Shown here one piece after another: positions 1 through 64,000 of a stretch of DNA of 64,000 nucleotides. Numbering within the stretch: the first letter of the stretch is position 1; each line of letters starts with the position of its first letter. The translations under genes and the position numbers were made by a program. The notes under the pieces were generated by a model. That model was given only the letters and a program-made list of their open reading frames with translations, was not told where the DNA came from and ran no database searches. The stretch comes from a virus: IMG/VR virus record IMGVR_UViG_3300031841_004047. One strand, 5' to 3'.

Positions 1-1
1 T

Positions 2-3000
2 CAAGTACAAAGGTACTACAGCTCACAAGCCACGGGCGGTAGCGGTATACTTAATCTTGCTACCGGATCTGGAAACGATACTTTCGCAAATTCAACGGAA
101 TGGCTATTCTTTAGATCAGATGACGGTACACCGTTAACTGTTATAGGAACTCCATCGGTTGGTGGAACGAGTACCTCGATAACCTTTTCTGGAATCTCAA
201 CTTCAGGTGTAAATATTGATGCATTAGTCGTAGTTCAAAAAACCAATGTTCTTCACGCATCTAAAACATTGACAAGATATCCAGTTTCTGGCAGACAAGA
301 TATATCTCAGTCTACGGATGATGAAGGAAATGTTGTCTTTATGCTTAATAAATCTGATGTGTATGAAATGCTTGAAATTACGGATGCTACTTCAGATAAA
401 AATGATATCTCAGACTACTTTATTTTTGATAATGGTCAAAGGGATGGTTTCTATGAACAAAGCCGTCTTATTTTAAAAAGTGGTTATACAAATCCTCAAA
501 ATATACAAGTAGCCTTTAATTATTTCCAGTATGAAGGGCAGGGAACTGGTCATTACTTCTCTTCACAGTCATACGTAAATGTTCCCTACAATAAAGTTCC
601 GAAATATATTACTTCTACTGGAAAAGAAGTTGATCTAAGAAATGTTCTTGATTTCAGGCCGTTAAAATCAGACATAGATAGTGATAACGACGATGCCGCT
701 TTCACGAATGGCAGAAGATTTCTTCTTCCTCCAAACTCAGAAGTAATAAATGCTGATATAACATATTACCAATCAAGAAACGATAAGATAGTTATAGATC
801 AAGATGGAATCATAAAGGTAGTTAAAGGTGTTCCAGCTCTGACTCCCAAGTTTCCAGATACACCAAACGGTACCCTATTGCTATACAAAACAAAATTAAA
901 TCCTTATACCGATGATGGAGAAGACGTATCCTTTGATATGATAGAAACTAAGGGATACACCATGAAAGAGATCGGTAAGATAGAAAAAAGGATTGAAAAA
1001 CTAGAAGAGATTCAAAATTTAAGTATGCTTGAACTCGATACCAACAAAATGGTTATAGCTGATTCATCAGGTACAGATAGGATTAAATCAGGATTTATAG
1101 TAGATAACTTCATTGATCAGTCTAATTCTAGGTATAACAATGATGAGTATAGAGCTTCAATAGATCCTAGTACCTTTACTCTTCATCCGCCATTTTATCA
1201 AGACAATGTCGGTCTAATTTTTGACTCAACGGACGCTGATACATCTGACGTTGTTTTAAGAGGAGACAACATATACTTGAGTTATACCGATTTAGATTAT
1301 GTCGTACAAGATCAAGCTTCATCTGAACATACAGTAAACTCATTCAATGCTTTTCAAAATAACGGCAGTATAACTTTATCACCATCTTCTGATGAGTGGT
1401 TTGATAACAGAGATGCCGGTAAGAAAGTTATTAAAGGTACAAATAGATTATCTAACAAACCAGATCAACTCTGGAACAGCTGGAAATGGAACTGGATCGG
1501 TAGTGATATCGATGGATCTGAAACGACGGAGGACAAATCAGTCACCGAAGATACCGTAAACTCCAGATCTTTCAGTGCTAAGACATATTCTAACATAACC
1601 GAAGGAATGGGATCTTCTGAAAAAACTATAGTTAATCGAGTAATCACTTCTGAAACCATACGAACTTTCGCTAGTGGTAGAATCATAGATGTTGCGATAA
1701 CTCCGTTTATGAGATCCAGAAAAATATATTTTAATGCTGTTGGTTTAAGACCTCTTACAAAATTGGTGCCATACTTTGATGGTGTCAACGTAAACGAGTT
1801 TGTTAAACAAGAATCATTTAAAAGAATAAACAGTCATAGAACAGAATATAACAACTTAAATCAGTTTTCTACTTTCCATCCGGACTTTGCGGATTTAACT
1901 ACGGCTCAGACTACATACATTCAAACTGATACTGAGGGGAGAGTTAGCGGATCGTTCTTTATTCCAAACACTGCCTCCAAAAGTTTTAGATGTGGATCAT
2001 TGGAATTTAAACTGCTTGATGTTACTGTGGATGACGAATCAGTAGCAACAACTAAAGCCTCTGCTATATACACGGCGGCTGGTGCTTTGGTTAGATCTAA
2101 AGATAGAATCATATCGACTAGATCCACGCATATCATAAACAATCAATCAAACGTAAGTACGGGAAGGTCAACTTCTGCGGCGCCGGCACGCGGTAGAGTT
2201 GATCCGATTGCTCAGACATTCCTAGTTAATGATTCAACAGGAATATTCATAACAAACGTATCTCTCTACTTCAAATCAAAAGATACTTCACTTCCAGTCT
2301 GGATTGAAATAAGACCAGTTATTAATGGAACACCTTCTAAGGACATAATAATTCCAGGATCAAGGAAGTATCTCGGATCATCCCGCGTTGCTACTTCTAC
2401 GGATGCTTCAGTTCCTACACTGTTTACATTTGATGAACCAATCTATCTAGATTCTTATCGGGAATATGCTATATGTATATTTTCAGACAGTAAGAAGTAT
2501 GTACTATGGACAGCAAAAACCGGAGAGTTTATATTAAACTCCAGTGAGACTAGAGTGACAAACAGTCCTTCTATTGGAAGTTTATTTAAACCTCAAAATA
2601 CTTACTTGTGGGAAGAAACTCTAAACGAAAACTTGAAGTTTAAAGTACAAAGAGCGTCATTTAGTACTTTTACCAGTGATGCTCCAGCTGTAGCGATATT
2701 TAATAATGCTCCTATAGCCAATGAAAGATTAGGAATAAATTCTTTAACTTCATACAGCGATTCTGACTATATAAGGGTATATCATCCTAATCATGGGTTT
2801 GCGGTTGGAGACGGAGTCACTCTTTCGGGAGTAACAGCTTGGAATGGAATTACAACAAACTACATGAATGATTCACACGGCATCATAGCTAGAGATCTTG
2901 ATCATTACGTAATAAGTGATAATGACTTGAGTATTAATGGAACTGGAGCAACTCCTGGTGGTGGTAGCTCCATCGTCGCATCTAAGAATATTCAGTTTGA

Positions 3001-3772
3001 TGCCGTTACACCATATATCGAAACCCTAGTACCCGTTGGAACCTCGATAGATTTCAGTGGTAAGTTTACGGCCGGTAAAACAATAGTTGATGTCACAACT
3101 CCTCATAACTATGTTAAAGATACTACCTTCGATGCTAACCCTCTCATCAATCTTCAGACAAACTACTTTACTTCACCTAAAGTAATAGCTCAGCCCATTA
3201 AAGAAACAAGACTTAATAGGAAATCAGCAACTATTAAAGCTTCTTTAACTTCAGATGATGATAGAGTCTCTCCAGTCATAGACCTTCAAAGATGTTCTCT
3301 GATAACTATTTCTAATAGAATTGATAAACCTTCTAACAGCAGTAACTACAGTAATATTGCTCTAGGAACAAATTCGGTTATAACTGGATTCGTCGATGAA
3401 ACTGATAAGAGTAACGGCTCTGTACTTTCAAAACACATTACTAATCCAGTAAATCTTCTTACGGATGCAGTGGGGCTGAAAATAATTCTTCAAGCAAATA
3501 GGCCGACTGAATCTTCAATAGAAGTTTACTATAAGACATCTCTGGGCAGTGAGCTACTAGATAATTCACCCTACATAAAGGCCGAACTAGAAGGTGCTAT
3601 TCCAGCCGATGATGATAAGACCATATTCAGAGAATATAACTATCTTGTAGGAGGACTGCATGGAGGTCTTGATCCGTTTACCTCTTTTGTGGTAAAAGTA
3701 GTAATGACTTCAACTAATTCATCTAAGGTACCTACTATCAAGGATCTTAGAGCTATAGCATTGGCGGTGTAG
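2..3772 (+). CDS. Large virion structural protein, VrlC-like/DUF4815-like as in T4-like marine phages; 5'-truncated by the window edge
   Basis: The frame of the 269..3772 ORF reads open from position 2 (QVQRYYSSQATGG...), so the TTG at 269 is not the true start. Motifs DFRP, IKSGFIVDNF, LSPSSDEWFD, DPIAQTF and the C-terminal KVVMTSTNSSKVPTIKDLRAIAL match this family as I recall it. Confidence 0.7.
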   Translation, partial: QVQRYYSSQATGGSGILNLATGSGNDTFANSTEWLFFRSDDGTPLTVIGTPSVGGTSTSITFSGISTSGVNIDALVVVQKTNVLHASKTLTRYPVSGRQDISQSTDDEGNVVFMLNKSDVYEMLEITDATSDKNDISDYFIFDNGQRDGFYEQSRLILKSGYTNPQNIQVAFNYFQYEGQGTGHYFSSQSYVNVPYNKVPKYITSTGKEVDLRNVLDFRPLKSDIDSDNDDAAFTNGRRFLLPPNSEVINADITYYQSRNDKIVIDQDGIIKVVKGVPALTPKFPDTPNGTLLLYKTKLNPYTDDGEDVSFDMIETKGYTMKEIGKIEKRIEKLEEIQNLSMLELDTNKMVIADSSGTDRIKSGFIVDNFIDQSNSRYNNDEYRASIDPSTFTLHPPFYQDNVGLIFDSTDADTSDVVLRGDNIYLSYTDLDYVVQDQASSEHTVNSFNAFQNNGSITLSPSSDEWFDNRDAGKKVIKGTNRLSNKPDQLWNSWKWNWIGSDIDGSETTEDKSVTEDTVNSRSFSAKTYSNITEGMGSSEKTIVNRVITSETIRTFASGRIIDVAITPFMRSRKIYFNAVGLRPLTKLVPYFDGVNVNEFVKQESFKRINSHRTEYNNLNQFSTFHPDFADLTTAQTTYIQTDTEGRVSGSFFIPNTASKSFRCGSLEFKLLDVTVDDESVATTKASAIYTAAGALVRSKDRIISTRSTHIINNQSNVSTGRSTSAAPARGRVDPIAQTFLVNDSTGIFITNVSLYFKSKDTSLPVWIEIRPVINGTPSKDIIIPGSRKYLGSSRVATSTDASVPTLFTFDEPIYLDSYREYAICIFSDSKKYVLWTAKTGEFILNSSETRVTNSPSIGSLFKPQNTYLWEETLNENLKFKVQRASFSTFTSDAPAVAIFNNAPIANERLGINSLTSYSDSDYIRVYHPNHGFAVGDGVTLSGVTAWNGITTNYMNDSHGIIARDLDHYVISDNDLSINGTGATPGGGSSIVASKNIQFDAVTPYIETLVPVGTSIDFSGKFTAGKTIVDVTTPHNYVKDTTFDANPLINLQTNYFTSPKVIAQPIKETRLNRKSATIKASLTSDDDRVSPVIDLQRCSLITISNRIDKPSNSSNYSNIALGTNSVITGFVDETDKSNGSVLSKHITNPVNLLTDAVGLKIILQANRPTESSIEVYYKTSLGSELLDNSPYIKAELEGAIPADDDKTIFREYNYLVGGLHGGLDPFTSFVVKVVMTSTNSSKVPTIKDLRAIALAV

Positions 3773-3773
3773 T

Positions 3774-3980
3774 ATGATAAAAGTAGAAGGACACGGCGAT
3801 TTAGTAAAAGATGAAAGCAGCGGCGCTGTTTTAAATATTGATAGAGCACAGATTGCTCAAGCTAGGTTCAGGAAAAAACAATGGAAAGAAAAAGAAGACG
3901 AATTAGCTTCAATTAAAAACGATATATCAGAATTGAAGATGATGATGAAAGGTTTAATCGAAAGGATTGACAATGCCTAG
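3774..3980 (+). CDS. Small conserved hypothetical protein with a coiled-coil C-terminus
   Basis: 68-aa ORF (MIKVEGHGDLVKDESSGAVLN) tightly coupled to the upstream gene. Confidence 0.7.
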   Translation: MIKVEGHGDLVKDESSGAVLNIDRAQIAQARFRKKQWKEKEDELASIKNDISELKMMMKGLIERIDNA

Positions 3981-5604
3981 AAGAATTCTAAATATAGGTG
4001 GTATTGCAAATGATGGTAAGGGTGATACTCTTCGTGTTGCCAGCCAGAAGATAAATGAAAACTTTCAAGAGTTATACACGGGTTTAACCTTTAGCGAAAA
4101 TGTTGGAAACTTAGCACCAGCATTAATCAATACTGATTCCTTAAATGAGGGTCTTACTAATCTATATTTTTCAAACGAAAGAGTCGATGACAGAGTAAAC
4201 GCATTAATAGTCGCTGGAACAAGTTTGACTAAAGTGTATGATGACGCATCAAATACTCTTACTTTAAACGCGGAACCTGCTGGAGCTCAGCTTACGGATC
4301 TAAGCGTTACAACTGGTACACCTAATGGTGCTTTTGGCGGTGGTGCACTTTCTTATAATAACACAAATGGTGTATTTACTTTCATACCTGCCCCAACATC
4401 ATCCGTAAATCAAGCTACTCCATCTGGTGGTGGTTCCCTTTCTTATGATGTTGGAACTGGCGTATTTACTTTTACACCTCCTGATCTATCTTCTTATGTT
4501 ACATCAGTAAATTTAACAGATGATCTTGATGCTGTCGTAAATCGTGGAAGTACAACTACTTCTGGAATCACTGTTGGAGATCTAAATGGTCTTACTATTC
4601 CAGCCGGGCCTGGGACTATAGCACTAACGAGTCAGCTAGCAGCCGGAGGTGGACTTACCGATATAGAGTTTGATTTAACGCCACAGCTTGGCGGTGACTT
4701 GGATGTTAATGGTAACAATATCACTGGTGCTACCGTAAATATTGTTTCATCCAATGCTGGTAATATTAACGTTACTCCAGATACCACCGGAAACATTGTT
4801 CTTCATGGAGCAACATGGCCCAATGTAACCGGTTATGTTAACGGAAACGTTCTAACTACTGATGCATCTGGAAACCTGAGCTGGCAAGCGCCGGCTGCTG
4901 GCAACACCGCTTTAGCTACACCGAGCTCAGACGGATTAATGTCAGCTAGTGATAAAACCAAGCTTGACGGTTTAAGTACCGGTGTAACAGTTGAAGTAGA
5001 CACTATTCTACCTTCTCCAGGGACTGAAGGAGAGTTATTCTTCTATGAAGGAGAATCAAATGGCGATGGTGCCAGACTTTATATCTACACTAATAGTAAC
5101 TGGATAGACGCATCACCAAATAGATCCTTCGCCAGTCTAGATGCCAGAGGTATAATTTCTAAAATTGGTCTAGATACAAACGATTATATAGAAGTTCAAT
5201 CAACTCAACAAAGTTTCTTCTTGGATGGTAATGAAGACATGAGACTATTTAATAATGGTAATCTTCATGTCGATGGTGATGTTGTAGCCTTTTCTACAAC
5301 CATCTCGGATCCAAGACTTAAAGAAAACATTGAACCTATATCAAGCGCTTTGGAAAAGCTTGAAAGCTTAACTGGTTACACCTTTAATTATAAAAATGAC
5401 GGTCAAAAAAGTGCAGGTGTAATTTCAACAGAAGTTGCTAAAGTTTTACCTTCAGCAGTAAAGAAATCAACCTTGCCTCTTAAAACTGATGATGAAGAAG
5501 AATACGATGTGGTACAGTATGATCAACTTCACGCTCTTTTAATAGAGGCTGTTAAAGAGCTTTCAGAAAGAGTAAGGATTTTGGAAAATGGTTCTTCAAA
5601 CTAG
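3973..5604 (+). CDS. Tail fibre with a T4 gp9/gp10-like N-terminal anchor and a C-terminal peptidase S74 intramolecular chaperone
   Basis: The N-terminus reads NIGGIANDGKGDTLR..QKINENFQELY. The C-terminus reads SDPRLKENIEPI...GYTFNYK...AGVISTEVAKVLP...YDQLHALLIEAVKEL. The ATG at 3973 is preferred over the TTG at 3967. Confidence 0.88.
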   Translation: MPRRILNIGGIANDGKGDTLRVASQKINENFQELYTGLTFSENVGNLAPALINTDSLNEGLTNLYFSNERVDDRVNALIVAGTSLTKVYDDASNTLTLNAEPAGAQLTDLSVTTGTPNGAFGGGALSYNNTNGVFTFIPAPTSSVNQATPSGGGSLSYDVGTGVFTFTPPDLSSYVTSVNLTDDLDAVVNRGSTTTSGITVGDLNGLTIPAGPGTIALTSQLAAGGGLTDIEFDLTPQLGGDLDVNGNNITGATVNIVSSNAGNINVTPDTTGNIVLHGATWPNVTGYVNGNVLTTDASGNLSWQAPAAGNTALATPSSDGLMSASDKTKLDGLSTGVTVEVDTILPSPGTEGELFFYEGESNGDGARLYIYTNSNWIDASPNRSFASLDARGIISKIGLDTNDYIEVQSTQQSFFLDGNEDMRLFNNGNLHVDGDVVAFSTTISDPRLKENIEPISSALEKLESLTGYTFNYKNDGQKSAGVISTEVAKVLPSAVKKSTLPLKTDDEEEYDVVQYDQLHALLIEAVKELSERVRILENGSSN

Positions 5605-6628
5605 TGGACAGATTAGTTTAAATCAAATTAATATAGAGGCCAGAGGCAGTCAAGTTTCTGGTACTGAAGTTAGTATCAATGAACTTGATACAAGAGAATT
5701 AATCGGTAAGGGTCAAGGAGCTGCTGGAGGAGCCATTCAAATGGCTTTTAGTGAGTGGTATGGAGCAGCCCGGGCATTTGCTTTAAACCTGGCATCAAAC
5801 GTACAAGAAGCCGACATACACACATTGGCAACAAATGCTGGATGGAACGGTAGTGATAAAGTAAATGTAACTGTCGGTGCAGGTGTGTATGTTTGGTCTG
5901 ATGATATATCAACTGCTGCTATGACTATTTCTGGATCATTTCCTAACGGTGTGGAAGTAAATAATTCGGGTTTCATCATTGGTCGTGGAGGTAATTTAAA
6001 TGGCGCTACCGGTGGATCAGCTATATCTAATTCTGTTTCAAATGTTACTATAACAAACAGCGGCTACATAGCTGGAGGTGGCGGAGGCGGTGGTTCTGCC
6101 ATTGGCGGTGGAGGAGCGGGAGGTGGTGCTGGAAGCGGTGCTGGTGGACAACCTGGGTCAAACGGCAATAACAGCGTGAGTACTGCAAGCGCCTTTGTAT
6201 CTCATCCGACCAGCCAAACGTATTGCGGCGGGGAATGTGATAATAATGAAAGCAACTGTCCAACCGGATCCTGTACCGGTACTGGCAGCGTATCCATCAC
6301 ACCTACCTCAGGAGGAACTGATACAAGACCTGGAGGTGCAACCGGTCAGACCGTAAACGTACCTGTTTCTACGCAATGCTATGCACCAGCGTGTGCCGGT
6401 GGTGGGCCAGCAAGCGGAGGTAATAACTTTAATGTTTCTACAAGTGTTGGTGGAGGTGGTGGATCTAGAAGACTTGCCAGCACAAATCTTGATGGTTCTG
6501 GTAGTTTTGGCGGTGGAGGCTGGGGTAGAAGTGGTCTAGGAAGCGGGGCGGGAGCCGCCGGCGCCGCGATAAACTCCACGGTTTCATATGTTCTTACTGA
6601 TAACGGCACCATCTATGGAGGAGTATAA
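5588..6628 (+). CDS. Glycine-rich tail-tip adhesin, T-even gp38-like
   Basis: Starts MVLQTSGQISL, carries NNSGFIIGRGG and polyglycine tracts, and ends NGTIYGGV. It directly follows the S74-bearing fibre, like a gp37-gp38 pair. Confidence 0.72.
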   Translation: MVLQTSGQISLNQINIEARGSQVSGTEVSINELDTRELIGKGQGAAGGAIQMAFSEWYGAARAFALNLASNVQEADIHTLATNAGWNGSDKVNVTVGAGVYVWSDDISTAAMTISGSFPNGVEVNNSGFIIGRGGNLNGATGGSAISNSVSNVTITNSGYIAGGGGGGGSAIGGGGAGGGAGSGAGGQPGSNGNNSVSTASAFVSHPTSQTYCGGECDNNESNCPTGSCTGTGSVSITPTSGGTDTRPGGATGQTVNVPVSTQCYAPACAGGGPASGGNNFNVSTSVGGGGGSRRLASTNLDGSGSFGGGGWGRSGLGSGAGAAGAAINSTVSYVLTDNGTIYGGV

Positions 6629-6630
6629 TA

Positions 6631-7083
6631 ATGTCTTATTATGATTCCAGTGCTGCTCCTTATCAAGCCATATCTTCTACTTATTTTTTTAATGAAGACT
6701 ATGATACTCTTGATTCGGCTAGACAAGCTGCCCAAGATTATTACGTTTGGTTGAATACGCATCCAACAGCTCATATAACGGTTAAAACTGCCGATATGAA
6801 TGAAAATGGTTCTTATATCATATCTCCTAATCTAAGTGATAGTGATATTTTATCAAGTACAAGTGGAACATTTTTAGTTACAGATCCCGAAACCGGAAAA
6901 CTTGTTAAGACCGAAGACTTGCAAGAAAAAGTTGAAGCTTCTAAAAATTATAAAATAGCAGGATGTAATAAAATATTAGAAACGAGAACTACAATCACTA
7001 ATAGCGGAGATCCTACGTTGCAACCGGAAGATAGAATAGCCATTTATGATGAATACTTTATTCACGACGTGGATTCAATATAA
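6631..7083 (+). CDS. Hypothetical protein
   Basis: 150-aa ORF starting 2 nt after the adhesin stop. Confidence 0.6.
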   Translation: MSYYDSSAAPYQAISSTYFFNEDYDTLDSARQAAQDYYVWLNTHPTAHITVKTADMNENGSYIISPNLSDSDILSSTSGTFLVTDPETGKLVKTEDLQEKVEASKNYKIAGCNKILETRTTITNSGDPTLQPEDRIAIYDEYFIHDVDSI

Positions 7084-7097
7084 AATAATAGGTAATC

Positions 7098-7301
7098 GTG
7101 ATGGAATTAAAAGAGTTAATAAAATTTGTGGCTTCAAAAAGAGTAAGAGATGAAAGACGATCAATATGTGAAAGCTGTGAAAAAATGCAGAAAAATATTG
7201 TAGGAATACCCTCATGCAATGAATGTGGGTGTTTTATTGAAAGTATGATAACATACAAAGGTAAATCATGTCCTCTACATAAGTGGCCAGAAGTAGAGTA
7301 A
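7098..7301 (+). CDS. Small Cys-rich putative metal-binding protein
   Basis: Contains CESC, CNECGCF and CPLHKW. Confidence 0.65.
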   Translation: MMELKELIKFVASKRVRDERRSICESCEKMQKNIVGIPSCNECGCFIESMITYKGKSCPLHKWPEVE

Positions 7302-7307
7302 CTCCTG

Positions 7308-7315
7308 TATAAATA
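7308..7315 (+). promoter_or_regulatory. T4-type late promoter
   Basis: Exact TATAAATA in the intergenic gap, about 20 nt before the ATG at 7337. Confidence 0.8.
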
Positions 7316-7336
7316 GAAAAAAAGGATAGATAGAAA

Positions 7337-8056
7337 ATGGCAATTACGTTTCCAAGCAATCCATCAGACGGTGATACCTTTACGTGGGGTGGAGTAAGAT
7401 ATACTTTTGATTCGACTCCCGGTGCTTGGGTTGGTGCTGGTGGATCAGATCCGGTCATTCTTTATGGTACCACTTTTCCTAATAACGGGTTAGAGGGTGA
7501 GCTTTTCTATTATGAGGGAGCCGCTTCAGGAGATCCTGCTAGATTATATGTATACAACGGTGGGGTTTGGGTGGATGCTTCCCCCGCGGCTGATGCCCCG
7601 CCTATAGCTGATGATTCAGTTAGCGAAGTAAAATTACAGGTGAGTAATTCTCCAGTGGATGGTTATATGCTTACGGCTCAATCTGGTAATACTGGCGGAT
7701 TAACGTGGGCCGCTGCCCCCGCTGCCCAAACGGGTGGTGGAGGCGGAGTTATTCTTGGAAGCACAACGGGTGGTAATACTAATACAGATTTTGCTCCAGA
7801 TGCTGGTCCGTTGACTTTACCTGATGGAGCAACTTTAGCTTATTATGCATCTTTTAATTATAATTCTTCAGGAGTTGCTGGTAGAGTTAAAGTTGGTGGA
7901 TCCGCAATAGATAGTGTGATCGGTTTTACTGGTCTACGAACTTTAGTCGGTAACTACACTAATAATACTGGTTCAGCACAGACAATACACGCAACTATAG
8001 AAGACGGTTCATCAGCTGCTAATTATTCAGTTATAATGCATTTTTGGATAAATTAA
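7337..8056 (+). CDS. Short tail fibre-like structural protein
   Basis: MAITFPSNPSDGDTF N-terminus. Shares an ELFYYEG..ARLYVY..WVDASP module with the 3973 fibre. Confidence 0.7.
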   Translation: MAITFPSNPSDGDTFTWGGVRYTFDSTPGAWVGAGGSDPVILYGTTFPNNGLEGELFYYEGAASGDPARLYVYNGGVWVDASPAADAPPIADDSVSEVKLQVSNSPVDGYMLTAQSGNTGGLTWAAAPAAQTGGGGGVILGSTTGGNTNTDFAPDAGPLTLPDGATLAYYASFNYNSSGVAGRVKVGGSAIDSVIGFTGLRTLVGNYTNNTGSAQTIHATIEDGSSAANYSVIMHFWIN

Positions 8057-8092
8057 ATCATGGATATAAGTAGAACAAACGGAGTTAAATAA

Positions 8093-8671
8093 ATGGCAAT
8101 TTCATTTCCAAGCAATCCAGCTGACGGTGATACTTACTCCCACGGCGGTGTTACTTATACATGGGATGCGTCTCCAGGTTACTGGAAAGGACAGTTTTCT
8201 GTTCCTACTATTCCAGAAGACGTAAGTGATTTAACTGATACTACAAACTCACTTTTTGATGGAGTCTTTAGTTCTTTAACAGGAAAACCGACTACTATTT
8301 CTGGATATGGTATCACTGATGCCTTCAATGGAGCCTTTAGTTCTTTGACAGGAAAACCAACTACTCTTGCTGGTTATGGTATTACTGATGGTGGTGGTGG
8401 TGGATTTAATGGTTCATGGACATCTGCGTCTACTTCTGCAGGTACTAATGCTACTACCAGGACACCTGATTTTACACTCAACCCGGGTGGAATTTGTTTT
8501 GTAAGTGAAAAAGGTACCTCAGAAGGTAGTGTAGGTGTTGAAGTCAATGGTGTAGGTCAAAACTACGCATATATCAACACTACTGCAGGAAATGTTACTG
8601 TCCGAGGACGTTGCACAAATGGTAGCTCGGGTGCATTTAAGAGTATAATATTTTATGCATTTAACCCATAA
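8093..8671 (+). CDS. Short tail fibre-like protein with two KPTT(I/L)xGYGITD repeats
   Basis: N-terminus MAISFPSNPADGDTY is paralogous to 7337. Contains two 23-aa fibre repeats. Confidence 0.72.
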   Translation: MAISFPSNPADGDTYSHGGVTYTWDASPGYWKGQFSVPTIPEDVSDLTDTTNSLFDGVFSSLTGKPTTISGYGITDAFNGAFSSLTGKPTTLAGYGITDGGGGGFNGSWTSASTSAGTNATTRTPDFTLNPGGICFVSEKGTSEGSVGVEVNGVGQNYAYINTTAGNVTVRGRCTNGSSGAFKSIIFYAFNP

Positions 8672-8693
8672 CTAATAGCAAGGAAAATTCAAA

Positions 8694-9044
8694 ATGGCCA
8701 TATATTATCAATACCAAGTGAAGGTAGATGAAACAAATAAAGTTGTAGGAACAACTACGGCGATGTCAAATGAACCAATACCATTGGATTCAGACTGTTA
8801 TGAAGTTATGGAAGACCCCAGTGAAAAGCTTGGTTATATATATGATCCACAAACTGGAGAATTTAGTTTAACAGCTGAAGATGCTAGAAGACAAAGAAAT
8901 AATTTATTAGCTCAAACTGACTGGAGAGCATCTAGTGATCTTACTCTTGATTCCGACTGGGCGGTGTATAGGCAATCTCTAAGAGACGTACCAGCACAAG
9001 CTGGTTTTCCCGGTAATGTAGTATGGCCTACAAAACCAACTTAA
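8694..9044 (+). CDS. Tail fibre assembly chaperone
   Basis: RRQRNNLLAQTDW...WAVYRQSLRDVPAQAGFP.NVVWPTKP is a typical chaperone C-terminus. Confidence 0.85.
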   Translation: MAIYYQYQVKVDETNKVVGTTTAMSNEPIPLDSDCYEVMEDPSEKLGYIYDPQTGEFSLTAEDARRQRNNLLAQTDWRASSDLTLDSDWAVYRQSLRDVPAQAGFPGNVVWPTKPT

Positions 9045-9055
9045 AGGATAAATAA

Positions 9056-9844
9056 ATGGCAAGGAAAGTATACACAGATCTAAGTGATACAATACAGGGT
9101 TGGAGAGTTAAAACCAATCTCACGGCTGAGTATCTTGGTGACTTAGACAGTCTAAACTCTGAGTTAAACAGTACTACAATGGTTGCGGCCGTGAACAGCA
9201 CCCTTGCTAGAATTAAAGGTTTTGATTCTGGTCAAACCACTAAGTTCGTTGATTCAGACTACGTAAGACTTAGGGCTGATTCTAACTATGTTAGATCAGC
9301 CGCCGACTCGGGTTGGATCAGAAGCATGTTTTCGGTGGATGATCAGGGCGGAGATGGATCTTTAGCTTACGATGAAGAAACCGGTGTTGTAACATATATT
9401 GGACCGAGTGCTACCGAAGTAAGAGCACACTTTACTGCAGGAACGGGTATTACAATCACAAGCGGACAGATTTCCGCTGATCAGGCAAATATTAATATTA
9501 CGAACTTAAATGGATACAACGCGAATGCTTTCATAGATCACACCAATGTTAATTTAACGGCAGGTGCTGGATTAACCGGTGGCGGGAATATTGCGGCTAA
9601 CAGATCATTCGCGGTAGGAGCTGGAACTGGTGTTACCGTAAACGCTAACGATGTTGCGATCGGTCAAGATGTGGCAACCACATCTAATGTTACATTTGGT
9701 AGCGTGAAGATTGGTACATATTGGACTATAGAAGCAAGTGGGCAAGATTTAATATTCAGGCATGGAACAAGCAGGCGCTTTAAGATGGATGCTAATGGTA
9801 GCTTCACCGCAGTTGATGATATAGTAGCGGTAGGAACAGTATAA
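9056..9844 (+). CDS. Tail fibre protein with DSxY repeats and no S74 domain
   Basis: Contains LTAGAGLTGGG and VAIGQDVATTSNVTF fibre motifs. Ends GSFTAVDDIVAVGTV. Confidence 0.72.
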   Translation: MARKVYTDLSDTIQGWRVKTNLTAEYLGDLDSLNSELNSTTMVAAVNSTLARIKGFDSGQTTKFVDSDYVRLRADSNYVRSAADSGWIRSMFSVDDQGGDGSLAYDEETGVVTYIGPSATEVRAHFTAGTGITITSGQISADQANINITNLNGYNANAFIDHTNVNLTAGAGLTGGGNIAANRSFAVGAGTGVTVNANDVAIGQDVATTSNVTFGSVKIGTYWTIEASGQDLIFRHGTSRRFKMDANGSFTAVDDIVAVGTV

Positions 9845-9845
9845 C

Positions 9846-11735
9846 ATGGTACTTCAATCTTCTGGTCAAATAACATTAGAAGATATTCAAGGTGAGTTTG
9901 GAGGAACGGCTCCTCACTCCTTAAAGGAATACTATGGTGCGACTTCAACTATACCATCAAGCGGTGAGATCTCTATAAAAGATTTTTATGGAAAATCTGC
10001 GTTTACCGGACCAGTAACACAACTTATTACTACATCTATCAGCAACTTTACTCCTGCGGTTGATGGCTGGGATTCAGCAACCGTGTACGTAATAGGCGGC
10101 GGTGGTGGCGGGGGAGGTAGCAACGATAATGATGCTTCTGCCGCTGGTGGAGGAACTGCTGGCGGAACTGCTATAAGACATTATACAAATTTAACCGGTG
10201 CTAGCATAGCGGTAGGTGCTGGTGGTGGTGTTCAAGTTCCGTCTGGAGGTTATAACGGAGACTCAAAATACGGTTATAATGGAGGCAATAGCACATTTAC
10301 TCCATTTAGTGGTTCAACCGCGAAAGATGCGGGTAGCAGTAATACCACAACTCTCACGGGTGGCGGTGGATATGGAGGCTCTGCCGAGCATGGAAGCAGG
10401 AAGGGTGCGACAGCTCCATCTAGGCCTGGAGGGAGTGCATCCGGAGGTTCTACAAACTATAGTGGCCAAGCTTCGGGAGGAATACCGGGTCCTAACAGTA
10501 CAACAGTTGCTGGTTCCGGAACTTCAGTGAGTTTGACCGGTCAATTAACTAGTTACAGTTACCCGAATCAGGGTGAACATACTTTCGCTGCAGCGCATGC
10601 TGCTCCAATTCCTTCCAAGCCGTTAGACTTTACTAATACTTCTCAAACGTATTATCTTAACGGCAGTCTTTCATCAGCCGGAGTTATAAACTCTTATATT
10701 AACTTATCTAATGGTTTCCAAGGTGGTAGGGGAATGGGCAGTCAACAGTATCAGCTTCCTTCAGCCGGTGCTCCTAGAGGAGCTGGAGGTGGGGCAGTAT
10801 CTTGGACTGGACCAGCTGGATACCAATCATCTTATAGACCGGGCGTCGGATCTGCCGGTTGCGTTGTAATTGTTTATAAAGGAGGCGCGCCGACTACTCC
10901 TGCAAGTGTAAATACTTATACATTTACTGCGGATCGCTTAGAAGCAGAATTATATTACATAGCAACTGCAAATGGTTGGAATGGTAATGATGCACTAACG
11001 GTGAATATTAATTCTGGTGTTTATCTCTGGTCAGATACTGTTGGTGCCGCGGCATTAACTATTGCGGGGTCTTATCCCAACGGACTTACAATAAATAACT
11101 ACGGCTATATAATGGGACGTGGAGGAGACGGTGGTCTAGGAGAACAAGTCGGCGGAAACGGATCACCGGCTGTATCAAACTCATCATCTAATGTTACTAT
11201 TATAAATCACAACGGAGCTTACATCGCTGGTGGCGGCGGTGGCGGAGGAGGAGGTAACGGCGGAGAACCACAATCACGAGGCGGCGGTGGAGCAGGTGGT
11301 GGACTAGGTGGGTCTGGTGCAAGTCCTTTACCGGGGCAAGCTTCATCTAGTTACACTCTTGATGGTGGACAACAGCCAGATACTACTATCCCTGGAGCAC
11401 AAGCCGGTGGGATCGGCGGGCCTCATAGGTATGACGAAGGTAGCTATCCTTCTCAAACAGGCGGTAGAGTTCTGCCCGGAACCGCCAGTTCTGGAGGTAG
11501 TCATGTATTTGAAACCGGATCAGGCAATCAAAGAAGTTATCAATGGGTTGGCGGTGGCGGCGCCGGACAAGCTGGGACTAACGCAACTATTACGGGTCAA
11601 GGTGGCGGCGGTGGTGGCTGGGGTGCTGCCGGTGGTGTTGGTAAAAATAGTAGAGCTGGAGGTGCGGCTGGCGCAGCAATTTCAGGAACTTCTGTTAGTC
11701 TTACGAATAACGGAACAATCTATGGAGCAACATAA
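9846..11735 (+). CDS. Glycine-rich tail-tip adhesin with two Gly-rich domains, the second gp38-like
   Basis: Starts MVLQSSGQITLEDIQGEFGG. The second half is paralogous to 5588 (GWNG..GVYLWSD..NNYGYIMGRGG...NNGTIYG). Confidence 0.72.
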   Translation: MVLQSSGQITLEDIQGEFGGTAPHSLKEYYGATSTIPSSGEISIKDFYGKSAFTGPVTQLITTSISNFTPAVDGWDSATVYVIGGGGGGGGSNDNDASAAGGGTAGGTAIRHYTNLTGASIAVGAGGGVQVPSGGYNGDSKYGYNGGNSTFTPFSGSTAKDAGSSNTTTLTGGGGYGGSAEHGSRKGATAPSRPGGSASGGSTNYSGQASGGIPGPNSTTVAGSGTSVSLTGQLTSYSYPNQGEHTFAAAHAAPIPSKPLDFTNTSQTYYLNGSLSSAGVINSYINLSNGFQGGRGMGSQQYQLPSAGAPRGAGGGAVSWTGPAGYQSSYRPGVGSAGCVVIVYKGGAPTTPASVNTYTFTADRLEAELYYIATANGWNGNDALTVNINSGVYLWSDTVGAAALTIAGSYPNGLTINNYGYIMGRGGDGGLGEQVGGNGSPAVSNSSSNVTIINHNGAYIAGGGGGGGGGNGGEPQSRGGGGAGGGLGGSGASPLPGQASSSYTLDGGQQPDTTIPGAQAGGIGGPHRYDEGSYPSQTGGRVLPGTASSGGSHVFETGSGNQRSYQWVGGGGAGQAGTNATITGQGGGGGGWGAAGGVGKNSRAGGAAGAAISGTSVSLTNNGTIYGAT

Positions 11736-12097
11736 TGAAACTCCTAGTCTTAGATGATAATATAATCTCAAACATTATAGTAGTAGATAGTGACTGGGTT
11801 CCTGCCATAAATGAAAGATTCTTTGTTCAAGGCAACCCACAGATTGGATACCTCTATGATTCTGAAAATCAAGCATGTTATGATAACGAAGATAGATATG
11901 ACTATCTGGCTAATCTAATTACTTCTTGGGTTCTGGATGAGAACTGGAACTGGAAAGCACCGGTAGATCCAGACAGGTCTCAGACACATGACTCGGATGG
12001 TAATAGAATGCAGATTGTAGAATGGAACGAAAGTACTTTATCATGGGATGTGATAGAAGTAAGAGACTCTTTAAATGATCCCTGGAGGCTAGCTTAA
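11735..12097 (+). CDS. Hypothetical tail-associated protein
   Basis: Start overlaps the adhesin stop. Carries an SWVLDE.WNWKAP...WNESTLSW motif common next to marine phage fibre genes. Confidence 0.65.
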   Translation: MKLLVLDDNIISNIIVVDSDWVPAINERFFVQGNPQIGYLYDSENQACYDNEDRYDYLANLITSWVLDENWNWKAPVDPDRSQTHDSDGNRMQIVEWNESTLSWDVIEVRDSLNDPWRLA

Positions 12098-12107
12098 ATG
12101 GCAATAA

Positions 12108-12170
12108 CTAAGGGACTTACCGACTTCTTTAGGATGGCCTGATGTAACTTGGCCAACGCCACCGCCCTAA
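12108..12170 (+). pseudogene. Relic 3' end of a tail fibre assembly chaperone gene
   Basis: A start-less frame reads LRDLPTSLGWPDVTWPTPPP*, matching the end of 8694..9044 (LRDVPAQAGFPGNVVWPTKPT*). Confidence 0.55.
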
Positions 12171-12189
12171 AGTCAATAGAGTACTTCGG

Positions 12190-12197
12190 TATAAATA
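12190..12197 (+). promoter_or_regulatory. T4-type late promoter
   Basis: Intergenic TATAAATA upstream of 12223. Confidence 0.8.
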
Positions 12198-12222
12198 TTA
12201 TTTTAAATTAAGTGAGATTATT

Positions 12223-12870
12223 ATGATTGAACATGAAACACAGTATATTCCTATTTTTCCAACAATGTTAACTAGATCACGAGCTCCGTCATCTATAGTA
12301 AACGATGATCTTTTTGATAAGATTTTAGACATTGAATGGGTTGAGCATCTTGGAAAAGAACCAAGTAACAACAATGGTCTTTTAAGTTCCAGTAATAGAG
12401 TGTTAGAAGATTATGATTTTCTTGAAGACTTAAAGGTTTGGTTAGATGTACAAGTAATAAACGCTTATGACAAATGGGGTATAGTTAAAACTGCTACTCC
12501 CTATATTACTCAAAGCTGGTTTACAAAAACCGAATCAAGTAAAAGTTTACACAGACATAACCATCCTAATAGCTTAATGAGCGGAGTCGTTTATATCAGA
12601 GCAAATGAAGATCTAGATCATTTATTCATATCAAAGCCTTATGTTTTCCCTACTCTAGATTTTTTAACTCAGCAAGAAAACGAATTTAATTCACAGACTA
12701 TTAAATGTACGGTTGGTACCGGAGATTTAATAATGTTTCCTTCAAATTTAGAGCATTGGTTCAATTCAGTTGAGCATAATGAAACACGAATAAGTTTGGC
12801 ATTTAATACATTTATAGAAGGAAGTCTTGGTGATGAAGTTAGGCTCACGCATCTTTCAATTAAAAAGTGA
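12223..12870 (+). CDS. Putative 2OG-Fe(II) oxygenase, TIGR02466-like
   Basis: Motifs HNHPNSLMSGVVYI, GDLIMFPSNLEH and RISLAFN (His-x-His, distal His, RxS). Confidence 0.85.
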   Translation: MIEHETQYIPIFPTMLTRSRAPSSIVNDDLFDKILDIEWVEHLGKEPSNNNGLLSSSNRVLEDYDFLEDLKVWLDVQVINAYDKWGIVKTATPYITQSWFTKTESSKSLHRHNHPNSLMSGVVYIRANEDLDHLFISKPYVFPTLDFLTQQENEFNSQTIKCTVGTGDLIMFPSNLEHWFNSVEHNETRISLAFNTFIEGSLGDEVRLTHLSIKK

Positions 12871-13600
12871 TAAAGTTAAGTTTGTTTGTGCTATGAAAGA
12901 AGTTATGGAGTGGATGCCTATCGTTAAAACTTCTCAGATACAAAGAGACTGGTTAAAAAAACTTGCTTCACAAAAAGATATTATCGATGGAAATGGCAGA
13001 GCGCGTTCAGCGTCCAGATGTCCTGGTATCGTAAAAGTAATACAGGAAGGCTGGGTGGTTAAATCCTTTTGTGATGTAAAAATCACGATTGAAAGTAACA
13101 AAGATTGGAGTTGGCAATCAACCGTACCTCTAATGATTGATAATTCGGCTGGAGAACTAGTTACTTCTCATTATGACGAAAATATGTTTTCACACATGGA
13201 AAACTTGCCTAAAAATTCTTTTCCACATGTTTTAAAATTTAATACTCCTTGGTATGTTCATCTTCCAAAAGGATATAGGTTACTACAGCTGCCGGTCCCA
13301 TATGTTGATGAAAATAGATTTACGCCTTTACCCGGCTTATATGAGTATGACTTAGGATTAAATAGTATCAATATTCCTTTTGTTTTACACACAAAAAGAG
13401 GTGAGGTTAACATTGAAGCAGGAACACCATTGGTTCAGTTGATTCCAATAAAAGAAGAAAAAATTCAGATGGATATGATTTCACTTAATGATAATAAAAA
13501 ATATAAAGACATGTATAACATTAAGATGTTAAGTGAGTTCAATACTTTTACAAAACGTTCCTACTCAGACATAAGAAGATTTTGGAAGTCGTATAAATAG
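12827..13600 (+). CDS. Conserved hypothetical protein of a family often found next to oxygenases in marine phages; start uncertain
   Basis: Motifs CPG, KFNTPW...PKGY and IEAGTPLVQLIP. Confidence 0.65.
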   Translation: MVMKLGSRIFQLKSDKVKFVCAMKEVMEWMPIVKTSQIQRDWLKKLASQKDIIDGNGRARSASRCPGIVKVIQEGWVVKSFCDVKITIESNKDWSWQSTVPLMIDNSAGELVTSHYDENMFSHMENLPKNSFPHVLKFNTPWYVHLPKGYRLLQLPVPYVDENRFTPLPGLYEYDLGLNSINIPFVLHTKRGEVNIEAGTPLVQLIPIKEEKIQMDMISLNDNKKYKDMYNIKMLSEFNTFTKRSYSDIRRFWKSYK

Positions 13601-13610
13601 TTTATAAATA
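13592..13610 (+). promoter_or_regulatory. Two tandem T4-type late promoters
   Basis: TATAAATA at 13592-13599 and 13603-13610, upstream of 13633. Confidence 0.8.
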
Positions 13611-13632
13611 TACTAAAAAGTAGAGTTGACAT

Positions 13633-14031
13633 ATGGCACAATACGAAGACTTTTCAATAGATGCAGGAACTGATGTAACTATTAGACTCGAGCTGTTTAA
13701 TCCAGACGGTAGTAGAAAGATATTGAACATGGCTGATTCGGCTGGTAATGGTATAGTACCAATGTTCCTAGTGAAAGCTCAGGCCAAAAAATCTTTCACA
13801 TCAACAGATTCAGATGATATCATAACTTTTACTACGACTACTTTACAACCGGGAAATGAAGAAAATATAGCTCAGATTAGTTTATCAAATCTGCAAACAA
13901 TGAGTATGAAAAAAGGTCGGTGGGTCTATGATGTTGAGCTTCATGCAACAGATAGTGATCAAAATATCATTTCTATTGAAAGAATACTCGAAGGCAAACT
14001 GACTATTAACCAAAACGTAACAACTATATAG
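13633..14031 (+). CDS. Conserved virion-associated beta-sandwich protein (hypothetical)
   Basis: MAQYEDFSIDAGTD...GRWVYDVEL...RILEGKLTI. Confidence 0.7.
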   Translation: MAQYEDFSIDAGTDVTIRLELFNPDGSRKILNMADSAGNGIVPMFLVKAQAKKSFTSTDSDDIITFTTTTLQPGNEENIAQISLSNLQTMSMKKGRWVYDVELHATDSDQNIISIERILEGKLTINQNVTTI

Positions 14032-14035
14032 GTGA

Positions 14036-14365
14036 TTGATGACTGAAGCTATAAAAATTGTTTCAAACAGAACCATTGTAAGAAAGATTACTATTGGTAC
14101 ACCTATTCCTACGGTTAAAAGTTTTACCATTGATACGAGTATCGGTTCTTTGACGGATGTTGGAGCCAGTCTAGAAGATGGTCTTAAAGACGGAAGTGTT
14201 TTAGTCTATGATGCTTCATTAGGTAAATTTATTGTTAAGAATATTCTTATAAAGCATAGACTCGATGGTGGAGGTGATACGCCCGCCGAAGATGATGGCT
14301 TACAGCCGGGTGAACTGGATTCAGATGGACAAAGTGGTTTTAGAATAGACGGTGAAACGTTCTAA
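14036..14365 (+). CDS. Hypothetical virion-associated protein
   Basis: 109-aa ORF containing DGSVLVYDASLGKF, a short motif common in fibres. Confidence 0.6.
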   Translation: MMTEAIKIVSNRTIVRKITIGTPIPTVKSFTIDTSIGSLTDVGASLEDGLKDGSVLVYDASLGKFIVKNILIKHRLDGGGDTPAEDDGLQPGELDSDGQSGFRIDGETF

Positions 14366-14368
14366 CCT

Positions 14369-14376
14369 TATAAATA
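14369..14376 (+). promoter_or_regulatory. T4-type late promoter
   Basis: Intergenic TATAAATA upstream of 14406. Confidence 0.8.
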
Positions 14377-14405
14377 GATAAAATTCTGTTTAAAAAGGTT
14401 TATTT

Positions 14406-17400
14406 ATGTCAGGTACGTTAATTCAGATCAAAAGATCCGGCGTTACTCTAGAACCGCCATCTTTGAGAATAGGTGAATTAGCTTATTCTTTTGCAGACAG
14501 CTCACGAAAACTTTTCATTGGTGTTGGAAACTATAATCCTGAAACTCAGGTTGCTGACAGTATTCATGTAATCGGTGGAGAATTCTACACTGATCTTTTA
14601 AGTGGGACACCGGGAATATCATTTGCCGATAAATTTCTTCGTTTAGGAGACAGTAGAAATACTGACTTCTTGATGCTTGACTCCGGTCTTGTCTTACCCG
14701 TTGGAGCAAATGATACAAGAATTAATATACTTGGATCTGTTAGGTACAACACTCAAGAACAATCTTTTGAAGGCTATGACGGTTCAGTATGGAGTAGCCT
14801 GGGTGGTGTTAGAGATGTCGACCAAAATACTTTTATCAGAGCAGAAATAGCACCAAATGTAGACAACAATGATCTTGACTTCTTCACGGCGGGATCATTT
14901 AGGTTACAGATCACAGAAACTGGACAGATAGTAGCCGCTCCAGTTTACACACCTGATAGCTCACAGTCTCTTACAACTAAAAACTATGTCGATAACGTCA
15001 AAGCCGGTAGACCAACGGATTATATTTCTGATGCTCAAACTTCTTATGGAAGAACTGACAGTAATGGTTGGGCGGATGGAGCCTTTAAAGGTTTTAGAGA
15101 CTCAGATAAAGTGGTTGATGTTCTAGATGGTTTAAATGAAGCTATCAATAATGTTAGAAACAACGTCTTTGTTAGAGATCTTACATTTACCGCAAATCCA
15201 ACTTCAGGTGGTTCTGGTTTCACAACTACTCTTACAGTTGCTAATGACGGCAATCCTAATAGGTATGATATTGACTGGGGTGACGGTGCTATCGATAGTG
15301 ATGTTTCAGTAACTGGAACATTGACTCATACTTATGACGATACTACTTTTAGCCCAGCAACCATTAAAGTAAGAGCTTACAACACGGCCGCTTATGGAAC
15401 CGGTAGTGAAAATACTCGTGTTATGCCAGATTATATTACGATCTACACCGTCGATCCGGTTGCTAACTTCAGACTTTATAGGAGTTTAGAAGGCAATGAT
15501 CTAGTAGATAGTACTCAAGCTTATGTTATTGAAGGTAACTCTTTATATCTTGAAAATACCACTACAAACACAGTTGTTTCAAACTCTGAAGGTCAATCAG
15601 TCGAAACTTATACCATGCTTTGGGCTGATGGTACTCCTTTGGTAAATATTGATAGTGATACACTTCCGGGTGGTGTTCAAGGAGCAAGACTTCAGCATAC
15701 ATGGGCAGTTGGTACAAACTCTGGTACTGGAATGGATGTCACGAGGTTAACATTGGCATCTCATAGCACAGCCGACCCAGCAGTTATTCCGAACAGTAAA
15801 GAACTACCTCTTAAAGTATATGATCCAAATATCGCACCTCCTGAAGGACTTACTTTTAAAACAATATCCATGAATACTACAAGTGGATTAAATCCAACAT
15901 TAGCTTATTCATTTACAGATAATACTACCGGAGCAGTTTTAACCGCTGGATCTCCAGTTTCAAGAGTTGCTGGTAACGCCGGTACGGCTGAATCTTCAGT
16001 TCTATCTCAATTATCAAATGGTGGAAAGACCGGAAATTTAAGAGCTTTAATCGACAACGTGACTGATGGCTCTAAGATCATGACGACCGATGATAACTCA
16101 GGTATATATCAGTCATTAGTGATTACACAAAACTCTGATTTTCAATTATTTGATCAATCCGGAGATCCGGTCACCTTTCAAAACAGCATCTATCATCCGG
16201 ATCTTTACTCAGGGTTTAAAGCTAAGATTTCCACATCCGTTTCTGCACTTACAACAGGTCTTCATAGCTTTGAGTTAAATCATTCTATAGTCGGTAGCAC
16301 AAATAAGATTGAGTTTGTAAAAGATGATCTTACCGATGTTCCAACTGTAACCGGCGCATCCCTTTCTCTTGTTAATAATGGAACACTTAGATATATTTCC
16401 GGTATACCATACTTTAATACTGGTGGTAGTGTAGTAGTAAGTGGAGCACAGGTTCAAGACTTTATAGGTCAGGCTTATAATAATACTACTAATGTTGTAA
16501 GTGTTCAGTCTGGAACAAACTATGAGGGCACCAGCTCAAATGCTATACAGAATCATAACTTTACTTATGCTGAAATAGATGGTGCTACTACTTTCTTAAA
16601 TGGTGGTATACCGATAGCAGACACCGGAAAAACAATACCGTATGCTTTAGGAGATCTTTCGGTTGATATAAACCAAAGCAACGTGAGAACTGTTGAAGAA
16701 TTGCAAATAAGAGCTACTAATGTTAACGGTAACGGAAACTTTGCACCTATAGCTGGCAAATTAAATGTTCATAGTAGATCTCAATACGGAATTAGTGAGA
16801 TTGCAATATCAGTAAGTCCTGCTTTAGGCCAAACATACACTGATAATGGTGTTAGGATTTTTGACCTTGCTAGTCTCAATATAAATACTCCTAGTTACAC
16901 GGGATCTACTAACTTTTATACTAACAATATATACACAGAAGCTGCTGATCCTGGTGTAGCTGGAACAAAGGAAGCAACTTTAAGATTTGGAGAGATTAAA
17001 CACGACGTAACTGATTACTCAACGGGTTATCTGCCAATAGGTCCAGATCGATCTGGAGACACGGGTACTCAGTACTTTACATTTGCATTTAGAAGAACGG
17101 TTGTTGCTAATTTTACTATTAATATTACGAGTGACACAAACGGAGTGGCAGGACTATTCATAGCAGCACCAGGATCAACCATCGATAATACAAGTTCACT
17201 TAATGGATGGTTAGACTGTTCAATACAATATGCTGGTTCAGGTGTTCCTGGTGTGAACACTGGATCAGGAGGAAACGGATCAAACGGATGTGCACAAACA
17301 GGATCAGACTTAATACTACCAAACACCCAGCTAAACGGTGCTTACACTATGACTCTCGGTTCAGAGAATATGACTAATGCTACAGGAAATGTTGTTCTTG

Positions 17401-17453
17401 TTAGAATAGCATTGAACGCAAACCAAAAGATAACAGCCTTGAATATTTCATAA
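14406..17453 (+). CDS. Large virion structural/tail protein with PKD-like Ig domains
   Basis: N-terminus IQIKRS...GELAYS is a fibre-type anchor. Contains GSVRYNT..FEGYDG..W.SLGGVRDVDQNT and PKD-like YDIDWGDG and WADGT motifs. Confidence 0.72.
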   Translation: MSGTLIQIKRSGVTLEPPSLRIGELAYSFADSSRKLFIGVGNYNPETQVADSIHVIGGEFYTDLLSGTPGISFADKFLRLGDSRNTDFLMLDSGLVLPVGANDTRINILGSVRYNTQEQSFEGYDGSVWSSLGGVRDVDQNTFIRAEIAPNVDNNDLDFFTAGSFRLQITETGQIVAAPVYTPDSSQSLTTKNYVDNVKAGRPTDYISDAQTSYGRTDSNGWADGAFKGFRDSDKVVDVLDGLNEAINNVRNNVFVRDLTFTANPTSGGSGFTTTLTVANDGNPNRYDIDWGDGAIDSDVSVTGTLTHTYDDTTFSPATIKVRAYNTAAYGTGSENTRVMPDYITIYTVDPVANFRLYRSLEGNDLVDSTQAYVIEGNSLYLENTTTNTVVSNSEGQSVETYTMLWADGTPLVNIDSDTLPGGVQGARLQHTWAVGTNSGTGMDVTRLTLASHSTADPAVIPNSKELPLKVYDPNIAPPEGLTFKTISMNTTSGLNPTLAYSFTDNTTGAVLTAGSPVSRVAGNAGTAESSVLSQLSNGGKTGNLRALIDNVTDGSKIMTTDDNSGIYQSLVITQNSDFQLFDQSGDPVTFQNSIYHPDLYSGFKAKISTSVSALTTGLHSFELNHSIVGSTNKIEFVKDDLTDVPTVTGASLSLVNNGTLRYISGIPYFNTGGSVVVSGAQVQDFIGQAYNNTTNVVSVQSGTNYEGTSSNAIQNHNFTYAEIDGATTFLNGGIPIADTGKTIPYALGDLSVDINQSNVRTVEELQIRATNVNGNGNFAPIAGKLNVHSRSQYGISEIAISVSPALGQTYTDNGVRIFDLASLNINTPSYTGSTNFYTNNIYTEAADPGVAGTKEATLRFGEIKHDVTDYSTGYLPIGPDRSGDTGTQYFTFAFRRTVVANFTINITSDTNGVAGLFIAAPGSTIDNTSSLNGWLDCSIQYAGSGVPGVNTGSGGNGSNGCAQTGSDLILPNTQLNGAYTMTLGSENMTNATGNVVLVRIALNANQKITALNIS

Positions 17454-17462
17454 GGATCGAGA

Positions 17463-20400
17463 ATGGCGATAAGCGATAATCAAAAGATAGACTATCTATT
17501 TAAGAAACTCGGTTTCGGTGTTTCTAAAACTGATACGAATTCTATTAAGAATGCCACGAATGAGGATATAGCAAGTCCACTTCTTTTAAGAGGTGACAAT
17601 CTTTGGACGGATGCAGATTTAATTCCAAATATAATTCCTTCGTCTAACAGTAACGTAATTAAAGTATACAGTGATGCTGTAGGAACTGAAGCAACACTAG
17701 AAACTACTGAAGATACTACGGCTACACCCAATAGAACATGGAAAACCGGAATCTCAAACTGGATTCCACCACAGTTTGGATCAACTTATCAATTAAAAGT
17801 TTACATCGACTCTGCTGGTGCTTCTGCTCCTCAGTCAACCGGAACTCAGATATTTGCCAGCGGATCCGGAAACAATGACGAGTGGTTTTTTGATTATCAA
17901 TCGGGTGTCTTACATTTTATTGGTGATAATCTACCCGGTGGTATTGCTGGAAATGTAATATATGTTTCTGGTGCTGCTTACATCGGTAAGACTGGAAATA
18001 ACTTTACTACCTTAAATGTTGATTCAGCAAACATAGCAAGAGCGACCATCCTTGATGCTCAGTTTCCATTAGGAATAACTGTTAAGGATCTTACTGTTAC
18101 TGACTCTGCATACTTAAAATTTGCTGATATTGACTCCGCATTTATCGATAGACTTGTTGCAGACTCAGCAACCATAACAAATATAACTATTGACTCAGCA
18201 GACATCAATATCTTAAATATTACCGTTGGTGGTAGAATTCAGGGTCAAGAAAATCTTATTATTGATCCAAGAGCAATCGGTGATAACACGGGTAGAGTAA
18301 TCATCAAGGGTGACCTCATGGTCGAGGGCCTTGAAACAATTGTTAATTCTACTACCGTAACTATGAATGATAAAAATCTCGTACTTGCGGATTCTGCACC
18401 AGATTTAGCATTTACGGATGGAGCTGGTATCATTATAGCACCAGGAATTTCTGGAGCAGCTATTAGATATGATCAAAATAAAGATAGATGGATATTAAAT
18501 AGAAGTCTTGAAGGTAATAACTACGGAAGCCCTGGAGCAGGAATTTACTTTGATTCCGGTAATTTCTACAAGTTAACAACTAATCATATAGAAATTGGTG
18601 ACGTAATTACCGCGAGAGATATCAGGATTACTAGTCCAAATGTTATTCAAGGTGGTATTCTTACTATAGGTGATGACGATTCTATTTCCACTATACAAGA
18701 TATAAAAGTACAACAGTATAAGTCAAGCCTTCATCCTGATCTAAAAGGAAACGGTTTCTTAGCAATGAGGGAACTCATTGAGGATTCTGGTTACTATAAA
18801 CTAACAGTTGATCAAGATTCGGATATGGTGAAGATAGTCGGTGGATTTAAAGCCGGAATATATTCAAATCTTCCAGTAGGACAGTATGTACAATCCTATC
18901 CATACCAGAAAGATAGTAACAAGTTAGATTTTTATGGTATTGAATATAACGCAGATTCAAATTTAATTAGATTAAATGCTCAAAATACTATCATTAGAAC
19001 TTCGTTCAGTGCAGATAGTATGAGAGGAAAAGATTCAGCCTTTGCATTTCAAATTTTAACAGCCAATGATAGTACTCTCTTCAGTGTTGCAAGAGATGGT
19101 ACAATTAACTTTGGTGGTGCTCTTGAACAGAACGGTGCTGATTTTATTGGCGGTGGTGCATTTACAACCGTCACAGAAGCAAATGATTCAGGACAACCCG
19201 GTGACATATATTTTGTAAGAGACGAAGAAAAATATGGAGGCGCCGCTAACTCCATTAATGGTTATGGATTTGTTGGTATTCAAACCAGAAATCCGAGGTA
19301 TGAGCTTGAAGTTGCAGGTACCTTTCAGGTCGCTGACAGCATTGATCTAGTAAACTACGCTCTTAACAGAGCACTTTTCCCATATGCATCTCAAGCTGCT
19401 ACTGGGAAAAAACACGATGATGATACGAAAGGTCGCATGACCTTTATTCCACAAGCGGCGATGTTTAGAGCCGGTGAATTTGGTGATAGTCATTATAACG
19501 TGAATGTTATGGGTCAATTCTCTACTGCACTCGGTAAGAAAACAATTGCTGGTGCTGTAGGTAATAACCAAGCTGGTGAAGGACAATTTGCTGCTGGTTG
19601 GTTAAGTACTGCTGCTGGTAACTACAGCGTAGCAATTGGTAGAGAAAATACTACGGTTTCTGATCGTGGAACTGAGAACACTGACAATCTATTCTTAGGT
19701 AGTCGTAACATTGCTAACTATGCAGCAGGTCCTGGTTCTTATGATAGAATGACATCTATTGGTCATGAGAATAAAATAAAAGCTGCTGATGGTCTTATTC
19801 TTGGTACTGATAATAATATGCAAGGCTTTAGAAGTGTTATCGTAGGTGCCGATAACGTTTTAGGTGACAGTTCAAAAGATGGCCAATCAACTAGTCCTTT
19901 TGATGGCGGCTCAGGCACAGTTATTATTGGTAATGATAACGTTGTTCCAAATAGAAACACTTATGTTTTTGGTAGACAAAACACTCTTGGTGGAACTGAT
20001 GCTACAACAGGTGAGGCATTAACTAGATTTGGTAATGCCGGAATAAGTAATTATGTGTTTGGTGAGCTTAATACTGTTGGTAATAACGCTGACCAAGTTT
20101 CAATTTTTGGTAACCAAAACATAGTAAATGCCGATGAAGGTAAAGCTTTTGGTAGTCAGATTACAATTGATTCTGATATGTCTCAATCAATTGGATTTAA
20201 TTTAAGTTCACAGCCGGTTTCAGTTAAAGCCCCAAGAATTATGTCTATCCAAGGGGGTAATGTTATCATCGGTGAAGACAGCGACAAGTTTAGTGACTAT
20301 GATGGAAACTTATACGTAAAAGGTGATATTATACTAGGTGGTCAGTTGTTGACAGAGGGCTTGCCCGGTGTTCTTTCAAGCGGTACACCTTTCGTTGATG

Positions 20401-23400
20401 ATGGACTTTCTGTTACTAACACTGTTGGTCGTCCAGTAGGTATCAACACTTCTGCTCCAAGACATGCTTTAACGGTATCAGTTTCAAACTATCCTGCACC
20501 TCAAGGAATAATAGTAGAGGGATCAATTCAACCATTTGATCCAAGAGATACTTTGGGTGACTCGGATATATTTGATTCCACTAATACTAGCTGGAACAGT
20601 AGAAACAGCCTATTTAGTTTCATACCTCAGCTTGGAACTTTAATTGCTGGAGATTTTCCAGCCGGAAAGGCCGGGTTCGAAAAATATCTTAGCAATGGAG
20701 CTCTTGGTGTAAGAGCAATTTCACTTGGTCAAAATAATAGAGCGAATGCTTTAAACAGTGTTGCCATCGGTAACAATAATATTATCTATCGTGGACCAGA
20801 TTCTGAGAATGCTTCTTCAATACTAAGTAAAAATACTTACTTTATAGGACATAGCAACGAAGCAGACAGTGCTATGAGATCTCCCGCTGGAGACAACTAT
20901 GTTCTTGGTAATACAAACAGGTTTATGGGTAACACCAATAACTCTTATGTTATAGGTCAAAACGCTCGCTTAGAAGATGTATCCGGTATAGTTGCTATCA
21001 CGGCAGGATTTGAAAGACTCAATAATGGCGGAACGGTTCTTGGAAAAAGTGCACTACAAATAAACATTGATTCCAACCCCATGGACAACACTAAAGTTGG
21101 TATCGGTAAAGACAGCGCGCAATATGCTTTGGATGTTAGAGGTAGCTTAAAGATTGACAGTGGAGGTCAAATCTTCGTAGGATCCAAGACCATCAAGGAA
21201 TTCTTAGGATTCGGTGAACCAACACTAAGTTCAGGATCAGATGCTATAATTGGATCTGAAACAGACCCGATTGCTCCTGAAGGTAGAGTTTCTAACATAG
21301 TTGCTATTACTTTTGATCAGACTGAGCAGTCACCTAAAATTGCTGGGACTAGAACAAATGTTGCTAGAATTACTACATTCTTCCCTTACGCAGACTCAGA
21401 CAGAAGCATACTTCTTACCGATAACAACGCCACTAATATACTAGCTAAGTTTAATGGAGTTGATGTTACTCAAGATTCTTCTGTTGCAATCAGATTAAAA
21501 GGATTTGATTTAGTTGAAGATGTAGTTGGAAACCATATAACATTAAGTGATGATAGTTTATCCGATTTAGGTAGAGTAGGTAAACAGGTCTTATTGTTTG
21601 TTGAGCCTATAGATCAATTTAACTTCATGGTCAGGATGGACTCTCATAAAGGACCTGGATTACAGGCTGGAACCGGAGACAGTAATTTTAATAATGTAGC
21701 TGGTGTAGGCGGAGGTTTCCAAGACGGCGATTCTGGTGTACTGGCTAAAGTATTCTATATTCCCGCATCAGCACCAAGAATTATAGATCCGTCTTTAACT
21801 ACTGCTGGTGATCTTTTCGTTAAGGGTGAAAACGCAATTGGACCAACAATTGATCTCAGCGCAGATTCAAGAGGTCTTACTTTTGCTGCAGGAAACTTGA
21901 AGTTTACAACACCGGTTGTTGTACCAGCTGGAGAAAGATACCCTTCTGAAGGTGGTGATATTAGACTTGGTGGAAGAACCACTAACAAACGACAAACATT
22001 CTTGTTTGATAGTACAGGGTTACAATTAACATCTGGAATCGTTGCAGACAGCGCAACATTTACTAACGGACTACAACTCGTAAATGATAACTTCCTTATA
22101 GATGGTCTATCATTTGATTCTTATGCGGTCAGAACAGACGGAAAAATCATCGGGGCGGTAACTGAATTCCTCGATACAGACTATGTACAGGCTAGAGTCT
22201 TTGCTTCTTCTTTCTTCAGGCATCATCAAGATGCTCTATACTACTATCCTGAAAGTGCGCCGTTTAATAGACCAGTTCTTTTAGGCATGTCACCGGATAA
22301 CAGCATCTTTACTGGACTGTTAGGAAGATTGGATAGATCAAACTATACCATCAATATGATGGCAAGAGAAGATAATGGTGCCATCGATGTCAAAACAAGC
22401 GCTTCATTTGGTGGTTCGACAGCTGATGCTATCGGTAATAAGATCGGTACATTCTCTCCATCTCCGATAGTAGGTTTGGGTCTTCCTCTTCCTGATCACG
22501 TTGATGTTAACAATAATATCGTTCCGACCACTGGAAGTCTTCCGAGCCCCATAAATGTTGATGGTAAACCTTTCCCAACTCCGGCTTTCTTAAGACAAGA
22601 CGGATACATCGATAAAAAATATATTAATGATAATATTGCTCTTACTACGGCTCAGTTACAACAAGTAGTAGATGATGCATTTATGAAGGCCATAATAGAC
22701 AGCGCATATATTCTTTCAGCTGCTAATGATAGTTCGGAATGGCAAAGAAGAGAAAACACTCTGTTTTTTGGAACATTCCCCAGTGTTTCACATGTTAAGG
22801 TTGGTATTGGAACTGCAGATCCACATCGTAAGTTCCATGTCAACGGTGACCTACTGATTGAAGACTCCGCTCTATTCGAAGGACCATTAACTGTTCAAGG
22901 ACGTAAGATCACAGTCGATGAGATATATCGTTATCAGTTTGATGGAACTGCCGCCGGTTCAACATTAGTAAAAACAGATAGTGATGATCTACTTAAAATT
23001 GGAAGAAATGCTGGAGGAGACTTCTTTTCTGTCGCCGATGCTAAAAATCAAGCAATTCAAGATCAGAGTGACGGAATAGCCGTCACAACTTCTCTCGATG
23101 ATGGTGTTAAGACGGTATCTCGGTTCGCTCGCTTATATAGAATTGATCAGTTTGGTGATTCTCATGATCTAACCTTTAGGTTAGGTGGTACTGGCGCTTC
23201 TATTGGTAGTACTACTAATTTTGGTTCATATGATGCTTACTACACCGATGATGGTGGTGTAAACAATATACTCTTTATTAAAGCTTCATCACTTGATTCT
23301 TCAGACTATAATGTTATTATCAATGATTATGATCTTCAGGGTGGAATTCTTAACTTTACTCATAACAATACTGATATAAACGGTGGTAAGTCTTTAGATT

Positions 23401-26400
23401 ATAATACGACTTATTCTGAAGTACGCGTTTTAGAATCAGATGGAACGACCGTAAGAAAAGATTTCACGGTACTCAGTGGAGTTACTCTAGATAGTGCTAG
23501 AGGATTTAGTTTCCCGGCCTTTGATAGTTTACACTTAAATGATATAATTGAAATTTATGACAGAAGTTCTAAGATTAGTAGTTCTCTCACAGTTGTTGGG
23601 GATACTATACTCGGTGAAGTTCATCCTTCCGGAGCAACCGGAAGCAGGCTGACTTATATTAAAGATGCGTTGTTGGTAGACGATAGCACAACTTTAAATA
23701 ATAATTTGACTATTAGTCCAAACGGGATTGTTCATCTGGATGATGCAACTCTTAATATCACTGGCACACAAACGTCTACCATCTCAGCTAATCTTCATGT
23801 TGCTTCACCTGCATCAACGTTCATTATTGATCCAAGTGTTGACTTTACTTTCCCTAATGCTGCAGGAAACCTGAGATCAAACGTTGATGACCATATTACC
23901 AGAGTTGTTGATTCAAACTACATTGGATCAAGACTGCAGACTGTATGGAACTTCTTTGATGATTCCGTAGGTAATCAGTACATCTACTATAAGAGAGGCT
24001 CTACTAACGGTCAAGTTGTAATAGGTGATCAAGATGCTCCAGTTCTAGGTGATAGCGATACGAAGTTCTTCGTACAAAAAGGTAACGTTGTATTTAATAA
24101 CGAACAAACTTGGGATGGCCTATTCGGTACTGAAACCGAAGACATAGTTCCGGATTTTGGTACTTCTGCTAGACATGGAAATACATTCTCTGGCGCTAGG
24201 ATGATGTGGATACCACAAAGAGGAGCATTTAGAGCTGGTGCTATAGATGGAGCAGCCGTTCAATGGAGTGATGAAGAAGTTGGTAGAGCCTCTGTAGGTA
24301 TAGGTTATAATACTTTATCAACTGACTTCAGTGTTGCTTTAGGTTACAATGCTCAAGCTGGTAACATGGGTCCTGGTTCACCAAGAAGATCTAGAAGAAC
24401 TAATAATGCTGTTTCTATCGGTCATACCATTGATGGACAGAGTGAAAACGGTGTAGCTATCGGTAGATCGATTGGTCATAGTTATCAAAGATCAAACAAC
24501 GTATCAATCGGTAAAGATATAGTTAATACGTATTCAGATGGAACTGTTGCTATAGGTGATGATATTACCTCTAGCAGAGGCGTTGCTATCGGTAAAGATA
24601 TAAGCACGAGTACTATTGGATCGTTTAATACCGCTATAGGGTATAAGTCTACTGCTCAAAGAGATGGTGCAGCAATAGGTTATAATGTTACTGCTAGCTA
24701 CGGTGGTGTAGCTATCGGTAAAACAGCCAGTGCTTCTGCTCAAGGAACTAACATCGCTATTGGTAAAAACGTCGGTGGGTCCCGAGGCGGGGTGTATATA
24801 GGTGAATACGCATCTGGTTCATATGGCGGTGTAGCAATTGGTAAATCTGTACAAGCTCATGGTGGAAATGCAGTTGCCATCGGTAACAGCCAGACAGCTG
24901 GTGATAGATTAGTGCAGAACGTGGCTGTTGGCTACAACAACAATGTTTCTGGTGGTGTGGTTGTTGGTCTAAGTAACGTAACTTCAGCAAGACAAAATCA
25001 TGTTATACTCGGTATTTCAAACAAGGGATACGCATCTACTTATGGTGCCGGCGCTTCACCAAATATCATTATTGGAAGTACCAACACCGCAAACGGAAGA
25101 GGTGGAGCTACTATAATTGGTGTGAGCAACACCACGGCTGGTCCTAACTCTTTCATATTTGGTTCAACTAACCGTAACGTAGGTAATGGAACTGGTTACG
25201 GTAGATCGATAGTATTAGGTTATAATAACCAAAACTTAGATCCTCGATACGGAAATATTATTGCTATAGGTGAAGGAAACAGCAATAATACTCCTCCTCA
25301 ATTATACTATTCCGGTGAAGGCACCTATATCGGTAGATATAATAGTAGCAACGATGCTTCACACATCTTTGGTAATAGCAACACTGGCAATAAGAGAGCA
25401 TACATATATGGATCCGGTAACATAAATGCTAATTCTTCGATAGCCGGTAACCGCTACAATGGTTCTTATGCTTACATGTACGGTAGAGCAAATACCGTTA
25501 ATAACGGAGGATATACATATGGTGCTTCGAATGAAGCTCTAAACAACGGATATGCTTTCGGTGTAGGAACTAAGGGTAGCTACGGCGGTCTATCATTTGG
25601 TATGCTGGACAGCGCAACTAATGGCGGTATTTCTTTTGGTCACAGTAACTGGGTGGATGGCTTAGGTCAAAGCGAACCTACTCTAGCATTCGGGTATAAC
25701 AATACGGCTACTCTTTCGGGTATAGCTTATGGTGAAAATAATACTGTTTCAAATGGAGGTATGGCTCTAGGTGGAAATAATACGGCTACAGCCTTTAGAG
25801 CTCTTGCACTTGGTAGTGGAATTAACGTAACTGGTCAAAACTCAGTAGGTATTGGTTTATCAAACGTTAATTCAGGAACAGTCTCCACATCCAACACTCT
25901 TTCCATAATGGGTGGACAAGTAGGAGTAGGAGTAACATCGGTACCACCAGCTTATAAGATGGAAATCGGAGGAACCGGCCTTAACGTCTCGGTCACCGGT
26001 GATTATTATAGAAGAGGTGTAAGACTCTATGATTATATTCAAAATGATGTAACACCCAGATCTTACGTAAGATTCCATGCTGATTCAAATTACATCCACA
26101 GCGCCGTTGATACTCCTTATCTAAGAACCGCTCTTCCACCTCAATTCTTCTTTGCGAGTAATTTAAATACTAACAACGTTGAGTTCACTGGATCTGGTTC
26201 AGTCGGTATCGGTAGAGCAAACAGTAACGCATCGAAATATAAGCTGGATGTTCTTGGAAACATAAACTATACTGGTGCTCTTTATCTAAACGGTGATAAA
26301 ATTATACCATCAACCGATTCAATAGGTGATGTATATATTAATCATTATCAGCAATACTATCAAATCGGCCCAGACAGTGCTGAAGAATATTTTGATTCTG

Positions 26401-28874
26401 CGTATGTTGCACAACGTCAACAAATGTTTGGTATGTCTGTTGGACAAACAGTACAACAAGTAATCGATCAAACTTATATTACTGGTACTATTGATAGAAG
26501 TCTATTCCTTGACTCTGCTGAAGCACTTCAACTCATTAATGAAAATACTGGACTACTTGTCGGTGAAACAATAGCATTTAAGCATGATCCAAGTAATAGT
26601 AACACAGTATCTCTTGTACCTGATCTAACAAAAATGCCACTAGGCGTCAAGGTTGCTATCGGTAAAACAGCCAGTGTTCTTGGACCTACGTTGGATATTC
26701 TTGGTAATCAGGTAATCGATGGTGACCTTGATGTTACTGGTGAACTTACTGTTAACGGTGAAGCAATAGTTTCTAAAACACTATTTAATCAGGCTGCAGG
26801 CGGCACTGTTTACGTAGAAAACGAAAACATTATGATTAGCAAGGGTGCTCAGCCATCTACACTAATCCCATCTCATGTTCTTGAAGTTGTTGGTGACATA
26901 AGTGCTGATCAACTAAAGATACAAGGTAATGATATACTTGATATATTCGATTCTGCATATGTTATCGAAAGACAGAAGCTCATAGATTCTGAACTTACCG
27001 GAAATATGATAGATTCTGCCTACATAAGATTCAGAGCTGATTCAAATTATATCTTAAGTGTAGCTGACAGCGCATACATTACCCATATCTTAGGTAGTGG
27101 AGTACCGGGTTCAATAGTTCCAGGCGTTGATGTCAACGGTGATCCAGTATATGATCTAGGAAGTCCAACAAATAGATGGCGGGACTTATATCTAAGCGGA
27201 ACTTCAATTAATATTGGTGGAGCAGTATTCAGTACTCTTGAAGATAATACTGTTTCAATCACGGATAGCGCCGGTAATCCTTCTAAGATTAGAGGAATTG
27301 ATTCCGATGCTGCTATAGCATTCATTGATTCTGACTATGTTCAAACTCGAGCAAACGCTACCTACTTAAAAACAATTATTGATTCAAGCTATGTGCAGCA
27401 ACTAGTAGATTCAAGCTATGTGACTGCTATTACTAATGAAACGTATATTAGATCTCACGCTGACAGTGCTTGGATCACTTCTATAGCTGATTCCGCACAT
27501 ATACGAGGTATAGCTGACAGTGCTTGGATCACTTCTATAGCTGATTCCGCATATGTTCTTAATATAGCCGATAGCCAATATATTTCAAGTATTGCTGATT
27601 CTGCTTATATCTCGTCTGTAACTGGTATCGGATCAAGGGCAGTAGATTTTGGCGGGTTCCCGATCATATTCAGTAATGCTTATGCTACTGAAGGCTCTAT
27701 GCCAAACGCCGGTAGCAGACCAGGTAACTTTACGCTCAATACTACTACTAATAAACCATTTGTTTCATTTAACGGTTCATATAATAGAATCGCTCTTAAA
27801 ACTGACCTTGATTCCGATATAAGTGTTCTAAGATCTAAAATAGATTCTGATGTAAATGCTATAATTGGTGGTGCGCCTGAAGCTCTTGATACACTGAAAG
27901 AACTATCAGAAGCCATAAATAATGATTCAAACTTCTATGCCACTATTACGGCTCTTGCAACTTCAGGTGTAGATTCAGAAGCAACGATAGCTCTCATTGA
28001 CTCGGCGTATGTACTTGCTAGAAGTCCACAGTTTGATTATATTACTCTAATTGACTCAGCATATGTTCAAGCGAGACAACTTCCGGGAACAGATTCTGAA
28101 GCTGTTATAGCCATCATAAATTCTAATCCGACTCTTGATTCGGCTGCTACAATTTCTCTTATTGATTCAGCCTATATTAATGCAAGAGTTTCAACCGTTG
28201 ATTCTGCTCAAGTTCTATCAATAGTTGATTCATCTTATATCCTATCAATCACTGGTTCAGGACTTGGTGGATCTGGATCCGGAGGCGGCACCTCTCTGGT
28301 AGACTTTAACTATATAGCCACAGCCAATCAGTCTTTGTTTACTGGATCTGATGCTGACGGATCTTTACTATCGTATGATCCAAGTACAGCAACTATCGTA
28401 AGTGCGAATGGTATAACACTTACCAGAGGAGTTGATTATACACATGTTGATAGTTCATCGATAAGCTTTACTGTTGCAAGAGATTTAGGTGATGAAATCA
28501 CTATCTTCACGACTAAGAAAGCTTCTGATGCTGGATCTAGTGGATCTAGTGGAACAACTAGTACGATAATATCTACTTCATCTACTACAATCTTTGATAG
28601 AACAATACACAGTAATAACTTTAAGTCAATTGAATACACCGTTCATATGGAAGACAGCAGCTTAGGTCATACACAAATAACTAAGCTACTTGCTACATAC
28701 AATAAATCACAAGTGTTTAGTACTCAGTACGGCACAGTAAGTACATTTGCCGGTGACAGTGATCTCGGTGTAATTGATGTGGTGGAGACTGGTGGACAGA
28801 TTCAACTAACATTGACGAAAGCGAATGGAACAGGAACAGTTAGAGTAGTATCGAATAAAACAGTAATAAATTAG
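17463..28874 (+). CDS. Giant 3803-aa tail fibre/adhesin with YadA-head-like repeats and a DSAY-repeat stalk
   Basis: Uninterrupted ORF with AIG/AYG short repeats at about 24280-25850, VGIGT..P fibre motifs, APEALDTLKELSEAI and many DSxY repeats. Confidence 0.8.
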   Translation: MAISDNQKIDYLFKKLGFGVSKTDTNSIKNATNEDIASPLLLRGDNLWTDADLIPNIIPSSNSNVIKVYSDAVGTEATLETTEDTTATPNRTWKTGISNWIPPQFGSTYQLKVYIDSAGASAPQSTGTQIFASGSGNNDEWFFDYQSGVLHFIGDNLPGGIAGNVIYVSGAAYIGKTGNNFTTLNVDSANIARATILDAQFPLGITVKDLTVTDSAYLKFADIDSAFIDRLVADSATITNITIDSADINILNITVGGRIQGQENLIIDPRAIGDNTGRVIIKGDLMVEGLETIVNSTTVTMNDKNLVLADSAPDLAFTDGAGIIIAPGISGAAIRYDQNKDRWILNRSLEGNNYGSPGAGIYFDSGNFYKLTTNHIEIGDVITARDIRITSPNVIQGGILTIGDDDSISTIQDIKVQQYKSSLHPDLKGNGFLAMRELIEDSGYYKLTVDQDSDMVKIVGGFKAGIYSNLPVGQYVQSYPYQKDSNKLDFYGIEYNADSNLIRLNAQNTIIRTSFSADSMRGKDSAFAFQILTANDSTLFSVARDGTINFGGALEQNGADFIGGGAFTTVTEANDSGQPGDIYFVRDEEKYGGAANSINGYGFVGIQTRNPRYELEVAGTFQVADSIDLVNYALNRALFPYASQAATGKKHDDDTKGRMTFIPQAAMFRAGEFGDSHYNVNVMGQFSTALGKKTIAGAVGNNQAGEGQFAAGWLSTAAGNYSVAIGRENTTVSDRGTENTDNLFLGSRNIANYAAGPGSYDRMTSIGHENKIKAADGLILGTDNNMQGFRSVIVGADNVLGDSSKDGQSTSPFDGGSGTVIIGNDNVVPNRNTYVFGRQNTLGGTDATTGEALTRFGNAGISNYVFGELNTVGNNADQVSIFGNQNIVNADEGKAFGSQITIDSDMSQSIGFNLSSQPVSVKAPRIMSIQGGNVIIGEDSDKFSDYDGNLYVKGDIILGGQLLTEGLPGVLSSGTPFVDDGLSVTNTVGRPVGINTSAPRHALTVSVSNYPAPQGIIVEGSIQPFDPRDTLGDSDIFDSTNTSWNSRNSLFSFIPQLGTLIAGDFPAGKAGFEKYLSNGALGVRAISLGQNNRANALNSVAIGNNNIIYRGPDSENASSILSKNTYFIGHSNEADSAMRSPAGDNYVLGNTNRFMGNTNNSYVIGQNARLEDVSGIVAITAGFERLNNGGTVLGKSALQINIDSNPMDNTKVGIGKDSAQYALDVRGSLKIDSGGQIFVGSKTIKEFLGFGEPTLSSGSDAIIGSETDPIAPEGRVSNIVAITFDQTEQSPKIAGTRTNVARITTFFPYADSDRSILLTDNNATNILAKFNGVDVTQDSSVAIRLKGFDLVEDVVGNHITLSDDSLSDLGRVGKQVLLFVEPIDQFNFMVRMDSHKGPGLQAGTGDSNFNNVAGVGGGFQDGDSGVLAKVFYIPASAPRIIDPSLTTAGDLFVKGENAIGPTIDLSADSRGLTFAAGNLKFTTPVVVPAGERYPSEGGDIRLGGRTTNKRQTFLFDSTGLQLTSGIVADSATFTNGLQLVNDNFLIDGLSFDSYAVRTDGKIIGAVTEFLDTDYVQARVFASSFFRHHQDALYYYPESAPFNRPVLLGMSPDNSIFTGLLGRLDRSNYTINMMAREDNGAIDVKTSASFGGSTADAIGNKIGTFSPSPIVGLGLPLPDHVDVNNNIVPTTGSLPSPINVDGKPFPTPAFLRQDGYIDKKYINDNIALTTAQLQQVVDDAFMKAIIDSAYILSAANDSSEWQRRENTLFFGTFPSVSHVKVGIGTADPHRKFHVNGDLLIEDSALFEGPLTVQGRKITVDEIYRYQFDGTAAGSTLVKTDSDDLLKIGRNAGGDFFSVADAKNQAIQDQSDGIAVTTSLDDGVKTVSRFARLYRIDQFGDSHDLTFRLGGTGASIGSTTNFGSYDAYYTDDGGVNNILFIKASSLDSSDYNVIINDYDLQGGILNFTHNNTDINGGKSLDYNTTYSEVRVLESDGTTVRKDFTVLSGVTLDSARGFSFPAFDSLHLNDIIEIYDRSSKISSSLTVVGDTILGEVHPSGATGSRLTYIKDALLVDDSTTLNNNLTISPNGIVHLDDATLNITGTQTSTISANLHVASPASTFIIDPSVDFTFPNAAGNLRSNVDDHITRVVDSNYIGSRLQTVWNFFDDSVGNQYIYYKRGSTNGQVVIGDQDAPVLGDSDTKFFVQKGNVVFNNEQTWDGLFGTETEDIVPDFGTSARHGNTFSGARMMWIPQRGAFRAGAIDGAAVQWSDEEVGRASVGIGYNTLSTDFSVALGYNAQAGNMGPGSPRRSRRTNNAVSIGHTIDGQSENGVAIGRSIGHSYQRSNNVSIGKDIVNTYSDGTVAIGDDITSSRGVAIGKDISTSTIGSFNTAIGYKSTAQRDGAAIGYNVTASYGGVAIGKTASASAQGTNIAIGKNVGGSRGGVYIGEYASGSYGGVAIGKSVQAHGGNAVAIGNSQTAGDRLVQNVAVGYNNNVSGGVVVGLSNVTSARQNHVILGISNKGYASTYGAGASPNIIIGSTNTANGRGGATIIGVSNTTAGPNSFIFGSTNRNVGNGTGYGRSIVLGYNNQNLDPRYGNIIAIGEGNSNNTPPQLYYSGEGTYIGRYNSSNDASHIFGNSNTGNKRAYIYGSGNINANSSIAGNRYNGSYAYMYGRANTVNNGGYTYGASNEALNNGYAFGVGTKGSYGGLSFGMLDSATNGGISFGHSNWVDGLGQSEPTLAFGYNNTATLSGIAYGENNTVSNGGMALGGNNTATAFRALALGSGINVTGQNSVGIGLSNVNSGTVSTSNTLSIMGGQVGVGVTSVPPAYKMEIGGTGLNVSVTGDYYRRGVRLYDYIQNDVTPRSYVRFHADSNYIHSAVDTPYLRTALPPQFFFASNLNTNNVEFTGSGSVGIGRANSNASKYKLDVLGNINYTGALYLNGDKIIPSTDSIGDVYINHYQQYYQIGPDSAEEYFDSAYVAQRQQMFGMSVGQTVQQVIDQTYITGTIDRSLFLDSAEALQLINENTGLLVGETIAFKHDPSNSNTVSLVPDLTKMPLGVKVAIGKTASVLGPTLDILGNQVIDGDLDVTGELTVNGEAIVSKTLFNQAAGGTVYVENENIMISKGAQPSTLIPSHVLEVVGDISADQLKIQGNDILDIFDSAYVIERQKLIDSELTGNMIDSAYIRFRADSNYILSVADSAYITHILGSGVPGSIVPGVDVNGDPVYDLGSPTNRWRDLYLSGTSINIGGAVFSTLEDNTVSITDSAGNPSKIRGIDSDAAIAFIDSDYVQTRANATYLKTIIDSSYVQQLVDSSYVTAITNETYIRSHADSAWITSIADSAHIRGIADSAWITSIADSAYVLNIADSQYISSIADSAYISSVTGIGSRAVDFGGFPIIFSNAYATEGSMPNAGSRPGNFTLNTTTNKPFVSFNGSYNRIALKTDLDSDISVLRSKIDSDVNAIIGGAPEALDTLKELSEAINNDSNFYATITALATSGVDSEATIALIDSAYVLARSPQFDYITLIDSAYVQARQLPGTDSEAVIAIINSNPTLDSAATISLIDSAYINARVSTVDSAQVLSIVDSSYILSITGSGLGGSGSGGGTSLVDFNYIATANQSLFTGSDADGSLLSYDPSTATIVSANGITLTRGVDYTHVDSSSISFTVARDLGDEITIFTTKKASDAGSSGSSGTTSTIISTSSTTIFDRTIHSNNFKSIEYTVHMEDSSLGHTQITKLLATYNKSQVFSTQYGTVSTFAGDSDLGVIDVVETGGQIQLTLTKANGTGTVRVVSNKTVIN
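27459..27551 (+). repeat. Tandem coding repeat: two exact 39-bp copies with a 54-bp period inside a 9-aa repeat tract
   Basis: gctgacagtgcttggatcacttctatagctgattccgca occurs at 27459 and 27513. Confidence 0.9.
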
Positions 28875-28892
28875 GCACGGGGAAAGTGAACT

Positions 28893-31358
28893 ATGCCAAG
28901 TAAGGATTTTAAGGTCAAAAACGGCCTAGAGGTAGGACAAGATATTGTCGTACGAGGTGAATTAAAATCAGTTAAAGCTGATGGCAGTGTAATTACCATT
29001 GTAGATACGAATGGTGTAGTAGCTGCAGCTGGAGCCGGATTTGATTCCGCTGGTGTACTTGATATAGTACAAGCAAATTCAATAGACTCTGCTAGAGGCA
29101 TTCCTCTAATAAGAACATCTATAAGTTTAGGTTCCGCGGGAACTCAAGCATATGACAATTCTACCGGGGTTTTAACGATACCGGGAACAACAGATCATAT
29201 TACTGAGGGAACTAATCTATATTACACAGATGCAAGAGCTGACGCGAGAGCTCAACTTAAGATTGATGCATTAGTAGACGCAGCACCCGGAACACTTGAT
29301 ACCTTAAACGAACTTGCCGCAGCTCTTGGAGATGATGCTAACTTTAGTACAACGGTAACTAATAGTATTGCCACTAAACTACCTACTGTTACGGAAGTAA
29401 CTGTTACTGTAGCAAGCGGTACTAATGAGTATGGAACCGGTAATAAATATTATTTCAACGGTGCAGTTAGCCCAGTTCTTCATTTACAGCCGGGTAGAAC
29501 TTATAGGTTTGATCAATCGGATTCGAGTAACTCTGGTCATCCTTTAAGATTTTCTACAAATGCAGACAACAGTCCAAGTGCAACTTATTCAACAGGCGTT
29601 ACAGTTGCTGGAACACCGGGTAGCTCAGGTGCTTACACAGAAATAGCTGTTACTTTCGCAACTCCAAGATTACATTATTACTGTACAAATCATAGTGGTA
29701 TGGGTGGTTCTGGTCCAGATTATTCTGTAAATTTTGACGGTGCTTTCAGTTCATTAACCGGAACACCGACTACGATTTCTGGATATGGTATCACTGATGC
29801 GTTTGACGGTGCTTTCAGTTCATTAACCGGAACACCGACTACGATTTCTGGATATGGTATCACTGATGCTCAGGCCACATTGGTTTCAGGCACAAATATT
29901 AAAACCATTAATGGAAACACTCTCTTAGGGTCTGGTGATTTAGTTATTAGTGGAGGAGGTGGATCCGGTGCTGTAGATTCTGCTCAGACTATTTCACTTG
30001 CAAGAGGTTCAATTTCGGTTATTACTGGATCTGCTTCAAGCGGTGGATCCCTTTCTTATGATAACTCAACAGGCGTTCTAACGTTTAATCCTGCAGACCT
30101 AAGTTCAGGTGGAGGCGGGGGATCTTCAGCTTCAACAACTTTTAGAGAATTCTTATTCGTAGCTGATTCTGGTCAAACAACGTTTAGTGGAAATGACGAA
30201 AGAGGCAATACGCTTTTAATCAATGACAGCGCTCTTATCGTAACACTAAATGGTATTATGCTTTCCACACCACAGGACTATACTTTTAGTGCTTCTACAA
30301 ACAATATTACTCTTACTGCCGGAGCAGATTCAGCAGATGAACTTCTTGTTAATATCCTACCTCAAGGAGGCAGTGGTCTAGATTCAGCAGGTGTTATTCA
30401 ACTCATTGACTCAGCGTACATTGCTGCTAGGACAACGGCTGGAACTGATTCTGCCGCTATATTAAACTTAATTGACTCAGCATACATTGCTGCTAGAAGT
30501 GGGATTACATATGCTGAACCCAATATTATAGATTACGTATTCGTAGCTGATTCTGGTCAAACATCGTTTAGTGGAAATGATGTTAATAATAATGCTCTTA
30601 CTATTGATGATAGCAACTTCTCGGTCTTTATCAATGGTATTAGACTTCTAAAAACTGACTATACGTTTAATTCATCTTCTAATATTATTACACTTGATTC
30701 ATCAGCAGCTTTAGATGATGAAGTGGTTATTAATACTATCGTCGGAGATCGTATTACTACTACTATTGATGCAGATTACATCGCTGCAAGAATACCAGCT
30801 CAATTAGCTTTTGATGGAATGAGACACTTTGAGTATACTACTGATTCTGGTCAAACAGTATTTAGTGGAGCTGATAGTTATGGAAATCAGTTGTTCTTTA
30901 GTCACAATAATGCTCAAGTATTTTTAAACGGTATAGCGCTATCACCTTCTGATTACACACTTAACGATACCGCAAACACAATAACTCTTGATCAAGCAGC
31001 CCCAACGAATTCAGAGCTACGAGTTTCAGTGATGAATATTGGAAATGCTTCTGTTGAAAGATTTAAAGCTTGGACAGAGGTTAATACTTCACCGACTACT
31101 TTGGTCGCAAAAGAAAGAAGAATAGTTGATACTAGTGGAGGTCCTATACAATTAAACTTACCAGCCCTGGCAAACATTGGTGATGAAGTCAGAATTATTG
31201 ATGGAACGGGTAACGCTTCAACCAACAATATAACTATAAATAGAAACGGACATAATATTGAGGGTGCGGCTGATAATATTATAGTAGATGTGGATAGAGC
31301 AGGATTTGGTCTAGTATACTATAATTCTACTCAAGGATGGATTATAACCGAGAGATAA
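28893..31358 (+). CDS. Multi-module tail fibre protein
   Basis: Contains APGTLDTLNELAAALGDDANF, a cupredoxin-like domain (GHPL...YYCTNHSGMG), three ADSGQTxFSG..LNGI.L..DYT repeats and a C-terminal VDTSGGPIQLNLPA..GDEVRIID module. Confidence 0.8.
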   Translation: MPSKDFKVKNGLEVGQDIVVRGELKSVKADGSVITIVDTNGVVAAAGAGFDSAGVLDIVQANSIDSARGIPLIRTSISLGSAGTQAYDNSTGVLTIPGTTDHITEGTNLYYTDARADARAQLKIDALVDAAPGTLDTLNELAAALGDDANFSTTVTNSIATKLPTVTEVTVTVASGTNEYGTGNKYYFNGAVSPVLHLQPGRTYRFDQSDSSNSGHPLRFSTNADNSPSATYSTGVTVAGTPGSSGAYTEIAVTFATPRLHYYCTNHSGMGGSGPDYSVNFDGAFSSLTGTPTTISGYGITDAFDGAFSSLTGTPTTISGYGITDAQATLVSGTNIKTINGNTLLGSGDLVISGGGGSGAVDSAQTISLARGSISVITGSASSGGSLSYDNSTGVLTFNPADLSSGGGGGSSASTTFREFLFVADSGQTTFSGNDERGNTLLINDSALIVTLNGIMLSTPQDYTFSASTNNITLTAGADSADELLVNILPQGGSGLDSAGVIQLIDSAYIAARTTAGTDSAAILNLIDSAYIAARSGITYAEPNIIDYVFVADSGQTSFSGNDVNNNALTIDDSNFSVFINGIRLLKTDYTFNSSSNIITLDSSAALDDEVVINTIVGDRITTTIDADYIAARIPAQLAFDGMRHFEYTTDSGQTVFSGADSYGNQLFFSHNNAQVFLNGIALSPSDYTLNDTANTITLDQAAPTNSELRVSVMNIGNASVERFKAWTEVNTSPTTLVAKERRIVDTSGGPIQLNLPALANIGDEVRIIDGTGNASTNNITINRNGHNIEGAADNIIVDVDRAGFGLVYYNSTQGWIITER
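29733..29869 (+). repeat. Exact 68-bp direct repeat with a 69-bp period encoding FDGAFSSLTGTPTTISGYGITDA
   Basis: Copies at 29733-29800 and 29802-29869. Confidence 0.92.
31235..31242 (+). promoter_or_regulatory. Possible late promoter inside the fibre gene, serving the downstream genes
   Basis: Exact TATAAATA, but within a CDS and about 170 nt before 31416. Confidence 0.35.
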
Positions 31359-31415
31359 ATAAAATAACTTTGAACTGTTTGTCATGAAAGTCATAAAAAA
31401 TGGAGAGGAACTATT

Positions 31416-31766
31416 ATGGCAGCAGCAAAAACACTCACGGCCGATTCTAAGTACGCAGCACTTGATGTGGACGGAGACGGCATTATAACGGATGAAGAAA
31501 TGGCGAGAGCAAAAGAAATTGCGGAATTTGAACATACTATTGAAATGAGAAGAAACGAAGACGCAAAGGAAGACCAGATTCGTAAGATGGCTTGGTTTGC
31601 GCTTTGGGGAATGCTTCTTTATCCAGTAGGTATTATTGTAACAGGATACTTTGCACTAGAGACAGCAGCTGGACTACTGAGTGATATTGCTCCTACATAC
31701 TTTGTAGCAATTTCTGCGTTGGTAGCAGCATTCTTTGGTGCACAGGCTTATACAAAAGGAAAGTAA
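31416..31766 (+). CDS. Small membrane protein with an EF-hand-like loop; holin-like topology possible
   Basis: DVDGDGIITDEE loop followed by two hydrophobic segments and a basic C-terminus. Confidence 0.7.
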   Translation: MAAAKTLTADSKYAALDVDGDGIITDEEMARAKEIAEFEHTIEMRRNEDAKEDQIRKMAWFALWGMLLYPVGIIVTGYFALETAAGLLSDIAPTYFVAISALVAAFFGAQAYTKGK

Positions 31767-31769
31767 GAA

Positions 31770-34310
31770 ATGGGTAAGGCAAGACTTTTCAGTCAGTTGA
31801 TTGCAGGAGACGGCACAATCAAAGCTACTAAATTAGGAGCTGATGTTCCAATTACAGAAAATGTGGCGACTGCTGATAACTTGCCTCCATCCGCATCTAT
31901 AGGTGAACAAGCATTTGTTGAAGATACAAACCGACTTTATATATGGAACGGGTCAGGCTGGTATAATATCGCCTTAATTAATACTAGTCCTACATGGGAT
32001 TCCGGTGGTCAGCCTTCTGGTTCTTATGTGCTGGATGCAGATAGCCCACAAGATGCTACCATTATTACACTTGCCGCAAGCGATCCTGAAGGCTTACCAA
32101 TTCAGTATTCATACGTCACGTCTGGATCAATGGACTCGATGGCAACTATTAGTCAAGACTCCAGTGTATTTACAATTACTCCTAAAACTATTAACGAAGT
32201 AGGAGGAGAAGCAGTTGAACTAACTGGATCAATTACTTTCAGAGCATCAGACGGTGTCAATATTTTACCTCAGGTATCAAGCTTTACTCTTAGTTTTGTT
32301 ACTATTATAGAAAACAGTAGGTACACAACATTACTGGCAACAGCAGTTGATACATCAGACAACAATAATATAACAGATGCATCATCTAGTAATCATGCGA
32401 TCACAGCAGCTGGTGATGCTCATGCCGGCACGTTTAGTCCGTATCGTCATGGCGGGTATTCAACATATTTTCCTGATTCTGGTTGGGGGCCGTATACAGA
32501 TAATGTTATAGCACCAAGTTCTGATTTTGCATTTGGAACTGGAGCCTTTACTGTAAGTTTTTGGTATAAATTTGAACATTCATTTAGTTCCGAGATTTTT
32601 GATACACGTCAAACTAGTGTTAATATGAATGGATTTAGGATATGGATTGGCCCAGCCGGAGGCGCGACAGTTTATTACGCAACAAGTACGGTTTTAACTG
32701 CAACAACAACTGCAGCAGTAGGAGTGTGGGGCCACATATGTGTAACTAGAGATGGTTCTGGAAATTTAAAAATTTTTCTTAATGGTACTCAAGCCGCCTC
32801 TATAACCGATAATAATAACTATACAGCTCAGGGTCTTAATATTGGAAATAGTAATGGCGGAACAAACGATTTTAGAGGATGGATGAAAGATATTCATGTT
32901 GTAAAAGGCTATTCTTATGAACCAGATACAACTTCAATTTATTCACCAGCACAAGTGGGTGTTGGTACAGTATTTTTAGGTTGTACAACGGCGTCAATGC
33001 GAGATGTAAGTACAGCAGCAAGGACAATAAGCAGTTCAACAGGGTTTACATATACCACTGAGGTTCCTAACAACAACATAGAATACTCAGCGGCAGTTCA
33101 TGGCGGGTCTATATATTTTGATGGGACTGATGATGCTTTAGAAATTTCTGATAATGCTGATTTTGATTTATCGGGCGGTTCTTGGACTATTGAATGCTGG
33201 TGGTATCCACTAGTTGTTAACACATATGATGGTATTTTTAATCAATGGAATGGGGCAACCGTTGCTTCTGGTAGAAACATCAATGTCACATGGGAATCAA
33301 ATAGACTTTATCTTTTTGGTTATGATGGAGGAACTTTTATTTCTTCTATTTATCATGATGTAACTGCAGCTCAATTACAAAATAGATGGAACCACGTTGC
33401 CGCTGTTTTCGATGGTACAAAAACTGAATTATATTTAAACGGTGAAGCTAGTGGAAGACCCTATGTTTCATCTAATAATTTATCTAAAGATGTTGCATCA
33501 GAACCTTTTAGAGTTGCAAAGCATCATAGGCTAACATCGTACTATTACAATAATTCCTACGTTTCTGATCTTAGATTGGTTAAAGGAACCGCTGTTTATA
33601 CTGGTAATTTCACTCCACCAACAGGTCCACTTACAACTACTGGTGGGACGTACCCAAGTACAACTAATGTGAATACCAGCATTACGGCAGGACATACAAA
33701 GTTACACATCAAGGGAACAGCCGCATCTATTATTGATAAGTCACAAGGGAGTAATCTAAAACTTGTTGGAAACACCACTGGTTCAACCGCTCAGGCTAAG
33801 TTTGCTAATACTAAGTCAATGTATTTTGATGGCACGGGCGATTATGTTACTATCCCAAACTTTGAAGATATTGGTTCTGGCAATTTCACTATTGAGATGT
33901 TTATTTACCAAACGGCAAGTGGATTTTACTCTAATTTATTTTCGACCGTGGCTAACACTGCAACATCAAATGGCTTGCGAATATCAACGGGTAACAATAA
34001 CAACACTCTGCAAGTTGCATCAGCAGGTAGTGCGCTAATAAATGCAAGTTCTGCGTTTAATAATAGTACATGGAACCATATTGCTTTGGTGCGATCAGGA
34101 ACCACACTTACTCTTTATTTAAATGGTTCTTCTGTTGGGTCTGCAACAAACTCACAAAGCTTTGTTAGTGACACATTTTATATTGGAGATGTCACTGGCA
34201 CAGGCTCTCCTTATCCTTTCACGGGATACATCCAAGACTTGCGCCTCACCAAAGGACTCGCAAGATACACCGCAAACTTTACACCGCCAACAGCACTACT
34301 TAAAGGATAA
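31770..34310 (+). CDS. Triple-LamG (concanavalin A-like) virion protein, paralog 1
   Basis: Three FT(V/I)xxW...W.H(I/V)A..R.G...YLNG...D.R..KG units plus the shared N-terminal anchor. Confidence 0.85.
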   Translation: MGKARLFSQLIAGDGTIKATKLGADVPITENVATADNLPPSASIGEQAFVEDTNRLYIWNGSGWYNIALINTSPTWDSGGQPSGSYVLDADSPQDATIITLAASDPEGLPIQYSYVTSGSMDSMATISQDSSVFTITPKTINEVGGEAVELTGSITFRASDGVNILPQVSSFTLSFVTIIENSRYTTLLATAVDTSDNNNITDASSSNHAITAAGDAHAGTFSPYRHGGYSTYFPDSGWGPYTDNVIAPSSDFAFGTGAFTVSFWYKFEHSFSSEIFDTRQTSVNMNGFRIWIGPAGGATVYYATSTVLTATTTAAVGVWGHICVTRDGSGNLKIFLNGTQAASITDNNNYTAQGLNIGNSNGGTNDFRGWMKDIHVVKGYSYEPDTTSIYSPAQVGVGTVFLGCTTASMRDVSTAARTISSSTGFTYTTEVPNNNIEYSAAVHGGSIYFDGTDDALEISDNADFDLSGGSWTIECWWYPLVVNTYDGIFNQWNGATVASGRNINVTWESNRLYLFGYDGGTFISSIYHDVTAAQLQNRWNHVAAVFDGTKTELYLNGEASGRPYVSSNNLSKDVASEPFRVAKHHRLTSYYYNNSYVSDLRLVKGTAVYTGNFTPPTGPLTTTGGTYPSTTNVNTSITAGHTKLHIKGTAASIIDKSQGSNLKLVGNTTGSTAQAKFANTKSMYFDGTGDYVTIPNFEDIGSGNFTIEMFIYQTASGFYSNLFSTVANTATSNGLRISTGNNNNTLQVASAGSALINASSAFNNSTWNHIALVRSGTTLTLYLNGSSVGSATNSQSFVSDTFYIGDVTGTGSPYPFTGYIQDLRLTKGLARYTANFTPPTALLKG

Positions 34311-34317
34311 CAAAGAT

Positions 34318-35610
34318 ATGCCATCTAATGCAAGAAACTTAGCTAATTTACTTGGAGCAGGTCAAACAACACTTTCTGCAGACAAGTTAGGTGCTGATGT
34401 TCCTGCCGGTACTGAAGATTATTCTGCAGTAGACTCTCTTGGTACAGGAACTACGATTGGTGAAACAGCCTTTGTTTCTGGAACAAATAGACTTTACATC
34501 TGGACTGGTAGTGGTTGGTACAATATAGCACTTATTAACACTACTCCTACATGGGATTCAGGAGGACAACCAAGTTCTAGTTATATTTTAGATGCAGATA
34601 GCGGTAATCCTACTATTATAACTCTTGCTGCTTCAGACCCAGAAGGTATACCAATTAATTATTCATATGTTACAAGTGGACAAATGGACTCAATGGCCAC
34701 TATTACACAAGACTCTAGTGTTTTTACTATTACACCAGTTGCAGAAGATTCTCAAACTACGGGAAATTATTATTCTGGTAATATCACTTTTAGAGCAAGT
34801 GATGGTGTTAATATCTTGCCTCAAATATCAGAATTTAGTTTATCATTTAGTTATCCAGGTGGGGTTTTATTTACAACCACTGGAACACACTCTTGGACAG
34901 CTCCAGCAGGTGTTAATTCAGTTCATGTTGTTGCCGTAGGAGCTGGTGCTGGTGCTTATGATGCTGGCGGCGGAGGCGGCGGTCTCGGTTGGAAAAATAA
35001 TATTCCAGTTGTTCCTGGTCAATCATATACTGTTCGTGTTGGACCAGGAAACAAATCCATAAGTAATTCTCATAGTTATTTTATAGATGTTAATACTGTT
35101 GCAGGTCTTGGTGGTAATGGTGCTACAGGCGGATCTTATGTAGGTGATGGCGGCGGTAATGGAGGAAATGGTGCAGGTTCCGGTACATATGCTAATGCTG
35201 GAGGAGGAGGTGCAGGTGGTTATGCAGGAAATGGTGGTAATGCTCTAGGTGGAACGGAACCTACACCTGGCGGAGGAGGTGCAGGCGGTGGTGCTAACAA
35301 TCCTAATGGTCATGCTGCAGGCGGCGCTGGTGTTGGTATGTATGGTCTTGGAGCAACAGGCACTAATCATATTCCTAATACTTATACAGCTGCAACTGGA
35401 GGGTCTGGAGGAAATAATAGTACGAGCAGTGGCGTTACTTATACTTCGGGTGCATTATATGGTGGGGGTGGTAGTGGAGGAGGCTCGGGAGCTGGAGGCG
35501 GTTCATCGGCTCAAGGTGCGGTTAGAATTATCTGGGGCGCAAACAGAGCATTTCCTTCCACTAATGTAGATTTATTATCGTCTGGAGACCAAGGCGAATC
35601 AACTGTTTAG
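34318..35610 (+). CDS. Virion protein with the LamG-family anchor fused to a glycine-rich tip
   Basis: The ATG at 34318 (MPSNARNL) is preferred over the ORF-track start at 34123. The anchor NRLYIWTGSGWYNIALINTTPTWDSGG is followed by FTTTGTHSWTAPAGV..VVAVGAG and polyglycine. Confidence 0.8.
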   Translation: MPSNARNLANLLGAGQTTLSADKLGADVPAGTEDYSAVDSLGTGTTIGETAFVSGTNRLYIWTGSGWYNIALINTTPTWDSGGQPSSSYILDADSGNPTIITLAASDPEGIPINYSYVTSGQMDSMATITQDSSVFTITPVAEDSQTTGNYYSGNITFRASDGVNILPQISEFSLSFSYPGGVLFTTTGTHSWTAPAGVNSVHVVAVGAGAGAYDAGGGGGGLGWKNNIPVVPGQSYTVRVGPGNKSISNSHSYFIDVNTVAGLGGNGATGGSYVGDGGGNGGNGAGSGTYANAGGGGAGGYAGNGGNALGGTEPTPGGGGAGGGANNPNGHAAGGAGVGMYGLGATGTNHIPNTYTAATGGSGGNNSTSSGVTYTSGALYGGGGSGGGSGAGGGSSAQGAVRIIWGANRAFPSTNVDLLSSGDQGESTV

Positions 35611-35625
35611 AAGTGGAAATAATTA

Positions 35626-38124
35626 ATGCCATCTCCAGCAAGAAACTTAGCAAATTTTTTAGGAACCGGTAATACTACAGTTTCGGCAAGTAAATTATCA
35701 GCTGATGTTCCTAGAGGCACAGAAAATTATTCTGATATAAATTCTCTCGGAGTTGGTACAAATATAGGCCAAAAAGCATTTATACAAGAAACTAATAGAC
35801 TTTATATCTGGAACGGATCTGGCTGGTATAATATTGCAGTAATTAATGAAACACCAACATGGGATTCCGGTGGCGAACCATTAAGTTCATATACATTAGA
35901 TCCTGATAGCCCACAGAGTTCTACTATTATAACTCTTGCTGCATCTGACCCAGAAGGTTTTCCTATATCATATTCATATGTAACCGGCGGATCTTTTGAT
36001 TCAATCGCCACAGTTTCTCAAGATTCTACTGTATTTACAATTACTCCTAAAACAGTTTCAGAAGTTGGAGAAGGTGTTGAATTAACTGGATCTATAACTT
36101 TTAATGTCACTGATAACATAAGTATTTTATCAAAGCTATCATCGTTTACACTTAGCTTTATTAGTATCATAGAAAATAGTAGATATACTACATTACTTTT
36201 AGACGTTGTAGACACTTCTGATAACAATGATATAACTGATTCTTCTTCAAATAATGTATCTATAACCTCTTATGGTAATGCTACTGCCGGTACGTTTAGT
36301 CCTTATCATGGTGTAGGTTATAGTGGTTTTTTTAATGGAGGTCAGGAATTAAGATACCAACCCTATACAGCAGGGGATTATAATCTTGGTACTAGTAATT
36401 TTACAATGGAGGCTTGGGCATACACAACAGCTAATTCAGCGACTCAGGTTCTCTTTTCACAGAGACGTGTTAGTAATGGGGGACCACAAATCCGCGTAAC
36501 ATCAAGTGGTACTGTTCAATATTTTTATTTTAATGGAAACAACGCACAAAATTCGACTGCTATATTTCCTGTTAGACAGTGGAACCATGTGGCTCTGGTT
36601 CGCTCTGGAACTGGCGCAGATCAGACTAAAGTATATTTAAATGGTGTAGAAATATTATCTTTCCAAGAGGCGGCCAATTTTAGCAATACTGCTGCTGACT
36701 TAACGATAGGTAATTTTTCGCTGTATAGTGAGCCTTGGTATGGTTATATTGCTGATGTTAGAATTGTAAAAGATGCAGTATATACATCTGACTTTTCTAA
36801 TTCACTGCCAACAGAAACTTTAACAGCTATTAATAATACTATATTTTTAACTACATTTAATAGTAACTCTAGTAACTATTATTTTGATGATATTACGGGT
36901 AATGGAAGAGTAACTTCTAACTTAGGTAGTACCTCAGTGGTTCCAGTTACTCGCTTTGACAGCTTGGAATACAGGGCAGCTGATAACGGCGGGTCTATAT
37001 ATTTTGATGGGTCTGGAGATTATCTAAGAGCTGATGCTGCATTAAGTTCATTTACTTCAAGCACTAGCACTTATACAATTGAAGCTTATATATATCCGAC
37101 CGCTGCATATAATTCTTCAAATGATTACTTTTTTGGAATCAACAGATCAAGTGATGGTTATAACAATCTTTTATTTAGTAGAGGTGGAATATATTCCAAT
37201 AACACTGCAGTATCCTTAAGTTCAACAATAGGGCAAAATATCTGGAGTCATGTTGCATTAACTAACGATGGAACTACATTAAGAGCGTTTGTAAATGGTA
37301 GTATAGTAGCCAGCACAACAACTCTACCACAAGCTTTATCAACCTGTGTGCTTGGTTTTGGAGCAGAGTTTGATACAGCTAATGGTGGAACACCAGGGAA
37401 TTATTATACTGGATATATGTCAGATATAAGAATTTCTAATACAGCTCTTTATACAAGCGCATTTTCCCCATCATTTTCTCCTTTTACTACACCTTCAGGA
37501 ACGGTCTTACACATCAAAGGTACTGATGCATCCCTTATTGATAAGTCCCAAAATGATAATTTAAGGCTTTTTGGAAATACTACTGGTTCAACCGCTCAGG
37601 CTAAGTTTGCTAATACTAAGTCAATGTATTTTGATGGAACTGGAGATTATGTAGTAATACAAAATAGTAGTGTTGCAGATTTTAAAACTGGTGATTTTAC
37701 TATTGAAACGTGGGTTTATTGTGAAGATACTAATACAAATCAAATAATTGAAACAAGACCAAGCAATACAAACGGAGCATATGTTACTATTGCTGTCCAA
37801 GCTGGGTCAGGAGTTTATTTTTATACCAACACTACACACCTATTTACAGGTACTAATGGGCGAGTAGGAACTATCAATACTGGTCAATGGCATCATGTTG
37901 CTTGGGTTCGTTACAATGGAACAATTACTGCATACATTGATGGAGTAAGTGTAGGCTCTGCATCAAACAGTACAAACTTTATCCGAAATCGTGTTACAAT
38001 TGGCTGGAATGCTTACGTTGGAGAAAACACTGGTTCAGTTTATATACAAGATTTGAGAATCACCAAAGATCTAGCAAGATATACCGCAAACTTTACACCA
38101 CCAACCGAACCGTTTAAAGGTTAA
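35626..38124 (+). CDS. Triple-LamG virion protein, paralog 2
   Basis: Same architecture as 31770. Confidence 0.85.
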   Translation: MPSPARNLANFLGTGNTTVSASKLSADVPRGTENYSDINSLGVGTNIGQKAFIQETNRLYIWNGSGWYNIAVINETPTWDSGGEPLSSYTLDPDSPQSSTIITLAASDPEGFPISYSYVTGGSFDSIATVSQDSTVFTITPKTVSEVGEGVELTGSITFNVTDNISILSKLSSFTLSFISIIENSRYTTLLLDVVDTSDNNDITDSSSNNVSITSYGNATAGTFSPYHGVGYSGFFNGGQELRYQPYTAGDYNLGTSNFTMEAWAYTTANSATQVLFSQRRVSNGGPQIRVTSSGTVQYFYFNGNNAQNSTAIFPVRQWNHVALVRSGTGADQTKVYLNGVEILSFQEAANFSNTAADLTIGNFSLYSEPWYGYIADVRIVKDAVYTSDFSNSLPTETLTAINNTIFLTTFNSNSSNYYFDDITGNGRVTSNLGSTSVVPVTRFDSLEYRAADNGGSIYFDGSGDYLRADAALSSFTSSTSTYTIEAYIYPTAAYNSSNDYFFGINRSSDGYNNLLFSRGGIYSNNTAVSLSSTIGQNIWSHVALTNDGTTLRAFVNGSIVASTTTLPQALSTCVLGFGAEFDTANGGTPGNYYTGYMSDIRISNTALYTSAFSPSFSPFTTPSGTVLHIKGTDASLIDKSQNDNLRLFGNTTGSTAQAKFANTKSMYFDGTGDYVVIQNSSVADFKTGDFTIETWVYCEDTNTNQIIETRPSNTNGAYVTIAVQAGSGVYFYTNTTHLFTGTNGRVGTINTGQWHHVAWVRYNGTITAYIDGVSVGSASNSTNFIRNRVTIGWNAYVGENTGSVYIQDLRITKDLARYTANFTPPTEPFKG

Positions 38125-38129
38125 AATCT

Positions 38130-38137
38130 TATAAATA
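38130..38137 (+). promoter_or_regulatory. T4-type late promoter
   Basis: Intergenic TATAAATA. Confidence 0.8.
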
Positions 38138-38161
38138 TAACTAATAAATTTACTAAATTAA

Positions 38162-38452
38162 ATGGGAAAACTGATGGCCGATAATCTTGAGGGACGTCTC
38201 GACAGAATAGAGGATAAGATGGACAAAATGGCTGAAGCTCTTGTCACACTTGCTCGTTTTGAAGAGAAGATGGATGCTTATAATGAGTATCGTCAAAATT
38301 CGTGGGAACGAATGAATAAGTTTTCAGAAAAATTAGATAGAATCGAAAAGACAGTTGAAGAGAATGCTCACACTGTTGCTATAATTAATAAACTTTTTTG
38401 GGTCGCGATTGTGGCGGCTGCTGGCGCAATAGCCACACAGATCTGGATGTAA
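38162..38452 (+). CDS. Coiled-coil protein with a C-terminal transmembrane helix; start may be 38174
   Basis: RLDRIEDKMDKM heptads, then LFWVAIVAAAGAIA. Confidence 0.7.
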   Translation: MGKLMADNLEGRLDRIEDKMDKMAEALVTLARFEEKMDAYNEYRQNSWERMNKFSEKLDRIEKTVEENAHTVAIINKLFWVAIVAAAGAIATQIWM

Positions 38453-38462
38453 GGAGAAAAAT

Positions 38463-39875
38463 ATGGAAATCGACTATAGAAAATTGGCCAGCGCTTATCT
38501 GCAAGTCTTAGACGAATCACAAATCGTGATTCCTGAAGAGATTCCGGCCAATGAAAGAAATGCATTTATGGGTGCTGCTGCAGCAGCTCATAAAGCTGGA
38601 AAATCTCATTTTAATTTTGGTGGTCAAAAGCATAAAGTGACCATGAAAAAAGACACCGCAAAATCTATCAACTCTGAAAAAATTCCCGAAGGAGTAGAGA
38701 AAGTTGAATGTCCAAAATGTGAAGGGAAAGGTTGTGCTCACTGTGACATGAAAGGTTATCATGTGACGGGTACAGCTGATAACAACATTAAAGGCACTGA
38801 TGAAAAGAAAACTACGGAGAAAGTACAAGAAGGCAATATGAACGGAATGTGCTGTAAGAACTGCGGTGATATGTTTGGCCAACCCACAGAAGGTAATTGC
38901 ACATATGATGCATATGATCCAAAAGGTAAGAACTGGATTGAAGCTGAAAAACAGCACGAGTCTGTAGACGAAGATGTAAATTTTGTACCACATAGTAACT
39001 GTCCTTGTGGTAATGATTGTGATTGTGATCCATGCACTTGTTCAGAAGTAAAAGAAGAAAAACAAATAGATGAAATTTCTCGTAGTATGACACCAATGAG
39101 AAATAGATTTGGTGGAAATGTAGATCCTAAAAAGTTTGATACATATAAGAAACACATGAAAACACATAAGTTGGATGAACCAACGGTACGTATGATTCAT
39201 CAAAATCCAGATGATGCTGAATCAAAGCGTATGATGAAGAATCCAAAGTATGCTCAAGCAGTAGGTTTATATAAAGCTTCAATGAAAAAAGAAGAAGTAG
39301 AACTTGATGAAAAGAAACTAACGCCTAAAGAGATTAAGAGAGCTTTAGCAAGTATTAAGCCTCCTAAAAAGAAACCAACTTTACCGAAAGCACCTTTTGA
39401 GATTCCAAAAGAAAACACTCTGCCAGCTCCAGAAGGTGGTAAGAAAAGAGTTCGCAGCGCAGATAAAAGACCTGTGAATATAAACGTAGACGGTAAAACA
39501 GTAACAAGGATGGAGCCAGTGACAAAACGAACAGCAGCAGCTTATGAAAGCGTAAATCGTGAAAATTGGCTAGATGCGTTGCAAAATAAAAAATTGCAAG
39601 AAGCAGAAGACGCCAAAACTAAAATGAGCAAGCCAACAGCAATTCATCATTCAGACGATGCTACAAGGGATACTTTTGATAAGCAACTATCTACTCGTAA
39701 AGGTGAAAAAGATTTCGTGGATGCGCATAAGATAGAAACACCGGAGTATGCAGATGTTCTATCGGTAGTGCCAAAGACCTTTGCTGCTTTTACGGCGGGT
39801 GTAAATAGTCCAAAGATGAGAGATAATGATAACCCACAAGGTGATAAAAAGCCAGTGAAAAACGACGGAAAATAA
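38463..39875 (+). CDS. Highly charged putative internal head protein with Cys-rich metal-binding segments
   Basis: K/E-rich, with many (L/I/V)-x-E sites of the type cut by the T4 prohead protease gp21. Contains CPKCEGKGCAHC, CCKNC and CPCGNDCDCDPCTC. Confidence 0.6.
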   Translation: MEIDYRKLASAYLQVLDESQIVIPEEIPANERNAFMGAAAAAHKAGKSHFNFGGQKHKVTMKKDTAKSINSEKIPEGVEKVECPKCEGKGCAHCDMKGYHVTGTADNNIKGTDEKKTTEKVQEGNMNGMCCKNCGDMFGQPTEGNCTYDAYDPKGKNWIEAEKQHESVDEDVNFVPHSNCPCGNDCDCDPCTCSEVKEEKQIDEISRSMTPMRNRFGGNVDPKKFDTYKKHMKTHKLDEPTVRMIHQNPDDAESKRMMKNPKYAQAVGLYKASMKKEEVELDEKKLTPKEIKRALASIKPPKKKPTLPKAPFEIPKENTLPAPEGGKKRVRSADKRPVNINVDGKTVTRMEPVTKRTAAAYESVNRENWLDALQNKKLQEAEDAKTKMSKPTAIHHSDDATRDTFDKQLSTRKGEKDFVDAHKIETPEYADVLSVVPKTFAAFTAGVNSPKMRDNDNPQGDKKPVKNDGK

Positions 39876-39884
39876 AAACCCTAT

Positions 39885-40250
39885 ATGAGATATGATGATC
39901 TGAATGATAATAACTTTGCTATATTTGCCGCGAAACATTATCATAACCATAAATGTATTATTATTGAAGAATTTCAAGAAGATTTAAACAGATTTAAATA
40001 TATAAAAAGACTGGTGAATCGTTATTTAGAAAGTGGAAAGCTATCTGAAAGGTTGATACTTAACCACCTGATAGTAATTTTTAATTCTTTTGGAATTAAA
40101 GCTTCTGTTCATATGCTTCTTCATAAACTAGATGATAAACACTGGCCAGTTGTTAAGCCGTTTCTGATATTGCTTGGCTACATAAAAAATGATGAGCTGA
40201 CAGACGTAGTAATGGATAAGGAAGTAATAGAAGTTTTAAGGAAGATTTAA
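39885..40250 (+). CDS. Conserved hypothetical protein of T4-like marine phages
   Basis: MRYDDLNDNNF..FAAKHY...EEFQEDLNRFKYIKRL..RY...ERLILNHLI. Confidence 0.8.
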   Translation: MRYDDLNDNNFAIFAAKHYHNHKCIIIEEFQEDLNRFKYIKRLVNRYLESGKLSERLILNHLIVIFNSFGIKASVHMLLHKLDDKHWPVVKPFLILLGYIKNDELTDVVMDKEVIEVLRKI

Positions 40251-40251
40251 T

Positions 40252-40839
40252 ATGGGTGTTATACAAAGAGCAGGTGATCTAGTCTATACCTTTAGGTTCT
40301 TAACTTTATTAGTTACTAAGTTTGAAAAAACAAAAGCTTTTCAGCTTGGTCTTATTGATAAAGATGGAAAAAGAATAAAAGAAGAACCAATCGATACCTC
40401 CGATAAAAAAAGTGCTTATACTCCTTTTCATCGGTTAGTATTCAATATAAAAAGACTTATGGCAAAAGTGCCCGGTGGTAGTTCTTCTCTTGCATCCTAT
40501 GCTGCTGCTTTATACCTAATTAAAGAAAAGCTAGAACTTTCTGACAAATCTCTAAAACAAATTGTAGAAAAGTGTGGTTTAGAAACTCTTGATTTTCTGA
40601 CTGAAAGTAGTGAGTGGTTCGTACTTGAAGACAAGAGTATATCAGCAGGTGTATACAGTCTTAAGTATGATAAAGTTGTCAACAGTACAGTTGAAGAAAT
40701 AGTTAGATCAAAAGATAAAATTAGGTTCAACGAAAACACTTACCCGGTTGGACAAATATTTGGTCTTGATATATATGAAGCTACACACATAAATACTAAT
40801 CAAAAAGTATTCGTTGCTATCGAGGAACTACTAAGATGA
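40252..40839 (+). CDS. Conserved hypothetical protein of T4-like phages
   Basis: DLVYTFRFL.LL...FEKTKAF.LGLID.DG...YTPFHRLVFNIKRL. Confidence 0.78.
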   Translation: MGVIQRAGDLVYTFRFLTLLVTKFEKTKAFQLGLIDKDGKRIKEEPIDTSDKKSAYTPFHRLVFNIKRLMAKVPGGSSSLASYAAALYLIKEKLELSDKSLKQIVEKCGLETLDFLTESSEWFVLEDKSISAGVYSLKYDKVVNSTVEEIVRSKDKIRFNENTYPVGQIFGLDIYEATHINTNQKVFVAIEELLR

Positions 40840-41093
40840 AACCTGAACATAATTTACGAGCCATGTTACGATCTTTAAACAAAGCTTTAAAACCCATAAA
40901 GAAGAAAGAAGTAGATGAAGATGTTCCATCTACAAGTACTGCTAATGTTGCTGGGGCTGGTAATGACAGTAGTACAGTAGTAGTTGATCGTAGAAGACGC
41001 AAAGATAAACCTCCCGTTGTTCTTAAAAGATTTCGTGGATTTATGAAGGATCCCTCGGCACCGAAGCCAGAGGAAAGTTATAAGAAAAAGTAA
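40836..41093 (+). CDS. Small hypothetical protein
   Basis: ATGA overlap with the upstream gene. Contains DEDVPSTSTANVAG. Confidence 0.6.
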   Translation: MKPEHNLRAMLRSLNKALKPIKKKEVDEDVPSTSTANVAGAGNDSSTVVVDRRRRKDKPPVVLKRFRGFMKDPSAPKPEESYKKK

Positions 41094-41094
41094 A

Positions 41095-41616
41095 ATGCTT
41101 AGAATATATCTTTTGTTATTTGTAATTGGTACTGTTGGCGGAGGAGGATTCCTCGCCTATAAACAGTACAAGGATATGGAATCTAAAGTCATAGCCCTTT
41201 CATCTCAAAATCAACAACTGAAAGACGCCACTGCTCAGCAAGAGGAAGCGATGAAGACGCTACAGTCTGACCTACAGGCTGCTAACGACGAAATCAGATC
41301 CGTAAACGAAGCTTTCAATAGAATTAGACAGCAGAACAATATGCTTGCAGGTAAACTAGCGGACATAGACCTTGGAGTCATGGCTGTAAGAGATGCCGAT
41401 GACATCGAGTTCAAAGTTAACAGAGGTACGACGAATGCTGGTAGGTGTTTCGAACTATTAAGTGGAGCCGAATTAAACGAACAAGAAAAAGGAGCGCAGA
41501 ATGCCAAAGACTTTAACCGCGAGTGCCCTTGGCTTTATGATGATTATAAGTCTAGGGGCATGCTCAACGAAACAACCGATTCAGGAGATAGCAATATCAA
41601 CGAAGCCGGTGAATAA
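41095..41616 (+). CDS. Putative inner-membrane spanin (Rz-like)
   Basis: A single N-terminal TM helix and a long coiled coil with two Cys. Overlaps the lipoprotein gene. Confidence 0.68.
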   Translation: MLRIYLLLFVIGTVGGGGFLAYKQYKDMESKVIALSSQNQQLKDATAQQEEAMKTLQSDLQAANDEIRSVNEAFNRIRQQNNMLAGKLADIDLGVMAVRDADDIEFKVNRGTTNAGRCFELLSGAELNEQEKGAQNAKDFNRECPWLYDDYKSRGMLNETTDSGDSNINEAGE

Positions 41617-41896
41617 GCCTGAGCTTGTTCTTCCGAAGGTTGATCAAATAAATATTCGTAACGTAGAGTGGGTGGTACTAAACGAAGACAACATTGATGA
41701 GGAGTTGGAGAAGATAAGAGCCACCGGTCAACCAGTAGGCTTATTTGCTCTAACGGGAAAGGGATACCAGAACCTTGCTCTTAACTTCAGTGACATAAGA
41801 GCGATGGTTCAACAACAGCAACAGATCATAGCTGCTTATGAGAAGTACTACGTGGAAGCAGAAAAGACTATGGACTCGGCGGTGAAGGTGCAATGA
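41501..41896 (+). CDS. Putative outer-membrane lipoprotein spanin (Rz1-like)
   Basis: AAGGAG SD upstream of ATG 41501. The signal peptide ends in the lipobox LGA-C and is followed by Pro-rich KPVNKPELVLP. Confidence 0.72.
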   Translation: MPKTLTASALGFMMIISLGACSTKQPIQEIAISTKPVNKPELVLPKVDQINIRNVEWVVLNEDNIDEELEKIRATGQPVGLFALTGKGYQNLALNFSDIRAMVQQQQQIIAAYEKYYVEAEKTMDSAVKVQ

Positions 41897-42036
41897 TAAG
41901 TTTACAGATCATAATTTACAACATTTTATTTTTTAGCGCTATATTTGCATTTGGAAAATTTATAGAAACACTAATGTGGAAAGCAATGGAAGAAGGAAGA
42001 AAAAATGTGGGATATGATACAAAACATGGCCAGTGA
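41893..42036 (+). CDS. Possible 47-aa membrane peptide missing from the ORF track
   Basis: ATGA overlap with the spanin stop. Reads MISLQIIIYNILFFSAIFAFGKF... Confidence 0.35.
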   Translation: MISLQIIIYNILFFSAIFAFGKFIETLMWKAMEEGRKNVGYDTKHGQ

Positions 42037-42280
42037 CCGCACATGGATCTACACCAGCATAGCGGGTAGCATCGCAGGAGCGATGGTTCTGGCGTATTTA
42101 AGTACGACTAGACTTGGGCTGTGGGGTTACTCAAAGTTTGATCTAGCGGTAGACTACCTAGTTGAACGCTGGGGACTCACTTGGCTCGAACAGCCAGAAG
42201 ATGCCTGGAGAAAAAAATACCCAAAGATAACGGCAAAGATTGATTCTATCGAATCTAGGCTTGATAAACTCGAAAAATAG
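42005..42280 (+). CDS. Small membrane protein
   Basis: Hydrophobic IYTSIAGSIAGAMVLAYL and a coiled-coil tail. Confidence 0.65.
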   Translation: MWDMIQNMASDRTWIYTSIAGSIAGAMVLAYLSTTRLGLWGYSKFDLAVDYLVERWGLTWLEQPEDAWRKKYPKITAKIDSIESRLDKLEK

Positions 42281-42288
42281 TATAAATA
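42281..42288 (+). promoter_or_regulatory. T4-type late promoter
   Basis: TATAAATA immediately after the stop of 42005..42280. Confidence 0.8.
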
Positions 42289-42313
42289 GTAGAAAATAAC
42301 AAGTGAGTGTATC

Positions 42314-45300
42314 ATGGCTTCAAACGCTAGAAATCTTTCAAAGCTTCTAGGAACTTCAACACAGGTTCCTACCACCGCATTACCTCAAGCAATTGCTGAT
42401 CTTGAAACGATCGGTACTTCCTTAACTGGCGGTGATATTGCACCAAAGAATATTTCATCAAACACTCTCACTCAATCTTTTGATTCTAATCAGACCGTAA
42501 ACTTCATAATGTCTGATAGTATTGATACTATAAGCCCTATCATATCTGTATTTAAAGAAGTTCCGCAACCCGGTGTAAGTAGTAAGGGTAACTGGGACGT
42601 CAACGCAAACGCAACTAACTATGACTTTTATGATGAAAAACCTATTTCTTATTCATCGGTTAGTTTAACTCCAAGTGCAACTGGTGATGGTACTTTTACG
42701 AGTAGTAATCCAGTTATTTCAGGGTATGTTATTGCAAACGCTTCATTAGACACAGATAGTTTTGATCCAAGTTCTCAGGAAACTAGCCCACAAGGTCTTG
42801 ACATAAGCCCAGATGGTACAAAGCTAATAGTTGTAGGTGACGCAGATGATGCCTTAGACTATTATACGTTGAGCACGCCTTTTGATCTTAGTTCAGCTAC
42901 ATACGATGGCACAACTTCGGCTATTAATTCAAATCCATATGGTTGTAGATTTAGTTCAACAGGCCATAAAATATTTGTATCTCGAAATCAAGCTGATGAT
43001 GTGTATGAAATACCTCTTAGTACTAATTATGATGCTTCTACAGCAGGTGCATTTCAAAGTAGTGGAAATCTGACCACACTTAGTGGTAACGCTCAAGCTG
43101 ACTTTAATGGTATTCATTTTAGTTCAGATGGGACAAAAATGTTTAGTTGTGATGAAGCTAACAACAAAGTTCATGAATATACTCTTTCAACAGCATGGGA
43201 TATTACAACTTTATCATATGTTCATGCATTTGATATTTCTTCACAAGATACAATTGTTAATGATTTAGCATTTACTGACGATGGTACACGTATGTTTATA
43301 TTGGGTTCGCAAACCGGATATATTTATGAGTACGGCTTAACTCAAGCTTGGGACGTAAGCTCAGCATCTTACTCAAATATTAGCCTTGCACAAACAAATG
43401 GTAGGGGAATGACATTTAGCAATTCTGGGCAAAAGATGTATCTTTGTAAAATTGGTGCCGCCGAGCTCATCCGCTACAGTACAAGCTCTTCGACTGCTTT
43501 CAATTCATCAGACGTAGGTAAGAAAGTTGTAGGAAACTCTGGTACTGCTGTAATTACTTCTACTGCGGGTGCATATACTTCAGTCACGCCTTTTGCGGAT
43601 ACATCAGCCATTTCTTCTTGGCAGTTATTTGGTGCTGAAGGTAAGTCTGATGGGACTGGTATTCAATTGAGCGGGTATTCAAACAAGTATGATTTAGTAA
43701 ACGCAACTTATACTACTATATCTCCATATTTGAATCAGGCGGAAGGTTATAATTATATGTCCTTCAAACCAGATGGGACTAAAGTTTGGGTAGGAGGTCA
43801 GCAATCGGATACTATCTATGAATATAATTTAGGGACTGGTTTTGATTTAAGCACTATAACTTATTCAACAAGTTTTGCATTTGCTACGTCATCTCAGTCA
43901 CAAGGCTTTGCTATAAAGTCAGATGGAACAAGGGCATATATTCAGGATTTCAACAGCGCAATTAGACAACTAGATTTATCAACTGCATGGAATATTTCAA
44001 CCGCAACATTTAACAGTGTGAGTTTAGGTACTACCGTATATAATAAAGGCCTTTATATCAAACCTGATGGAACCAAACTTTATACTATAGGTACAGGAAG
44101 TAATATTAGAGAATATACTCTATCCACTCCTTGGGATTTATCAAATTATAGTCTTGATAATACAGTAACCCTTGCAAGTCCTGTAACTTCAAATGATATA
44201 TATTTTAGTGCTGACGGGACTAAATTTTTTGTACCTCAATCTACTGGAGGCAGATTCGTTAATGCTTATAGTTTAAGCACTGCTTGGGATACAAGTAGTA
44301 CTATTACATTTATAACGAGTTTTAGCCTCCCAGAAATAGGTTCATATACTCCTCAAGCAGTTAGTTTTAATACTGATGGTTCGGCAATGTATGTAATAAA
44401 CGGAGAAAATGCGTCAACTTCTCCAGCCAGAAGGATATTGGAATATGCTACAGGTTCCACTTTACACCCATACTCTCAATACTCTCCAGCTCTTACAAAT
44501 TCTTCTAGCGGTCAAATAAATTCATCTAGTTGGACAGATATTAATTCTATGACATCCGATGAAACTAAAAATAGTGGTGATATATTCTATGCAGTTTCAA
44601 CAGACAATAGAGCAAGCTGGGGTGTAGCAAAAGCTTCAGATGGCGTAAGAAAGATTGCAAGAAATAACTCTGGAACTTGGCAGTATAATAATAATGCTGG
44701 AACACCCGTACTAACTGGATACGATTTTACTAATTTTGCTTACGACAACGTAACAGCATCAACTGGTATATCCGGCAACAACGAAGAAATAAGATTCAAT
44801 AACGATGGGACAAAACTATATATTCTTTCTGACAACGGGCCAAACGGTGATGGAGTGTATCAGTTTAGTTTATCTACAGCTTATGATATAAGTACCTTAT
44901 CATATGATAGCGTATACTATAATTCTACTCAAGGTGCCAGCGTAAGAGATATACAATTTAATGCTGATGGTACAAAGATGTTTATTCTCCATAGTAACAC
45001 TAAAACAATTTATAGGTATAGCCTTTCCACAGCATTTAATGTAGGTACTGCATCATATGATAATGTGAGTCTTTTGGTTAATTATGCGGCCGCCAATGCT
45101 CCAATGGGATTTTTCTTTAACGGTGATGCTACAAAACTTTATTTGATTTGGGCCGGTGGTAGTAATAGTGGTGATAGCACTATATATGAAAGACAACTGC
45201 CCGGAGCTTATGATATAAGTTCAGCAACAGCGGTTTCCACATTTCTTTATAATGAACCAGATCTTCCAGCAGGCACCACACAAGCATATGCATCTTCAGG

Positions 45301-45919
45301 ACTCTTTAATAATGATGGAACGAAGATGTATCTTAATATTCAAAGAATGCCGGTTTTGTCAAATACAGCCATTATAGAATATGATTTATCAACAGCGTAT
45401 GATCTGACGACAATATCACGTACCAGTATTCAATACTTAACTACCGGAACTGGAAATCCTGGCGCTGGACCTAGAGGAATGGCTTGGAACGGTGATGGAA
45501 CAAAATTAATTACACTGAATGAGGCGGGTAATTTATTTAGATTTAGCACAGGTGCAAATACTCTTAGTTATAGCACATCAGAAACTTGGGTTGATGGCAC
45601 AAACAACAACGAACATGCCACGCTGCAACAAGCACTAGGAGCACAATCGTTTAACAGAATGAACAAAGCACAGCTAGATGCAGTGGCTGATGGTTATCAC
45701 TTTAGTCAGGATAGCGCTGATACTCTGGATCTTATGATTGCTCCTTATGCAGCTTCTGGAGCAAGTCCTATTTCAGATGGTGTTACAATTAACTATGATG
45801 CAGAAGTTTTAGTTAGAGAAGCGGTGGCTGGTACAGACTATATCGCAGAATTTCCATCTCCAAACAGACTGGACATCAAGTCGCTCATAAACGGTAACCT
45901 CAAGATAAGGGCTCAGTAA
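42314..45919 (+). CDS. Virion protein with three beta-propeller blocks
   Basis: Repeated blades F(S/N)xDGTK(M/L)(F/Y)...YxLST(A/P)WDI in three blocks, plus the family-type N-terminus MASNARNLSKLLG. Confidence 0.82.
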   Translation: MASNARNLSKLLGTSTQVPTTALPQAIADLETIGTSLTGGDIAPKNISSNTLTQSFDSNQTVNFIMSDSIDTISPIISVFKEVPQPGVSSKGNWDVNANATNYDFYDEKPISYSSVSLTPSATGDGTFTSSNPVISGYVIANASLDTDSFDPSSQETSPQGLDISPDGTKLIVVGDADDALDYYTLSTPFDLSSATYDGTTSAINSNPYGCRFSSTGHKIFVSRNQADDVYEIPLSTNYDASTAGAFQSSGNLTTLSGNAQADFNGIHFSSDGTKMFSCDEANNKVHEYTLSTAWDITTLSYVHAFDISSQDTIVNDLAFTDDGTRMFILGSQTGYIYEYGLTQAWDVSSASYSNISLAQTNGRGMTFSNSGQKMYLCKIGAAELIRYSTSSSTAFNSSDVGKKVVGNSGTAVITSTAGAYTSVTPFADTSAISSWQLFGAEGKSDGTGIQLSGYSNKYDLVNATYTTISPYLNQAEGYNYMSFKPDGTKVWVGGQQSDTIYEYNLGTGFDLSTITYSTSFAFATSSQSQGFAIKSDGTRAYIQDFNSAIRQLDLSTAWNISTATFNSVSLGTTVYNKGLYIKPDGTKLYTIGTGSNIREYTLSTPWDLSNYSLDNTVTLASPVTSNDIYFSADGTKFFVPQSTGGRFVNAYSLSTAWDTSSTITFITSFSLPEIGSYTPQAVSFNTDGSAMYVINGENASTSPARRILEYATGSTLHPYSQYSPALTNSSSGQINSSSWTDINSMTSDETKNSGDIFYAVSTDNRASWGVAKASDGVRKIARNNSGTWQYNNNAGTPVLTGYDFTNFAYDNVTASTGISGNNEEIRFNNDGTKLYILSDNGPNGDGVYQFSLSTAYDISTLSYDSVYYNSTQGASVRDIQFNADGTKMFILHSNTKTIYRYSLSTAFNVGTASYDNVSLLVNYAAANAPMGFFFNGDATKLYLIWAGGSNSGDSTIYERQLPGAYDISSATAVSTFLYNEPDLPAGTTQAYASSGLFNNDGTKMYLNIQRMPVLSNTAIIEYDLSTAYDLTTISRTSIQYLTTGTGNPGAGPRGMAWNGDGTKLITLNEAGNLFRFSTGANTLSYSTSETWVDGTNNNEHATLQQALGAQSFNRMNKAQLDAVADGYHFSQDSADTLDLMIAPYAASGASPISDGVTINYDAEVLVREAVAGTDYIAEFPSPNRLDIKSLINGNLKIRAQ

Positions 45920-48405
45920 TGGTTAGTAAAGCTTTATCACTCGCAAAACTATTAGGTGACAACAATAAGTTGTCCACGGATACTTTTGGGGACGATGTTT
46001 CTACGATTGAACAAGCTTCAAGCACTGACGTATTAACTAACTTAGGCAATGCTGTTGGAGATCAAAGACTAGTAGGAAGTAATCTTTATATCTGGAACGG
46101 AACGGGCTGGTACAGGATTGCTTTGATTAATCAAACTCCTACATGGGATTCCGGTGGTCAGCCTTCTGGTTCTTATGTGCTGGATGCAGATAGTCCACAA
46201 GATGCTACCGTTATTACGTTAGCAGCAAGTGATCCAGACGGTTTACCAATATCATATAGTTATGTCACATCTGGTTCAATGGACTCGATGGCAACAATAT
46301 CTCAAGACTCGAGTATCTTTACAATTACTCCTAAAACAGTTGCGCAAGTAGGAGAAGGCGTTGAATTAACTGGTAGTATTACTTTCAGAGCATCTGACGG
46401 TGTCAATATTCTTCCTTCAGTTTCATCATTTACATTGAGTTTTATTACCAGTCTAGAAAACAGTAGGTACACAACTTTATTGGCAACAGCAGTTGATACT
46501 AGCGATAATAATAACATAACCGATAGTTCAACTAGCAACCATACGATCACAGTAACTGGTGATGCTCATGCCGGCACGTTTAGTCCGTATCGGCACGGTG
46601 GATATAGCACTTACTTCGATGGAAATGGGGATTATATTGGTGTAGGTTCAGCTATAGTTCCTACAGCATATGATACTGATTACACCATTGAAATGTGGAT
46701 ATACCCAACCACTACAGGTTCGAGGGAAGATATATTTAATCAATATGCGGCAACTGCCAGTGGCAGAATGGCTATAAATATTAATACCGATGCTACTATT
46801 TCTTTTTTCCAAAACGGGCTATCCCCAGCGGAAACAAAATCCTCTGCTATATCTGCTAATAACTGGTATCATCTAGCAGTAGTTAATTCCAGTGGAACCA
46901 GATCTTTTTATGTTAATGGAAGTTTAATTGGGACCGCTACTGGAACCGCAAGTATGTATAACGGAAATACTGAAATTGGTCGCTTGGGTGATGTAGGTTC
47001 AAATTATTTTACAGGTTATATTACTGATGTAAGAGTAGTAAACGGAACCGCGGTATACACTGGCAGTTTTACCCCACCAACAGATCGTCTTACCGCTGTA
47101 GCAAACACTTCTCTACTTACTTGCCACCTTCCATACATAGCAGATGGTTCTTCTAGCGCTCACTCAATCACAGTGAACGGCGACACTTCAACAAAACCAT
47201 TCACTCCTTACGACAACTTAGAATACGCAGCAGCAGATCACGGTGGGTCGGTGGTCTTTGATGGGTCTGGGGATTATCTAACATATTCTGCTGGTAATGA
47301 AATAGGATTTAGCACAGGTGATTTTACTGTTGAGTTTTGGGCGTACAATAAGTTTTCAACTGGAAGTCTGCAAAAAATTATTGAAACAAGAACGGCATCA
47401 AATTGGATTATCCAGATTGCTTCAACTAACCATTTTCAATGGTACAATGGCTCAACTACTGTATTTAATTATGACATTTCTTATACGAAAAATACATGGG
47501 CACATTTTGTAGTAACAAGAGATGGGACAACTCTTCGATTGTTTGTAAATGGTAGACTTGTAAGCACTACTACAGATAGTGTTTCTTATTCGGTGTCGTC
47601 AGGAACTGTATATATTTCTAGAAGATATAACGATAACTTAGATTATTTTTCTGGGTATTTAACTGATTTGCGAATAGTTAAAGGCAGTGTTGTTACGGAG
47701 TATCAAACTTCTTCTACAACTACAGATACCCAAATATTTACCCCACCAACTGCCCCTCTTACAGCAATTACAGACACTTCACTACTTATCTCAGGTACAG
47801 ATGCTTCTATTATTGATAAGTCACAAACCAGCAATTTAAAACTTGTTGGAAACACCACTGGTTCAACCGCTCAGGCTAAGTTTGCGAATACTAAGTCAAT
47901 GTATTTTGATGGGAACGGGGATAGCGTGTTTGTGCCTTACGAGAGTATCCCCAGCTTTGGAATAATAGAATTTACTATTGAGGGCTGGATCTATATGAAC
48001 AACCTTACAGGAAACCAACTGATCGTAGACAAATGGGTTTCTGGCAACTCTCAAGGTTTTCAATTTTATCATAGGTCTACAGGGTCATCATTGACGTTTT
48101 ACGTTGGAAACGTAATCGTTGTTCAAGACCCAAGCAGTTCCAGTATTTCGGCGCAGACATGGCACCACGTTGCTGTAACTAGAGATTCAGGTGCTAACGT
48201 AAGATTATATGTGGATGGCCTTAAAAAAGCTCAGTCCTTTTCCCCTGTAAGTTTAGATAACACGCTTCCTTTACGTTTGGGCGCATCGGCAACATCAACC
48301 AATTACTTCAATGGTTATATGCAAGATGTCAGGCTGAGTAACAAGGCTCTTTACACTGCTGATGACGAAAGTAGTAACATCCCATCCGAACCACTGAAAG
48401 GATAG
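45919..48405 (+). CDS. Triple-LamG virion protein, paralog 3
   Basis: Same anchor and linkers as 31770. Confidence 0.85.
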   Translation: MVSKALSLAKLLGDNNKLSTDTFGDDVSTIEQASSTDVLTNLGNAVGDQRLVGSNLYIWNGTGWYRIALINQTPTWDSGGQPSGSYVLDADSPQDATVITLAASDPDGLPISYSYVTSGSMDSMATISQDSSIFTITPKTVAQVGEGVELTGSITFRASDGVNILPSVSSFTLSFITSLENSRYTTLLATAVDTSDNNNITDSSTSNHTITVTGDAHAGTFSPYRHGGYSTYFDGNGDYIGVGSAIVPTAYDTDYTIEMWIYPTTTGSREDIFNQYAATASGRMAININTDATISFFQNGLSPAETKSSAISANNWYHLAVVNSSGTRSFYVNGSLIGTATGTASMYNGNTEIGRLGDVGSNYFTGYITDVRVVNGTAVYTGSFTPPTDRLTAVANTSLLTCHLPYIADGSSSAHSITVNGDTSTKPFTPYDNLEYAAADHGGSVVFDGSGDYLTYSAGNEIGFSTGDFTVEFWAYNKFSTGSLQKIIETRTASNWIIQIASTNHFQWYNGSTTVFNYDISYTKNTWAHFVVTRDGTTLRLFVNGRLVSTTTDSVSYSVSSGTVYISRRYNDNLDYFSGYLTDLRIVKGSVVTEYQTSSTTTDTQIFTPPTAPLTAITDTSLLISGTDASIIDKSQTSNLKLVGNTTGSTAQAKFANTKSMYFDGNGDSVFVPYESIPSFGIIEFTIEGWIYMNNLTGNQLIVDKWVSGNSQGFQFYHRSTGSSLTFYVGNVIVVQDPSSSSISAQTWHHVAVTRDSGANVRLYVDGLKKAQSFSPVSLDNTLPLRLGASATSTNYFNGYMQDVRLSNKALYTADDESSNIPSEPLKG

Positions 48406-48409
48406 TACA

Positions 48410-48649
48410 ATGAAAACCTTTAAATCATTTTCAGAAGGATCTGGAAAAAAACCGGAATCGTGGGAAGCTGGTTATAAAAGACGTGTGGTTAAAACAACAA
48501 AACCTGAGCACAAAGAAAAGGGTTATGACTGGAGAATCAAGGGTAAAGATCGTCCTGAGATCTCTATTAAACTATACAAGAATAAACCTTCTCAATCAGA
48601 GTTTAATAAACAAATGAGAAGAGTAGCGGGACATGAATTTGGAGGCTAA
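48410..48649 (+). CDS. Small basic putative internal head protein
   Basis: N-terminus MKTFKSFSE resembles the T4 internal-protein capsid targeting sequence. Confidence 0.62.
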   Translation: MKTFKSFSEGSGKKPESWEAGYKRRVVKTTKPEHKEKGYDWRIKGKDRPEISIKLYKNKPSQSEFNKQMRRVAGHEFGG

Positions 48650-48651
48650 GA

Positions 48652-51201
48652 ATGCCAAGTAAAAGTAGGTTAGTATCTAAAGCTTTCAGTACTTCTGGGG
48701 TTTTATCGACTATAGCGTCTGAAAACCCGACCGTTGATACAGGAACTACACAAATCGCAAACGTTGATGCTCTTCCTACTTCAGGAAATGAAACTGGTGA
48801 TCAACTTTTCATTGAAGCTACTAATAGATTGTATATATGGAACGGGTCTGGCTGGTACAACATAGCTCTTATTAATACAAGTCCAACGTGGGATTCTGGA
48901 GGGCAACCCGCTGCATCCTATGAGTTAGACGTTGATAGCCCACAAGATGCTACGATAATAAGTTTAGCTGCGTCTGATGCTGAAGGCTTGCCGATTCAGT
49001 ATTCATACGTCACGTCTGGATCAATGGACTCGATGGCAACTATCAGCCAAGATTCATCAGTGTTCACAATTACTCCAAAAACAGTTGCGCAAGTAGGAGA
49101 AGGTGTTGAATTAACTGGTAGTATTACTTTCAGAGCATCTGACGGTGTAAATATTCTTCCTAGTATATCTAGTTTTGTTCTTAATTTTGTTTTCACTGTA
49201 GAAAATAGCAAGTATACAACTCTATTGTTAGAAGCGGTTGATACTTCAGATAACAATAATATAATCGATTCATCTTCCAACAACCACGCTATCACGGTAA
49301 CAGGGGATGCTAGAGCCAGCTCGTATAGTCCGTATCGTCATGGTGGGTATAGTACTTATTTTGATGGGACTGGAGATAAACTATCCGTATCTAATAATTC
49401 AAATTTTGATGTTGGCTCTAATGATTTTACTTTGGAATTTTGGTATTATCCTCAAACATCAGTTCTTAATGGATTTATAGCGGGTTATTACTCATCAACA
49501 AATAATCAACGTAGTTATGCTATCCGTCACGACGATGTAACCGGTAATTTATCAATGGTCTTTTCTACCGATGGAACCTTCCAAAGTGGAAATGCCACTT
49601 CAAGTAACATAACACCAACAGACATGAATAATAAATGGAATCATATTGCTATTACAAAATCAGGAACAACAGCAAAGCTCTGGCATAATGGTAATTTAGT
49701 GGCAACTAATTCATCAGCACCAACAACATTATATTCACCGACATCCGGTCCTTTTAATATAGGTACATTTAATGATAGCACTTACATACAAGGATATCTA
49801 ACAGATGTTAGGTTAGTGGTTGGTACGGAATTATACACCAGCAACTTTACTCCACCATCTACACGTCTTACCGCCATAACAAATACTTCATTACTCACCT
49901 GCCATCTCCCGTACTTTGCGGATGGTTCTACCAACAATCATGCTATTACTGTAAGCGGCAATCCTGTAACGAGTCCGTTTGGTCCCTATGACAACAAAAA
50001 ATACTCAGCATCAAGTCACGGAGGGTCTGTGTATTTCGATGGGTCTGGGGATTATCTAACTATTTCAAATGATACTTCGCTAAACTTAGCAAATACAAGT
50101 TTTACGATTGAGTGTTGGGTATTTCCTATGCTTGACTATAGTAACTATAGAACTATTTTTTGTAAGCGGGTCAGTGGTAGCTTAACTACAAGTTATCAGG
50201 GCTATTTAGCCACTAGCACCGGCAGAATTGGATTTTATAATGGGACAGTTTATGAAAGTTCCACTGTTTTAGTAAGTAATGCTTGGAGCCATTGTGCGTG
50301 GGTATATGATGGCACAAATATTAAAATTTTTGTAAATGGCACTCAGGTGCTTTCTCAAACTACAAGTATATCTGAGATAGATGAGCCTCTCTCTATTGGA
50401 TTTACAAGAGGATATACTGAAATATTCGGCGGATATATTTCTGATTTTAGAATAGTCAAAGGCACCGCTGTTTATACTGGTAATTTCACTCCACCAACCT
50501 TTCCTCTTACTGCAGTTACAAACACTTCACTACTTCTCTCGGGCACTGACGCATCTATCATAGATAAGTCACAAACCAGCAATTTAAAACTTGTTGGAAA
50601 CACTACTGGTTCAACAACTCAGGTTAAGTTTACGGATACAAAATCTATATATTTTGCTTCAGTCTCGCAGACCGATTACGCTAGTTCAAAACATGGTGGA
50701 CTTTTATCTTTAAGTGGACCATTTACAATTGAATTTTGGTGCAATATGAATACTGGAGGAGCTGTTAATTATACCGCTTTCTTTTATTGGACCGGAACCA
50801 ATTATGTGGCAAGGTTAACAGATAGTGGATTTGGTAATAGATTACAACTTTGTTTTGACGCTGGGGCACAGACTGGTATTTATGCAGTGAATGCAACTCG
50901 AACATACTTAGCAGGCCTTGGTTGGTTTCATTTTGCATGGACAAGAGATAATAATAATGATAATAGAATATTTATTAATGGAAGTATAGTAAATGTTACT
51001 GGAGGCTCTAATTGGTCCTCCTATCCATCTCCAAGTTCATTCCCACTAAGTTCTTTTAATGACAATAGAACACTTGGCAGTTCTGCTGATTTTGTTTTTG
51101 CCGCTGGAGATGGTGGTTATGTTCAAGACTTCAGAGTCACTAAAGGTCTCGCAAGATACACCGCAAACTTTACACCGCCAACCGAACCACTTTTAGGATA
51201 A
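48652..51201 (+). CDS. Triple-LamG virion protein, paralog 4
   Basis: Same anchor and linkers as 31770. Confidence 0.85.
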   Translation: MPSKSRLVSKAFSTSGVLSTIASENPTVDTGTTQIANVDALPTSGNETGDQLFIEATNRLYIWNGSGWYNIALINTSPTWDSGGQPAASYELDVDSPQDATIISLAASDAEGLPIQYSYVTSGSMDSMATISQDSSVFTITPKTVAQVGEGVELTGSITFRASDGVNILPSISSFVLNFVFTVENSKYTTLLLEAVDTSDNNNIIDSSSNNHAITVTGDARASSYSPYRHGGYSTYFDGTGDKLSVSNNSNFDVGSNDFTLEFWYYPQTSVLNGFIAGYYSSTNNQRSYAIRHDDVTGNLSMVFSTDGTFQSGNATSSNITPTDMNNKWNHIAITKSGTTAKLWHNGNLVATNSSAPTTLYSPTSGPFNIGTFNDSTYIQGYLTDVRLVVGTELYTSNFTPPSTRLTAITNTSLLTCHLPYFADGSTNNHAITVSGNPVTSPFGPYDNKKYSASSHGGSVYFDGSGDYLTISNDTSLNLANTSFTIECWVFPMLDYSNYRTIFCKRVSGSLTTSYQGYLATSTGRIGFYNGTVYESSTVLVSNAWSHCAWVYDGTNIKIFVNGTQVLSQTTSISEIDEPLSIGFTRGYTEIFGGYISDFRIVKGTAVYTGNFTPPTFPLTAVTNTSLLLSGTDASIIDKSQTSNLKLVGNTTGSTTQVKFTDTKSIYFASVSQTDYASSKHGGLLSLSGPFTIEFWCNMNTGGAVNYTAFFYWTGTNYVARLTDSGFGNRLQLCFDAGAQTGIYAVNATRTYLAGLGWFHFAWTRDNNNDNRIFINGSIVNVTGGSNWSSYPSPSSFPLSSFNDNRTLGSSADFVFAAGDGGYVQDFRVTKGLARYTANFTPPTEPLLG

Positions 51202-51203
51202 AC

Positions 51204-53732
51204 ATGAGTAGGACAAGATCTATATCAAGAGCTTTTGGTTCATCTGGTGTTCTATCAGCCGTTACATCAGCAGTTCCATTTTTTGATAATCAGAAATCAA
51301 GCGTGGCTGGTGTTTCAAACTTACCTGATGTTGGAAATGAGGTTGGTGATCAAGTATTCGTTCAAGCTACAAATAGAATCTATTACTGGAACGGATACGG
51401 CTGGTACAACATCGCTGTTGTAAACAACAGTCCGACTTGGGATTCAGCAGGACCTCCCAGTTCATCATATACGTTAGACGCTGACAGCCCGCAAGATGCT
51501 ACCGTTATTACTTTATCTGCCTCTGATCCTGATGGACTGCCGTTAAGTTATTCTTACGTAACTAGCGGATCCATGGACTCGATGGCCACGATCAGCCAAG
51601 ACTCAAGTGTCTTTACGATCACTCCTAAAACAGTTGCGCAAGTAGGCGCAGGAGTTGAACTAACTGGATCAATTACTTTCAGTGCATCTGATGGAGTTAA
51701 TATTTTACCTCATGTATCAAGTTTTACACTTAGCTTTATATTCGAAGTTGATAACAGTAGGTATACAACATTACTCTTAGACGTTGTAGACACTTCAGAC
51801 AACAATACCATAGTTGATTCATCATCAAATAATGAAACCATAACTGTTTATGGGAACCCTAGTGCCGGTACGTTTAGTCCATACCGGCATGGTAGCTACA
51901 CTAACTATTTTGATGGAACTAATAGTTATATACGTTTTAATAACAATGAATTAGAAATAACCACGGAAGATTTTACAATTGAAGCATGGATAAATTGTAA
52001 AGTAGGAACTACAATGTACATTGCAGCAAATGCTATATGGTACCAAGGAGATAATAGAGGTTGGAGGTTGAGTATTGATACTTCTGGATTGATAAGTTTA
52101 AGTGCCTCTCAAGGTGTTTGGAACACCTTTCCAAATATTTATACTTCTACGAATGCCATAACAAGTGATGAATGGAATCATATTGCTATATGCAGAGAAT
52201 CTGGAGTTATTAGTTCATATATAAATGGTATTAAAGATCCAACGACTGTAACTTATTCTTCCTCACTAAATCAACTTGGAGATAATGACGGAAGTCCCAA
52301 CGCAGCTATTTCTTATGTTGGAACTTATTTAGCAGATAATATAATCCGCAACCCTTTTCTTGGAAATATGGCTGATTTTCATTTTAAACTTGGTTCAGCA
52401 AAATATAATTCTAATTTTGATGTTCCAACCGAAAGATTGACTGCTGAAACTGGCACCACTATACTATTATTTAATGATGGAAGGGAAGTAAAAGATAACT
52501 CTGTAAACAACTATTCTTTTACTAATGCCTCAGTAGGTTTTAAGCCTCCGGGTCTCTATGACAACTTGGAATACTTGGCGACAGATCATGGTACATCTAT
52601 ATATTTTGATGGCTCTGGGGATACACTGGAACTACAATCAAGTGTTGCAAACGTGGTGTCAGTCGACTTTACTGCCGAGTGCTGGATATATCCACGCGTT
52701 CTTGGTGGAGCTATAATGGATAAGGATCATAAACCAAATGTATCTTTTCCATTATGGGCTTTAACTATATCAAGTACAGGTGTACTTAACAACTTTATTG
52801 GTAGCGGTAACGGAACTTCAAGTTCTCAACTAATATCAACTGCAGCGGGTGTCATCAAACTAAATACGTGGCACCACATTGTTGTTACTAAAAGCGGAAG
52901 TACACTTACAACTTATGTTGATGGTGTTCAAGAATCTAGTGCTACAATAACTGCAAACCTAATTGATGGAGGAAAGCCTTTTTATATCGGTTCGAGATCA
53001 AAGACCGATCAATGGTTTAATGGCTATATAGCAGACCTTCGATTTGTAAAAGGATCTGTTCTCTATACTTCCAACTTTACACCACCAACAGCGCCTTACA
53101 CTACTTCTACTGGTCTGGATCTTCATCTCAAAGGAACGGAAGCTTCAATCATAGATAAGTCCCAGACTAATAATCTCCAGCTTGTTGGAAACACTACTGG
53201 ATCAACCACTCAAACTAAGTTTGCTAATACTAAGTCAATGTATTTTGATGGAACTGGAGATTATGTAATAATAAATGATACTAACATAGCCAATTTTGGA
53301 ACAAGTGATTTTACTATTGAAACGTGGGTTTATTGTGAAGATACTAATACAAATCAAATAATTGAAACAAGACCAAGCAATACAAACGGATCATATATCT
53401 CTGCTGGTATTCAAGCCGGGTCAGGAATTTTCTTTTATACCAATAATGCATACGCACATACAGGTACTAGGATAGGGACTATTAATACCGGTCAATGGCA
53501 CCATGTTGCCTGGGTTCGTTACAATGGAACAATTACTTCATACATTGATGGAGTAAGTGTAGGCTCTGCATCAAATACTACAAATGTTATTTCAAGTAAT
53601 ACTTATATCGGATGGAATGCTTTTGCTGGAGACAACACTGGTTCAGTTTATATTCAAGATTTTAGAGTTACTAGAAACATAGCAAGATATACCGCAAACT
53701 TTACACCACCAACCGCACCGTTTAAAGGTTAA
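51204..53732 (+). CDS. Triple-LamG virion protein, paralog 5
   Basis: Same anchor. The third LamG domain is closely related to that of 35626. Confidence 0.85.
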   Translation: MSRTRSISRAFGSSGVLSAVTSAVPFFDNQKSSVAGVSNLPDVGNEVGDQVFVQATNRIYYWNGYGWYNIAVVNNSPTWDSAGPPSSSYTLDADSPQDATVITLSASDPDGLPLSYSYVTSGSMDSMATISQDSSVFTITPKTVAQVGAGVELTGSITFSASDGVNILPHVSSFTLSFIFEVDNSRYTTLLLDVVDTSDNNTIVDSSSNNETITVYGNPSAGTFSPYRHGSYTNYFDGTNSYIRFNNNELEITTEDFTIEAWINCKVGTTMYIAANAIWYQGDNRGWRLSIDTSGLISLSASQGVWNTFPNIYTSTNAITSDEWNHIAICRESGVISSYINGIKDPTTVTYSSSLNQLGDNDGSPNAAISYVGTYLADNIIRNPFLGNMADFHFKLGSAKYNSNFDVPTERLTAETGTTILLFNDGREVKDNSVNNYSFTNASVGFKPPGLYDNLEYLATDHGTSIYFDGSGDTLELQSSVANVVSVDFTAECWIYPRVLGGAIMDKDHKPNVSFPLWALTISSTGVLNNFIGSGNGTSSSQLISTAAGVIKLNTWHHIVVTKSGSTLTTYVDGVQESSATITANLIDGGKPFYIGSRSKTDQWFNGYIADLRFVKGSVLYTSNFTPPTAPYTTSTGLDLHLKGTEASIIDKSQTNNLQLVGNTTGSTTQTKFANTKSMYFDGTGDYVIINDTNIANFGTSDFTIETWVYCEDTNTNQIIETRPSNTNGSYISAGIQAGSGIFFYTNNAYAHTGTRIGTINTGQWHHVAWVRYNGTITSYIDGVSVGSASNTTNVISSNTYIGWNAFAGDNTGSVYIQDFRVTRNIARYTANFTPPTAPFKG

Positions 53733-53956
53733 TTATAAACTTTAACATTGTTTGGGTCGACCAATACAGGTTTGCAATAACCAGTTGCCCGGTGTTCTTT
53801 TGGAACATCTTTATAGTACTTATAGTTTCCGTATCTTTTTACGAGTTGGCTTGCAAAGTAGTTGCAACGGTTTACATCCCAAAAATGCATATCTTGACTT
53901 ATAGTTGACCCGTTTAGTACCAAAACTAAAACAAAAACGTGAGTCATTAGAACCAA
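53729..53956 (-). CDS. Small hypothetical protein
   Basis: Converges on the LamG gene with overlapping stops (TTAA) and is coupled to the gene at 53947. Start uncertain. Confidence 0.55.
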   Translation of the reverse strand: MVLMTHVFVLVLVLNGSTISQDMHFWDVNRCNYFASQLVKRYGNYKYYKDVPKEHRATGYCKPVLVDPNNVKVYN

Positions 53957-54429
53957 CCAGCCCCGGTTCCTACTAGCCAGAATCCTCCAAATACAATTGC
54001 AAATAATGCTAATACCAAACCTATTATGGCACAGTTTTCAAAGAAGGCTCTTCTTGCTTCCATTTGTCGATAAACTGTTTCTTCACGTTCCTTTTTTATC
54101 TTGCGTCGAAGCTCAATCATTTCTTTCCAAGTGCCGTATCCAAACCTTATGTTTAACATATCCTGAAGTTGTTTTTCTTGTTCTTCCATCTTCTTTTTAT
54201 GAACAAGAATTTCGAGTGCTTCTTGTTCTATAGAACCACCCTTAAATACCTTTGAAAACATTGAAGGATTTTTACGTTGAGTCTCAGCTCTGCTTAAATC
54301 AGCAGCAGCGCCATACCACTTACCAAGTTGTCCTACAACATCTTCTATTTCACGTCCTGCATTTACAAGTTTTTTTACTCCATTGAATGCGGCCGTAGCA
54401 GCAGTAATGGCAGTGATCGGATCGATCAT
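53947..54429 (-). CDS. Hypothetical protein with a coiled coil and C-terminal TM
   Basis: MIDPITAITAATAAFNGVKKLVNAGREIED is a common marine-phage N-terminus. It has its own late promoter. Confidence 0.75.
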   Translation of the reverse strand: MIDPITAITAATAAFNGVKKLVNAGREIEDVVGQLGKWYGAAADLSRAETQRKNPSMFSKVFKGGSIEQEALEILVHKKKMEEQEKQLQDMLNIRFGYGTWKEMIELRRKIKKEREETVYRQMEARRAFFENCAIIGLVLALFAIVFGGFWLVGTGAGWF

Positions 54430-54459
54430 GCTAAGTTCCTCGTTTCCTTTTCCTAACTG

Positions 54460-54467
54460 TATTTATA
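54460..54467 (-). promoter_or_regulatory. T4-type late promoter on the minus strand
   Basis: TATTTATA on + reads TATAAATA on -, about 30 nt upstream of 54429. Confidence 0.75.
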
Positions 54468-54474
54468 TTATACG

Positions 54475-54504
54475 GTTTACAAAAACGAATATATAGTTTA
54501 TAAT
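54475..54504 (+). promoter_or_regulatory. T4-type early (sigma70-like) promoter
   Basis: GTTTACA, a 17-nt spacer, then TATAAT. Confidence 0.8.
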
Positions 54505-54524
54505 AGTTAAAACGGAGAGGTTAT

Positions 54525-54671
54525 ATGTTTGAAGTTGTAATTGCAGAATCAAAAGAAGTTATCATGACATCCAGTCGTAAAGAAGACGCCGAAGCTTGCT
54601 TAAGATCACTTCTTGAAGTAGATAAGGTGGATGCTTTTATTAGACAAACTAAAGTATTGTTAAATGAATAA
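54525..54671 (+). CDS. 48-aa hypothetical early protein missing from the ORF track
   Basis: GGAGAGG SD, MFEVVIAESKEVIMTSSRKEDAEACL..., and a TAATG overlap with the next gene. Confidence 0.65.
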   Translation: MFEVVIAESKEVIMTSSRKEDAEACLRSLLEVDKVDAFIRQTKVLLNE

Positions 54672-54910
54672 TGTCTGATTATGAAGCAGAAAAAATAGTT
54701 AAGAAGACTTTAGCCGTACGAAGGAAAATAAGAGAATTCTATAGTGAGTTTCCTCAGTACTGTCCATATGGTTATAAGTTGAAAGATAATCCCACGAAAG
54801 CTCAGACTAATAAAACTATAACTAAAAAAGTTATGGCAAAATATGTTGAACCTGAAGTTGTTGAATTAGTCGATGATATAAAAGCCAAATTAAAAATGAG
54901 AACAAAATGA
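54671..54910 (+). CDS. Hypothetical early protein
   Basis: Translationally coupled on both sides. Confidence 0.65.
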   Translation: MSDYEAEKIVKKTLAVRRKIREFYSEFPQYCPYGYKLKDNPTKAQTNKTITKKVMAKYVEPEVVELVDDIKAKLKMRTK

Positions 54911-55875
54911 GAGTTGGTATAAACGGTTTTGGTAGAATTGGCCGATGTCTTGCTAGGCATATAATGCAGGACAGAGACGACATGGAACTTGTACAGATAA
55001 ATGCTAGTGGAGATCCAGAGCAGAACATCCACCTTTTAAAGTATGATAGCGTTCATGGAAGATTTACTCCAAGGGAAGATCTGACGTATAAGATAAGCTG
55101 GAGTCATTCACGTGATAATAAATTTTTAAGTTGGGATGATGTTGATGTGGTATTTGAATGTACTGGTGCTTATAACGACGGAGATGTTGCGGTTCATCAC
55201 ATTAATTACGGTAAAGCAAAAAAGGTCTTAATTAGTGCTCCAGCAGTCAACGTAGATAGAACTGTTGTATACGGCGTAAACGATAACGAATTAAAATCAT
55301 CAGATAAAATTGTAAGCAACGCTAGTTGTACGACTAATTGTTTAGCTCCACTGGCAAAAGTATTAGATCAGGCTTTTGGAATTGAAAGCGGGCAGATGAC
55401 AACGGTTCATAGTTTTACGGGTGATCAAGGCACAATAGATCGAAGACATAGGGATATGTACAGAGCTCGAGCTGCTGGATCTAATATGATACCAACAAGT
55501 ACTGGAGCTGCAAAGGCTTTAAAACACGTTTATCCAAAGCTTGAAGGTAAGATAATGGGTAGCGCCATACGTGTTCCAACTCAAAACGTAAGCTGTGTGG
55601 ATCTTACGGTTAATTTAAATACAGACGTCACCAAAGAACTCATTAATGACACAATGTCTCTTGCAAGTCAAAATGGATTCAAAGGCATTATTGGTTATGA
55701 AGAACTCCCTTTGGTGAGTAGTGATTTTAATACTACAGTTGAGAGCTGCATTTTTGCTCCTGAACAAACTAGAGTCGTAAATAAAAGAATGGTCAGAGTC
55801 TTAGCGTGGTACGATAACGAATGGGCCTTTAGCTGTAGAATGGCAGACGTAGGAAAAAAAATGCAATTAATGTGA
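54907..55875 (+). CDS. gap: Type I glyceraldehyde-3-phosphate dehydrogenase (phage auxiliary metabolic gene)
   Basis: RVGINGFGRIGR, the catalytic motif SNASCTTNCLAP, IPTSTGAAKA, RVPT.NVS.VDL and WYDNEW. Confidence 0.97.
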   Translation: MRVGINGFGRIGRCLARHIMQDRDDMELVQINASGDPEQNIHLLKYDSVHGRFTPREDLTYKISWSHSRDNKFLSWDDVDVVFECTGAYNDGDVAVHHINYGKAKKVLISAPAVNVDRTVVYGVNDNELKSSDKIVSNASCTTNCLAPLAKVLDQAFGIESGQMTTVHSFTGDQGTIDRRHRDMYRARAAGSNMIPTSTGAAKALKHVYPKLEGKIMGSAIRVPTQNVSCVDLTVNLNTDVTKELINDTMSLASQNGFKGIIGYEELPLVSSDFNTTVESCIFAPEQTRVVNKRMVRVLAWYDNEWAFSCRMADVGKKMQLM

Positions 55876-55893
55876 TTAAAATGCATTTTAGCT

Positions 55894-55923
55894 GTTTACT
55901 TTTCATGAAAACTAGTTTATAGT
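55894..55923 (+). promoter_or_regulatory. T4-type early promoter
   Basis: GTTTACT, a 17-nt spacer, then TATAGT. Near-identical to the promoter at 59257. Confidence 0.78.
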
Positions 55924-55954
55924 TATTCTATCAAATGAAAAGAGGAATAAAATT

Positions 55955-56914
55955 ATGGCACATATGGTTGAAACAATGGCATACGCAGGAGAACTACCTT
56001 GGCACGGTCTTGGTGTTCCAGTAAGTAATGATCTTACACCTGCTCAAATGCAGCAAAAAGCAGGCCTTGACTGGAATGTTGAAAAGGTGGATGCTTTCGT
56101 AAACATTGGTGGTCAACAAGTAAAAACTGGACAGCAAGCACTTGTACGTACAAGTGATAATACAATCCTTACCAACGTAGGTGAGGGCTGGAACCCAGTT
56201 CAAAACTCTGAAGCTTTTGATTTCTTCACCGACTTCGTAATGGAAGGTGATATGGAGATGCATACGGCTGGATCGTTGAAGAATGGTCAGATCGTATGGG
56301 CTCTAGCAAAAGTAAAAGAGTCTTTTGATATTTTTGGTGAGGATCGTGTAGACGCATACTTCTTGTTTTCAAATCCACATCAGTACGGTAAAGCAATTGA
56401 TGTTCGATTTACGCCAATCCGTGTTGTCTGCAACAATACGCTCACGATGAGCTTAAATACCGAGTCAGAGCGTGCTGTAAAGATCGGTCACCGTACATCA
56501 TTCGATGCTGACTTAGTAAAAGAAAAGCTTGGACTCGCAACCGAAAAGTTTGCGAAGTATAAAGAGATGGCACAATTTCTTGGTTCCAAGCGTTTCAAAG
56601 TTGAAGATCTTATTCAGTACTACAATGAGGTGCTTCCTTCAACTTCACGTAAAGAAGCTGAACCACTAGCAGTTACTGCGTATGATGATCTTTCACGTGG
56701 AGCAAAGATGTGCTACGATGCACTTGAAACTCAACCTGGTGCTGAATACGGTGCTGGAACATGGTGGCAAGCTTTTAACTCTGTCACTTACTTCACTGAT
56801 CATCATCAAGGACGTAACGCAGAAAATCGTCTACACTCACAGTGGTTTGGTGGAAATCAGCTGAAAAAAGTAAAAGCTGCTGAGAAAGCAGTCCAATACG
56901 CGATGGCCTCTTAA
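55955..56914 (+). CDS. DUF932/TIGR03299-like phage-plasmid protein
   Basis: MAHMVETMAYAGELPWHGLG, PVQNSEAFDFF, TAGSLKNG..VWALAK, FTPIRVVCNNTL and GTWWQAFNSVT. Confidence 0.88.
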   Translation: MAHMVETMAYAGELPWHGLGVPVSNDLTPAQMQQKAGLDWNVEKVDAFVNIGGQQVKTGQQALVRTSDNTILTNVGEGWNPVQNSEAFDFFTDFVMEGDMEMHTAGSLKNGQIVWALAKVKESFDIFGEDRVDAYFLFSNPHQYGKAIDVRFTPIRVVCNNTLTMSLNTESERAVKIGHRTSFDADLVKEKLGLATEKFAKYKEMAQFLGSKRFKVEDLIQYYNEVLPSTSRKEAEPLAVTAYDDLSRGAKMCYDALETQPGAEYGAGTWWQAFNSVTYFTDHHQGRNAENRLHSQWFGGNQLKKVKAAEKAVQYAMAS

Positions 56915-56947
56915 GGCCATCAACCCTTTTTGTAATGGAGAACTATA

Positions 56948-57526
56948 ATGAATAGTAAAGAACATAGTTATTTGGTTAATAATGCGATAAAAAATCCTAA
57001 ATTGACAGCCATCGGGAAAAAATTTCTCGTTGATGAGCTAAATGTGGCAATTCAAAAAGTCGATATGACTAAACTGAAAAGCACTAAAAAAGGATATGTA
57101 GGTGGGTCAAGTTTACGTATCTCAGAACATTTAAGAGTCTTATCTCGTAGTGATACAAAAAGATTTAGGGAAGCTATTGGTAACACCATCACTGAGATGC
57201 TCAAAAACCCTGAAAAGTATGGTTTGAACGATTCATTGAGTAAGTTGAAGAAAGTAGAAAAACATCATGATCATGCTCTTGGATCTTCGGATGAAACAGA
57301 AAATCGAAAACGTCCAGCGTGGTTTTTTGGTTATTCAATAGAAGAACAAAAAGATGATATGCAGGTGGGTCTATCTGGTTTTAATCCTGAGTTTGTAGCA
57401 TCAAATGAAAATTTAAAATGGTTAGACGATCTATCACCAGAAAATCGAAAACGGCTTGCGCATTATGGTTGTAAAGCTGCAACATCAGACGAACTTTGTG
57501 AAGAGCTGTTTAATCGTGCTTCTTAA
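56948..57526 (+). CDS. Hypothetical early protein
   Basis: GGAGAA SD and a 192-aa ORF. Confidence 0.65.
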   Translation: MNSKEHSYLVNNAIKNPKLTAIGKKFLVDELNVAIQKVDMTKLKSTKKGYVGGSSLRISEHLRVLSRSDTKRFREAIGNTITEMLKNPEKYGLNDSLSKLKKVEKHHDHALGSSDETENRKRPAWFFGYSIEEQKDDMQVGLSGFNPEFVASNENLKWLDDLSPENRKRLAHYGCKAATSDELCEELFNRAS

Positions 57527-57530
57527 ATAC

Positions 57531-57538
57531 TATAAATA
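57531..57538 (+). promoter_or_regulatory. T4-type late promoter
   Basis: Intergenic TATAAATA. Confidence 0.72.
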
Positions 57539-57564
57539 TATGTAGTAATAACAATAAAGGGAAT

Positions 57565-57759
57565 ATGGCGATGTTTAGCATCGAGTTAGACATCCCTAAT
57601 CACCTGCCAATGGGAGACTTATCTCAATTTGCAAGTGATAACAACGTTACATTTGAAATCGTAAAAGTTGAGGGACGCAAGTCGACCGTGAAGTTCACGG
57701 CTCGCAATAAAGATTCATTTGAAAAATTTAAGGAGCTGGTTGAAGAAAGCATTAGATAA
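57565..57759 (+). CDS. Small hypothetical protein
   Basis: 64-aa ORF after a late promoter, with an AAGGG SD. Confidence 0.55.
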   Translation: MAMFSIELDIPNHLPMGDLSQFASDNNVTFEIVKVEGRKSTVKFTARNKDSFEKFKELVEESIR

Positions 57760-57836
57760 TATTACAAAACTGTTACAAGAACTTTGACTATGTGTTAATA
57801 TATAAAATTGTAATTAACTATAGGAGAAAAATTACA

Positions 57837-58799
57837 ATGGAACTTGTAACTCTCTGGATGGCAGTCGGATTCTTATTCGCTGCCTATTCAGTTATTGCCA
57901 ACGATTCTGTACAGACTCTCGGTACTTGGATCGCATCAAACAATGAGAGATTTAATTGGAAAGTTATGTGGGGAGCAGCAAGTGCAGTACTGCTCTACAC
58001 CTTATGGTACGGTTGGTACATGAACGGAGGCGACATTAGTTACGGTCGTCTAAATAAGATTCCGTTTCAAGAAATCCAATGGTACCATGCAGCTGCACCA
58101 GGTTTGCTTTTAATACTAACAAGAATAGGCGTACCGGTAAGTACGTCTTTTTTAGTTTTATCTGCTTTCGCTTCAACGTTCGTTCTTGAAAAAATGCTTA
58201 TGAAATCTATGATGGGGTATGCTGTTGCAGCAGTAGCGGCATATGCTATATGGATTATAGTTAGTAGGATATTAGATGAAGCAAAACCAGTAAAAGAAGA
58301 ACATAAGAAATTATGGCGAATAGGCCAATGGGTAACTACTGGATTTCTTTGGTTCACTTGGTTAAGCCACGATATGGCTAATATTGCCGTTTTTCTTCCA
58401 AGACAGATACCGATTGATTTAATGATTGTTGTCAGTTCAGTATTTGTTTTTGGTCTCTGGTATATGTTTCGAGAAGGTGGAGGTAAGATCCAAAGAATTG
58501 TTCTTGAAAAACATAATACACGTTATGTCAGATCGGCCACAATTATTGATCTGGTGTATTGGCTTATTTTATTTTTCTTTAAAGAACTAAACGATATTCC
58601 AATGTCGACAACTTGGGTATTTGTTGGTTTACTATGTGGTAGAGAATTAGCAATGGCAACCGTCACGGGTAAAGAAAAATTTAAAGTCGTTTTTCCTTTA
58701 ATAGGAAAGGACTTTCTAAAAATGATGGTAGGACTTGCGGCTTCAGTCGGCGTGGTGCTTGCTATACATTACATAATAGTACCTAATGGTCTTCACTAA
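57837..58799 (+). CDS. Multi-pass membrane transporter, PiT (inorganic phosphate transporter)-like
   Basis: AGGAGA SD before ATG 57837. Two internal repeats ANDSVQTLGT/PVSTSF and HDMANIA/PMSTTWVFVG resemble the PiT GANDxAN and PVSTTH motifs. Confidence 0.7.
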   Translation: MELVTLWMAVGFLFAAYSVIANDSVQTLGTWIASNNERFNWKVMWGAASAVLLYTLWYGWYMNGGDISYGRLNKIPFQEIQWYHAAAPGLLLILTRIGVPVSTSFLVLSAFASTFVLEKMLMKSMMGYAVAAVAAYAIWIIVSRILDEAKPVKEEHKKLWRIGQWVTTGFLWFTWLSHDMANIAVFLPRQIPIDLMIVVSSVFVFGLWYMFREGGGKIQRIVLEKHNTRYVRSATIIDLVYWLILFFFKELNDIPMSTTWVFVGLLCGRELAMATVTGKEKFKVVFPLIGKDFLKMMVGLAASVGVVLAIHYIIVPNGLH

Positions 58800-58800
58800 A

Positions 58801-58830
58801 AAAGGGGAGCTTCGGCTCCCCTTTCTTTTC
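58801..58830. terminator. Bidirectional intrinsic terminator
   Basis: AAAGGGGAGC-TTCG-GCTCCCCTTT hairpin between convergent genes, with A/T tracts on both sides. Confidence 0.9.
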
Positions 58831-58850
58831 CCTTAATTTTCACTGGCTAA

Positions 58851-59084
58851 TTATTTTTTATTCCAAATATGCCAGAGTACTGCTAATGCAACTAGACCGA
58901 CCAGTCCTTGATCACTAAAGTTTGATAGTAGTCCTAGGATGTTTCCCGTTACATTTACGTCTGGCCAGAACGGAATGTTCATTCCGTTGAATAAAATTTC
59001 TAGTACAATCCCCAGACCAATTAAACTTACGCCTGCAGATGCTAGCGCGCTGGCCCATCCCTTGATTGAATTTAGTACTTCCAT
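58851..59084 (-). CDS. Small membrane protein
   Basis: Two hydrophobic segments. A GGGAGAG SD lies on the minus strand. Confidence 0.75.
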   Translation of the reverse strand: MEVLNSIKGWASALASAGVSLIGLGIVLEILFNGMNIPFWPDVNVTGNILGLLSNFSDQGLVGLVALAVLWHIWNKK

Positions 59085-59256
59085 TTTTTTCTCTCCCTTA
59101 ATTGTTTTGAGAATTTTTGACTGTATAAGTTATTGTACTTTATACCTTGTCATGGTTTTATTTATCATTAATTTAAATTTAAGAATTTTAAACTGTGACA
59201 AAAATATTACACATTATCTTAAAATACAAAAAAAATGCATTTCCGTGCATTTAACT

Positions 59257-59286
59257 GTTTACTTTTCATGAGAACTATGGTAGATT
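59257..59286 (+). promoter_or_regulatory. T4-type early promoter
   Basis: GTTTACT, a 17-nt spacer, then TAGATT with a TG extension. Confidence 0.78.
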
Positions 59287-59313
59287 GATATCATGATAAG
59301 GAAAGGAAACAAA

Positions 59314-59628
59314 ATGAAAATCATCGTAAAGCACATGGATCGCAACGAAATCACCGGCGACGTGGAAGGTTTCACACCTGTAGCGGAAGTTAATGCCCCT
59401 TGGTTTGCGAGTGATATTGAAAAAGCACTCGAGTATGCATTCCGTTGGACCAACAACTTAATGGGTAGCTGGTCTAAAAAAATTGGTGAAGACGCTAACG
59501 ATGATGTCACTGTACTTGTTGAGCGTGAAGATGGTTTAGGTCTTCGTTCTACTTCAATGGGCGATCGTATGGAAGTCGATGGAGTTGAGTATAGAGTTGC
59601 AATGGTAGGTTTTAAGGAGGTAGTGTAA
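59314..59628 (+). CDS. Hypothetical early protein
   Basis: AAGGAAAGGA SD before ATG 59314. Contains RSTSMGD. Confidence 0.72.
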   Translation: MKIIVKHMDRNEITGDVEGFTPVAEVNAPWFASDIEKALEYAFRWTNNLMGSWSKKIGEDANDDVTVLVEREDGLGLRSTSMGDRMEVDGVEYRVAMVGFKEVV

Positions 59629-60026
59629 TGTATACTTACTCTGACGATATCATCTCTGATCTCCACAAAGACGTTCGTGGCTATCGCCCTACTGCTTCTT
59701 GGTGGCAGATGTGGAATGCTCTTGGTAAAGCTGAGAAGCAAAACGTTTGGGATGCTCTTTGCAATGAGCTTGAAACAAAAATCGAGCATGAAAAAATTGC
59801 TGAAGAAAAAGCTGTAGCTGAGTTCAAAGAACGGATTGAACAAGCTCAAGTTTGGGGAGCCAGAGATTACTTTGATGCTCTTCGCTGGATCACTGGCTGT
59901 GAGACTTTTTATCACGTTCAAGACATTGAACATTTCGTATGGGAACAGGGTATCTTATTCACCGACTTTGGTAAGCAACTTATCAAAGACATAGCAAAAG
60001 TGACTGAATATAAGGAGTACGCATGA
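59628..60026 (+). CDS. Hypothetical early protein
   Basis: MYTYSDDIISDLHKDVRGYRP. TAATG coupling with the upstream gene. Confidence 0.75.
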   Translation: MYTYSDDIISDLHKDVRGYRPTASWWQMWNALGKAEKQNVWDALCNELETKIEHEKIAEEKAVAEFKERIEQAQVWGARDYFDALRWITGCETFYHVQDIEHFVWEQGILFTDFGKQLIKDIAKVTEYKEYA

Positions 60027-60196
60027 AACCAGATAATTATGCAATCAGATCATATGTAAAAGGAGATGATGAAAATCAATTGGTACTTGTAGAAGTAGCT
60101 AGTGGATTTACCTATGAACAGGCTAAATCATATGCTTCTAATCTAAATGAGTCTAAGACTCTTGCTTATGTAAGAATTCAAAAACTGGAGGAATAA
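60023..60196 (+). CDS. 57-aa hypothetical early protein missing from the ORF track
   Basis: TAAGGAG SD and an ATGA overlap. Its stop abuts the ATG at 60197. Confidence 0.62.
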   Translation: MKPDNYAIRSYVKGDDENQLVLVEVASGFTYEQAKSYASNLNESKTLAYVRIQKLEE

Positions 60197-60457
60197 ATGG
60201 GTATTTGCATTGATAACACTAGAACTGACGCTTATGTCGGGACTTTCTATAAATCTGATAAAGAAGATATGAAGCAATTAGAAACTGTTCGCTCTATAGT
60301 TTCTAGAATAAATAAAGATCTACGTACAAGTGGCTTCAATTATCAATTCTATGTTAAATGTCAAGGACGCGGGCATCGTCTTGGTGTTCACCGCTATAAT
60401 CAATCCTTGCCTCTTTCTTTCGCAGATAAGATGGATGCATATATCTATCGTAGATAA
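60197..60457 (+). CDS. Hypothetical early protein
   Basis: GGAGGA SD and an 86-aa ORF. Confidence 0.68.
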   Translation: MGICIDNTRTDAYVGTFYKSDKEDMKQLETVRSIVSRINKDLRTSGFNYQFYVKCQGRGHRLGVHRYNQSLPLSFADKMDAYIYRR

Positions 60458-60483
60458 TAAATTTCCTTTCATATCCCCGACTT

Positions 60484-60508
60484 GGAGCCGATTGGCTCCT
60501 TTCTTTTT
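60484..60508 (+). terminator. Intrinsic terminator of the early operon
   Basis: GGAGCC-GATT-GGCTCC followed by TTTCTTTTT. Confidence 0.82.
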
Positions 60509-60509
60509 A

Positions 60510-60517
60510 TATAAATA
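60510..60517 (+). promoter_or_regulatory. T4-type late promoter
   Basis: TATAAATA directly after the terminator. Confidence 0.82.
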
Positions 60518-60542
60518 GATAAAAATCTTGTAGGAAAGTCAA

Positions 60543-61946
60543 ATGAAAAAATTTAGACATTTTATTTTGGAGGAAGCAATGATTTTCAGCAAAATGAGTC
60601 GCAATGAGTGGGAGAAGGTAAAAGCAAGATCTAACGATTTGCGTACTGATATCCTTAAAGATGCGATTAAAGCTGGTGATCCTGTTTCTGACATAAATGG
60701 AAATGACTTAAATATTGCCAATAGTTCTGACAACATGAGTGCTATCGATGACTTTCTAAAGGGTGATGCAGCTTTTTTCGAATTAAAACTCACCAATGGC
60801 AAAAAGATAAAATCAAATGACATAGGTAAATCTCCTTTATTCGGTGGAATGGGTAAAGGAGCTGGTATGACTGGACAGACAGCAGAAGCTGAATCTTTAC
60901 AATGTATATACCTTGCAGCAATTATTGGTGAAGGATCTAAAAACGCTTTCTCACATTTTACATTTGATAAGTTAAGTGAATATAAAAATAAAGTCGATGT
61001 AGATGTTGACTTCGACAAGTACATGGCATTAGACTCTTCTTGGCATGAATCAGCTTATGTCACTGCTCTAGCTTTGATTAAAAACAAATATGTTGGCAAA
61101 AATCATGTCTTTCATAGAGGTTCTAAAACTATGAATGCAATTTATGCAAAAAAGACTCAGGCTTTAAAAAATCAAGGCATGCCACCTATGCAAAATGATA
61201 AATGGAATCCTGGAGATATTTGGGCTGTAAAAAAAGGTGTTGATGTTAATAAAGCTATTGACTCTACGACAATTGCATCTTGTAATGCTTCAATACTTAA
61301 GAATTTTTTAAGCACTGATATAGTTGGTATATCGCTTAAGAAAATAAAAGGATTGGATAAAAAATCAAAAGTTTCAGAATATAATATAGAGGAAACTATT
61401 TTAGATACTCACACATTTAAATCAATAACTTTAGAAACAGCAAAAGGTAAAGGTATATTCTCATCTAAATATGGATTTCTTTATTTTGATAATGGTGGTA
61501 AAATGGATATTAGAGCTCCAAATTTATTTTCTGCTATTAACTTTGAGATTCAAGGGAAGGGTGCTAGAGGTGGTAGAACAGGATATACGCAAATAATGTA
61601 TTCATCAAAAACACATCTTAAAAAGACTTTACCTTCTAACATAGAACTTAAAACAGAAGCGAATGAACTAGCTAAATCTAACAGGTCAAAAGTAAAAGTT
61701 AATAATTTTTGGAAAATGGTAAAGAAGATTCATCCATCGATGAATGAAGGACAATTTATAGAAGGTCTAGAATCCAAGAAAGGACAAGGGCACTTTATTC
61801 ATGCAATCCTTGGCGCCACATACATAGCATACGCGATATTAACTTCAACTAAAGCTCAGCAAGATGATTTTGTAAGTGAAATAGTAAATGTCGCAGGAGC
61901 TAAAACAAACGATTCTTCGGCTTATGTAAAAGTAGAGGAAGGTTGA
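60543..61946 (+). CDS. Putative capsid-packaged protein, possibly PD-(D/E)xK nuclease-like
   Basis: CTS-like N-terminus MKKFRHFILEE, then AES, DKWNPGDIW and IVGISLKK. Confidence 0.55.
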   Translation: MKKFRHFILEEAMIFSKMSRNEWEKVKARSNDLRTDILKDAIKAGDPVSDINGNDLNIANSSDNMSAIDDFLKGDAAFFELKLTNGKKIKSNDIGKSPLFGGMGKGAGMTGQTAEAESLQCIYLAAIIGEGSKNAFSHFTFDKLSEYKNKVDVDVDFDKYMALDSSWHESAYVTALALIKNKYVGKNHVFHRGSKTMNAIYAKKTQALKNQGMPPMQNDKWNPGDIWAVKKGVDVNKAIDSTTIASCNASILKNFLSTDIVGISLKKIKGLDKKSKVSEYNIEETILDTHTFKSITLETAKGKGIFSSKYGFLYFDNGGKMDIRAPNLFSAINFEIQGKGARGGRTGYTQIMYSSKTHLKKTLPSNIELKTEANELAKSNRSKVKVNNFWKMVKKIHPSMNEGQFIEGLESKKGQGHFIHAILGATYIAYAILTSTKAQQDDFVSEIVNVAGAKTNDSSAYVKVEEG

Positions 61947-62239
61947 TGATAAAATTTAAAGACTATATATCAGAAGGTGTAAAACTTAAGTTAATCCGTG
62001 GTAGAAACATGGACGTTCTAAAGATGTGGAACAAAGGTGACAGTAAATGGGTTGAACTTAGAGGTAAGCCTGGGTTTGAAACAAGGTACGATCCAAAAGA
62101 TCCCTTGCATAAAGCGATCACTGCATTAGGTAAATCGGCTAATATATCAGATTTTATGAACGGTAACGAGGTAAGCATAAATCCAAAACATCCTGATGGA
62201 AAGAAAGCTTTAGAAACAATAAAAAGGTTAATGAAATGA
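61946..62239 (+). CDS. Small basic putative internal head protein
   Basis: MIKFKDYISE N-terminus. ATG overlaps the upstream TGA. Confidence 0.62.
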   Translation: MIKFKDYISEGVKLKLIRGRNMDVLKMWNKGDSKWVELRGKPGFETRYDPKDPLHKAITALGKSANISDFMNGNEVSINPKHPDGKKALETIKRLMK

Positions 62240-63771
62240 CGCAATTTAGTGTAAGCAGACAAAGACATTTTGGAATTAATAATACAGATATTCATGAAGT
62301 GATGATGCTTTCTGATCGGTATGGTAATATCCATTCTTTAGGCGCATCAGCAACTTCAGCGTTTGGTGAGCCAGTATCTGTTCCTATCACACCGGTTATA
62401 CAACTTGATAGTCTATATGGATTTGACCCAAGAGAATTTCAATTATTTTCATTTGGTACAGGTTCAAATGAAGCTACTGGGACACTGTTTAAATGTCACA
62501 CGGGCACTGGAGCATTTGGATACGGAGTTATTCGTTCGAATAGAATCCTTCGTTATCGTCCTGGGCAAGGAGCAATGTGCAGGTTTACTGCAGCATACGA
62601 AAATCCTCAAGAAAATGTTACGATTCGTGCTGGGTTCTTTGCTCAAGAGCAAGCCTTAAATATTGGTTATGATGGAACAAAGTTTGGTGTACTCCGGCAA
62701 AACGGAGGTAAAGCTCATATTCATGTATTTACTGTTACAACTGGTGGAACTGGTACTGTTAATATTACACTTAATGATGTTACAACAAATGTTTCAATTG
62801 CTTCTGCAGATACCACAGAAGTTGCAAAAACAATTGCTGGAGAATCTTTTGCTGGGTGGACAGTAGAACAATGTGATAACAAAGTATTCTTCTTGTCAAA
62901 TTCAGTTGGTCCTCTTTCAGGTGCATTTACTTATGGTGGTACTGGCACCGCTACATCCGAAGTGGCGCAAACAGGTGTTGCTCATACAAATAACTGGACA
63001 TACCAAGAAGATTTTAATCTCGATAAACTGGACGGTGAAGGCCCGAGCAGGGTCTTGATTGATCCGTCCAAATTAAATATTTTTCAGATAAGTTTTAGGT
63101 GGTTAGGAGCTGGAGAGGTTAGATATGCTATAGAAGATCCTCAAACTGGCGACCTCATCTTTTTTCATCATGAACACTATAGTAATCGAAACACTGATGT
63201 GCACTTGGATAATCCATCGTTCAGACTTGGTTATATTGCAGCCAATCTAAGTGCTAGTACATTGCCTCTGGATTCTCATGTAACTGGAGCTTCGATGATG
63301 GCCTCGATTGAAGGAGTTACATTAGATACTGCATATACTAGTGCTGCTGGAACATCTAAAACCTCTCTAGCTAATAATACTTCACACGATCTTATTACTC
63401 TTAAAAATTCAATAATACATCGGGATAAGATTAATCTGAAAAATGTGAAATTAAAAACATTAAATATTGCTGCTCAAGGAAATGATCCTATTCAAGTCTA
63501 TTTGGTTTTAAACGCCACTAAAAGCGTAACAAATACATACAATTTAGTAGCAGAATATAGTAGTGTGCTTCAAGACGTATCACCAGGAACCTACACACTT
63601 GCTAATGAACATGTTGCATCACAGTTTGTTATTGCAGCAGGTGGTGCATCTCAAATAGACTTAGATAAATTAGAAGTGGTTATACCGCCTGGAAGTACCA
63701 TAAGTGTTATTTGCTCTTCAAGTCAGTCTATACAAAGTATTGCAACTTCTATAACATGGATAGAGGTATAA
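62236..63771 (+). CDS. Hypothetical beta-rich virion structural protein
   Basis: 511-aa ORF in the late operon containing SAFGE, RYRPGQG, LDGEGPS and WLGAGEVR. Confidence 0.65.
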   Translation: MTQFSVSRQRHFGINNTDIHEVMMLSDRYGNIHSLGASATSAFGEPVSVPITPVIQLDSLYGFDPREFQLFSFGTGSNEATGTLFKCHTGTGAFGYGVIRSNRILRYRPGQGAMCRFTAAYENPQENVTIRAGFFAQEQALNIGYDGTKFGVLRQNGGKAHIHVFTVTTGGTGTVNITLNDVTTNVSIASADTTEVAKTIAGESFAGWTVEQCDNKVFFLSNSVGPLSGAFTYGGTGTATSEVAQTGVAHTNNWTYQEDFNLDKLDGEGPSRVLIDPSKLNIFQISFRWLGAGEVRYAIEDPQTGDLIFFHHEHYSNRNTDVHLDNPSFRLGYIAANLSASTLPLDSHVTGASMMASIEGVTLDTAYTSAAGTSKTSLANNTSHDLITLKNSIIHRDKINLKNVKLKTLNIAAQGNDPIQVYLVLNATKSVTNTYNLVAEYSSVLQDVSPGTYTLANEHVASQFVIAAGGASQIDLDKLEVVIPPGSTISVICSSSQSIQSIATSITWIEV

Positions 63772-63801
63772 GGCACCAAAAAGGATTAAAGGACTTATGA
63801 A

Positions 63802-63999
63802 ATGAAAAGCTTTAAGCAAACTATATCAGAACAAAAAAACACACATATGACTCATATTGAAGATAGAGTTCTTTATGGTGGTGTAAAAGGAACAAGAGAA
63901 GCAATCTTTGCTCTTAGAGATTTAAGAGATATGCTTGGTGGTACTAAGGAAGGAAATGTAAGTGTTAAATGGGATGGTGCTCCTGCTGTTTTCGCTGGT
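63802..63999 (+). CDS. DUF6267-like protein with a KxDG nucleotidyltransferase-like motif; 3'-truncated, missing from the ORF track
   Basis: MKSFKQTISEQKNTHMTHIED...SVKWDGAPAVFAG, open to the window end. Confidence 0.75.
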   Translation, partial: MKSFKQTISEQKNTHMTHIEDRVLYGGVKGTREAIFALRDLRDMLGGTKEGNVSVKWDGAPAVFAG

Positions 64000-64000
64000 A

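Follow-up and report, generated by a model that had tools for sequence, protein, structure and literature searches.

The window, by which we mean the whole 64,000-nucleotide stretch of viral DNA analyzed here, is best explained as coming from an uncultured marine T4-like myovirus, whose host-recognition island it represents; six late adhesin-type genes in it have a common front end. These genes probably diversify by general homologous recombination that swaps whole LamG cassettes. The exchange of cassettes among genes and phages is strongly supported; the architecture of the genes, chimeric alleles in related phages, the position of the breakpoints and a contrast in age between segments of the same gene pair are all evident in the sequences themselves.

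The original prediction described five genes with one plan, and this plan was confirmed by an end-to-end alignment carrying the motifs that it had quoted. Each of these genes (A to E; Table 1) encodes an N-terminal shared module and three stretches matching PF13385 (Laminin_G_3), with E-values of 1e-39 to 1e-63 and scores of 135-213 bits, all five proteins lying above the Pfam gathering cut-off of 27.6 bits. The front end consists of about 30-45 variable residues followed by a conserved beta-hairpin and a cadherin/Ig-like domain, and a conserved linker, about 30-50 residues long, leads into each LamG domain. At the amino acid level, paralogues are 60-88% identical in the shared module, linker 1 and linker 3, 38-62% in linker 2, and 23-44% in the LamG cores, the LamG3 domains of B and E apart. 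On the cassette tree the fifteen cassettes come out as fourteen lineages plus one close pair, a point that the original prediction had missed.

A sixth module-bearing gene, gene F, was absent from the original prediction. Its shared module is recognized by the module HMM (E 1e-75) and by the common repeat families D4 and D10. The listed open reading frame starts at 34123 and overlaps gene A; homology to the sister genes starts at 34318.

Table 1. Positions of the array genes, their segments and two neighboring genes in the window.
Feature	Position	Strand	Description	N-terminus	Shared module	Linker 1	LamG1	Linker 2	LamG2	Linker 3	LamG3
VrlC-like protein	2-3772	+	tblastn 32% amino acid identity to VrlC of Pelagibacter phages Mosig and HTVC008M								
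Small ORF	31416-31766	+	116 aa; directly upstream of gene A								
Gene A	31770-34310	+	846 aa	31770-31886	31887-32342	32343-32468	32469-33035	33036-33131	33132-33695	33696-33839	33840-34307
Gene F	34318-35610	+	Same N-terminal shared module, then Gly_rich_2 head (PF21722 / phrog_4474), without LamG								
Gene B	35626-38124	+	832 aa		35749-36204	36205-36330	36331-36921	36922-37017	37018-37500	37501-37644	37645-38121
Gene C	45919-48405	+	828 aa		46039-46488	46489-46614	46615-47175	47176-47271	47272-47775	47776-47919	47920-48402
Gene D	48652-51201	+	849 aa		48778-49233	49234-49359	49360-49953	49954-50049	50050-50523	50524-50670	50671-51198
Gene E	51204-53732	+	842 aa		51327-51782	51783-51908	51909-52526	52527-52619	52620-53114	53115-53258	53259-53729

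The full-length AlphaFold2 model of the gene C product (mbf968d3bdcf5) has a pLDDT of 82, and its top Foldseek matches are laminin LG1-3 and neurexin LNS domains (E 1e-13 to 1e-10). The LamG domains are predicted by this model to adopt the LamG/LNS (concanavalin-A-like) beta-sandwich fold. Laminin LG1-3 and neurexin likewise carry such domains in tandem; these are eukaryotic extracellular-matrix proteins, and the resemblance is one of fold only, at 9-12% sequence identity. A sequence search of the PDB gave one weak match, to an S-layer LamG domain. Linkers 1 and 3 are modeled as beta strands at a pLDDT of about 90 and linker 2 at about 82-91, and the three linkers weakly resemble one another. 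For the shared module, Foldseek searches of the PDB and BFVD returned generic Ig/cadherin matches only, and no known baseplate-docking domain.

The array was compared with 62 related IMG/VR loci encoding 95 distinct module-bearing proteins, all from metagenome assemblies, in which a repeat can in principle cause a false join. In these loci 59 open reading frames encode the module with three LamG domains, some encode four or five LamG domains, and 45 have other heads; module-bearing genes number 7, 18 and 7 in three related genomes. Swapped cassettes, which the original prediction had suggested seeking in relatives, were found there. Nearly all gene pairs that share cassettes (20 of 22) are chimeric, having only a subset of cassettes in common, and for the same gene pair the shared module has a dS of 1.25-2.5, as against 0.07-0.35 for the shared cassettes. 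Gene C and L021:3104-5575 form such a mosaic: their modules are 75% identical in nucleotides (dS 1.42), LamG1 is 96% identical overall (dS 0.07; mostly 95-100% in 60-nt windows), LamG3 is 96% identical overall (dS 0.13; mostly 92-100%), LamG2 is unrelated, and the breakpoints fall within linkers 1, 2 and 3. LamG1 of gene A is 94% identical in amino acids to LamG1 of L016, in a pair whose shared modules have a dS of 1.25. LamG1 and LamG2 of gene B are 79 and 68% identical to L008/L011, and its LamG3 pairs instead with that of gene E. These values contradict plain whole-gene duplication and divergence, in which linkers would stay alike through purifying selection while LamG domains drift and no cassette is exchanged, because segments within one gene pair lie 5- to 20-fold apart in dS.

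The per-domain phylogeny called for in the original prediction points the same way. All supported sisters of window cassettes are in other phages, except for the LamG3 domains of B and E, which are sisters of each other, and cassettes at different positions group with support of 95-100, a pattern that duplication does not explain. Positions are mixed in 7 of the 37 cassette clusters. LamG2 of gene D is 86% identical in amino acids to LamG1, the first-position cassette, of L017:7399-9864 (support 100), and the LamG3 domains of B and E are sister to LamG2 of L017 (support 100). Cassettes do group for the most part by position, with 16 label changes where shuffling gives about 72, as duplication would have it.

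Replacement of a single cassette between alleles otherwise 97-100% identical was seen in two cases, one of them replicated in independent samples; duplication does not account for such alleles. L001 and L002 are mostly 93-100% identical in nucleotides, falling to 75-78% in linker 1 and to only 28-58% in LamG2. L036 and L049 are 100% identical to residue 380 and unrelated past linker 2, and both forms recur in independent metagenomes (L036 equals L037; L048 equals L049 over 1197 nt). Apparent chimeras could also arise if short-read assemblers joined strains or paralogues at conserved linkers: the relatives are all metagenome contigs, the window holds exact inter-paralogue repeats of 50-86 nt, and its own cassette combinations were each seen once and are replicated in no other contig. 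Joining of this kind does not, however, account for the recurrence of chimeric forms in independent samples, nor for the same protein at identical coordinates in several loci (L008 and L011-L014; L022-L024; L004/L005; L042/L043). Several breakpoints map to linker 2, which in the window paralogues contains no exact repeat of at least 26 nt, and identity falls gradually across breakpoints, with no switch at one repeat. We consider an assembly artifact very unlikely. The dS contrasts, the single-cassette alleles and the chimeric pairs bear out the exchange of LamG cassettes as units, with breakpoints in the linkers.

Inside the window, both of the identity tracts reported earlier are exact: 31989-32044 equals 46138-46193 (56/56) and 32100-32149 equals 48994-49043 (50/50). 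The close match noted between the LamG3 domains of the genes at 35626 and 51204 (B and E) is also real, at 75% amino acid and 84% nucleotide identity, and includes an 86-nt exact tract (37691/53305). Its dS is 0.28, against 1.68 for the shared module of the pair, and outside LamG3 the two genes are saturated, which again counts against duplication. Long identical runs beyond chance (permutation p = 0.0005) occur in the shared module for A-C, A-D and C-D, and in linker 3 for A-B and B-E. Of the recombination tests that had been proposed, the permutation was positive, and PHI did not reach significance within the window (p = 0.08 and 0.99), as duplication would allow. Because of the PHI result, the case for exchange leans on the cross-genome dS contrasts. 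Given those contrasts, duplication without exchange is almost certainly wrong.

The linkers had been described as near-identical in DNA, and this was not borne out: pairwise nucleotide identity is 61-79% in linker 1, 56-71% in linker 2 and 68-83% in linker 3. Linker codon identity within the window is raised, yet far from complete. The fraction of identical codons at same-residue sites is 0.53-0.65 in the linkers and 0.45-0.48 in LamG1 and LamG2, with 0.42-0.45 expected, and synonymous identity in linkers 2 and 3 is 0.64-0.65 against the same expectation. Across the wider family, linker synonymous identity is near random, at about what chance predicts, and the linkers cannot be regarded as DNA-level constant elements. 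They appear to be conserved as protein, because two of the three are confident beta strands in the AlphaFold model. Both the structured linkers and their family-wide synonymous identity are also what duplication would predict.

Diversity-generating retroelements (DGRs) diversify phage tail-fiber genes, for example Mtd of Bordetella phage BPP-1. A dedicated programmed generator, whether DGR-like or shufflon/invertase-like, might use the linkers as recombination signals and shuffle cassettes at high frequency in each infection cycle; the raised in-window synonymous identity of linkers 2 and 3 and a family of up to 18 genes per genome would fit such a system. The original prediction had envisaged diversification without a reverse transcriptase or invertase, and the searches agree with it. 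RVT_1 was not found in three related genomes (two estimated to be 100% complete, one 86%), nor a reverse transcriptase among the window ORFs scanned against Pfam, and the 76 differences between the LamG3 domains of B and E are distributed across all four bases and are mostly transitions, with no A bias. A DGR was rejected, no reverse transcriptase, template repeat or adenine-specific changes having been found; the likeness is one of purpose, the diversification of a phage receptor-binding protein, and not of mechanism. Scans of window ORFs against Pfam or PHROGs gave no recombinase or integrase domain, the only inverted repeat in the array is a weak 21-nt, 86% pair unrelated to cassette borders, and the module-bearing genes of the window all lie on one strand; a shufflon or invertase was rejected on these grounds. 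The copies are all complete, expressed-looking genes and not silent donor cassettes, and the linker synonymous sites are not conserved family-wide. A programmed generator is extremely unlikely. We read the exchange as general homologous recombination at work on a modular family of adhesins, and not as a dedicated system.

We propose that this general recombination takes place between co-infecting relatives and between paralogues of one genome. Sequence similarity high enough for recombination is confined to the shared module, to the three linkers and to the last strand of each LamG domain, which is conserved; crossovers would therefore fall within these stretches, and whole LamG domains would be replaced as cassettes. 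Replacement would be mostly like-for-like by position and sometimes out of register, which would explain cassettes at new positions and could account for proteins with four or five LamG domains. The outcome would be many binding-domain combinations on one scaffold. Relatives G001 and G002 have a RecA/UvsX-like gene, a recombinase found in them and not in this window, and the phage's own UvsX-type machinery may do the recombining.

The original prediction saw in the array its best candidate for an undescribed system. The array is better regarded as a case of modular exchange, already known for phage adhesins, in which segments are swapped at conserved motifs (PMC3157838). In the T-even adhesin gp38, glycine-rich motifs separate hypervariable segments (Tetart 1998; Trojet 2011, PMC3157838); these motifs are both structural core and crossover sites, and recombination between phages swaps the segments into new combinations (PMC3157838). 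The LamG array also has variable segments between conserved motifs, and natural chimeras with breakpoints in the motifs. The units of gp38, however, are short loops in one small domain of one gene, whereas those of the array are entire LamG domains, each about 190 residues long; every protein has three of them, and a genome has 6-18 of the paralogous genes. No gp38 family is found among the Pfam or PHROG matches of the window; gp38 is the closest known case in its way of working, not by family membership. Multi-RBP phages, including Klebsiella depolymerase phages and those with CBA120-type tailspikes, carry several receptor-binding protein genes with a common N-terminal anchor and different C-terminal binding or enzymatic heads, and these heads move horizontally. 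The array resembles them in having several genes per genome with a common N-terminal part and differing heads. It differs in that its shared module is Ig/cadherin-like, with no detected similarity to those anchors, and in that exchange also occurs inside the head, cassette by cassette.

Pelagimyophages and cyanomyophages have a host recognition cluster, a large island without synteny that extends from VrlC to the neck gene gp14 and contains tail fibers, concanavalin-A-domain structural proteins and metabolic genes (PMC7029224). The window begins with a VrlC-like gene (phrog_358, E 4e-247) and has content of this kind: tail-fiber, gp9/10-like, S74-chaperone, tail-assembly-chaperone and baseplate-type genes lie near the array, and intergenic gaps carry T4 late-promoter boxes. 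Such a cluster is defined by a place in the structural region directly downstream of VrlC, together with fiber genes (PMC7029224), and the VrlC-like gene marks the start of the one holding the array; no gp14 was identified in the window. The variability described in that study is at the gene level, without the shared-module family or intragenic exchange of LamG cassettes, and literature searches on marine-phage LamG or Laminin_G_3 proteins turned up no account of this module-LamG family. Among 50,697 GenBank phages (INPHARED), neither megablast with the array nor tblastn with the shared module returned an isolate relative. Phage DSL-LC04, the best tblastn match, has one long multi-LamG tail-region protein and no array.

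Judging from sequence and gene neighborhood, the module-bearing proteins are putative virion components whose LamG domains may bind host surface glycans. The same exchange could serve another role, in which the proteins are not host-range receptor-binding proteins but decorations of the head, neck or whiskers (Hoc-like Ig plus lectin) that tether virions to particles, to mucus or to surfaces other than the host's. The shared module, unlike known baseplate-docking domains, is in keeping with this, as is a model that resembles a string of globular domains and not a trimeric fiber. The location of the array in the VrlC-proximal cluster, among tail-fiber and baseplate-type genes, argues for host recognition instead, and the annotations of cyanophage LamG homologues name baseplate wedge or virion structural proteins. 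We regard a decoration role as unlikely.

Little is understood about host range in abundant ocean phages, and this clade has no cultured member. As a set of host-range adhesins, the array would be one more clean instance of an established route by which phages alter their binding, and a single LamG domain moving between genes and phages would be a testable unit of host-range evolution. The natural before-and-after alleles are unusually clean, metagenomic time series could track adhesin turnover at cassette resolution, and the family offers a natural scaffold with defined junctions for studying combinations of lectin domains in phage binding. It is possible, and we suggest it only tentatively, that the module with three LamG domains is a selected combinatorial lectin architecture of a widespread uncultured marine T4-like clade, its whole lectin domains forming a common pool that circulates between divergent phages and is re-assorted on ecological time scales, with near-identical genomes differing by one cassette. 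If this is true, 6-18 such genes per virion would make the recognition of surface glycans broader and faster to turn over than has been described in any phage.

The small ORF preceding gene A matches no Pfam family and is possibly an assembly factor. Its homologues lie directly upstream of module-bearing genes in L001, L002, L006 and L010 (blastn, 74-89% nucleotide identity).

Each of the five triple-LamG genes of the window (A-E) contains three stretches matching Laminin_G_3 (PF13385, E 1e-39 to 1e-63), and the genes can be aligned end to end. Genes B and E share the longest exact tract among the window paralogues (86 nt), and two exact inter-gene matches in the original prediction are correct at every position (56/56 and 50/50). 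Gene F is a sixth carrier of the N-terminal module, here with a Gly_rich_2 (PF21722) head; a 629-aa ORF has this head without the module, which implies that heads are also used off the common scaffold.

Features of the window and its host-recognition island
Feature	Position	Strand	Remarks
VrlC-like protein	2-3772	+	32% aa identity to VrlC of Pelagibacter phages Mosig and HTVC008M; cyanomyophages also match
gp9/10-N + S74-chaperone fibre	3967-5604		downstream of VrlC-like gene
Tail-fibre assembly chaperone	8694-9044		downstream of VrlC-like gene
629-aa ORF	9846-11735		Gly_rich_2, no shared module
2OG-Fe(II) oxygenase	12223-12870	+	PF13759
3803-aa single ORF	17463-28874	+	weak YadA_head repeat match only
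116-aa ORF	31416-31766	+	no family match
Gene A	31770-34310
Gene F	34318-35610		Gly_rich_2 head
Gene B	35626-38124
Gene C	45919-48405
Gene D	48652-51201
Gene E	51204-53732
Glyceraldehyde-3-phosphate dehydrogenase	54907-55875	+	PF00044 + PF02800, E 1e-59; phrog_21942
TATAAATA in intergenic gaps	7308, 12190, 13592/13603, 14369, 38130, 42281, 60510	+
TATAAATA in intergenic gap	54460	-

Segments of genes A-E: pairwise identity, and how often two window paralogues use the identical codon where the residue is shared
Segment	aa identity	Same-codon frequency
N-terminal ~45 residues	16-41%
Shared module	67-82%	0.53
Linker 1	60-88%
LamG1	23-44%	0.45
Linker 2	38-62%	0.65
LamG2	27-36%	0.48
Linker 3	62-88%	0.64
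LamG3	29-38%; B/E 75% (84% nt)	B/E 0.85
Expected from codon usage		0.41-0.45

Swapped cassettes, each a single LamG domain, are present in related genomes, as the original prediction would have them; all of these relatives are metagenome assemblies. Gene C and a gene at the related locus L021 (3104-5575) are 75% identical in the nucleotides of the shared module, while in 60-nt windows LamG1 is mostly 95-100% identical, LamG2 unrelated and LamG3 mostly 92-100% identical. Identity switches in each of the three linkers (in the second at DHGGS|V, in the third at SNLKLVGNTTG), and the neighbouring L021 genes are without homologues in the window. Similarly, L001:163-2655 and L002:2893-5391 are mostly 93-100% identical, with 75-78% in linker 1 and 28-58% in LamG2, and between L036:3352-5883 and L049:9770-12382 identity is 100% as far as residue 380, whereas past linker 2 the two are unrelated. 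The latter two forms each recur in independent metagenomes (L037 equals L036; L048 equals L049 over 1197 nt); the window's own cassette combinations have no independent replicate among the metagenome-assembled relatives. Counting non-redundant gene pairs that share cassettes at ≥70% aa identity, only 2 of 22 have all cassettes in common.

Nei-Gojobori estimates inside single gene pairs set module dS against cassette dS: 1.42 against 0.07 (LamG1) and 0.13 (LamG3) for C and L021, 1.25 against 0.19 for A and L016, 2.5 against 0.35 for D and L017, and 1.68 against 0.28 for B and E. Values of dN/dS are 0.08-0.14 in shared modules and 0.18-0.49 in cassettes, which indicates that the cassettes are functional units under purifying selection and not hypermutating targets.

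A tree of 155 cassettes shows 16 changes of position label, and about 72 once the labels are shuffled, so exchange is mostly like-for-like. Supported jumps place LamG3 of B and E with L017 LamG2 and D LamG2 with L017 LamG1 (support 100 each), and C LamG3 with L010 LamG1 (support 95). The conserved last LamG strand is alike in DNA across cassette positions (repeat family D9), and thereby supplies homology for such out-of-register events. In recombination tests within the window, identical runs of variable sites exceed permutations (p = 0.0005 for A-C, A-D and C-D; p = 0.003 for B-E), with the long runs at differing places along the genes; the PHI test was not significant.

The linkers were originally described as near-identical in DNA; this is overstated, as their nucleotide identity among A-E is 56-83%. 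Across 892 triple-LamG gene pairs from many phages, linker same-codon frequency is 0.42-0.56, near the expected 0.38-0.50, and the linkers are thus conserved as protein; the surplus DNA identity within the window genome looks like local gene conversion. In a full-length AlphaFold2 model of gene C (pLDDT 82, pTM 0.74), linkers 1 and 3 are beta strands (pLDDT ~90) and linker 2 has pLDDT ~82-91, and the linkers are therefore predicted to be part of the fold rather than floppy spacers. The three linkers resemble one another weakly.

The proposed absence of a reverse transcriptase or invertase holds in what was scanned. A diversity-generating retroelement is rejected on the lack of RVT_1 (reverse transcriptase) matches in three related genomes (estimated completeness 100% for two and 86% for one) and of adenine bias in the 76 B/E differences. 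Nor does a shufflon fit: among the window ORFs scanned against Pfam or PHROGs, none carries a recombinase or reverse transcriptase domain, the array has one trivial inverted repeat only, and all copies are intact genes on the same strand. General homologous recombination is the simplest reading. T4-type phages replicate by recombination, and two of the relatives, G001 and G002, have a gene for a RecA/UvsX-type protein. Usable homology is confined to the shared module, linkers and LamG terminal strands, and crossovers there replace whole domains.

No GenBank phage matched the shared module, but 62 IMG/VR loci did (39-83% identity), with 95 distinct module-bearing proteins. Among their ORFs, 59 are module plus three LamG, a few have four or five LamG and 45 have other heads. 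Related genomes carry 7 (G001, 86% complete), 18 (G002, 100%) and 7 (G003, 100%) module-bearing genes. In G002 (IMGVR_UViG_3300033182_000674, locus L034; 219.7 kb, completeness estimated) they lie in several clusters on both strands. Gene order flanking the array varies between relatives, which is what recombination between dispersed module copies predicts. In the close relative L016/L019, proteins neighbouring the A-like gene are up to 98.5% aa identical to the window's. There (4205-11781, against window 55878-64000 and 31899-33146) the A-like gene directly adjoins an inverted counterpart of the 55.9-64 kb region of the window, a rearrangement that probably arose between dispersed module copies.

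That several receptor-binding proteins share an N-terminal part is already known. Cassette exchange follows the working principle of T-even gp38, whose hypervariable segments lie between conserved glycine-rich motifs and where inter-motif recombination swaps specificity (PMC3157838). What is new is the exchanged unit, an entire LamG domain, of which every gene has three; the scale of 6-18 genes per genome; scaffolds far older than the cassettes they carry; and the clade, an uncultured marine T4-like lineage. Our literature search found no description of such LamG cassette exchange in marine T4-like phages.

The LamG fold is confirmed, with laminin LG1-3 and neurexin LNS as best structural matches, and the shared module combines a beta-hairpin with a cadherin/Ig-like domain. 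From genomic context, late-promoter boxes and the annotation of LamG homologues in cyanophages as baseplate-wedge or virion structural proteins, we infer that the module-LamG proteins are virion adhesins; alternatively, they may have a Hoc-like decoration role.

The window is a single long plus-strand run of late-type phage genes (GC ~38%), in which no tRNA genes were found. The T4 late-promoter box TATAAATA occurs 14 times in the window against 7.8 expected, and several intergenic gaps contain it directly upstream of gene starts. Gly_rich_2 proteins and a tail-fibre-like 821-aa ORF also lie downstream of the VrlC-like gene. This gene content and the promoter boxes match the 'host recognition cluster' of pelagimyophages and cyanomyophages, a hypervariable island that lies between VrlC and gp14 (PMC7029224). 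The 3803-aa ORF probably encodes a giant fibre or a structural protein; in L017, a 1294-aa ORF truncated by the contig end is partly homologous to it (up to 71% aa). Homologues of the 116-aa ORF immediately precede module-bearing genes in L001, L002, L006 and L010 (74-89% nt), and its product may be a partner protein or an assembly factor. Next to the fibre array on its downstream side, in the structural/host-recognition region, the full-length glyceraldehyde-3-phosphate dehydrogenase gene is a candidate auxiliary metabolic gene. The 2OG-Fe(II) oxygenase gene lies amid fibre genes; in phage DSL-LC04, likewise, such a gene (L063 5324-5944) adjoins that of a multi-LamG tail-region protein.
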